64,000 nt of DNA from Phaeosaccion multiseriatum (GCA_965112735.1 OZ218952.1:992001-1056000), one strand, 5' to 3'. Shown: positions 1 through 64,000, counted from the stretch's first letter. Translations and numbers: made by a program. Notes: generated from the letters alone by a model not told the origin.

Positions 1-3000
1 ACTTTTGGCCTTGCGTTTCAGCTCCCCTGCACCCCAAAAGTCACGACCTCCAGCAATGACAGTAGGATTGGCACCAAGCGCCCTCGCACCCTGAGTGGTG
101 CTCTCAACAGCAGTAGTAGTAAAAGCAGTAGTATTCTACTGGTACGCAGTAGCAGAGGCACAGGCCGCGCATGGAGAAGAGGAATAGTCTCTTCTTCGAG
201 AGGGCTTTCTCTCCAGAGGAAAGGCGCTGAGGGGCGCAGAAGCAGCTCCCTGTGGGCAGGTCTTCCCGCGGCGCTTGCCCTGAACCCGGGCCTCAAGTCC
301 AACCCCTGGTATGTCTGGACGCTGCTCATGGCGACGTCGTCGGCAGGGCTGGCGGCAGAGAAGACCAAGGCTGGCGCAGCGTTGAGCAGCCCTCTCACTA
401 CCATGCTGCTGACCCTCGGACTGTGCAATTTGAAACTCTTGCCCGCAACGTCGCCAGCGTACGATACAGTCAACAAGGTGAGAACAGCAGCAAAGGGGAG
501 GGCAGCAGCAGAGAACGAATTGGCATGATGGCCGTCTATCCATACGTGTGGCTGGGCGATCGAGGTGGAGGAGGGACGGAGGAGGGCTGCCCACAGCGAG
601 CGCATGCGATCAAAGCGTTTGATAATGGTGTGACTGTGACGCGAAGACAAGGAGGGCTCGAGCAGACCTGAAGGGAGGGGGCAGCCCTCCAGCAGCCATA
701 GCAACTCGTCCAAACGGTCGGTCTCTTCACCCCCCCCCCCGCCCTCCTCCTTCCCCTCCCCCCGCCACGCCCTTTCCGGTAGGTGCTGGTCCCCTTGGCG
801 GTGCCCCTACTGCTGTTTGATGCCGACTTACGCAAGGTGATCAAGTACTCGGGCACGCTGTTGGCGTGCTTCGCGCTCGGGGCTCTCGGCACCGTCATTG
901 GAACACTCGTGGCGTACAAGGTAAGGTGTGTTGTGCACCGTGTGAAGTATATATGCGTACATCTTTCTCTCTCTCTCTCCCTCTCCCTCTCCCTACGAAC
1001 GTACTGTAGTATTCCAAGCTTTTGGTTCACTCACTCGGCCTTTCCCGCCTGCGAGAAAGGGGGGTGGTGGGGTAGCGGGGTAGCGTTTGAACAACAGTTC
1101 CTCTTCTCACAATATAATTACCCTATGCAAAGTAAGACCATCACCCAACCAACCAACCAACCAACCAACCAACAATCCATCACCCCCAACCTCCAACCCT
1201 TACCCTCTCACCTCTCCCACACTCAGCTCGTCCCTCTGGGTATGGGGGCAGACGGGTGGAAGGCGGCCGCTGGTCTGGCGGCCAGACACATCGGAGGTGC
1301 TGTCAACTTCGTTGCTGTGGCTGAGACGCTGGGTATGAGCTCGGAGGCGGTTGTAAGTAGTCCGGAGCTTACTGTACCAATACTTTGAATTTAAATTGAC
1401 TGCAGCGGCTGTGCGAGTGCCAGTAAAATGGCGACACTAACACTAACCTTTAACTCAGTCACTACTCACGTAAACTACCGTTCTTCATTGACTTGTTGTT
1501 GCCTTTTGTCGTATTGTACAGGTGGCGTCTCTGGCGGCGGACAATGTGGTCATTGCGGCGTACTTCATGTTCCTCTTCGGCGTAACCGCAGAAGCTTCCG
1601 CCGAGGAGGAGGAGCGAGACTCAGAGGCAGCAGCAGATGCCAAGGCTCCGGCTACGGCTGTGGCAAAGGATGGAGGAGCAATCGTCGCTTTGGAAAGCGT
1701 ATCTGCGGAGGTAAGCAGCGCTGAGGGTAAGGGTGTGAGCAAGGAGAGCCTCTCGGTGGCGCTGTCTCTGGCGCTTCTCTTCCATATGACTGCGGACCTC
1801 TGTGCCAAGAGATTCTTCCGAGGAGGGGTTAGCCCCATTCCCATCGGTGAGTGATAACTGAGGAGGAGGAGGAGGAGGAGGAGGAGGAGGAGGAGGGGGA
1901 GGAGGAGGAGGAGGAGGGGGAGGAGGAGGAGGAGGAGGAGGAGGAGGAGGAGGAGGAGGAGGGGGAGGAGGAGGAGGAGGAGGAGGAGGAGGAGGAGGAG
2001 GAGGAGGAGGAGGAGGAGGAGGAGGAGGAGGAGGAGGAGGAGGAGGAGGAGGAGGAGGAGGAGGGGGAGGAGGAGGGGGAGGGAGGCAAGGAGGAGGTGC
2101 ATCCCCGGGACCTTCCCCCCGGCCAAAGCTCACTCATCGGTACGGCACTCACTCACTCACTGCCTCTTCCCCTTCTCCCCCCCCGTCCTCCACCCCCTTC
2201 TCTCCCCCCTTCTATCCCCCCTGTCGACCCTCTGCCCCGCCCCCCCCCTTTCATCCCTCTGCTGTCCTCCCCCCCCTGCTGCTGCCCCCAAGCCACCCTC
2301 TTTACGGTGGCGGCGGCGAGCATCTTCCCTAAGAAAATGGGCGCTTTGGGGCCCGTTGGCGCCATCGTCGGGTGAGTGAGTGAGTGAGTGAGTGAGTGAG
2401 TGAATGCCTGAGTGAGTGAGGGAATGGAGGAGAGTGAGTGAGTGAGTGAGTGAGTGAATACCTGAGTGAGTGAGGGAATGGAGGAGAGTGAGTGAGTGAG
2501 TGAGTGAGTGAGTGTGTGAGTGAGTGAGTGAGCAAGTGGGAAAGTTAGTGAGTGAATGATCTATATACTTTCGAGCGTTCAGTGAGTCGGTGAGTGAGTG
2601 AATGATTGAGTGTGTGCGTGCGTGTATGTGTGTGTGTAATGGCGCGCTCCTTATTGCGAGCGGACCTCTTCTGCAACCTCCTCGAACGCATCCATTCCTC
2701 CGCACTCTCGCCCTCTTACTCTTACCCCTCGTGACCCCTGACCATCCATCCGCCACCATCCACTGCCCCCCCCCCCACCCCCTCCTTCTCCTCCTCCTCC
2801 TCCTCCTCCTCCTCCTCCTCCTCCTCCTCCTCCTCCTCCTCCTCCTCCTCCTCCTCCTCCTCCTCCTCCTCCTCCTCCTCCTCCTCCTCCTCCTCCTCCT
2901 CCTCCTCCTCCTCCTCCTCCTCCTCCTCCTCCTCCTCCTCCTCCTCCTCCTCCTCCTCCTCCTCCTCCTCCTCCTCCTCCTCCTCCTCCTCCTCCTCCTC

Positions 3001-4274
3001 CTCCTCCTCCTCCTCCTCCTCCTCCTCCTCCTCCTCCTCCTCCTCCTCCTCCTCCTCCTCCTCCTCCTCCTCCTCCTCCTCCTCCTCCTCCTCCTCCTCC
3101 TCCTGCTCCTCCTCCTCCTCCTCCTCCTCCTGCTCCTCCTCCTCCTCCTCCTCCTCCTCCTGCTCCTGCTCCTCCTCCTCCTCCTCCTCCTCCTCCTCCT
3201 CCTCCTCCTCCTGCTCCTCCTCCTCCTCCTCCTCCTGCTCCTCCTCCTCCTCCTCCTCCTCCTCCTTCTCCTCCTCCTCCTCCTCCCCGCACCCACCCAG
3301 CGTCCTCTTCATGCAGCTCTTCTTCGCCACTACGGGTGCGTGTGGCGACCTTGGTCTCGTCATGTCCACCGCACCCCTGCTGTTGCTCTTTTCCGTTGTA
3401 CAAATGGTGGTAAGTAAGATGCAGAAGGAAGGCAAACATACGAAATGGGATAATAGGAGGAGGAGGAGGAGGAGGAGGAGGAGAAGAAGCAGCGAGCACA
3501 TTAGCGCCTGGGTGGAGTAGGAATAGTGGCGACGGCAAGAAGGAAGGGAGGAGTAGTACTGTGGCGTGGGAGTGTAAACAGAGGCTCCGCTGTATAGAGT
3601 CTTTAACCACGAGTCCTATTCACCATCCTCTCACCACTACTTCTCCCAACCTTTCCCAACCTCCCCACCCACCTTCTTCTACCCCTTTCTCCCTGCGACA
3701 CGTACTTTCGACCCCACCCACCCACTCACTATCCACCCATCGATCCACCCATCCATCGATCCATCAATCCATCCATCCATCCATCCATCCATCCATCCAT
3801 CCATCCATCCATCCATCCATCCATCCATCCATCCATCCATCCATCCATCCATCCATCCATCCATCCATCCATCCATCCATCCATCCATCCATCCATCCAT
3901 CCATCCATCCATCCTTCCATCCATCCATCCATCCACCCATTCATCCATCCATGCACCCACCCACCTACCCATCCATCCATCCATCCATCCACCATCCACC
4001 CACCCTCCCATCCTCACCCACCCCACCCCTGTATCACCAACAGGTCCATTTCGGCTTCCTCGTGCTGACAGGCCGAGCGTTACGCCTCCCGTTCCGCGAG
4101 CTTTGCCTCGCCTCCAACGCCAATGTAGGGGGTCCGACAACGGCCGCCGCCATGGCTGCGGCAAAGAAGTGGAAGAGTCTGGTGTTGCCGGCCCTCCTCA
4201 CCGGCATCTTGGGGTATGCAACGGGGACGTTTGTTGGGGTTGGCCTAGGGCAGACGGTGCTGCGGTTGATGTAG
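1..4274 (+). CDS. DUF819-family multi-pass membrane protein, probably plastid-targeted; 5'-partial; 7 exons
   Basis: In-frame exons <1-477, 783-920, 1227-1352, 1522-1846, 2293-2371, 3301-3409, 4044-4274 with GT-AG boundaries. DUF819-type motifs: [74 protein letters not shown]. The N-terminus TFGLAF-QLP followed by a Ser/Arg-rich stretch resembles a bipartite plastid presequence. Confidence 0.88.
1857..3290. repeat. Intronic microsatellites (GAG)n, (GTGA)n and (CCT)n in the DUF819 gene
   Basis: Directly visible: (GAG)n ~1857-2085, (GTGA)n ~2372-2530, (CCT)n ~2780-3285. Confidence 0.95.
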
Positions 4275-5168
4275 AGGGAGGCAGGCAGGGAGGGAGGGAG
4301 AGGGAGAGGAAGATGCGGCCCCTACCTAGTACTTCTCCTGCTTGGGTCTTCTGTGACAAAGAGTGGTGCGGTCGGCCCCCCCGGACAGACGGGTTGGATT
4401 GGCGACCGCTCTCGTCAGTCTCGTCGGGGCCTGGTGGCACTTAACAAAATTAAAACTTTGAAAAAAAAAAAATGCCACTTGAGGGTATCGAATCCTCCTC
4501 TCGCAGTGGGACAGGACAGACACCCGCGTCCGACAGGTATTAGTAAGAAAAGAAAGCGGCTGCTGTGTTGCAGAGAGGCTTGGCGCTCCTTGTCCTTCTC
4601 CACCAGCTGGGGAAGGAATGACACATAGAGGGAGGAGGAAGGAAAGACCAAACATCCTGAGGAGGGAGGAGGTGAGAGGAAAGAAAACGCTGATTGACAT
4701 GTCAAAAAGCTTTGTCAAGCAGTGAAGGGGAGGAAGGAAGGCTTACGACCAGCAGCTGTGCCCGAGGACATACAGAAGAATGCGAGCATCGCTAGTAGTC
4801 GGGTGTGTGGGGCGTGGAGGGCGGCTAGGGCGGCTTTCTACTCGGCTGTAACTCTGTTCAACCCCGCAAGTTGAGGAACCCAACCTTCATTCCGTTCTCC
4901 CTCCTCCTTGAACCCCATATCCCTCCCGCCTCCCCCTCCCACCATCGTCTCTATGCATAGCCACAGCTCAGCAGCAGGGGCTGAAGGAATATAATCCCAA
5001 TCGGGCGGCCCGCCCGGGCCGTGGGGGAACTTCGAAGGGGGGGGGGGGAAGGACCCCGAAGCAGCAACAGGCGCGGGTGGCAGTGCGGCAAGAGATAGAG
5101 CGCACGCAGACGACGTAGGACAAGGGACGCGTGTGCAGTCCCATGCGTGACACACCTTCTCTCTGTAG

Positions 5169-8100
5169 CGAGGAGTCGAGCCCTTACCTCCGCTCACAGG
5201 TGGAACGCCGCCCAGCAGGGCGGGGGCCGCACTTCCCTTTCTACTGCCGGTAAGCGTGCATATGATGATATTGCTACTGCTTGTGATTTCTATGCTTCAT
5301 GCATCGGCGGTGATTCCTTCCAGCTCTCTTGGGCTTGGCTTCTGTGTGCAGCTGCCCGAGCTTGAGCTTTTCGGCGTCTGTTCACCGACGGTGAATCTCT
5401 CCCCAGTCTTGCTGCCATGCGGGTGTGTGTTGTGTGTGTGTGTTGTGTGGGTGGGTGTGTGTGCGTGTGCATACCTTGTGAGTGTGTGTGTGTTCGCGCG
5501 CGTGTGCGTGAGTGCGAGCCTATGCTCTTCTATACCCGCGCGTAGCCTGATTGCAGCCCCGCCCGCCCCCTATTACGTTACATTGCATTGCGTTATGTGT
5601 GACTGTGCACAGGGAGAAATACCCGCGCACCATGGGCATCGACTTCCGGAAGCTGTCCACAAAGTAAGTAGGGCCCTCCCTTGAGGAACTTTGCTTATCA
5701 GCAGTGAGCCACCCCTTCGCTCTCACTCTCTCACCCATCAGCACCGTAACGCCCTCACTCCCTTGGGATCTTATCTCTCGCTCTTGCTCTTCTAATCCTA
5801 CTAAGTCTAACTCGCAACCTTGCCCCTTCTCCGACTCGCTTACTCGTATATCACCAGGGCGCTGATGAATTACATCAGTCACCACGACATCAACGTCCGT
5901 CCTGACAGCACACAGGTGGAGCTCGCCGTCGCTGTGGCCAGGTGTGTTTCAGTTTCAGCTCTCAGTACGGTGGGCGCGGTGAAGGAAGACGGAAGGGAGG
6001 GGGGGGGCAGACAGACAGAGGGGAGTGTCAAGACGCGGGGTTGGGGGGGGGGGGGGGCTGCGAGCCACACGACTACTCATTGACCATAACGAACGAGGAA
6101 GGCTCCGAGAAAGCTCAGGGGTGTCCCCCTACGCCGGCAACCCCTCCCCCCCTGGGCCTCTCGAACCTCCTCTCTCCCCCGCCTCCCCTGCCGCCGCCGC
6201 CCCTCTCTTCTCCCTCTGCTCCCTGTATCTGCTCTCCGGCCGCACTCCTGCCCCGTCTGTCCATCCACTGCCGTCCACCTCCTGCCCTCCATCCATCTCT
6301 TGCCATCTTATCCCCCTCTTCCCCCCCCCTTTTCTCCTTCACTTCCTTGTCCTTTTCTCCTTCCCCCTCTGTCCTTCCTTCCTTCTGCCCAAAACAAAGG
6401 CATTTTGAGGGATGGCGTGTGGATGAGGAAGCAACCCTCACCAACTTTTGTACAGGACTCACATATGGCGGCACCCTGAATGACCACACGGGCAGGGGCG
6501 TGGGCGACGAAGAAGCCACCAAGCGCAAACGCAAACCTTCATATGAGTACATACCCACCACCCCGCAGCAGCCGGCCAAGGTGCCTCGTCTCGGCCATTC
6601 CCTGGACCTGGTTGGGGGGGGCGCGATGCCCAAGCTTGCCATCACCACCGCCAACCTCGGCGGTACCGACTTTTACGGTGGAGGCGGGGGGGGGAGACAG
6701 GGGGGTAGAGGAGGAGGGGTGGGGGGCGACGTGGGGGTAGGTGGGACGGGGAATTCTTCGCTCACCATACATCCTTCGCCGCAGGTGAGAGGGGAGGGGA
6801 GAGAAGTAGTAAGAGGGTTTTGCTTGCGACAATTTCAAATGTACTTCTTTGCTTGCTTTCGTTCCTCCCTCTCTCCTCCCTCTCCTCTCTCTCTCTCTCT
6901 CTCTCCTCCCTCTCCCTTCCTCTTTGACCTCTTACTCTGCTCTCTCTGTCCCACCCACTCTCTCTTTCTCCACAGGACCAAGTGGCGGTGGAGGTGCCTG
7001 CCGCAGAGGGAGGAGCGGAGGCTGAGGATGGCGGCGAGTCAGGCACAGGCAGCTCCAACTGGATCTTGGCCAGAGTCGTGCACTACAACGCGAGGGACGA
7101 CACCTACGAGGTCCAAGACGAGGTGAGAGAATGAGAGCACAGTGAGAGAGCAGTGAGAGAGCAGTGAGAGAGCCGTTTGGTACGAGAAAACATCTTGTCC
7201 TGTGTAAGGGGTGTTTTATGCCTGACTCGGCTCCCCCCCCCTCCCGCCTCTTTGAACGGATAAACTACCTCTCGGTCTCCTTCCCCTCGCCTCCTCCCCA
7301 CCCCCCCAATCGACAGGAGGACGACCTCCTAGGCATGGGCCCTGCCGGCTCCCTGCCCCCCTCTCCCTCCTCCCCCCCCTCTCCCTCCTCCTCCAGCCTC
7401 CTCAGCCAACAAGGAGTCAACCCCTCCTCCCCCTCCACTCGAAGTCCTCGCCGCTGTATGCGCCTCCCGTCCTCCTCCGTGATCCGCCTCATGGACAGCG
7501 TTGCCAACGTGTCGAGGGGAGACACCGTGCTCGCTGTGTTCCCTGACACCACCTCCTTTTACAAGGCTCGAGTCGTCAAGGTGTGTATATATATATATGT
7601 ATTAGGTTGGTTCATTTCATTTTTGCTTTTTCTTTTCTTCCTTTTTTTTCATATCCGATGTGGAGAAGTGATAGCTTTGTTGCGCTTTCGGAGCTCTCAC
7701 CGTCGTTTTGTGTCGTGGAGGAGAGAGAGAGAGAACAGAGGTGGAAGAGAGAGGAGAACAGAGGTGGAAGAGAGAGGAGAACAGAGGTGGAAGAGAGAGG
7801 AGAAGTGATGGCTGTGGAAGAGAGAATGAAGAGGAGGAGATGCTCTTCCCTTCGACCCTCTCTCTCTCTCATCCTCTCTTCTTGTCTTCCTGTCTTCCCT
7901 TCGACCCTCTCTTCCTTTCTTCCTCCCCTCCTCTCTGCCTCCCCTCCTTCCTTCCTTCCTTCCTTCCTTCCTTCCTTCCTTCCTTCCTTCCTTCCTTCCT
8001 TCATTCCTTCCTTCCTCTCTTCCTCTTGTCAAAAGGTGCCCAAGTCAGGCAGTGAAGTGGTGGTACTCAAGGTGGGTGTGTGGGTGGATGGGATACGTCA

Positions 8101-9880
8101 ATGGGTGTGTGGGTGTGTGGGTGGGCGTATGAGTGGGCGTATGAGTTGGTGTATGGGTGGGTGGTTGGGTCAAGTGAAGTGGTACCGTAGGGGGTAAGTG
8201 AAGTGGTGCCTCAGTGCCTCAGTGATTGGTGGCGAGGTGTTGCAATATTGAAATGACGTTTCGCTTCTCCCTCTTGCCGCCGCCGTGTCCATCCATCCAT
8301 ATATCCATCTATGAATCCATCCATCCATCCGTCCGTCCACCCATCCATACATCCGTCCATCCGTCTATCTATACCAATGCTATGAATGCCCTTTCCTTTC
8401 AGTTCTTCGACGACACGGACAAGCAGAGGCGTACCCCGCACCGCAAAATGCCTGCTCGCTTCGTGCTTCGTCTCAACCCCGCCGGTCGACCCGAACAGAC
8501 CATTCCGCAGTCACACAGCACCACGCCGAGGCGGAAAGCGGGCAACTCTTATTCTCCCCTGAACCAGCCTCGAGGAGGAGGAGGAGGAGGAGGAGGAGGA
8601 AGAGGACGCCACACCTCTTCACCCCCCCCTAGTTCCGGCCCCAGCGGCAGGAGAGACCGGACGAGCGACGGTGCAGCAACAGCAACAGCAGGAGGGCGTA
8701 GGGCAACCAAAGATCGGGACGGAGGGGGAGGAGGGGAAGGGCAACAGGAGGGGCCAGGGCAGGGGCCAGTGCAGCAGAAGGGAGCAACGTATGGTGACAT
8801 GATTGCACACGCTCTCAACAAGCTGCCGAATCGCGTAGGTTCGTTTAAGGAGATTTGCGGTGTGCTGGAGCTGGACTTCACGGACAACCTCAACTGGAAG
8901 CTGGAGAGGTGAGTGAGTGTGTGTCTGGGTGAATGGGTGTCTGAGTGAGTGGGTGTCTGGGTGAGTGGGTGTCTGGGTGAGTGGGTGTCTGAGTGAGTGG
9001 GTGTCTGAGTGAGTGGGTGGGTGGGAGAGTGCGTGGGTGTCTGGGTGAGTGGGTGTCTGGGTGAGTGGGTGTCTGGGTGGGTGGGTGGGAGAGTGCGTGG
9101 GCGGGGCAGGAGGTGGGGGGGGAGAAGAAAGAGAGGGGAGGGGAGGGGAGGGGAGGGGGGGTGGGGTTAGGGTGTAGGCTTTCTCTTTTGCGTTGCTCGT
9201 CTCTGGTCCGGATGTCTATTGCTCTCTTCCCCCGCCTGCCGTTACGTTGTTCGTTCTTCTCACCATGGTCACACACCACGGCCCCCTCATCCCTCACCTC
9301 CCCACCTCCCTCACCTGCAGCGATCTAAGAAAGACACCCGTGTGGAAGTCGTCCGTACGAAAGATGTGAGTGAGTGAGTGAGGCTGAGTGAGTGAGTGAG
9401 TGAGTGAGTGAGTGAGGGAGTGAGTGAGGGAGTGGGTGAGGGAGTGAGTGAATGAGTGAGTGAGTGAGTGAGTGAGTAAAGCCATAAGTTGGTTGTCCAC
9501 ATGATTGGTTGGTGCCGCGCTGAAGATGGTTGATGGACTTCAGTGGTTGGTGCTGCGCTTGACTCAACCTCCCTTCACCTCCCTCACTTTCCGCCCATTT
9601 TCCCGGCACATTTTTTTTACGTGTATACTCTGTCTCCCTTTCTTTCTCTCATGCCCTCTCCTTTCTCTCTCTCATGCCCTCTCCTTTCTTTCCTCCCCCC
9701 CCCCCTCTCTCTGCCACACACACGTGCGCACACACACACACACACTCCGCTCCCGTCCTCTCTCTCTCTTTCCTCCTCTTCCGGCCCCTTTTGCTCTCTC
9801 CCCATGCCAGCTTGTTCTCCAATTCGAGATTTACACACGCAAATCCGAAAGACAAGAATGCCTTCACTTTCTCTCGCTGA
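5169..9880 (+). CDS. Chromatin protein: SAP30 Sin3-binding-like domain + SGF29-type tandem Tudor + C-terminal forkhead/winged-helix-like domain; start codon not located
   Basis: Exons 5169-5249, 5613-5663, 5858-5941, 6400-6784, 6976-7122, 7317-7580, 8036-8071, 8403-8908, 9321-9365, 9811-9880 join in frame. SAP30-like: [56 protein letters not shown]29 Tudor: [48 protein letters not shown]. Winged-helix-like: [39 protein letters not shown]. Confidence 0.8.
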
Positions 9881-12072
9881 GTCTGCTGAGCAGGAGCGCG
9901 TCTCGCATGGAGGAGGAGTGGAGGAGGAGGAGGAGGAGGAGGAGGAGGAGGAGGAGGAGGAGGAGGAGGAGGAGGAGGAGGAGGAGGAGGAGGAGGAGCA
10001 GAGGGGAGGAGCAGAGGGGAGGAGCGCCGAACCCAGGGCTTGGGTGGGTGGGTTTGGTGGGGTCGAGGCTATGTAGCCAAATGGCAACAGATGGCAGACG
10101 CCACAACCACATTGTACAAAAAGAGCGAGCGGGGGCAGAGGTGCAGGCCCACGCACGCACACACATATACACATCCAAAAAGAGAGGGAAGAGGGAAGAG
10201 GGAGGGAGCACTTCACACGTTGTCACACCTTCATGTCAAAAGCGAACAGTGAGGAGTGTATAGCTCTCCAAAAGGCGAGGAATGAGGTGGAAATAAATCA
10301 GGGAGGGAGTGGAGTGGACTTTTGTGAACAAGGGTAAGACAAAGGATACTAAGTAGTGAGAGAAGGGGATGTGGTGAGGGAGGGAGGGGAGGATACAAAA
10401 ATGTATTTGGCAAAGTGAAGTAGCGTCGTTGTGTTGGGGGGGGGGGGGGGGGGGGGAGTGTATACTCGTTTAGGCACATACACACAAACACACACACACA
10501 CACACACATATATATCCACGTGCACGAGGGATGCACCGCACTGTACACAGTCAGCCACAAATAGCTCAGAAATAGCTCGAAGAAGAAGAAAGTACAGAGG
10601 TGGGCGTCCAAACAAACCAACAGGAAAGGAAGGGGAGGGGATTGTACAAGTAGCTGAAGAAAGGGAGAGGGAGAGGGTGTAGAATTAATTGTGCACCCAA
10701 CCCCGTCCCCTCCCATTGTAAGAATAATAAAATGTATGTTTGTATTAAGAGAGATAACTGGGTGAACGGACAGCTAATCGGTTTTGCTGCAAACTCTGAA
10801 GGATACAGGTTGTTTGAGGTTCCGATGGCTTTATTGTGCCTCCCTTACCTATGGCTACTCTGGACGCTGAGCAGAAATTCACACGCACCTGTGGAAAGTG
10901 GAAAAAGGGGGGGGGGGGGGCGAGGGGGGGCTAATTTTCCCAGCGGACAGACACCCAATTCCCTTACGTGCCGTACTTATGTAAGGATGTGACGTACTTA
11001 CGTAAGTATGCGACGCACTTACGTAAGTTTCTAAAAGTAATATCTTTTCCAGATTTCAACACAAATTTGACCCTTAGTAACTTACTCCCGACTTCTAAAG
11101 GTGGCAATGTGTTCGTAAGAGGCAGGGCCAAGACAGGGAGGCAAGTACGGCGCCAGTAGTGGCTAAAGAAGAAAAAGAGGGGGGGGGGGGGGTGGGGGGG
11201 GTAGGCCCTGTCCGCAAAACGGGTGTGTCCGCCCACCCAGTTATCTCTCTTACGAAGTAGTTGTATAAAAACTGTTTTTTTGTTTTTGTTTTTTTCCCTT
11301 CCTTTCCCTTCACTCTCTTTTTTTCTACTTTTCTTTTTACTACTTACACGTCTCCCTGGGAGTCAGGGAGACACACGCAGGGCCAGCGCATAAGCCCCTC
11401 AAGTAAGCACTCAAAACTTGGGGGAAAATACAGGTGCTCTTGCTTAGCGTTGCCTACGGTGCCCTCTGGATTGGTCTGACAAGTGACCCGCCTTCCTCCT
11501 CCTCCTCCTCCTCCTCCTGCTCCCTTTCCTCCCTCGTCCTCCTCCCGCACGGCTTTCTCTGTTCTTGCACAACCTTCTCGGAACTTACCTCCTGAAACGC
11601 CACCCCCCCCCCCCCCTCCCTGCCCCTTTCTCCTGCTCGACTCCTTCTGCGGTCACTGCTGATGGGAGGGCCGGGCCGTGAAGCCTACGAGCCGCGTGTG
11701 TGTGCCTGAGACAAGAAGAGGGGAGAGAGAGAGAGAGAGAGAGAAACAGACAGACACATCCAGAGAAAAAGAGGGAGAGCGAGAGAGAGAGAGAGAGAGC
11801 GAGAGAGAAAGCGAGAGAGAGAGCGAGAGAGAGAGAGAGAAAGCGAGAGAGAGAGAGAGCGAGAGAGAAAGCGAGAGAGAGAGCGAGAGAGAGAGCGAAA
11901 GCGAGAGCACGGCACGTGTGAAGGAAGGCAGAAGTATGGCGCTCGTGGAATGGTGCATTGAAGCTTGACCTGTATCACCAACTGGGGATGAGGCGTCCGT
12001 CCCTACACCGCTTGTCGCCCCCGAAAGAGATGCACCCTCCCCCACCCCGCCTCCCCGTCTCCTCCTGGCTCC

Positions 12073-12496
12073 CTAGCCCTGCGCTCTGCCCTTGGTGCCG
12101 CCCAGGTTGCCTGTGTGGTGCTTCAACTCACAGTTGGCCCAGTTAGCACAAAACCCCTCCTGTAGGTGGGTGGGTGGGTGGGTGGGTGGGCGCGTCATAC
12201 CAGAGAGAGACAGAGAGGAGAGGGAGAAAGAGAGGAAGGGAGATAAGATGTGTGGAGAGAGAGTGAGAGAGAGGGGAGGGAGAAGTAGAGGAAGGGAGGT
12301 AAGACGTGTGGAGAGAGAGAGTGAGAGAGAGGGGAGGGAGAAAGAGAGGAAGGGAGATAAGATATGTGGAGAGAGGGAGAGAGAGAGTGAGAGAGAGGGC
12401 GTACTCGGGGGGAAGGGGAAGACACACTTGGAAGAGAGAGCTGGCGTCTTTGACGCAAGAGGGAGGAACTTGGAAGAAGAAGAAGAAGAAGAAGAA

Positions 12497-12543
<47 letters not shown>

Positions 12544-13831
12544 AGAAGAAGAAGATGCGTTGTCTATCTCTCTATCTGTCTGCTTGTCTGTCTTGTACTC
12601 ACCCTGAAGCGAGGACACACTGCAGCATCAGGGGCAACTTTCACATGTCTGAAGGCGCAGCGGACTCCACTGTGGCACTGCCTAGTCAAAAAGAAGCGAC
12701 AGTCGGGCATCTTGGCAGGGTCGAGCTCGTGCGAGAGAGGGCAATGTGCCTTGGGGCACGTCTTCTTGGCAAGAAACTCCGGGCAGATGGCAACCTGGGG
12801 CGTAGGGTGGGTGGGGTCAGGGGTGGGTGAGGGTTGGGTGAGGGGGAGTGTTGGTGGGATGGCGAGAAGGGAGGGGTGAAGTGTAATCCTGCATTCCTGC
12901 CTCTCTCTCTCTCTCAAATTCTCACTGTCTCTACCTCTTTCTCTCGGTGTCTCTCTCTCCTTCCCCTCTTCCCCTCTCTGTTTGTCTCTCCTGAAGAGGT
13001 GTCCCTCACCATGGACTTGTCGTGGACGAGTGGACAGGACCCGCCCTTCAAACAATACCCAGACCTGCGGTAGTGCGGGCACAATGCCCCGCCCTCTGCG
13101 GTGCTGCTGGGCGAGGCGGTAGATGCAGGGGATGAAGTAGACAGCGCAGGTGCCGAAGCGCTGCTATTACGACTACTGCTGCCGCTCGTACTGCTGGCCA
13201 CGCGGGGCCTCTTTCTGCTGAGGATGGCCTCCAGCGAGCGCTTTCGCTCCAGAGCCTCCTGTGCAGACTGCTTCGTGCCCTCCGCCACCGCCGCCATGGC
13301 AGCGAGGTTGGCCTTCCGTCTCTTGGCAGCGGGGTCCACACGAACAAGGCTCATTCTGCCCCTCCGTTCGTACTGTTGTGACGGGAAGGCAGGATGTGAT
13401 GTGTATGGATTGAGTGAACAAAAAGGGAGGAGGAGCGTCTAACAGGAAGCATTTGAGTGTATGCCTGCCTGCCTATGCTTTTTAATTCTCACCTCCTCGT
13501 CCCGTTGGTCCTGCTTCTTCTCCTCCCCCGATGATGTCGATGCCTTCTCCGTCGTTTTCGTCCACACCTTGTTCTGGAAAGAGCCAGCCGCCCCGCTGTG
13601 TGCCCCCCCTCCCCTACTGTAGCCCAGCTTCGCCGGGGGAGGCGTAGCATCGTCTGTGCCTCCTCCTGCCACCTTCCCTCCCCCTCCCTCCTCCGGACTT
13701 GCTTCCGCTGTTCCCGCGGTCCACACTCGATTCCCATGCAAACCGGACCTACCCTCTCTCTCTCTGCTTCTTCCCCTCCCCCGCGGATACGTTCGAGCGG
13801 AACTGCCCCGCCCTCGCCCCCGCCATTTCAT
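12073..13831 (-). CDS. CCCH zinc-finger protein, ZC3H3/CPSF30-like; 4 exons
   Basis: Exons 13831-13493, 13372-13010, 12794-12603, 12159-12073. Tandem CCCH fingers: CPHYRRSGYCLKGGSCPLVH, CPEFLAKKTCPKAHCPLSH, MPDCRFFLTRQCHSGVRCAFRH, CPRFREGFCANWANCELKH. Confidence 0.82.
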
Positions 13832-13946
13832 GGCGTGTATTGTACTTTCAGTTCATCGAGCTTCGTTCGTCGTAAGGGTCCCATCCACTGCCATCCCTCT
13901 TGAATCCCCCGATCCCCCGTATCGCCGACAGGACCTTGACATAAGG
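13832..13946. promoter_or_regulatory. Very short (~115 bp) putative bidirectional promoter between the ZC3H3-like and ThiO genes
   Basis: Divergent ATGs at 13831 (-) and 13947 (+). Confidence 0.5.
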
Positions 13947-15548
13947 ATGGGACGAGGGCGGCAGCGCTGGCGCGGGCTTGCTCTCTCCGCTGCCACTGTT
14001 GTGGCGGCGGGGGGGAGCGGGAGCTTTGCGGTGTGCAGCAGCCGGAGCAGCACTGCTGCCGCTACTGGCGCCAAAGCCCCATATCCTCTGAGGCTGGCCC
14101 ATACTACGACCTTGAGCGGCGTGGGCGGCAAGGGAAGAACAGGACCGTCATCTCGCTCTCAAAGGGATGCGACGGCATGGGTTGCGCCTTCCTCTCTCCC
14201 CGGGCGCGTCTCGGAGGTTGGAGGGGAGTCAGGAGCAGCGGCAACCAAGGTGCGGACCAGCAGGAGAAGGCGAATGAGCATGCAGCAGCACCCGCTCGGC
14301 ATGGGCCACTTCAGGAAAGACGTGGTGGTGGTAGGGGGCGGTCTGGCGGGGCTGTCTACGGCCCTGGAGCTGGCGAAGAGGGGCCGGGCGGTGGCGGTCA
14401 TTTCAAGAGACGTGCAGGAGGCAGCCTCCTTTGCTGCCGGGGGGATGATAGCACCTCAGGCGGAGAGGCTGCCAGAGGGGGAGTACTTGGATATGTGCCT
14501 GGAAAGTCGAGCCATGTACGGCTCATGGGTGGCCGAGCTGGAAGGGCTGGCCGGAGGAGGCAGAGGAGGTAGTAGTAGCAGTAGCAGCAGCAGTAGCAAG
14601 AGCGATGGTGCACCCGACGTCGGATTCTGTGCCAGCGGGGGCTTTCTGGCCCCGGCCTTTGAGGGTGATGCCGTGCACCAGTGGCGCCCTCCAGCCTCGG
14701 GTGGGCAGGCCCAGTGGCTAGACACCGACACCCTTCGCCTCATGGAGCCGGTTATCTCCCCCGAGGTGGTGGGGGGTTGGTGGTACCCACAAGACATGAG
14801 TATCGATGCCCGGGACCTCTATAGCACGCTCGAGCTCGCTGCTAAGGCCGCGGGGGTGGAGGTGTTGCATGGGGTGGGCGCGGAGGGCATGGTGCTGGAC
14901 CACACCGGCGGGGCAATGGATGCGGTGGTGCTCTCCGACGGGCGCCACTGCCATGCTAACACCGTGGTCGTAGCCACGGGAGCATGGATGCGTGAGCTCA
15001 TGCCGGTGCCTATGGAGCCGCAAAAGGGGCAAATGCTCTCCTTGCGAGTGCCTGGCAGCTCGTACAGCGCGAGCTCGCTGGCCAAGAGCAAGAAGGCCCC
15101 TCCTCTCTCCCGCACCCTCTTTGCAGACAGCACGTACATCATTCCGAAGAAAGACGGGCGTATCGTGGTAGGGGCCACCGTGGAGACCGGGGTGTGGGAC
15201 CTTCATACCACCCCGCGGGGTATATCTTCCGTCATGGAGGGGATGATGAAGCTGTGCCCGGAGTTTGCCGACTATGGTGTGGAGGAAACTTGGGCAGGAT
15301 TGAGACCCATTACGCCAGACTACGCCCCTGTACTCGGGGCCTGTGGGGAGTGGGCGAATGTGTTTGTGGCCGGTGGCTATTGGAGGAATGGGGTGGCTCT
15401 TGCACCCAAGACCGGCCAGCTGGTCGCGGACGCTATCCAGGGCACACTCTCTGAATCGGATGCACAGTTCATGAAGGCTTTCAGCTCGGACCGCTTCCTG
15501 CAGCCCGGTGCGGCATCCGACTACCTGTTGTCTGGCCGGGGCGGGGGT

Positions 15549-15592
<44 letters not shown>

Positions 15593-15680
15593 GCAAGCGT
15601 CCAAGCAAGCGTCGTCCCCCATCATCGCCACCCCCCCGCACAGAGTGCTAGCCACGCCCCCTCGGGCTGCGGCAATGGGC

Positions 15681-15724
<44 letters not shown>

Positions 15725-16532
15725 CAGCAGCAGCAATTGGGCATCCAGCAGTAGCGGCGGTGCGAGTTTGCCCGACATTAGCGACTCTGCCTTTGGGTCC
15801 ACTCTGTCCAAAGACAGCACCATGTCGACGGAGACGACTGCAGAAGAAGGGGACGCGTTTGAGAAGGCCGCGTCTGCGGGGGAGGCGATGGGAGCGTATG
15901 CAGATGGCATGGCCAAGCTCTTTGGGGAGGGAGGCACAGGGCCAATGTCCACAGACGAGGATGGGACGCAGGTTGACCCTTACGTTGCGTCTTTGCTCGA
16001 AAATGAGGATGACGAGGAGGAAGAGGACGTCGGCGACTATGCGAGCTACGCGGCCGCTGGTACTGCAGCGTCGTCCTCTCGGGTGGACAGCATCGGCTCC
16101 AGCAGCAGCAGCAGTGCGAGCCTGCCCGACATTAGCGACTCTGCCTTTGGGTCCACTCTGTCCAAAGACAGCACCATGTCGACGGAGACGACTCAAGAAG
16201 AAGGGGACGCGTTTGAGAAGGCCGCGTCTGCGGGGGAGGCGATGGGAGCGTATGCAGATGGCATGACCAAGCTCTTTGGGGAAGGAAAAGACTACTCTTC
16301 TGGATCACCAACCCGTGTACAACATGATGGTGCTGGCGACGGCGCAGGTAGTATCAACACCAACATTATGAGCGATGATGCCGCCCTGCTCTCTGCCATA
16401 CTCAACGAGAATGACGAGGACGATGATGATGACGATGGCGACGACATGGATGACTACACCGCCAAGGACGGCGGCGGCTTCTTGACGGGGGGGGTGGTGG
16501 AAGGCCTTCAAACTCAGACTCCGGCCCCCGGT

Positions 16533-16573
<41 letters not shown>

Positions 16574-18068
16574 GGAGGAGGAGGAGGAGCAAGGCGCTGC
16601 TGGTGTGTATGACGAGCTTTTCGTGGACGGTCAGGCCAAGTTCGTGCCCACTGGGGATGTGGTGAATGAGTACCAAACGTCCGACCGCTTCAGCAACGAG
16701 GCCCTGCTGGCGGCTCGGCAGTCAAACCTCTTGGAAGAGATCCCTGCAGACTTTATGGCGGATACATTCGACGAGGAGGGTCCCAAGTCACTGGAGGAGG
16801 CCTTGGGGGTCAAGGTCGTGGCACCCTGGCAGGAGGGATCGGAGAGGGTGGCCGAGGCGCTTGGGGCCAAGATTGTGGATGTAGAAGTGCCGGACGGGAC
16901 GGATTTGGACGTGTTGATGCGGGAGGGGGTCGAGGTCGAGGCCTCGACGACCAAGATTATGTGGCATCGAAAGGACGGTTTGGAGCCCCTGCAGATCCCG
17001 GTCGGCACCAATCTGGGGCAGATGCTTCAGGCAGGCACTGTGCCCGGCATGCCTGGCTACCGAGGCCCCGACGCTGCTGCGGATCCCGAGGTGGATGGGG
17101 GCCGTGTGGTGTCTAACGAGGCCATCAAAGGCCCCACAGAGAGAACCCCGGAGATGTCTGCGTTTTATGCCAATGTCATGAAGAACAAGGCCGCTCAGCA
17201 GGAGGGACATGTCGGTGAGGGTGGGGGTGGCTTGCGAGACCCTTTAGATGATGATGATGATGATGATGATCATGACGGCGATAACGATGTAGGTATGGGG
17301 ATCAACAAGAGTCAGCACCAGCAGCAGGCGGGGAATTGGCTGCAAGGCATCTTCGGAGGGGCTGGAGGAGGGGGCAAGCCGAGTCGAGCGGCGGGTCGCG
17401 TGAATGGCCAGAGGGGCAGTGGCAGTAGCAGCAAGAGCGATGCCGGGGGTATTCGGCTGCATCAGCAGCACTCCGAGCCCGCAGCAGTTGATGACACAGC
17501 AGGAGCAGCAGGCGGAGGTGCGCCTGTATGGAGGAGGGGGGAGAAGGAGGGGGTGGAGGGAGAGGACGTGTTCGGAGACGGGTACGACTTTATCCTTGCC
17601 CACCGGGGCGACACGGACGGCGGCTCCGAAGTGGCCGACGCCGCTCGCGAACTCAATCGGGAGCGAGATGAGGAGGAGGAAGAGGCGGCGTTTGAAGCTA
17701 TGGCAGCGCAGGCAATGGGCGAGGTGCGGGCGGCGGAGACGGCGGAGAGTCAAGTCAATACGAGTAACAGTAGTAGAGGAAGTAGTATGGCGCATACTCA
17801 CAGTCAAAGCCACACGCAATTGGGCATGACAGCAGCAGCAGCAGCAGCAGGGCGGGGGGGGCGTGGTATCGGTGGTAGAGGAGGTTCCCGTCTGAGCGAG
17901 GGCGGGAGGGGTAGAGGCCAGAGGTGGCGCTCTCTCTTGTCGGGTGTGGGGCTGTCGTCGTCATCAGCATCTTCGTCTTCATCATCCGGCGGCGGGCTCT
18001 CCTTGCTTTGGGTGTTGCCGCTCTTCGGCAGGCGTCTGCGCGACAGCTTGCTCGGCCTCTTGCTTTGA
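13947..18068 (+). CDS. thiO: Glycine oxidase ThiO-like FAD-dependent oxidoreductase (DAO family) with an N-terminal presequence and a long acidic C-terminal extension; apparently intronless
   Basis: Rossmann motif DVVVVGGGLAGLSTALEL, plus ASFAAGGMIAPQAE, PQKGQMLSL, YIIPKKDGRIVVGATVE, WAGLRPITPD, GGYWRNGVALAPKTG. The ATG at 13947 is in frame with the 1470-aa ORF. Confidence 0.85.
15762..16282 (+). repeat. Intragenic direct repeat (~167 bp x2, period 354 bp) in the ThiO tail
   Basis: 15762-15928 and 16116-16282 both encode ASLPDISDSAFGSTLSKDSTMSTETT(A/Q)EEGDAFEKAASAGEAMGAYADGM(A/T)KLFGE. Confidence 0.95.
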
Positions 18069-18868
18069 TGGGTGTGCGTGTTGGTGATACAGGGGTGGGT
18101 GGATGGGTGGGTGGATGGGTGGGTGGGTGGGTGGGTGGGTGGCACAAATAGCAGTAAATGTAGTTGGTAGGACAGAGAGGAAGGACAGGGAAGTAATCTC
18201 TTCAGTAGTTGTTACATTAATTTAACACGATACCTGCCTACCATTGTGTGTGTTCGTTGGGCGGGGGAGACGGGGGGCGCGATGAGGCTCTCCTCTTTCA
18301 TCCACCACACCACACGTCTTGTCTTTTCATGAATCACCCGTCCGTCTTGTATCGACTCTTGCTGTGCACCTCGATTGCACAACAACAACAACAACCAAGT
18401 TGCCAAGACCAACCGACCGACTTAACCCACTCACACCCCCGCCCACAACCGACCGATCTAACCCACTCACACACCCACCCACCCATCCACGAGCGTCACA
18501 TGCATGCCCTGCTTCACATCACATCAACCCGTCTGAGTTCGTGGGTGGATCAATGACCAGAGATCATTAGGTCTGCGTTCGTCTGCTAACCACTGACCAC
18601 AGGGGTCAAGTTGGTCTGCTCACCTTTGCCCAGCCATTAGGGATCAATAGACCGAAGGCGGTTAATCATTCGGTCAAGGTGTGTGTGTGCGCGCGTGCGC
18701 TTTGGGCACCCCTGTCACCCCCCCCTTTTAAATGAATACTGCATAATCTTACATTATAACAAAGTACCCACGAGACTGCATGTGTGCGTGTGCGCGTGCG
18801 TGTGTGAGTGGGTGCGTGCGTGGGTGAGTGTGTGCGTGGGTGCGTGGGTGCGTGTTCGTGCATCGCTG

Positions 18869-19482
18869 CTACCTTCCAAGCAGCCTGCCCACCAGCCCCG
18901 TCATCACCCCCGTATCTCCTCTACCCATGGCGCCCTGAGCACTGAGCACCGCGCTACACCCACCCCTCTCGCCCCCCTCTGTTGTGGCACTGCTTCTACC
19001 GGTCCTGCTGCTTCCTCTACTTCTCGCGGTGCCCTTGCCTGCTGTTCTGCTAGAAGACAAAGCACCAACACCAGCACTAGCCCGCCTTGACGCCTGCGAG
19101 GACGGCACAGCTGGCGACGGCGCAGTGGACCTACTGCTATACCCAGTGTGACGTCTAGACGCCCCTGCTCCCCTCGTCGAAGAGTCACGGAGGCTCTTGG
19201 TCCTAGTGGAAGAGCTCGGAGGCCGGTGACCATCCTCTTCGCAAGACCGCAGCGCGGAGAGGCGTAGCACAGGAATGTCAGGGCCAAGGAGGGGGCGGCT
19301 GCTCGTACTCGCACTATCGGTTCGCCCTCCTGCTGCTCTTAGCAATTGCGCCCCCCATGGCCCTCCTTGCCGCTGTTCCTGACCTCGGGGAGAGGAAGAG
19401 TCACCCATGTACGTTGTTTCTACACTGTTTCTCCTCCTTCGTCCATCATCTGTTGCGGACGGCACTGAGCCGGGGGTAGCAG

Positions 19483-19522
<40 letters not shown>

Positions 19523-20110
19523 TGCTGTCCCTCCTGCGGTCGGCAGCCCGTCCTCGCCACCGCCACCACAGCTTCTCCAAGCTCTCTTCCGCTGAGCCTG
19601 AGTGGCGAGCCTGGCGGCGGGTGGCTTGGGCTGTGGGCACGCAGCAGCCTCCCACGGACTCTGATACGGGCCCCTAGGGACGAAGCTTGTCGTTCTTGCT
19701 TGCGCGGCCCTGTCTCCTATGCTGCTATATATGGGCTCCACCTCGTACAATGTGAAGTATGACAGTTTGCCGTCGGCCCCAATGCGCGGCCGCCCCCAGT
19801 CGTCTTGCGGGTCGTCCTTGAGGGAGCTCGAGAAGTCATGCCGTATCGCCTTTCGCTCACGATGGCTGGCCAGTAGGACATCCACGGGCGGGCACTGGAA
19901 ATCTGTTCGCCCCACAGACTTTGTAGGTTCGTAGTTGGCAGGGAGAGTGACCTCCCTGCCTCTCTTTTTTAACTTGCCTCTCTCCGCCCCTCGGAGGCTA
20001 AATGGGTCCGGTTGACTTAGCCTCGCCTCGTCGCGCGTCCTCCTAACCCTAAGTCTTGCTGAGATCGTCATTGGCTCGTGCTCCGGCGTCGCCTGCAGTG
20101 ATTCCATCAT
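18869..20110 (-). CDS. Uncharacterised protein (413 aa), divergent from CFAP46
   Basis: Long ORF with ATG start and a non-repetitive N-half (PDPFSLRG..LPANYEPT..DFSSSLKDDPQDDWGRPRIG..YFTLYEVEPIYS) followed by a low-complexity tail. No family recognised. Confidence 0.6.
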
Positions 20111-20451
20111 TGTCTCGTCCTCCTGTCTCGCGTCTCCTCTGCTTTATGCCCATCCATCCCCGACACAGCGCCTTGTTGTTCGGTTTCGCCCAATACTCGA
20201 ACGTCTCCCCCACCCCCTCCACCCCCACCCCTTCTTCTTCAGCCGCTCGAACTATCCTCCATTCTATCCCTCTTCCTCTCTTTATCTACTCCTCTCTCGT
20301 CTTTCGCTCGGGGAAAAAAAAAAAAATCCGATGGCGGCGACGAGGCGAAACGGTTCACCGATTCACCAGCAGGATTTGCTGTTAAGTTGGGGCACACGAG
20401 CACTCAGCAAGAGACGAGGCCGCGCGTGGCCCTCTCGTTAGGCAAGAGCCC

Positions 20452-36705
<16,254 letters not shown>

Positions 36706-37575
36706 TGGAGTGGAGTGGTGTCATGTGATGTGATTGCAATTACTCTGCTCCAGCTTGACAGCTTAACTATAGAATAACGCAAGAAGAAGTACTTAATTCA
36801 TGGAAGGGTACTTGTAGTCTTGTATGGAGAGGTTCCTTGGTCAACGGACAGCGAATCGGTTTTGCCGTTAACTCTGCAAGATGCAGTCAATGAGGTTGTT
36901 TGAGGTTCTGACGGCTTCATTGTGCCTTCCTTATATTATCGCAAGCCGGAAACCCTCATCAGCTGATACCTCTCTACCATAGAACTTGGTGTCCAAGAGG
37001 AAAGGAGACAGCGACGGTTCATCGACGCTACAGGCCATCTGCTAGGCTTCCGATCGTACGTTCCGCGGTAAAGTAGAATGTCCATTTCCTAGGCTTGATG
37101 CCACACGGACCCCCCCTCAATAATGATGCGATCAGTCTGCCGATTATAAGTGTGTACTAGTAGATCCCCCCCAATGTGAAAAAATGTACAAAACACTTCC
37201 TTTCCCTGCAGCTAGTCCACGTGGGAGTGTGGCGTCCACAGAATGGCGCCACTCTGGGCCCCCAACTCCCAACTCCCCCCTCCCCCCCTCCCTCTTCACC
37301 ACCCCAATGCGAGTGACTACGCCACCCTCTTTGGCCTCGCACTTGACCTGCCCCATTGGCTCTTGTGCTGCCCGCCCCTTGGGTCTTGTCTACTGTTGAA
37401 TCATCTCCCCTGCCCCCCCCCCCCCCTTTCTCTCCATCTCTCTATGCAAAGAGAACGAGGGGGCCATCATGGACACCACACTACACTGTGGCATGCCCAT
37501 GCACATAGGTAGGTACGAAAGTAGGTACATAAGTAGGTACGCAGATACGTAGATAAGTAGGAAGGCAGGAATGCA

Positions 37576-37681
<106 letters not shown>

Positions 37682-37789
37682 TGGGTAGGCAGGTGGGTAG
37701 GCAGGTGGGTAGGCAGGCAGGCAGGTGGGTAGGCAGGCAGGCAGGTGGGTAGGCAGGAATACCCACACCACACCACACCACACCAACCC

Positions 37790-38255
37790 CTACCGAACGG
37801 AAAGGGAGGGTGTCTCTCCTCCCATCCCCCGACCGGCGCTACTCTTGGGCCGCCAGATGCGCACCGTTCGATCTGCACTCCCCGATACCAACACCCCCGG
37901 TTCCGTGGGGTGGAAATCGACGGAATGCACTCGATTCGAGTGTCCCTTCAGCACCTGCATCAGCTCCGGAGCTTCGGAGGCCGAGGCCGTCCCAGCTCCT
38001 CCTCCTGCTCCTCCTCCACCACCACCACCACCACCACCTCCTCCTAATCCTCCCCCTCCTCCTCCCCCTCCGTCGCCCTTGCTTTGGTGATGGTTGGTGA
38101 GGTGGGACAGATGACTGAGGTCGAAAAGATGAATGAGGCCGTCAGCACTCCCGGTGGCCACACAAAGCGAGTGCGACCAGTCCATGCCCGCCGACCCTTC
38201 GTGCCTGCCGTTTCGCATGGGTAAGTGCATCATGCCGTTTCGGTCCACCCGACCG

Positions 38256-38289
<34 letters not shown>

Positions 38290-39181
38290 CGACACGATCT
38301 GATCTTCTATGCCCTCCAAGTCCGAGTAGTGAGCTCGACCCCATCCCTCTCATCCCTCCTGCCTCTCCTCGCTCGCCTGTGTGGTGGTGATCTCCTCCAT
38401 TTGCGCCGAGCAGCACTCGTGGTGGCCGGTAATTGGGGCCACGGAAGAAACAGCTCCGAATAGGCTGTTTTGGTTTCGCAGGTGGGTGCCGTTCGCAATG
38501 TGGGTGCACATACGAGGGGAAGGATGGCGGACAAGCAAAGCAGTACAAGAAGAGAAGCATACGCAGGCACGTACGAAAGTGGATTGGATTGGGAGGAGAG
38601 AGGGGTTAGGGGGGGGGTCAATTTATATATATATATCGTGTATACATATCATATACATCGCATATACATTGTATATATGATACATATATACAATATATAT
38701 ATATATGCGATGTGTATACACTTGATGAGGGATCGTGAACGGCGTGCACAAGTCTCTGTGGAGAAGGGTGCTCCTTGGAGCAGGCACAGAAGAAGCTTCA
38801 CCCAGGTGGGGTACAAGGACAAGAAAGGCTAGAGTAGAACAGAGAGTAGAGCAGCGAGTATGATATGTGGATGTATTGGGGGTAGAGAGAGAGACAAGAG
38901 AGAGAGAGAGAAAGAGAGACAGACAGAGAGAGACAGAGAGACAGAAAGAGAGAGAGACAGAGAAGAGAAGGAGAGAGAGACAGAGACTTGCAGAGAGAGG
39001 CAGATACAGACATGACTCACTCACCCACTCACGCACTCACTCACTCACGCACTCACCCAGTTCTTGGTTTGGTGTCCTCGAAGAGCGCACATCAAGCTCA
39101 GAGAGGGGGACGGGGTCCCGCTCTCTTTCCGCCCCCACCCCACCCCTCCTCCTCCTCTTGCTCCTCCTCCTCCTCCTCCTC

Positions 39182-39222
<41 letters not shown>

Positions 39223-41760
39223 CCACCAATGGCTGCCACCCTTCCTCCCTCTGCAGCTGCGAGCCCCCCTGCTACCCCTAAAAGCCCATTGGCATATTCT
39301 CCCCCCGTTACGCCGGACCCCACATCCGCGCCGGCGCCCGCACCACGGCCGAGGCCAGGCTGGCTACCCCCCCTGTCCTCCCACTCTCTGCGTTGAAAGA
39401 TTCGCAGCGTGTTATCGAAGCAATTTGCGGCGACAAATGGGCCGGACTCGTCTCTCTGCCCCGCCGCAGAGGGGCAGCCCGTGAGGTAGCTGTCGCATGC
39501 GGCCAGCACGAGGAGGAAGGGAGGGGGGCGGAGGGGAGGGGAGGGGAGGGAAGAGTTCAAAGAGGGAGGGCACACACACACACACACACACATACACACA
39601 TACACACACACGCACACACACACACTCACACACGCACACATACACACACACACACACAGACAGGCACACACACACGCACACACACACTCACACACTCACA
39701 CATACACACACACATGCACACACACACACACACGGCTCTCCTCTCTCGTCTTACCCACCCACCCCTCTCCTCTCCACCCACCCACACACCCCTTTCCCCT
39801 TTGGTCTCACCTAATGTAGATGGGCTCTTCAAGCTGAAACACGTCCAAGACCCCCCCTGTTCGAGCGTCCCACGTGACGATTTGGCCGCTGGAGTCAGAA
39901 GAAATCACCCTGAACGCAGCAAGTCAGGGAGGAGGAGAGGGAGGGAGGGAGGGAGGAAGCGCGGAGAGAGGGAAGGAGGAAGGATGGAGCGAGGACGGAG
40001 GGATGGAGCGAGGAGGGAGGGAGGGAGGGAGGAGGGGAGGGTGGGAGGAAGCGAGGAGGGAGGGAAGGAAGGAGGGATGGAGCGAGGAGGGAGAGATGGA
40101 GGGAGGGAGGGAGGGAGGGAGGGAGGGAGGGGAGGGAGGAAGCGAGGCGGGAGGGAAGGAAGGAGGGATGAAGCGAGGAGGGAGAGATGGGGGGAGGGAG
40201 CGAGGGAAGGACGGAGGGATGGAGCGAGGAGGGAGGGAGGGAGGGAGGGAGGGAGGGAGGGAGGGGACGAGGAAGGAGGGAGGGAGGGAGTGAAGGAGGG
40301 AGGGAGGGAAGGAGGGAAGGAGGGAGCGAGGAGGGAGCGAGGAACGGAGGGAGGAACGGAGGGAGGAACGGAGGGAGGGAGGGATGGAGAGATAAGAGCC
40401 CTTGTCTTTGGCCTTTCTAACAGGCATGCTCTGCCTTTGGGACAAAACACGAAACGTTTGTACGTGAGGGGACAGAGCAGAAAGAGCTGCTGCGAAGTGC
40501 AACAACGACAAGAGAAAGTCGTGCCTCACACGACACTTAACCGAAGAACCTCCTCCTCCTGCTCCTCCTCCTCCTCCTCCTCCTCCTCCTCCTCCTCCTC
40601 CTCCTCCTCCTCCTCCTCCTCCTCCTCCTCCTCCTCCTCCTCGCTCCCGCTTCCCCCTCCTCCTTCCTTCGCTGTGCTTACCGTCTTCCTTCGGCAAACA
40701 CACTCAAAGAGCTGACCGCTGCGCCACTTTGCCACGCCGCCACTCGCCCCAGCGGACAGCGAACGTCGAGAGTGTATATGCTCTTACTCGTGGACCCCGC
40801 ATAGGCCACAAGCGGTGCCACTTCGCCCCCCCCGCCCGCATCCCAACCTCCTCCTCCTCCTCCTCCTCCTCCTCCTCCTCCTCCTCCTCCTCCTCCTCCC
40901 TCCTCCCACTGTAGCGGCGAGGAGCAGCAGCGCACACACTGAATCAGCCCGTCGAGTCGGAGCAAGCTCGTCTTGAGCTGCACCGTCTCCACATCCCAGA
41001 GCCCCACGCTCTGATCAAATGACGCGGTCAGGAAGCTACGCCCCCGGGGACCCAGGTGACGTCACTGACGAGCTGATGATGCTCTACCAGACAGGCCTCC
41101 TGACTGTACGGGTACTTGGCCTGCCACAGTCGGACGGACTTGTCAAAGCCGGCACTGGCCACGAGGCTTCCCCCCGGGGAGTAGCACGCGGCGTATACTG
41201 CACCGGTGTGCCCTACGAGCTTGGCTTCGGCGACGAGAGTGCGGCTACTTCCTGAGCCTCTACCACCCGAGGACTCTCTCCCAGCGTTGGCGCGACCGGA
41301 GGTCATCGAGCCTAGGTCTGCCAAGTCGTCGAGCGTTGAGCCTGTGAGGGCGGGGCAGGGGCGCGGGGGGGAGAGAGAGGAGACGGGGAAGGGTCATGTT
41401 TCCTCCATGTTAAAAGAGTACACTGCGGGGTGTTGGGATAACTACACGCCATGCCATGCCCCCAACTCTTTTCAGTCTCCTCTCCCCCCTAAGGCCCTTT
41501 CTTTGTTATCACACTGTACCTGCAGTAAACACGTCGCCTCCTGTGCCTTCTGCACCCAGCGGCGGTATCTGCCCGCCATCCAGGCTGAAGATGCCCCCGC
41601 TGTTCGCCGACGCACTGCCGAGCATGTAGGACAGCTCATACACGCTCTTCTTGAGGGCCTCATTGTCCTTGCGCACCGCTTCTAGTGCCGTTTTCAGAGA
41701 GTTTCGCTCCGCACACACCGCCTCGTACTGGCTGGAGAGCTGGCCGGTGATCTTGGCCAT
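37790..41760 (-). CDS. WD40-repeat protein with N-terminal coiled coil (copy 1; 3' end intact; 1-nt frameshift in the C-run near 41041)
   Basis: Exons 41760-41520, 41341-40682, 39909-39811, 39489-39057, 38464-37790. WD repeats: [93 protein letters not shown]. Confidence 0.85.
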
Positions 41761-41858
41761 GTTCCTCCCGCCTTGCTTGCTCCCTCCCTCCCACACCCCG
41801 CCCGCTTCGTTCTATACTCTCGGGTAGGCTGCTAGTACGTGCCCCCCCCCCCACTCTC

Positions 41859-41933
<75 letters not shown>

Positions 41934-42360
41934 TTTCTCTCCCTTTCTGGTCTCTCTTGTCTCCTCTTCTTTTTGATTATCTCTCTGTCTATTTCTCTCT
42001 TGATGCCATCGCGTGAACCTTCAATGGGGAGAGGGGGGCGTAGGAAAGCCCCCCTTTACACTTTTATCCTGTTTTTTTGGGTTTGATCACCCCATCATCG
42101 ATCATCTTTCCACGAGCGTATCACCAACACACCATCTTCAACAGGTTGGCACATGATGGCCCGAGGGACCGTGAAGCTCAATTAGCAATTAGAGCGCCCA
42201 GGGAACCAGACAAGCATAGGCGGGGATGAGGAGTCGGTGTTGATGTCCTCGACATCTCCTGTAGAACTATTTTCTCCTGGATTGTGCCTCAAACGAATCC
42301 GCTCTCCCGCCATCAGCAGTAAGACAGCCTTAGGTTAAAGGGGGGGGAAGGAGTTTCGCA

Positions 42361-45300
42361 ATGGGGGCACAGTGGGAGATAGGAGAATGGGACGCCCCAG
42401 CTACGCCTCCCTCTATATACGTGTCTTTTGCTGTCGATGAAAGCACAAGCTGCAACAGCCTGCGCGCCGCCCTCAGCAACAGCGGCAGTACCGGGACCAG
42501 CAACAGTGGGGGGGAGCTTCCCCAGCCCGGCCGCCTGCGTCGTCGAAGTAATGACCAGGGATCGGCAACTATGTGGTTCAGAGACACCATTGAATGGACG
42601 CACGAGGTCAGTAGAGCACGTCATGGCGAGAGAGAGAGAGAGGTGGACAGCAAGACGGGCCTCGCAGGTCGTAACCCTCCTTACCGATTCACCTCCTTTT
42701 CTATGTGCACTGAACAACCCTGCCACACAATCTACTTATTCTGTTCTCTTCATTCGTTCGTTCTATCTGCATGTCTGTCTCCCTCGCCACCAACCAGGTC
42801 ACTCCGGATGCTTTTGCAGAGGCTCTCGCCCGGCAATTCAATTTAGACTTCGACCAAATGGTGGATGTTGCTGCCTCCATCGAAGCCCAGCTGCGAGAGG
42901 TGGAGGACACGGGGTCCCTTGGGGGGGCCGCTGCGGCAGCCGCAGCTGCTGACATGTTGCGGTGGGGCAGGAGTGCTGCGGCAAGGGCAGAGGTAGACAC
43001 AGCGGGGATGGCAGTGGATGGAGGAGGCGCAGGAGGAGGAGGTGGAGGAGGAGCAGAAGCAGGAGATGCTGCTGTGGCTGCGGCTGCTACTACTGCTACC
43101 GCTGCGAGTGTAGGGTCGGGGTCCAATGGGAAGGGAAAGAGCAAGCCGACAGGGGCGGTGGCAGCCGCGGACAGAAAGAGGAGGGAGAGGGTGGGCGGGG
43201 GAGAAACGCTATCCAGCGGCAGCGGTAGCGGTGTGGCGGGGGCGGCAGGTGGGGGGTCCCAAGCTAGCGCTGGTTTGTCTGTGTCCGGTAGTGGGAGAGG
43301 TGTCGGAGTCGGCAAGACGGCCAAGACGGCCAAGAAGACCGTTGTCACGAGGGGGAGGCCGCCAAGCAACAGCAACAGCGGCAGCAGCAGCAGCAGCTGT
43401 GCAGGTGTGGGTGTGGGAAGTGGTAATGGCGGCAAGGGGATGGCGGCGGCGCCTGCTACACAAGGGACAGGGAAGAAGGGAGGGAGGCTGCCGAAGAAGA
43501 AGAAGAAGAAGAAGAAGATGAAGAAGAAGGGCATCACACAGCCTGGGGGAGGGGGAAGACCTCTACTGGGAAGGCCTGCGCCTCTGCTGCTGTATCACCA
43601 ACTGCTACCGCTGCTGCTGCTGCTGCTGCTGTATCTGCTGCCTCTGCTGCTGCTATCTCTGCGGCCTCTGCTGCTGCTGCCGCCGCCGCCGCGGCCGCTG
43701 ACGACGAGCCAGCCTCTGTCGAAGACGGAAACCTCGAGCTGTGCACCAAGTGCTTTAAAGGAGGGGACATGCTTTGCTGCGACTTTTGTCCCAGGGCGTT
43801 CCACTTGCGCTGTTCGGGCTTGAGGACCAAGGTAAGTCAATGAATGGAAGGGGAGGGGAGGGGAGGCGGCATCGAATCAGAAGGGAATCAGGGAATACCT
43901 TCCCACATTCCGTTTCTTTTAAGAGGGGACTTACCCCCTGCTTGTCCTGCTTGTCCTTCCTGCCCCCCCTCCTCCCCATCCTCTTCCCTCCCTCCCTCCC
44001 TCCCTCCCTTCCTTCTTCCTTCCTTCCTCCCCTCCCTCCCTCCCCTCCCTCCCTCCTTCCCTCCCCTCGCTCCCTCCCCTCCTCCCTCCCTCCCTCTCCA
44101 GGACCTGCCTGAGGAAGAGTGGTCGTGTATGAGGTGTGTAGAGGGGTATGACTCAGCCGTGCCCGCAATCAGAGCGGCGGAGGAGGAGGGCATTATCGGC
44201 CAGGTGAGAGTGAGAGAACGAGCTATTTCAGTTTCAGCTTCTGTATGTCGGCCTTGACGTATTTTCGACTATTCACCGCCTCGCTCCACCTACTCCCTTA
44301 CTTACTCACTCACTCACTCACTCCCCCCCCCCCCCCCCCTCCCTCCCTCCCTCCCTCCCATTATCTCCCTCTCCTTTCCCTCCCTCCCTCCCTCCCTCCC
44401 TCCCTCCCTCCCTCCCTCCCTCCCTCCCTCCCTCCCTCCCTCCCTCCCTCCCTCCCTCCCTCCCTCCCTCCCTATCTCCCTACCTCCCTCCCCCCCTCCC
44501 TCTCCTTCCCCTCCCCCCCCCTCCCTCCCCTACCGGACTCGCCCTTCAGTTCCACGGCATCTTGGATTGGCTGCTGTCGCACGAGCTGGCAGACCCCTTC
44601 CTCGTAAGTACGCTGTAGTAGTTAGGAGGACTCTTGCCTGTGAATGACTGTGGTTGGGAAGTCGACTCTGTACTGGAGTGAACCTCCCTCCTCTCCCTCT
44701 CTCCCTCTCTCCCTCCCTCACCTGTCCACCTCGCTCCCCCCCCCCCCCCCCCACTCCTGCTCACGTTGTAACCCCCAATCCTGCTCACCTTGTAAACGCT
44801 TCTCCTTGCGCCCCACAGAAGGAGCTCGACACGACGCTGTTGGAAGACTACGACCAACTCATCCCCCATAAGATGGACCTGGGGCAGATCGAGAGCAAGC
44901 TTGAAGAGGGTTACTACTGCAGCTCGTCCACGATGGAGGATGGGGAAGGGGGAGGGGGAGGAGGGGGGGGAGGAGGAGGAGGAGGGGAAGATGATGTTGA
45001 TGCATTAGTGGAGGAGACTGCCAACAAGCCTCGACTACGGAGCTTTGTCAGCGATGTGCGGCTTGTGTTCAACAACTGCATGACCTACAACAAGGAGGTG
45101 AGTGAGTCAGTGAATGGTGTCAAGTACGAACAGTGAGTCAATCAGTCAGTCAATCAGTCAGTCAGTCAGTCTGTCTGTCTGTCAATCAGTAAAACAGATA
45201 GCCAGTCAGTGAGTAGTCAATCAGTCAGGCTGTCCATCATTCAGTCAATCATTCTGTCAGTCAGTCAGTCTACGCTCAAGTCAAGCATTCAGTCAGTCAA

Positions 45301-46654
45301 GCAGTCAGCCAGTCAGTCAGACATTCACTAGCTAGTCGGTCAGTCAGTCGGTCAGTCACTCAGTCATCAGTCCATCAGTCAGTGGTGAGCACGTAAGTAA
45401 ATTTGTTGTCAAGCACGAGCACAGTCCCAGTCAGAGCAGACAATGGAGAATCTGCTCTGCGATGCTTTGTTTTTAGACAAACTTGGGAGCTCAATCACTC
45501 ACCCACCCACCCACCCACCCATCCCCTCACTCACCCACCCATCCACTCACTCACCGTAATAGGGAACGGCAATCTACAGGGTGGCCGTCATTCTCCTCCA
45601 CTCCTTCAACCTCCTTTACCACGCGAGAATCAAGCCCCTCCTCGCCCCCGGAGAAGCACGTGAGCTTGAGGAAGCGGAGGCCGAGGATAGGAGACGGCGG
45701 CGGGCCACTGTTTCTAAGCTGAACAAGCGAATGGCGGCCCTGAGAAAGCGCAAGGGAGGCTGCAAGGCGCGTGCTGCAGCTCCTGTATCACCAACTGGTG
45801 GTGGTGGAGGTGCAAGTAGCGGCAAGGTGAAGGACGGGGCGGTCTCTGTGCCGAAGCGCAAGCGCGGCAGGCCTCGCAAGGACAGGACGCAGGAGCAGCA
45901 GCAGCAGTTGGTGGTCCAGCAGCCGACAGTATCGAAAAAGAAGAAAGCAGTCCCTACTACAGGTCAACAGCAGCAGCAGCAGCAGCAGGAGGAGGAGGAG
46001 GACCATCAGCCCAAGCGGAGCCGGAGCAGTTGGACGGGAAGCGTCAAGTCAGTCCGGTTAATCGCTAAGGAGCACCCCCCATCGCCACCACCACCACCCT
46101 CTTCCAGCCTTGCCAATCCGAATGATGGAATAGGGAAGAAGCAAGAGAAACGAGCCGACGTGTGTGCCCCAGGTGGGTTGATGAGTGGTCCAAGCCCAAA
46201 GCGAGTGAAGCTCGGCGATGCCCCTATCATTGATGACGATGACGAGGGGGAGGCGGAGGGGGAGGACGGGGAGGGGGGTTTTGGGTATGGGACGGATGAA
46301 GTCATTATTGAGACCACTAAGGGGTCACAGCAGCGGCCGGAGGAGTTCGCGTACCTGGGGGACGCAGAGGGGAGGGAGGAAGAAGATATGGAGGAGGATG
46401 AGGAGGAGGGGGGGGAGAAGGAGCAGGAGGAGGAGGACGACGAGGAGGAGGAGGACGAGCAGGAGGAGGAGGACGAGGAGGAGGAGGAGGAGGAGGAGGA
46501 GGAGGAGGAGGAGGAGGAAGAGCAGGAGGAGGAGGAGGAGGAGGAGGAGGGGGAGGAGGAGGAGGACGAGGAGGAGGAGGAAGAGGAGCGTCCACCGGCA
46601 GCAGCAGCCCTCCTCCTCCCCCTCCGTCGCCCTTGCTTTGGTGATGGTTGGTGA
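42361..46654 (+). pseudogene. SNF5-like/PHD/bromodomain/AT-hook gene copy 1; C-terminally truncated and chimeric at the duplication junction; frameshift in the G-run near 43550
   Basis: Same exons as copy 2, but the last exon runs at 46604 into antisense WD40 sequence (..[22 protein letters not shown]). Confidence 0.65.
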
Positions 46655-46809
46655 GGTGGGACAGATGACTGAGGTCGAAAAGATGAATGAGGCCGTCAGC
46701 ACTCCCGGTGGCCACACAAAGCGAGTGCGACCAGTCCATGCCCGCCGACCCTTCGTGCCTGCCGTTTCGCATGGGTAAGTGCATCATGCCGTTTCGGTCC
46801 ACCCGACCG

Positions 46810-46843
<34 letters not shown>

Positions 46844-47735
46844 CGACACGATCTGATCTTCTATGCCCTCCAAGTCCGAGTAGTGAGCTCGACCCCATCC
46901 CTCTCATCCCTCCTGCCTCTCCTCGCTCGCCTGTGTGGTGGTGATCTCCTCCATTTGCGCCGAGCAGCACTCGTGGTGGCCGGTAATTGGGGCCACGGAA
47001 GAAACAGCTCCGAATAGGCTGTTTTGGTTTCGCAGGTGGGTGCCGTTCGCAATGTGGGTGCACATACGAGGGGAAGGATGGCGGACAAGCAAAGCAGTAC
47101 AAGAAGAGAAGCATACGCAGGCACGTACGAAAGTGGATTGGATTGGGAGGAGAGAGGGGTTAGGGGGGGGGTCAATTTATATATATATATCGTGTATACA
47201 TATCATATACATCGCATATACATTGTATATATGATACATATATACAATATATATATATGCGATGTGTATACACTTGATGAGGGATCGTGAACGGCGTGCA
47301 CAAGTCTCTGTGGAGAAGGGTGCTCCTTGGAGCAGGCACAGAAGAAGCTTCACCCAGGTGGGGTACAAGGACAAGAAAGGCTAGAGTAGAACAGAGAGTA
47401 GAGCAGCGAGTATGATATGTGGATGTATTGGGGGTAGAGAGAGAGACAAGAGAGAGAGAGAGAGAAAGAGAGACAGACAGAGAGAGACAGAGAGACAGAA
47501 AGAGAGAGAGACAGAGAAGAGAAGGAGAGAGAGACAGAGACTTGCAGAGAGAGGCAGATACAGACATGACTCACTCACCCACTCACGCACTCACTCACTC
47601 ACGCACTCACCCAGTTCTTGGTTTGGTGTCCTCGAAGAGCGCACATCAAGCTCAGAGAGGGGGACGGGGTCCCGCTCTCTTTCCGCCCCCACCCCACCCC
47701 TCCTCCTCCTCTTGCTCCTCCTCCTCCTCCTCCTC

Positions 47736-47776
<41 letters not shown>

Positions 47777-50306
47777 CCACCAATGGCTGCCACCCTTCCT
47801 CCCTCTGCAGCTGCGAGCCCCCCTGCTACCCCTAAAAGCCCATTGGCATATTCTCCCCCCGTTACGCCGGACCCCACATCCGCGCCGGCGCCCGCACCAC
47901 GGCCGAGGCCAGGCTGGCTACCCCCCCTGTCCTCCCACTCTCTGCGTTGAAAGATTCGCAGCGTGTTATCGAAGCAATTTGCGGCGACAAATGGGCCGGA
48001 CTCGTCTCTCTGCCCCGCCGCAGAGGGGCAGCCCGTGAGGTAGCTGTCGCATGCGGCCAGCACGAGGAGGAAGGGAGGGGGGCGGAGGGGAGGGGAGGGG
48101 AGGGAAGAGTTCAAAGAGGGAGGGCACACACACACACACACACACATACACACATACACACACACGCACACACACACACTCACACACGCACACATACACA
48201 CACACACACACAGACAGGCACACACACACGCACACACACACTCACACATACACACACACATGCACACACACACACACACGGCTCTCCTCTCTCGTCTTAC
48301 CCACCCACCCCTCTCCTCTCCACCCACCCACACACCCCTTTCCCCTTTGGTCTCACCTAATGTAGATGGGCTCTTCAAGCTGAAACACGTCCAAGACCCC
48401 CCCTGTTCGAGCGTCCCACGTGACGATTTGGCCGCTGGAGTCAGAAGAAATCACCCTGAACGCAGCAAGTCAGGGAGGAGGAGAGGGAGGGAGGGAGGGA
48501 GGAAGCGCGGAGAGAGGGAAGGAGGAAGGATGGAGCGAGGACGGAGGGATGGAGCGAGGAGGGAGGGAGGGAGGGAGGAGGGGAGGGTGGGAGGAAGCGA
48601 GGAGGGAGGGAAGGAAGGAGGGATGGAGCGAGGAGGGAGAGATGGAGGGAGGGAGGGAGGGAGGGAGGGAGGAGGGGAGGGAGGAAGCGAGGCGGGAGGG
48701 AAGGAAGGAGGGATGAAGCGAGGAGGGAGAGATGGGGGGAGGGAGCGAGGGAAGGACGGAGGGATGGAGCGAGGAGGGAGGGAGGGAGGGAGGGAGGGAG
48801 GGAGGGAGGGGACGAGGAAGGAGGGAGGGAGGGAGTGAAGGAGGGAGGGAGGGAAGGAGGGAAGGAGGGAGCGAGGAGGGAGCGAGGAACGGAGGGAGGA
48901 ACGGAGGGAGGAACGGAGGGAGGGAGGGATGGAGAGATAAGAGCCCTTGTCTTTGGCCTTTCTAACAGGCATGCTCTGCCTTTGGGACAAAACACGAAAC
49001 GTTTGTACGTGAGGGGACAGAGCAGAAAGAGCTGCTGCGAAGTGCAACAACGACAAGAGAAAGTCGTGCCTCACACGACACTTAACCGAAGAACCTCCTC
49101 CTCCTGCTCCTCCTCCTCCTCCTCCTCCTCCTCCTCCTCCTCCTCCTCCTCCTCCTCCTCCTTCTCCTCCTCCTCCTCCTCCTCCTCGCTCCCGCTTCCC
49201 CCTCCTCCTTCCTTCGCTGTGCTTACCGTCTTCCTTCGGCAAACACACTCAAAGAGCTGACCGCTGCGCCACTTTGCCACGCCGCCACTCGCCCCAGCGG
49301 ACAGCGAACGTCGAGAGTGTATATGCTCTTACTCGTGGACCCCGCATAGGCCACAAGCGGTGCCACTTCGCCCCCCCCGCCCGCATCCCAACCTCCTCCT
49401 CCTCCTCCTCCTCCTCCTCCTCCTCCTCCTCCTCCTCCTCCTCCCTCCTCCCACTGTAGCGGCGAGGAGCAGCAGCGCACACACTGAATCAGCCCGTCGA
49501 GTCGGAGCAAGCTCGTCTTGAGCTGCACCGTCTCCACATCCCAGAGCCCCACGCTCTGATCAAATGACGCGGTCAGGAAGCTACGCCCCCCGGGGACCCA
49601 GGTGACGTCACTGACGAGCTGATGATGCTCTACCAGACAGGCCTCCTGACTGTACGGGTACTTGGCCTGCCACAGTCGGACGGACTTGTCAAAGCCGGCA
49701 CTGGCCACGAGGCTTCCCCCCGGGGAGTAGCACGCGGCGTATACTGCACCGGTGTGCCCTACGAGCTTGGCTTCGGCGACGAGAGTGCGGCTACTTCCTG
49801 AGCCTCTACCACCCGAGGACTCTCTCCCAGCGTTGGCGCGACCGGAGGTCATCGAGCCTAGGTCTGCCAAGTCGTCGAGCGTTGAGCCTGTGAGGGCGGG
49901 GCAGGGGCGCGGGGGGGAGAGAGAGGAGACGGGGAAGGGTCATGTTTCCTCCATGTTAAAAGAGTACACTGCGGGGTGTTGGGATAACTACACGCCATGC
50001 CATGCCCCCAACTCTTTTCAGTCTCCTCTCCCCCCTAAGGCCCTTTCTTTGTTATCACACTGTACCTGCAGTAAACACGTCGCCTCCTGTGCCTTCTGCA
50101 CCCAGCGGCGGTATCTGCCCGCCATCCAGGCTGAAGATGCCCCCGCTGTTCGCCGACGCACTGCCGAGCATGTAGGACAGCTCATACACGCTCTTCTTGA
50201 GGGCCTCATTGTCCTTGCGCACCGCTTCTAGTGCCGTTTTCAGAGAGTTTCGCTCCGCACACACCGCCTCGTACTGGCTGGAGAGCTGGCCGGTGATCTT
50301 GGCCAT
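46317..50306 (-). pseudogene. WD40 gene copy 2; lacks the last WD repeat (truncated at the junction, replaced by an antisense poly-Pro tail)
   Basis: Matches copy 1 from the ATG at 50306 down to 46608, then reads into the antisense of the poly-Glu exon and stops at 46317. Confidence 0.65.
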
Positions 50307-50404
50307 GTTCCTCCCGCCTTGCTTGCTCCCTCCCTCCCACACCCCGCCCGCTTCGTTCTATACTCTCGGGTAGGCTGCTAGTACGTGCCCCCCCCCCCAC
50401 TCTC

Positions 50405-50461
<57 letters not shown>

Positions 50462-50888
50462 TTTCTCTCCCTTTCTGGTCTCTCTTGTCTCCTCTTCTTT
50501 TTGATTATCTCTCTGTCTATTTCTCTCTTGATGCCATCGCGTGAACCTTCAATGGGGAGAGGGGGGCGTAGGAAAGCCCCCCTTTACACTTTTATCCTGT
50601 TTTTTTGGGTTTGATCACCCCATCATCGATCATCTTTCCACGAGCGTATCACCAACACACCATCTTCAACAGGTTGGCACATGATGGCCCGAGGGACCGT
50701 GAAGCTCAATTAGCAATTAGAGCGCCCAGGGAACCAGACAAGCATAGGCGGGGATGAGGAGTCGGTGTTGATGTCCTCGACATCTCCTGTAGAACTATTT
50801 TCTCCTGGATTGTGCCTCAAACGAATCCGCTCTCCCGCCATCAGCAGTAAGACAGCCTTAGGTTAAAGGGGGGGGAAGGAGTTTCGCA

Positions 50889-53800
50889 ATGGGGGCACAG
50901 TGGGAGATAGGAGAATGGGACGCCCCAGCTACGCCTCCCTCTATATACGTGTCTTTTGCTGTCGATGAAAGCACAAGCTGCAACAGCCTGCGCGCCGCCC
51001 TCAGCAACAGCGGCAGTACCGGGACCAGCAACAGTGGGGGAGCTTCCCCAGCCCGGCCGCCTGCGTCGTCGAAGTAATGACCAGGGATCGGCAACTATGT
51101 GGTTCAGAGACACCATTGAATGGACGCACGAGGTCAGTAGAGCACGTCATGGCGAGAGAGAGAGAGAGGTGGACAGCAAGACGGGCCTCGCAGGTCGTAA
51201 CCCTCCTTACCGATTCACCTCCTTTTCTATGTGCACTGAACAACCCTGCCACACAATCTACTTATTCTGTTCTCTTCATTCGTTCGTTCTATCTGCATGT
51301 CTGTCTCCCTCGCCACCAACCAGGTCACTCCGGATGCTTTTGCAGAGGCTCTCGCCCGGCAATTCAATTTAGACTTCGACCAAATGGTGGATGTTGCTGC
51401 CTCCATCGAAGCCCAGCTGCGAGAGGTGGAGGACACGGGGTCCCTTGGGGGGGCCGCTGCGGCAGCCGCAGCTGCTGACATGTTGCGGTGGGGCAGGAGT
51501 GCTGCGGCAAGGGCAGAGGTAGACACAGCGGGGATGGCAGTGGATGGAGGAGGCGCAGGAGGAGGAGGTGGAGGAGGAGCAGAAGCAGGAGATGCTGCTG
51601 TGGCTGCGGCTGCTACTACTGCTACCGCTGCGAGTGTAGGGTCGGGGTCCAATGGGAAGGGAAAGAGCAAGCCGACAGGGGCGGTGGCAGCCGCGGACAG
51701 AAAGAGGAGGGAGAGGGTGGGCGGGGGAGAAACGCTATCCAGCGGCAGCGGTAGCGGTGTGGCGGGGGCGGCAGGTGGGGGGTCCCAAGCTAGCGCTGGT
51801 TTGTCTGTGTCCGGTAGTGGGAGAGGTGTCGGAGTCGGCAAGACGGCCAAGACGGCCAAGAAGACCGTTGTCACGAGGGGGAGGCCGCCAAGCAACAGCA
51901 ACAGCGGCAGCAGCAGCAGCAGCTGTGCAGGTGTGGGTGTGGGAAGTGGTAATGGCGGCAAGGGGATGGCGGCGGCGCCTGCTACACAAGGGACAGGGAA
52001 GAAGGGAGGGAGGCTGCCGAAGAAGAAGAAGAAGAAGAAGAAGATGAAGAAGAAGGGCATCACACAGCCTGGGGGAGGGGGGAAGACCTCTACTGGGAAG
52101 GCCTGCGCCTCTGCTGCTGTATCACCAACTGCTACCGCTGCTGCTGCTGCTGCTGCTGTATCTGCTGCCTCTGCTGCTGCTATCTCTGCGGCCTCTGCTG
52201 CTGCTGCCGCCGCCGCCGCGGCCGCTGACGACGAGCCAGCCTCTGTCGAAGACGGAAACCTCGAGCTGTGCACCAAGTGCTTTAAAGGAGGGGACATGCT
52301 TTGCTGCGACTTTTGTCCCAGGGCGTTCCACTTGCGCTGTTCGGGCTTGAGGACCAAGGTAAGTCAATGAATGGAAGGGGAGGGGAGGGGAGGCGGCATC
52401 GAATCAGAAGGGAATCAGGGAATACCTTCCCACATTCCGTTTCTTTTAAGAGGGGACTTACCCCCTGCTTGTCCTGCTTGTCCTTCCTGCCCCCCCTCCT
52501 CCCCATCCTCTTCCCTCCCTCCCTCCCTCCCTCCCTTCCTTCTTCCTTCCTTCCTCCCCTCCCTCCCTCCCCTCCCTCCCTCCTTCCCTCCCCTCGCTCC
52601 CTCCCCTCCTCCCTCCCTCCCTCTCCAGGACCTGCCTGAGGAAGAGTGGTCGTGTATGAGGTGTGTAGAGGGGTATGACTCAGCCGTGCCCGCAATCAGA
52701 GCGGCGGAGGAGGAGGGCATTATCGGCCAGGTGAGAGTGAGAGAACGAGCTATTTCAGTTTCAGCTTCTGTATGTCGGCCTTGACGTATTTTCGACTATT
52801 CACCGCCTCGCTCCACCTACTCCCTTACTTACTCACTCACTCACTCACTCCCACCCCCCCCCCCCCCTCCCTCCCTCCCTCCCTCCCATTATCTCCCTCT
52901 CCTTTCCCTCCCTCCCTCCCTCCCTCCCTCCCTCCCTCCCTCCCTCCCTCCCTCCCTCCCTCCCTCCCTCCCTCCCTCCCTCCCTCCCTCCCTCCCTCCC
53001 TCCCTATCTCCCTACCTCCCTCCCCCCCTCCCTCTCCTTCCCCTCCCCCCTCCCTCCCCTACCGGACTCGCCCTTCAGTTCCACGGCATCTTGGATTGGC
53101 TGCTGTCGCACGAGCTGGCAGACCCCTTCCTCGTAAGTACGCTGTAGTAGTTAGGAGGACTCTTGCCTGTGAATGACTGTGGTTGGGAAGTCGACTCTGT
53201 ACTGGAGTGAACCTCCCTCCTCTCCCTCTCTCCCTCTCTCCCTCCCTCACCTGTCCACCTCGCTCCCCCCCCCCCCCCCACTCCTGCTCACGTTGTAACC
53301 CCCAATCCTGCTCACCTTGTAAACGCTTCTCCTTGCGCCCCACAGAAGGAGCTCGACACGACGCTGTTGGAAGACTACGACCAACTCATCCCCCATAAGA
53401 TGGACCTGGGGCAGATCGAGAGCAAGCTTGAAGAGGGTTACTACTGCAGCTCGTCCACGATGGAGGATGGGGAAGGGGGAGGGGGAGGAGGGGGGGGAGG
53501 AGGAGGAGGGGAAGATGATGTTGATGCATTAGTGGAGGAGACTGCCAACAAGCCTCGACTACGGAGCTTTGTCAGCGATGTGCGGCTTGTGTTCAACAAC
53601 TGCATGACCTACAACAAGGAGGTGAGTGAGTCAGTGAATGGTGTCAAGTACGAACAGTGAGTCAATCAGTCAGTCAATCAGTCAGTCAGTCAGTCTGTCT
53701 GTCTGTCAATCAGTAAAACAGATAGCCAGTCAGTGAGTAGTCAATCAGTCAGGCTGTCCATCATTCAGTCAATCATTCTGTCAGTCAGTCAGTCTACGCT

Positions 53801-55337
53801 CAAGTCAAGCATTCAGTCAGTCAAGCAGTCAGCCAGTCAGTCAGACATTCACTAGCTAGTCGGTCAGTCAGTCGGTCAGTCACTCAGTCATCAGTCCATC
53901 AGTCAGTGGTGAGCACGTAAGTAAATTTGTTGTCAAGCACGAGCACAGTCCCAGTCAGAGCAGACAATGGAGAATCTGCTCTGCGATGCTTTGTTTTTAG
54001 ACAAACTTGGGAGCTCAATCACTCACCCACCCACCCACCCACCCATCCCCTCACTCACCCACCCATCCACTCACTCACCGTAATAGGGAACGGCAATCTA
54101 CAGGGTGGCCGTCATTCTCCTCCACTCCTTCAACCTCCTTTACCACGCGAGAATCAAGCCCCTCCTCGCCCCCGGAGAAGCACGTGAGCTTGAGGAAGCG
54201 GAGGCCGAGGATAGGAGACGGCGGCGGGCCACTGTTTCTAAGCTGAACAAGCGAATGGCGGCCCTGAGAAAGCGCAAGGGAGGCTGCAAGGCGCGTGCTG
54301 CAGCTCCTGTATCACCAACTGGTGGTGGTGGAGGTGCAAGTAGCGGCAAGGTGAAGGACGGGGCGGTCTCTGTGCCGAAGCGCAAGCGCGGCAGGCCTCG
54401 CAAGGACAGGACGCAGGAGCAGCAGCAGCAGTTGGTGGTCCAGCAGCCGACAGTATCGAAAAAGAAGAAAGCAGTCCCTACTACAGGTCAACAGCAGCAG
54501 CAGCAGCAGCAGGAGGAGGAGGAGGACCATCAGCCCAAGCGGAGCCGGAGCAGTTGGACGGGAAGCGTCAAGTCAGTCCGGTTAATCGCTAAGGAGCACC
54601 CCCCATCGCCACCACCACCACCCTCTTCCAGCCTTGCCAATCCGAATGATGGAATAGGGAAGAAGCAAGAGAAACGAGCCGACGTGTGTGCCCCAGGTGG
54701 GTTGATGAGTGGTCCAAGCCCAAAGCGAGTGAAGCTCGGCGATGCCCCTATCATTGATGACGATGACGAGGGGGAGGCGGAGGGGGAGGACGGGGAGGGG
54801 GGTTTTGGGTATGGGACGGATGAAGTCATTATTGAGACCACTAAGGGGTCACAGCAGCGGCCGGAGGAGTTCGCGTACCTGGGGGACGCAGAGGGGAGGG
54901 AGGAAGAAGATATGGAGGAGGATGAGGAGGAGGGGGGGGAGAAGGAGCAGGAGGAGGAGGACGACGACGAGGAGGAGGACGAGCAGGAGGAGGAGGACGA
55001 GGAGGAGGAGGAGGAGGAGGAGGAGGAGGAGGAGGAGGAGGAAGAGCAGGAGGAGGAGGAGGAGGAGGAGGAGGGGGAGGAGGAGGAGGACGAGGAGGAG
55101 GAGGAAGAGGAGCGTCCACCGGCAGCAGAAGAAGGAAAGAGGAGTACAGGTACTGCCAGTAGTTCCACTCGCTGTGAGCTACTGGGAACCGAATGGGACC
55201 CATGTGCTGACGATGACGACTTCGAGGATGAGGAGGCGGAAACCATGGGGCAGATGCGCAGGAGGCTGCAGGCCGGCAAGCAGGAGAAGGACAGGCTGCT
55301 CCTCCTCCAGAGGGGGGGAGGCGGAGGAGGGGCGTGA
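50889..55337 (+). CDS. Chromatin reader: SNF5-repeat-like domain + PHD finger + bromodomain + AT-hook + acidic tail (copy 2; 3' end intact; 2-nt shorter G-run near 51036)
   Basis: Exons 50889-51132, 51324-52358, 52629-52730, 53079-53132, 53346-53621, 54087-55337. SNF5-like: WFRDTIEW..VTPDAFAEALARQFNL..VAASIEAQLRE. PHD: CTKCFKGGDMLCCDFCPRAFHLRC..LPEEEWSCMRC. Bromodomain: LLSHELADPFL..DYDQLIPHKMDLGQIESKL..FVSDVRLVFNNCMTYN. AT-hook: KRKRGRPRK. Confidence 0.87.
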
Positions 55338-56341
55338 GGCAGTGTTAGGTGTGAGGCCGTCTCCTCCTCCTCCTCCTCCTCCTCCTGCCTGCTGCCTGCC
55401 TGGCATTGTAGTTTTGCATTAGAAAATAGAGGGAAGAGGAAAAGAAAGAAAAGCCGTGGTATTTCTTTCACATTCTTTCTTCTTCTCTTGTAGTACTTCA
55501 CGACTTCAACAGTTAGACGTTAACCAACAAATCTAGCCCTGACCGGTGGTCATGTCGATCGAAGTCGGGTTGAAGTTTGGTTTATGTACGTGTTGGTGCC
55601 CCACGCACCACTCACAGTTGGCGATAGTTCGCGGTCTCCCTTTTAGTCCCCTTTTCAGTCCACTACGTCCTGACACCTAGTACTGCCCATGCCTTCCGTT
55701 CGAGCGCTCTCTCGCTCAGTCAGGCTAACTGCTAATACTTATAATTGTTTATATTGTGTAAGGGGGGGTAAATGCGATTTCCAGGGGGTGCCAAAGCAGG
55801 GCGGGCAGACGCGTCTGCCTCGCCCCTACTCCCATCCACGCACCCCGTTGGATTCCCGATAATCCCACTCGTCCCCCCGGGCCGGGCGGGTGGGGAAACT
55901 TTTGCTGTCGCTGCCGTCTCCTTTGCGCGGTGGACTGCTGGGCTGCTCCGCCCCTTCGGTGTCCTTCTCACCGCGCTGAGCTCTTCGGCACTTGCTACAA
56001 CTCTTGCGACGCCGTACTCGCGTCGCCTCCTCTTTTACAGTAGTGAATGCTAAATGGTAAACCCCGGTGGGGTGGGCGTCCTACGTGTCGAGCGGGCCGC
56101 TAGGCCCCTTGCGTCAGTCGGCGCGGCGTACCCTTGCCTTCAACCATTTCTTGACTGTAACACTGTAATTGCCAGTCCTCCCCGTTTCCCGAAAATAGGT
56201 TTTCGATACTATCGACTCGTAAACTCGCTCTGCTCGAAAACTACTTTTTCCTTTTTCCCTTTTTTCGGAGCCGGTCCTGCACTCCCCCTCCCCGCCCTAG
56301 AGGGGGAGTAACCGGCCCCTCGAGGGTTTGGAGACACAGCG

Positions 56342-56445
<104 letters not shown>

Positions 56446-56637
56446 CACATTCACACTTTCAGTTTCTTTTTTCCCTCTTTGAAAAGGAAGGGAAAGAAAA
56501 GAGAGAGAGAAGAGGCGGGTGCCCGGGCCTTCGATAGAGGAATCCTCCTCCCCCCCCCCCTCCCCCAGACACTTGTTCCCGCGGGAGTCCCGCGGCAGTC
56601 CCGCGGGAAAAGGGAAAAGGAGGGAGGTGAAGAGGCT

Positions 56638-57810
56638 ATGCATGAGGAGGGGGAACGAGGGGAGGGACAAGAGGAGGGCACCGCGAAGAGAAAGAAACCT
56701 GCTTCCGAAGGGGGTGACGAGGAGGGAGGCGCTGCAGCTGCTGGGGCTGCCCACCCTCCGGTCCCACCGGACTCGGGTAAAGAAGATGGCTGTGTTGAAT
56801 GCAGCGCGGATGAGGATGAAGGATGTGCGGCATCCGAAGGGACAGAGAAGGAGGTGACCTGCTTTGAAGTCTGCCACGAGGTGCTGGGAAGTCTCGGGCT
56901 GCTCCGCGTCATGTTGGAGCACGTGGGAGACGGGCATTTCATCTTTGTGGCTGGTGCGTGTAAGGTGTGGAGGACACAATACACCGCCTTGTATCCAGCC
57001 ACAGAGACTAACTTCTCGTCTATGGTGAGCTCTGTCGAGCGCATGGAATGGGCGACGAGGCATGGCCTGGAGCTGAGTGAGAATGTCTTCGACGCTGCTG
57101 TCAAGCATGGGGATGTCCACGTGTGCAAGGCCCTTCATGGCAAGGGTTGTCCCTGGAATGACCAGTTGTGTGGCGCAACGGCTACCAATAAGGAGCATGG
57201 CCTCAGCATTGTTCAATGGCTGGAAGCAGACGAACTTGGCGAAAATGGTCCTTCCGGCGGATCAAGGACAAAGTGGCCGTGGCCCTATGACATGTGCGCC
57301 TATGCTGCAGAGGAAGGCAATCTGGAGATGCTGGAGTGGCTTCTTGATGAGAATGGGGGAAATTACTGCATGGGGTCATGCACTTGGCAGTGTGCGTGTA
57401 CAGGAGGGCACATTCCCATCGTGGAGTTCCTGCTGAATTACCTTGAGTCTGGAGCCGCCGCACTTGACGATGAATTTCCTGACCTCATGGTGGGGCATAG
57501 CATAGCTGCCGAACGGGGCCACCTTGAGGTACTGCAGCTTCTCCACGCCAAGGCTCCCAACCTCTGCGAATGGGATACTGACATCTGTTCTTCGGCAGTC
57601 ATGGCCAAGAGCCTGGCGACACTCAAGTGGCTCCGGTCGGAACAAGTGCAGTGTCCATGGGACGCGCGTTCCTGTCCGCAGGTCATCAGGGACAATGAGA
57701 TTTATGAAAACAAGTTTGACGGTGAAGAGTGGGATATTAGTGACGCCGCTTTCAAGGAGATGAAGCAGTGGGTGCATGCCCATGGACACCCCTGTGCCTG
57801 CGAGGACTGA
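56638..57810 (+). CDS. Ankyrin-like repeat protein of the 'GCPW/CPWD' type found in algae and giant viruses; intronless
   Basis: F-box-like LRVMLEHVGDGHFIFVAGACKVWR followed by repeats AVKHGDVHVCKALHGKGCPWN, AAEEGNLEMLEWL, ACTGGHIPIVEFL, AAERGHLEVLQLL, LKWLRSEQVQCPWD. Confidence 0.85.
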   Translation: MHEEGERGEGQEEGTAKRKKPASEGGDEEGGAAAAGAAHPPVPPDSGKEDGCVECSADEDEGCAASEGTEKEVTCFEVCHEVLGSLGLLRVMLEHVGDGHFIFVAGACKVWRTQYTALYPATETNFSSMVSSVERMEWATRHGLELSENVFDAAVKHGDVHVCKALHGKGCPWNDQLCGATATNKEHGLSIVQWLEADELGENGPSGGSRTKWPWPYDMCAYAAEEGNLEMLEWLLDENGGNYCMGSCTWQCACTGGHIPIVEFLLNYLESGAAALDDEFPDLMVGHSIAAERGHLEVLQLLHAKAPNLCEWDTDICSSAVMAKSLATLKWLRSEQVQCPWDARSCPQVIRDNEIYENKFDGEEWDISDAAFKEMKQWVHAHGHPCACED

Positions 57811-58462
57811 TAATGTAAGAGTCTCACGTGTGGAGACGAGTGTGAGGTGGAAGAGCACAGAGACAGGACAAGAGCAGAGTGTTGTTGTTGTTGTTGTTGT
57901 TGTTGATGTTCGTGGGAAGGAGCTCCAGAGACAGGACAAGAACAGAGTGTTGCTGTTGGAAGAGAAGCTCGTCGCCGCCGCGTGTGTGGACATGTACGCA
58001 ATGCATGTACACAGCAGCCCAAGGGCATCGGCAGTGTGTCGCATCCCACACGTTTGTATATAGAGAGAGCGAGCAGCAGGGGGAGAGGGTGCGAAGAAGT
58101 GGGGCGCAGAGGGACTAGAGCAGAGTATCACCCTTTGAAGGGACGGTTCCCTCTCTTGCTGTCATCCTTCTCTGTCACGCCAACATTTGCGCTCTTTTGG
58201 ATACTACTACTACTATAAAAGAAGTAATAAAATAATACATTTGGAAGGTCCGTGTATTCTTCGTGTGGACCCTGTTCTGTATGTGTTCGGCGCCGTGCTT
58301 TGGCCCGACCCCGACCCCGACCAGCTGACCCCTTCCCGTCTCGCTTCAGGACCGAAGTACCTCAGCGTGTTTCGGCACACTCACCCTTCCCCACCTTTGC
58401 CTCCATCTCCACCCCCCCCCCCGGTGTCTGGCTACAAGCAAGAGAGCCCCACAGCCCCCCAG

Positions 58463-59286
58463 CGGCAAGAGAAGACATATCTATCCGCCGCGTGGCTGAG
58501 AGAGACGCTGAGCGCAACTCCTACCTGGTGGGGTTTACGCACGACATACAACAAAGGGAATGAGCGTACCGCACTATATGCTCAGGGTGCAGATGCTTCC
58601 GCCCTCCCCTCACCATGTCCCTTCTCTCTTGCTTACGTACTACACAGAAAGGGAATTACGTAACACACTCTATGCTCAGGGTGCAGATGCTTCCGCCCTC
58701 CCCTCACCATGTCCCTCTCTCTTCTCTCTCCTCCCCTTCGAGGAGACTTTGTGGTCACCATAAGATCACCATAAGGTCACCATAAGGTCACATAACATAA
58801 GGTCAACATAAGGTGGTGGCCTTGCCGAGGTCCACGTTAGTACTCGAGAGAAACATTGTTCTGCTGGTCCCAGCACAGCACAGCCGACCGCAGCGAAGGC
58901 ACAGCACAGCACACAGCTGGCCAGAGCAGAGCAGAGCAGAGCAGAGCAGAGCAGAGCAGTTGGTGATACAGAGCACAGCAAAACAGAGAAGTGCAGGACG
59001 CTGGTGCACATCCGCTGTGTGGTGGGGAGTGAGGCAGGTGGGTAAGACAGGGAAGATGACTCGATCCGAAGTCTGTCGTCTCCCCTCCCCGCCCCACTCC
59101 AACGTATGTAGGGCTACGTAACTACGTACGTGATGGCCATGACCACCTCGTGGAGCTGTCCGCGCCTGTTCCGGCGCTGCAAGGAGGGGCCCTCGTGGAA
59201 GTGCGTGTTCTTTGCCGTCCCTCTCTCTCTCTCCCTCCCTTCCTTTCCACAGATGGCACTCATATCCAAACTGAACACTGACGTGG
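58463..59286 (+). CDS. Probable small-exon gene of unknown function (partial; start and end not resolved)
   Basis: AG/GT-bounded exons 58463-58527, 58813-58835, 58997-59037, 59112-59200, 59253-59286 join in phase: AREDISIRRVAERDAERNSYL-VVALPRST-TLVHIRCVVGSEA-GLRNYVRDGHDHLVELSAPVPALQGGALVE-MALISKLNTDV. The intervening segments are repeat-filled like other introns in this window. Confidence 0.45.
58578..58812 (+). repeat. ~46-bp direct repeat x2 plus a degenerate 11-bp (GGTCACCATAA) tandem array
   Basis: tatgctcagggtgcagatgcttccgccctcccctcaccatgtccct at ~58578 and ~58671; ggtcaccataa-like units across 58753-58812. Confidence 0.85.
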
Positions 59287-59474
59287 GTGAGTGCGTCAGC
59301 AGCCGCGGCAGCCGTGCAGTGGGGCAGTCGCCCACTCGAGACCGAATGAGGTATGGACCCCTTGCTTGACCTTCTCCAGCCGGCGGAAGGCACAGAGCCA
59401 TTGCCAGCCTGCTGTGCTGTTGCTGCAAAACCAACTGCCGGTCCTGCTGCTGCTGCTGGTGCTGCTGCTGCTGC

Positions 59475-59652
<178 letters not shown>

Positions 59653-60005
59653 GCTGTTGTTGCCCTCAGTACACCTCCCCGCCCCCCTCCTCGCCAGGTC
59701 GAAGGCCCTCACTAGCAGGCTGCTGCTGCGAAGCCCCCCCCGCCCCCTCTGTCCAAGCAGCAAAGAAGGGAGTTCGGGTCTCTCTCTCTCGTTCTCTCTC
59801 GTTCTCTCTCTCTCTCTCTCTCGTTCTCTCCCGCCAGCCGTCTCGCAGCCTTTGTTCTTGCCTGCTGTCGCGGCAGCCTGAGAGTCATCCCTGCTTCCGG
59901 CCTCTTTCATTCCTTTCCTTCCGCTGCCCAGTGCACGAACAAAGGACGTGAGGCAAAAGGCAGCAAAGGCAAAGCACTACTGTATAATAGTCTCATGAAA
60001 ACTTC

Positions 60006-60309
60006 TCATTCCTTCCTCCCTCGACAAAGGAGATAAACCTCCGTGGACTGCTTCCTGGAGGCCTTTGGTTTGATGGCCCGCACGCTGCTAAAATGCCGTG
60101 CTGCCTCGTCCTTCAGCTCCTTCTCGTCTGGGCCCATGAGGAACTTGCCCACAAAGGTTTCCGCACGTACGTCCACGGCAAAGTCCAGGGCCTGCAGACA
60201 GAGGGTCAGCGTCTGCAGATGGTCCGTTTCGTGGTCGCCGGAGAAGGAAGGGGCCATGTCTGTCATGACCACGTCGGCCGAGCCAGCAGGACCCAGAAGA
60301 CGCTTCACC

Positions 60310-60376
<67 letters not shown>

Positions 60377-60378
60377 GG

Positions 60379-60463
<85 letters not shown>

Positions 60464-60971
60464 GGTGTTGTTGTTGTTGTTGTTGGTGGTGGTGGTGTCG
60501 GATGTTAGGTATGTCGATGTGATGATGTCATACGTTCCGTGTTCAGGGGTAGGCATTCAAGAGGGAAGGAATATGCATGTTCGTATTTACGTATGTTCAT
60601 GTCAGGCATTCGAGAGGGAAGGACAAGGGGCATTCGAGGGGAAGGACGCATCCACCAAGCAGGGTGAGGGACAGCAAGAGTCGCCATATTGACGAATGGG
60701 AATCAACCTAAGAAGGGAAGGAGATGGTCAGGTGTAGCGGGAATGTCAATTGTGCTTCTGTGGAACAAGCTGTTGTTTCTCCCGTGAGGACTCCTGTTTT
60801 GTACTCTTACCACGGAGGAGGGTAGCCATCACCCTGCGTAAATCTCTCTTCTGTGCCCTATACGTATCTCTCTCCCTCCCTCTCCCCTTCTCTGTCGCGT
60901 CTCTCTCTCCCTCCCCCTTCTCTCTCCCTTACATACTCGTATCTCCTCACGCACTCCCTCCCCCCATTTCC

Positions 60972-61005
<34 letters not shown>

Positions 61006-61022
61006 GTGTCTGTCTGTCTCTC

Positions 61023-61063
<41 letters not shown>

Positions 61064-61463
61064 ACAGCCCCCGTCCCCCCCTCACCTCATCTTGGCAAGC
61101 CCCATCCATGAAGTCAGCCAGCACGACGTCCACCCCCGGGATGGGGTCGATGGGGAGCAGGTCCACCGCAACGACTCTTCCTTCCCTGCCCACGCACTTT
61201 GCAGCCACGGCTGAGAACCCACCGGGGGCGGCCCCGAGGTCGACCACACTAGTTTTTTAGGGAAGAGAGAAGGTAGGGGGGGGAAAGGGTAGGTATGGCA
61301 GGCAGGTGGGTGGGTGGGTAGGTGCAGGGAGATTCAAGGAAGAGACAGGGGCTCTCACTCAATGACATTGTCGTGACCCTTCTCCCTCCCTACTTTCACG
61401 AAGTAACCGGTAATCACTCCTCCCTCAACCTCCCTCTCTCCCCTCCCTTGCTCCCTCTCTCTC

Positions 61464-61515
<52 letters not shown>

Positions 61516-62077
61516 CTCTTCCCCCTTCCCTCTCCTCTCCCTCCTTACCGTTGCCCTCGGGATAGGAAGCGGTGCTTCTGTTGCATCTCCTGCAGCTTGA
61601 AAGCGGCCCGAGAGGCGTAGCCCTCCTCCTGCGCCTTCTTCACGTACGGGTCCTGTGTGCACACCGAGGCCAGCAGCCGCCAGCAGCACGGGTTTGAGAT
61701 ACCCGTAACGAAAAGAGGCGGACAAGAAATGGTTAGGGACGCCCCTCCTCTTTCCACTGACCTCACAGAGGCGTCTATACAGCAACGAGACGAGGAAGAA
61801 GAGCGAGCGGGCGGGCACAACCCACCTCCAACCCACTGACCTTCATGTGTCTCTCCATCCACCACGACGTTTTCCCTTTCGAGACCTTGAGACGCTGGGG
61901 CCTGCGCGTCTCCAATCGCGCCCTCTTTTTGCCGCTGCTACCGCTCACAATACCACCGCCCGCGCTCGAGAAAGGCCTCCAGGAGGAGGGGCCCCCTGTG
62001 GATGAGCAGAGGAGCCAAGGTCTTTCTGGCCTGAGGAGCGTTGTACACGTTGCTTTTATCTTCAGCAGTAGAGACAT
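60006..62077 (-). CDS. rlmE: RlmE/FtsJ-family rRNA 2'-O-methyltransferase, probably organellar (MRM2-like); 4 exons
   Basis: Exons 62077-61841, 61652-61549, 61248-61086, 60308-60006. Motifs: [84 protein letters not shown]. Confidence 0.92.
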
Positions 62078-62261
62078 TGTTCTTATGAATGGGTCCTTGG
62101 GAGGAAAAGGGACTAGAGAGGGGAAGGTGAGCAAAGAGCAGCCTCAGAAGCGGTAATTGTGGGGTGGGTCCGACCTGATGGAAAAAACATTACTTTTATG
62201 CAGCCGCCTTCTTCAAATTCCCCCCTCCCCCAAGATTCACACTCTTTCTCTAACAGGAGCC

Positions 62262-63277
62262 ATGCTCTCCCGCGTGTGCCAAGTGCTGTGTGCTGCTCTT
62301 GTGTGCCTGGCATTGGGAGGCTACACGGCTTGCGCCTTCCTCGTGTGCACTCCACATATGGTCATCGAAAGCACAAGAGGGGGGACGGCCCTTGGAGCAA
62401 GTAGCAGTAGCAGCAGCAGGGCCAGCTTCCTTAGGAAAGCGCTCACTACTACTTTGACTACCGCGACGCTGGCATCTGCTGTTGCCGCGCAAGCCGATGA
62501 GTATGGCCCGGGGCCGGGCCCGCCCAAGCTGGAAAAGAACCCGGGAGATGTGTGTGTGGTGAGTGTTCCACTCCTCCATACCCCGAACACTCTGGCTTTC
62601 TCAGCACCTTCCTCTCTCTCTCTCCCTCTCCCCATCGATTTCTCTCTCTATCCTCTTGTCTCTTTCTCTTTCTCTCCCCTCTCCCTCTCACGCTCTCTCT
62701 CCCCTCCTCTCTCCCTCTCCCTCTCCCTCTCCTTTTCCCTGTCCCTCTCCTGTCCAGCGGCGGGCCCTGAATGGGATTTGCGAAGAGTATGGCATGGCAC
62801 CCCAACCAGCAGTGGCAGAAGAAGATGAGGCAGCCAAAACACTGAGAGAGAAGGCCGAGAAGGCCAAAGCGGTGAGCAAAATCGACGGCGCAGATACGAG
62901 CGACCTCATTACAAAGCTCAAGAAGCAAACGGAGGACAATAAAGCCAAGAACAACGCTGACATTGAGCAGAAAACTTTTTTGAACAATCAGGCGGGCGAG
63001 TTCGGGTGAGTGAGTGAGTGAGTGAGTGGGCGCGTGCGTGCGCTCCGGGAGGAACGGGGGGTCGAGGCGGGCACCTTGAAGTGGGCCGGGAGGGGAAGGG
63101 ACATCTCTCCTCTTCTTCTTGCATGTACGTGTATGCCTAAATGTATCGTGACATCATCCGTCTTCACCTGTTACTGCTGCTACTGCTGCGTGGAGTGTGT
63201 GCTCTTGGTTGGCCCCTTTGGCGTGCCTCTTTTCTCTTACCCCTCCCGCACCTCTCGCCGCGTTGTTGTTTTTTGTG

Positions 63278-63329
<52 letters not shown>

Positions 63330-63516
63330 GTGCGTGTGTGTCTGTGTCTGTCTGTGTGTGTGTGTGTGTGTCCCGCTACGTAACAGACCCTTCAGTAGGT
63401 ATGTTCCGGTGAAGCACCCCAACAGTGCGGACTACGAACTCGTCATGATCCGCGACCTCGGCAGGCTCCAGGACGAGGGGAAGATCGACAAGTCGGGGAA
63501 GTACTTCGTCGAGTAG
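62262..63516 (+). CDS. Putative thylakoid-lumen protein with a tripartite presequence; 3 exons
   Basis: Exons 62262-62558, 62758-63005, 63387-63516. Signal peptide ending ..TACAF, a Tat-like SRASFLR followed by a hydrophobic stretch and an AQA|DE cleavage site. Mature part: DVCVRRALNGICEEYG..DLITKLKKQTEDNKAKN..FGPFSRYVPV. Confidence 0.72.
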
Positions 63517-64000
63517 CCTCGAGTAGGCTCAGTGTCAAGCAGAGCAGTAGGCTCAATGTCAAGCAGAGCGAGGCGTGTGGGGTTGAGGGGGTGGGGTGTC
63601 GGGGGCTGTGGGGACACATAAGTACGTTAAGCCCACCCTACCCTCTCTGTATACAGAGGCGGGGAGGGGCGGGGAGGGGCGGAGCGCCTCTCGAGCGAGA
63701 GTGCGGTGACGGCTGTGGGATCATCCCGAAGCAGAGCCAGAGGAGCGAGGTTGGTTGGCTTGCAAGCATGGAGAGGAGGAGCGAACGAGGCACTTTAGTT
63801 TGTAGGGCGACGCAGGAAGTCAGGAAGGACCCATCAAGCGAGCGAGGCTCTGCAGCTTACCCTTGGCGGGTAGGGCAAAGTTCGCTGCTGCGGTGGGCGC
63901 TGTGATGGAAAGCGGCAGTCTCTTGCTGAGTTGAGTTGAGTTGGTAGATTGATTGGTTGATTGATTGATTGACCCAACGAGGGGCCTTGGTCACGCCGCG

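What the first reader, a model, noticed from the sequence alone, without database searches (positions are those of the whole stretch)
4031..58969. Highly iterated, frame- and strand-independent DNA motif CAGTTGGTGATACAG in exons, introns, gene 3' flanks and a promoter
Seen in sequence: 18 exact copies of GTTGGTGATAC or its reverse complement (15 independent of the duplication). There are also near-variants at 16302, 22399, 24663, 28518, 33325 and 35581. Uniform-base expectation for an 11-mer on both strands of 64 kb is about 0.03. In coding exons it is read in different frames and orientations (AVGDT, QLVIQ, AVSPT) and mostly sits in low-complexity Ala/Gln/Gly linkers. It also occurs in introns (4031, 24063, 58959), just 3' of stop codons (11972, 18080) and in a divergent promoter (42118/50646). 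It is non-palindromic, not tandem, and has no conserved flanks or terminal repeats, so it is neither a microsatellite nor an obvious transposon. Inference: selection or a motif-generating process acts on the DNA, not the protein. Analogies would be cyanobacterial HIP1, bacterial DNA-uptake or Chi sequences, a recombination-hotspot motif, or a genome-wide site for a chromatin, replication or methylation factor. I know of no described function for this motif.
Basis: partly seen in the sequence, partly recalled or inferred. Interest (0 to 1): 0.9.

Follow-up and report, generated by a model that had tools for sequence, protein, structure and literature searches.

The report
Dispersed 12-15 nt DNA micro-insertion motif
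A fixed 12-15-letter DNA word (CAG-TTGGTGATA-CAG) is scattered about once every 3-4 kb through exons, introns and intergenic DNA of a microsatellite-rich alga; it looks like a tiny sequence copied into many sites by an unknown process, and nothing like it is described.

Summary
GTTGGTGATAC occurs 18 times, 15 of them independent of a near-perfect 8.5-kb tandem duplication. Chance predicts 0.01-0.3. It is by far the most over-represented complex k-mer in the window.

The core G-TTGGTGATA-C is invariant. The outer CA and AG are 70-90% conserved, and nothing beyond about 5 nt is shared, so it is not a fragment of a larger element. Copies lie in one ORF in different phases and orientations, and also in introns and intergenic DNA.

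7 of 15 copies touch an array (null 3.8%, P=5e-7). Some sit in phase inside CAG or AGAGC tracts. Others sit exactly at the 5' edge of (GGGT)n or (AGGG)n arrays.

The host is a PX-clade stramenopile alga. 113 kb from relatives holds no copy. Viral and metagenome hits are single chance matches, and the literature has nothing.

The scan's first-stage readers noted the same motif before, in at least 33 notes on other pieces of this genome.

Best reading: a lineage-specific 12-nt unit with a fixed register, copied into (C)AG sites at repeat tracts by a templated process and then filtered by selection in exons. The mechanism is inferred, not shown.

The parts
4029..4043 (-). Copy CTG-TTGGTGATA-CAG. 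Class B: it directly abuts the 316-nt (GGGT/GGAT)n array 3713-4028 on its 3' side.
11970..11984 (-). Perfect 15-mer in unique sequence, followed by GTCAAG.
17485..17499 (+). Degenerate copy CAGTTGaTGAcACAG inside the ThiO-like ORF. It reads AVDDT in a non-conserved segment.
18078..18092 (+). Copy GTG-TTGGTGATA-CAG. Class B: it lies 12 nt after the ORF stop (18066-18068) and directly abuts the (GGGT)n array 18093-18142.
22364..22378 (+). Copy AAG-TTGGTGATA-CAA in a 413-aa ORF (reads VGDT). It lies 7 nt after a (GCT)n array.
22397..22411 (+). Degenerate copy CAGTTGGTGATtCGA, 33 nt after the previous copy.
22796..22810 (+). Copy CAG-TTGGTGATA-CGG followed by CAGCAGCAG. Same ORF, reads VGDT.
24061..24075 (+). 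Copy GAG-TTGGTGATA-CAG. Class B: it lies 9 nt inside an intron (the exon homology ends at 24052, then GTGAGG) and abuts an (AGGG)n array.
25659..25673 (+). Copy CAG-TTGGTGATA-CAA in a 369-aa ORF (reads QLVIQ).
27463..27477 (+). Perfect 15-mer followed by (CAG)7. ORF 26782-27996, reads QLVIQ.
27575..27589 (+). Copy preceded by (CAG)6-7. Same ORF and frame as 27463 but a different motif phase (reads AVGDT).
28516..28530 (-). One-mismatch copy CTG-TTGGTaATA-CAG. Class B: it abuts the 262-nt (GAGG)n array 28253-28514 and shares GACCTG on its left with the copy at 4029.
34061..34075 (-). Perfect 15-mer, antisense within the + strand ORF 32452-36705 (reads AVSPT).
35549..35563 (+). Perfect 15-mer in the same ORF (reads VGDT), in a non-conserved linker just before the conserved separase-like block.
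35579..35593 (+). Copy TAC-TTGGTGATA-CAG, 30 nt after the previous one (reads LGDT). It is not a tandem duplicate.
42116..42130 (-). Copy GTG-TTGGTGATA-CGC in unique non-coding DNA. Its duplicate is at 50644-50658.
43590..43604 (-). Perfect 15-mer at the edge of the CAG-type array 43602-43698. Its duplicate is at 52117-52131. A partial CAG-ATACAG lies 37 nt away at about 43629.
45783..45797 (-). Perfect 15-mer after (CAC)n. Its duplicate is at 54307-54321.
45905..45919 (+). Degenerate copy CAGTTGGTGgTcCAG in a CAG tract. Its duplicate is at 54429-54443.
58957..58971 (+). Perfect 15-mer interrupting an (AGAGC)n array. Removing 12 nt restores the 5-nt repeat phase.
46608..55128 (.). Second copy of the 8.5-kb tandem duplication (first copy 38054-46604). 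It carries the three non-independent exact copies at 50646, 52119 and 54309.

Best explanation
The motif is the product of a lineage-specific, DNA-level copy-and-insert process.

Proposed unit and target: a unit of fixed register, TTGGTGATACAG (12 nt), is written in one orientation after a 3' ...G, preferably ...CAG. With the left junction it reads as the 15-mer CAG-TTGGTGATA-CAG. The preferred sites are trinucleotide tracts and the edges of other microsatellites, which are plausible break or nick sites in a genome that is 26% microsatellite.

Inferred steps: the fixed register, single orientation, frayed 1-3-nt junctions and complete lack of flanking homology fit synthesis from a short defined template. 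That could be a reverse-transcriptase or telomerase-like extension of a ...(C)AG 3' end, or target-primed copying of a very short RNA. The new 3' CAG would then be joined to the other DNA end.

After insertion, selection would act as a filter. The unit is 12 nt and has no stop codon in 5 of 6 phases, so copies should persist in low-complexity Ala/Gln linkers as VGDT, QLVIQ or VSPT, and in introns and UTRs. Copies elsewhere would be lost, and surviving ones would then decay by point mutation.

What is shown: over-representation; invariant core and frayed edges; no larger element; multiple phases and orientations; association with arrays; in-phase interruption of arrays; absence from relatives.

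What is inferred: that copies are insertions; the 12-nt unit; any RT or template involvement.
For: - Over-representation: 15 independent exact 11-mers against 0.007-0.3 expected. It is the only strongly over-represented complex k-mer.
- Shape of the motif: the core is invariant in 16 of 16 copies. C/A/G at -3/-2/-1 occur in 11, 13 and 15 of 16; C/A/G at +9/+10/+11 occur in 16, 14 and 12 of 16. No information lies further out.
- Not a target-site duplication: left and right trinucleotides differ in 9 of 16 copies, yet the register always starts at TTGG, even at non-CAG sites.
- Insertion into an array: removing 12 nt restores the phase of the (AGAGC)n array at 58957. CAG tracts continue in phase across copies.
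- Array association: 7 of 15 copies lie within 3 nt of an array edge against 3.8% expected, P=5e-7. Four copies sit exactly at the 5' edge of the G-rich strand of (GGGT)n or (AGGG)n arrays.
- DNA-level origin: one ORF holds copies in different phases and orientations. The copies at 35549 and 35579 lie in a non-conserved linker next to a conserved block.
- Decay: a tail of degenerate copies exists, about 6 against 16 intact cores, with changes that alter the encoded residues, e.g. AVDDT at 17485.
- Lineage specificity: no copy in 113 kb from Ectocarpus, Chrysoparadoxa and other relatives, whose tandem-repeat fraction is 1-4%.
- The motif is in short-read contigs: contigs of three runs end at or beside the copies, and a loose end shows another genomic copy, TCTTGGTGATACAGCAGCC.
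Against: - No empty site, presence/absence polymorphism or orthologous pre-insertion allele was available, so 'insertion' rests on context alone.
- No template RNA, tandem (two-round) copy or associated enzyme was seen in this window.
- The conservation gradient is symmetrical on both sides. A protein-binding site with soft edges would look the same.
- The very low divergence of the core (about 3% per site against about 20% at the edges) could reflect purifying selection rather than youth.
- Only one window (55 kb of unique DNA, 16 copies) could be analysed. The reads came from the same sample as the assembly.
Confidence: 0.45

Rival explanations
1. The motif is a cis-acting DNA site kept by selection. 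It would be the 15-bp recognition sequence of a sequence-specific protein, for example a multi-zinc-finger, chromatin, replication or recombination factor, or a factor that caps or limits microsatellite arrays. In this reading its abundance reflects function rather than ongoing insertion.
For: The core is invariant and conservation declines symmetrically at both edges, as in a binding-site logo. Few copies are degenerate. Copies occur in either orientation. Copies lie at array boundaries. The density, about 1 per 3.7 kb, is comparable to bacterial Chi or uptake sequences (own knowledge).
Against: Selection cannot create a 9-nt non-CAG core inside CAG or AGAGC tracts without a copying step, so an insertion process is needed anyway. 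Placement is not consistent relative to genes: copies lie in exon interiors, introns, a 3' flank and intergenic DNA. Only about 6 of roughly 110 arrays of 30 nt or more carry it. Degenerate copies show it is not strictly maintained. No relative has it.
Confidence: 0.2
2. The motif spread by ectopic gene conversion or recombination between CAG tracts. One founder interruption of a CAG repeat would have been copied into other CAG repeats using the repeat itself as flanking homology.
For: 10 of 16 copies have CAG on the left and 7 of 16 continue into CAG on the right. The extended context AGCAG...CAGCAG is common. About 14% of CAG/CTG runs of 3 or more units carry a copy.
Against: At least 6 of 16 copies have no CAG-tract homology on one or both sides: 4029, 11970, 18078, 24061, 42116 and 45783. 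The copy at 58957 sits in an AGAGC array, and the class-B copies border GGGT or AGGG arrays. Conversion would not give the frayed 1-3-nt junctions.
Confidence: 0.12
3. The motif is the stereotyped excision footprint, or minimal remnant, of a cut-and-paste DNA transposon with a 3-bp CAG target-site duplication, or of an introner-like element. Alternatively it is the extreme 5'-truncated 3' end of a microsatellite-targeting non-LTR retrotransposon.
For: CAG occurs on both sides in 7 of 16 copies. Arrays lie mostly on the 3' side, as with retroposon tails. One 3'-only partial copy, CAG-ATACAG, exists. Other first-stage notes report site-specific non-LTR elements elsewhere in this genome (not tested here). 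Microsatellite-specific LINEs are known (own knowledge).
Against: No parent element is present: the half-sites GGTGATA and GTGATAC occur alone only twice, and no flank is shared. The core is not palindromic, as footprints of inverted-repeat elements would be. The flanking trinucleotides are not true duplications. Random 5' truncation would give a ladder of lengths with shared upstream sequence, not 16 of 16 copies starting at the same base.
Confidence: 0.1
4. The motif is a technical artefact, such as an adapter, a barcode, or a base-calling or polishing error in low-complexity DNA.
For: Copies favour low-complexity contexts. All reads available came from the sample that was assembled.
Against: Contigs built from three separate runs at depths of about 400x, 90x and 45x run up to the copies, and one loose end carries the motif at another locus. 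Degenerate copies with point changes exist. The copies in long ORFs are compatible with the reading frame. The 11-mer matches only unrelated PCR primers in the literature.
Confidence: 0.03

Closest known systems
Interstitial telomeric sequences inserted by telomerase at double-strand breaks (Nergadze et al., PMC2246262; PMC8537989; MLH1 suppression of such insertions, PMC5388398)
   Same: A short, fixed-register, orientation-specific unit is written into internal chromosomal sites without flanking homology. It is primed on a short matching 3' end, and such insertions are more frequent when mismatch repair is weak. This genome's 26% microsatellite content is compatible with weak mismatch repair, but that is not shown.
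   Different: The unit is not the telomere repeat; other first-stage notes report CCCTAA ends, which was not tested here. Copies are single units, not arrays. The density is far higher, about 1 per 3.7 kb, and includes coding exons. No template RNA is known.
Microsatellite-specific non-LTR retrotransposons (Dong, Waldo, Mino, Kibi, Koshi; own knowledge of Kojima & Fujiwara's surveys)
   Same: Both target simple repeats, and orientation is tied to the repeat strand. The 3' end of the inserted sequence anneals to the repeat.
   Different: Those are kilobase elements with ORFs and a ladder of 5'-truncated copies. Here every copy is the same 12-15 nt, and no longer relative is in the window.
Over-represented bacterial genome words: DNA uptake sequences (DUS/USS), Chi, cyanobacterial HIP1, REP
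   Same: Both are 8-12-nt words hundreds of times above expectation. They are scattered through genes in several reading frames at a density of one per 1-5 kb.
   Different: Those are prokaryotic. They are explained by uptake bias, RecBCD orientation or methylation, and HIP1 is palindromic. None is embedded in phase in microsatellites. No evidence of function was obtained here.
Introner-like DNA transposons of marine algae (Micromonas, Aureococcus; own knowledge of Huff et al. 2016 and Gozashti et al. 2022)
   Same: Both are lineage-specific bursts of one short sequence into thousands of genic sites in an alga. The 13-mer GTTGGTGATACAG even begins with GT and ends with AG.
   Different: Introners are about 50-300 bp or more, have inverted-repeat ends and true target-site duplications, and are spliced out. 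This unit is 12 nt, appears to be retained in ORFs as coding sequence, and a 13-nt intron would shift the frame.

Membership tests
Fragment of a transposable element or MITE | Copies share sequence beyond the motif (element body or terminal inverted repeats) | tested here: not met
   Ungapped flank identity is 26-29%, at background level. No informative column lies beyond -5..+14 apart from CAG periodicity. A self-BLAST finds no repeat covering any copy other than the 8.5-kb duplication.
Fragment of a transposable element or MITE | True target-site duplication (identical flanking bases on both sides) | tested here: not met
   Left and right trinucleotides differ in 9 of 16 copies, e.g. GTG...CAG, CTG...CAG, GAG...CAG.
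Transposon excision footprint | Parent elements with the same termini are present, and footprints are near-palindromic or heterogeneous | tested here: not met
   The half-sites GGTGATA and GTGATAC occur alone only twice. The core is non-palindromic and invariant. Only 55 kb was searched.
Microsatellite, minisatellite or satellite | Head-to-tail tandem copies of the unit | tested here: not met
   No tandem copies in the window; the closest pairs are 30, 33 and 112 nt apart with unrelated spacers. Another first-stage note mentions the motif in 'an intron array' elsewhere; its structure could not be checked here.
Interstitial telomeric sequence (telomerase insertion) | The inserted unit equals the organism's telomere repeat | not testable with these tools
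   No chromosome end lies in the window. Other first-stage notes report CCCTAA units at ends, which do not match the motif.
Bacterial-type over-represented signal (DUS/USS, Chi, HIP1) | Strong over-representation irrespective of reading frame | tested here: met
   15 copies against 0.007-0.3 expected. Several phases occur within one ORF.
Bacterial-type over-represented signal (DUS/USS, Chi, HIP1) | A known cognate machinery (uptake receptor, RecBCD, methyltransferase), or palindromy for HIP1 | not testable with these tools
   The host is a eukaryote. The motif is not a palindrome. No base-modification or binding data are available.
Structured RNA gene or tRNA-derived SINE | Match to an RNA family or tRNA fold | tested here: not met
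   Rfam gathering search of the whole window: 0 matches. ARAGORN: 0 tRNA genes.
Spliceosomal micro-intron or introner | Removed from mRNA at its GT...AG ends | not testable with these tools
   No run identified as RNA from this organism was available. A 13-nt GT...AG excision would shift the frame, whereas the copies keep long ORFs open when retained.
Sequencing or assembly artefact | Absent from independent read sets, with no signs of evolution | tested here: inconclusive
   The motif is seen in a loose end of contigs of two runs (X24, X4), and contigs of all three runs end at or beside the copies; mutated copies exist. However, all runs are from the sample that was assembled.

The most novel reading that the evidence does not exclude
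This alga has a dedicated RNA-templated 'writer'. A reverse-transcriptase or telomerase-like ribonucleoprotein with a short fixed template would extend (C)AG 3' ends at breaks in microsatellites by exactly TTGGTGATACAG. It would tag or heal tens of thousands of sites, including coding exons. That would be a natural genome-wide templated micro-insertion system with no described counterpart.
Probability: 0.15. Interest if true: 0.92.

Novelty: categorically new. Interest (0 to 1): 0.78.

Why it matters
If the copies are insertions, this is the smallest self-propagating sequence unit seen in a eukaryotic genome. It is far below MITE size, and it reshapes proteins four residues at a time as VGDT, QLVIQ or VSPT.

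It would reveal a new way of repairing or marking breaks in unstable repeats. It could also point to an enzyme that writes a defined 12-nt sequence at a 3-nt target, which would interest genome engineering.

If it is instead a binding site, it would be a rare eukaryotic analogue of Chi, DUS or HIP1.

Either way the question is directly testable. The motif is abundant, and the scan flagged it in at least 33 notes on other pieces of this genome, so a whole-genome census and one population or haplotype comparison would settle insertion against selection.

Tried and rejected
- **Literature search** for the 11-mer on both strands found only unrelated PCR/LAMP primers.
- **Viral contigs** gave only single chance matches to the exact 15-mer; 3 of 120 loci hold more than one 11-mer.
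- **Metagenome contigs**, searched with a 19-mer CAG-embedded version, gave 17 hits. 15 of them are on contigs of 30-47% GC; none shows the motif's microsatellite context or density, and one holds a second, one-mismatch copy.
- **Reads.** The second, 26730-28250, showed contigs breaking at the copies but gave no polymorphism and no RNA information. Run X23, a different sample, did not cover the locus.
- **Orthologue comparison** to show a clean 4-residue insertion failed. The motif-bearing segments are unalignable linkers in CFAP46/separase-like and ThiO-like proteins.
- **Stop-phase filter** on CAG runs: 0 of 6 Ser-phase runs carry a copy against 3 of 18 other runs. This is not significant and is not used.
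- **Other dispersed motifs** were not found in this window. CTGCTTGAC, with 8 copies, is unconvincing.
- **Resemblances recalled from memory** were considered and dropped for lack of exact or extended matches or any supporting result. They were the U6 ACAGAGA region, the tRNA D-loop, the tRNA-Gly 5' end, a primer-binding site complementary to a tRNA 3' CCA end, Tc1/Sleeping Beauty ends, the Tetrahymena chromosome-breakage sequence, and Myb/E-box half-sites.
- **Capture of random fragments of a 12-bp satellite** was rejected because every copy has the same register.
Full report
**Observation.** GTTGGTGATAC or its complement occurs 18 times at exactly the coordinates given. Dinucleotide shuffles of the window give 0.01 copies. 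Markov models of order 1 to 5, trained on the window itself, give 0.007 to 0.3. The window holds a head-to-tail duplication, 38054-46604 and 46608-55128. The two copies differ by 2 mismatches and 13 short indels. Three motif copies are therefore not independent. That leaves 15 independent 11-mers, or 16 for the core TTGGTGATA. After removing low-complexity words, every one of the top 9- to 13-mers in the window is a sub-word of this motif. Nothing else comes close.

**Anatomy.** Aligning the 16 independent copies gives c/g-A-G-TTGGTGATA-C-A-G. The stretch G-TTGGTGATA-C is invariant except for one C at -1. The outer positions are conserved in 11, 13 and 15 of 16 copies on the left, and in 16, 14 and 12 of 16 on the right. 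Beyond that the only signal is the 3-nt periodicity of CAG tracts. Ungapped flank identity is 26-29%. Half-sites are not found on their own, and a self-BLAST finds no repeat that covers a copy. So the motif is not a piece of a longer element.

The two flanking CAGs are not a target-site duplication, because they differ in 9 of 16 copies (GTG...CAG, CTG...CAG, GAG...CAG, CAG...CAA and so on). Even so, the register is always the same. The mismatch spectrum of the 15-mer is 7, 5, 6 and 6 copies with 0, 1, 2 and 3 mismatches, against 1.4 expected in total. Most differences lie at the edges. A handful of copies have core substitutions: 17485, 22397, 28516 and 45905. The motif therefore does decay.

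**Context.** The window is extraordinary in being 26% short-period tandem repeat. Seven of 15 copies lie within 3 nt of an array edge, against 3.8% for random unmasked 11-mers (P = 5e-7). Two situations recur.
- *Class A.* The copy sits in phase inside or at the end of CAG tracts (27463, 27575, 34061, 35549, 43590) and inside an (AGAGC)n array (58957). In the AGAGC array, deleting 12 nt restores the pentanucleotide phase.
- *Class B.* The copy sits exactly at the 5' edge of the G-rich strand of (GGGT)n or (AGGG)n arrays. On its left is unique DNA and a non-CAG trinucleotide (4029, 18078, 24061 and the one-mismatch copy at 28516).

Arrays lie on the 3' side of the motif about four times more often than on the 5' side. 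Only about 6 of roughly 110 arrays of 30 nt or more carry a copy, and about 14% of CAG/CTG runs do. The motif is therefore not a general array boundary.

**Coding status.** The region 21.3-36.3 kb is one + strand gene related to CFAP46/separase-C proteins of Ectocarpus. It holds 9 copies with an intact TTGGTGATA core and 2 degenerate copies; 9 of these 11 are in sense orientation and 2 are antisense.
- ORF 26782-27996 reads the copy at 27466 as QLVIQ and the copy at 27578 as AVGDT, in the same reading frame.
- ORF 32452-36705 reads AVSPT from an antisense copy, and VGDT and LGDT from two sense copies.
- The two sense copies in that ORF lie in a non-conserved linker immediately before a block conserved with Ectocarpus.
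- The copy at 24061 begins 9 nt inside an intron.
- The copy at 18078 begins 10 nt after the stop of a ThiO-like ORF; its 11-mer core at 18080 is 12 nt after the stop.
- The copy at 42116 is outside any long ORF.

Only one of the six phases of the motif has a stop codon. Read in the CAG-tract phases, it gives Ala-tract VGDT, Gln-tract QLVIQ and antisense Ala-tract VSPT. Those are exactly the readings seen.

**Is it real, and whose is it?** Contigs built from three runs of the assembled sample, at about 400x, 90x and 45x, run up to the copies. One loose end carries the motif at another locus. Degenerate copies and frame compatibility also argue against an artefact. No independent isolate was available, however.

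The ThiO-like protein is 63% identical to Chrysoparadoxa, 57% to Ectocarpus and 60% to Heterococcus. The host is therefore a stramenopile alga of the brown-alga/xanthophyte (PX) clade, with no close relative in the databases. Six loci from relatives (113 kb) contain no copy and are only 1-4% tandem repeat. The 15-mer in viral contigs and a 19-mer in metagenomes give only isolated chance matches. The literature library holds only coincidental primers. Rfam and tRNA scans of the window are empty. First-stage readers of this scan noted the same motif in at least 33 notes on other pieces of this genome. It is therefore genome-wide.

**Interpretation.** A 9-nt non-CAG core lying in phase within CAG and AGAGC repeats cannot be reached by point mutation. 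The copies must have been written in by copying.
- Ectopic conversion between CAG tracts cannot be the whole story, because at least six copies lack such flanks.
- Footprints or truncated retroelements are unlikely. There is no parent element and no length ladder, and the core is not palindromic.
- Capture of random fragments of a satellite would not give a constant register.

What remains is a process with defined ends, one orientation and 0-3 nt of junctional play. The process I think most likely is synthesis from a short fixed template, primed on a ...(C)AG 3' end at a nick or break in or beside a repeat tract, followed by joining. Selection would then keep only the in-frame, stop-free copies in exons.

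The closest documented mechanism is telomerase-mediated insertion of telomeric repeats at internal breaks (PMC2246262, PMC8537989). That process is suppressed by MLH1 (PMC5388398). The extreme microsatellite load here would fit weak mismatch repair, but this is speculation. I give 0.45 to the general insertional reading and about 0.15 to the specific RNA-templated writer.

The main rival, at 0.2, is a selected protein-binding site. It explains the soft-edged logo and the low divergence of the core, but it still needs an insertion step.

**Verdict.** The 'DNA-level' inference is supported. The analogies to bacterial signals are untested. No known family fits: each defining feature that could be tested was not met. 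The mechanism remains inferred from one window. A whole-genome census plus one haplotype or isolate comparison would be decisive.

Noticed in passing
window 1-64000: 26% of the window is tandem repeat of period 12 or less, in about 200 arrays of many unit types. Loci of related algae (Ectocarpus, Chrysoparadoxa and others) have 1-4%. This points to a lineage with extreme microsatellite proliferation.
   Followed up: partly
window 2372, 8909, 9366, 20878, 28670: (GTGA)n arrays begin exactly at junctions that look like 5' splice sites (...G|GTGAGTGAGTGA...). It is as if the GTGAGT donor itself had expanded into a microsatellite at intron starts.
   Followed up: no
window 38054-46604 and 46608-55128: A near-perfect head-to-tail 8.5-kb duplication with 2 mismatches and 13 short indels. 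It is either a very recent duplication or an assembly or haplotype artefact.
   Followed up: partly
window 13656-18068 (+): The ThiO-like (glycine oxidase) ORF is 1470 aa, against 830-900 aa in relatives. It is inflated by poly-Ser, poly-Gln and poly-Asp tracts and by an internally duplicated block of about 55 aa.
   Followed up: partly
window 4029-4043 and 28516-28530 (both -): These two class-B copies share six more bases on the left (GACCTG). On the + strand they read C-rich array + CTGTAT(C/T)ACCAACAG|GT. That looks like a polypyrimidine tract plus CAG acceptor, so the motif may have been co-opted as a 3' splice site.
   Followed up: no
window ~43629 (-): A partial copy, CAG-ATACAG (3' half only), lies inside the same CAG tract 37 nt from the full copy at 43590-43604. 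It could be a truncated insertion or an internal deletion.
   Followed up: no
window 29814-30007: An exact 97-bp x 2 tandem repeat built from GTCAGTCAGTRCYTGGT-like subunits lies inside an intron of the CFAP46-like gene. It contains TACTTGGTG, a weak resemblance to the motif that is probably coincidental.
   Followed up: no
window 27361: A G-homopolymer differs by one base between runs X24/X4 and X1/the assembly, inside a long ORF. It is probably a homopolymer length error in one data type.
   Followed up: no
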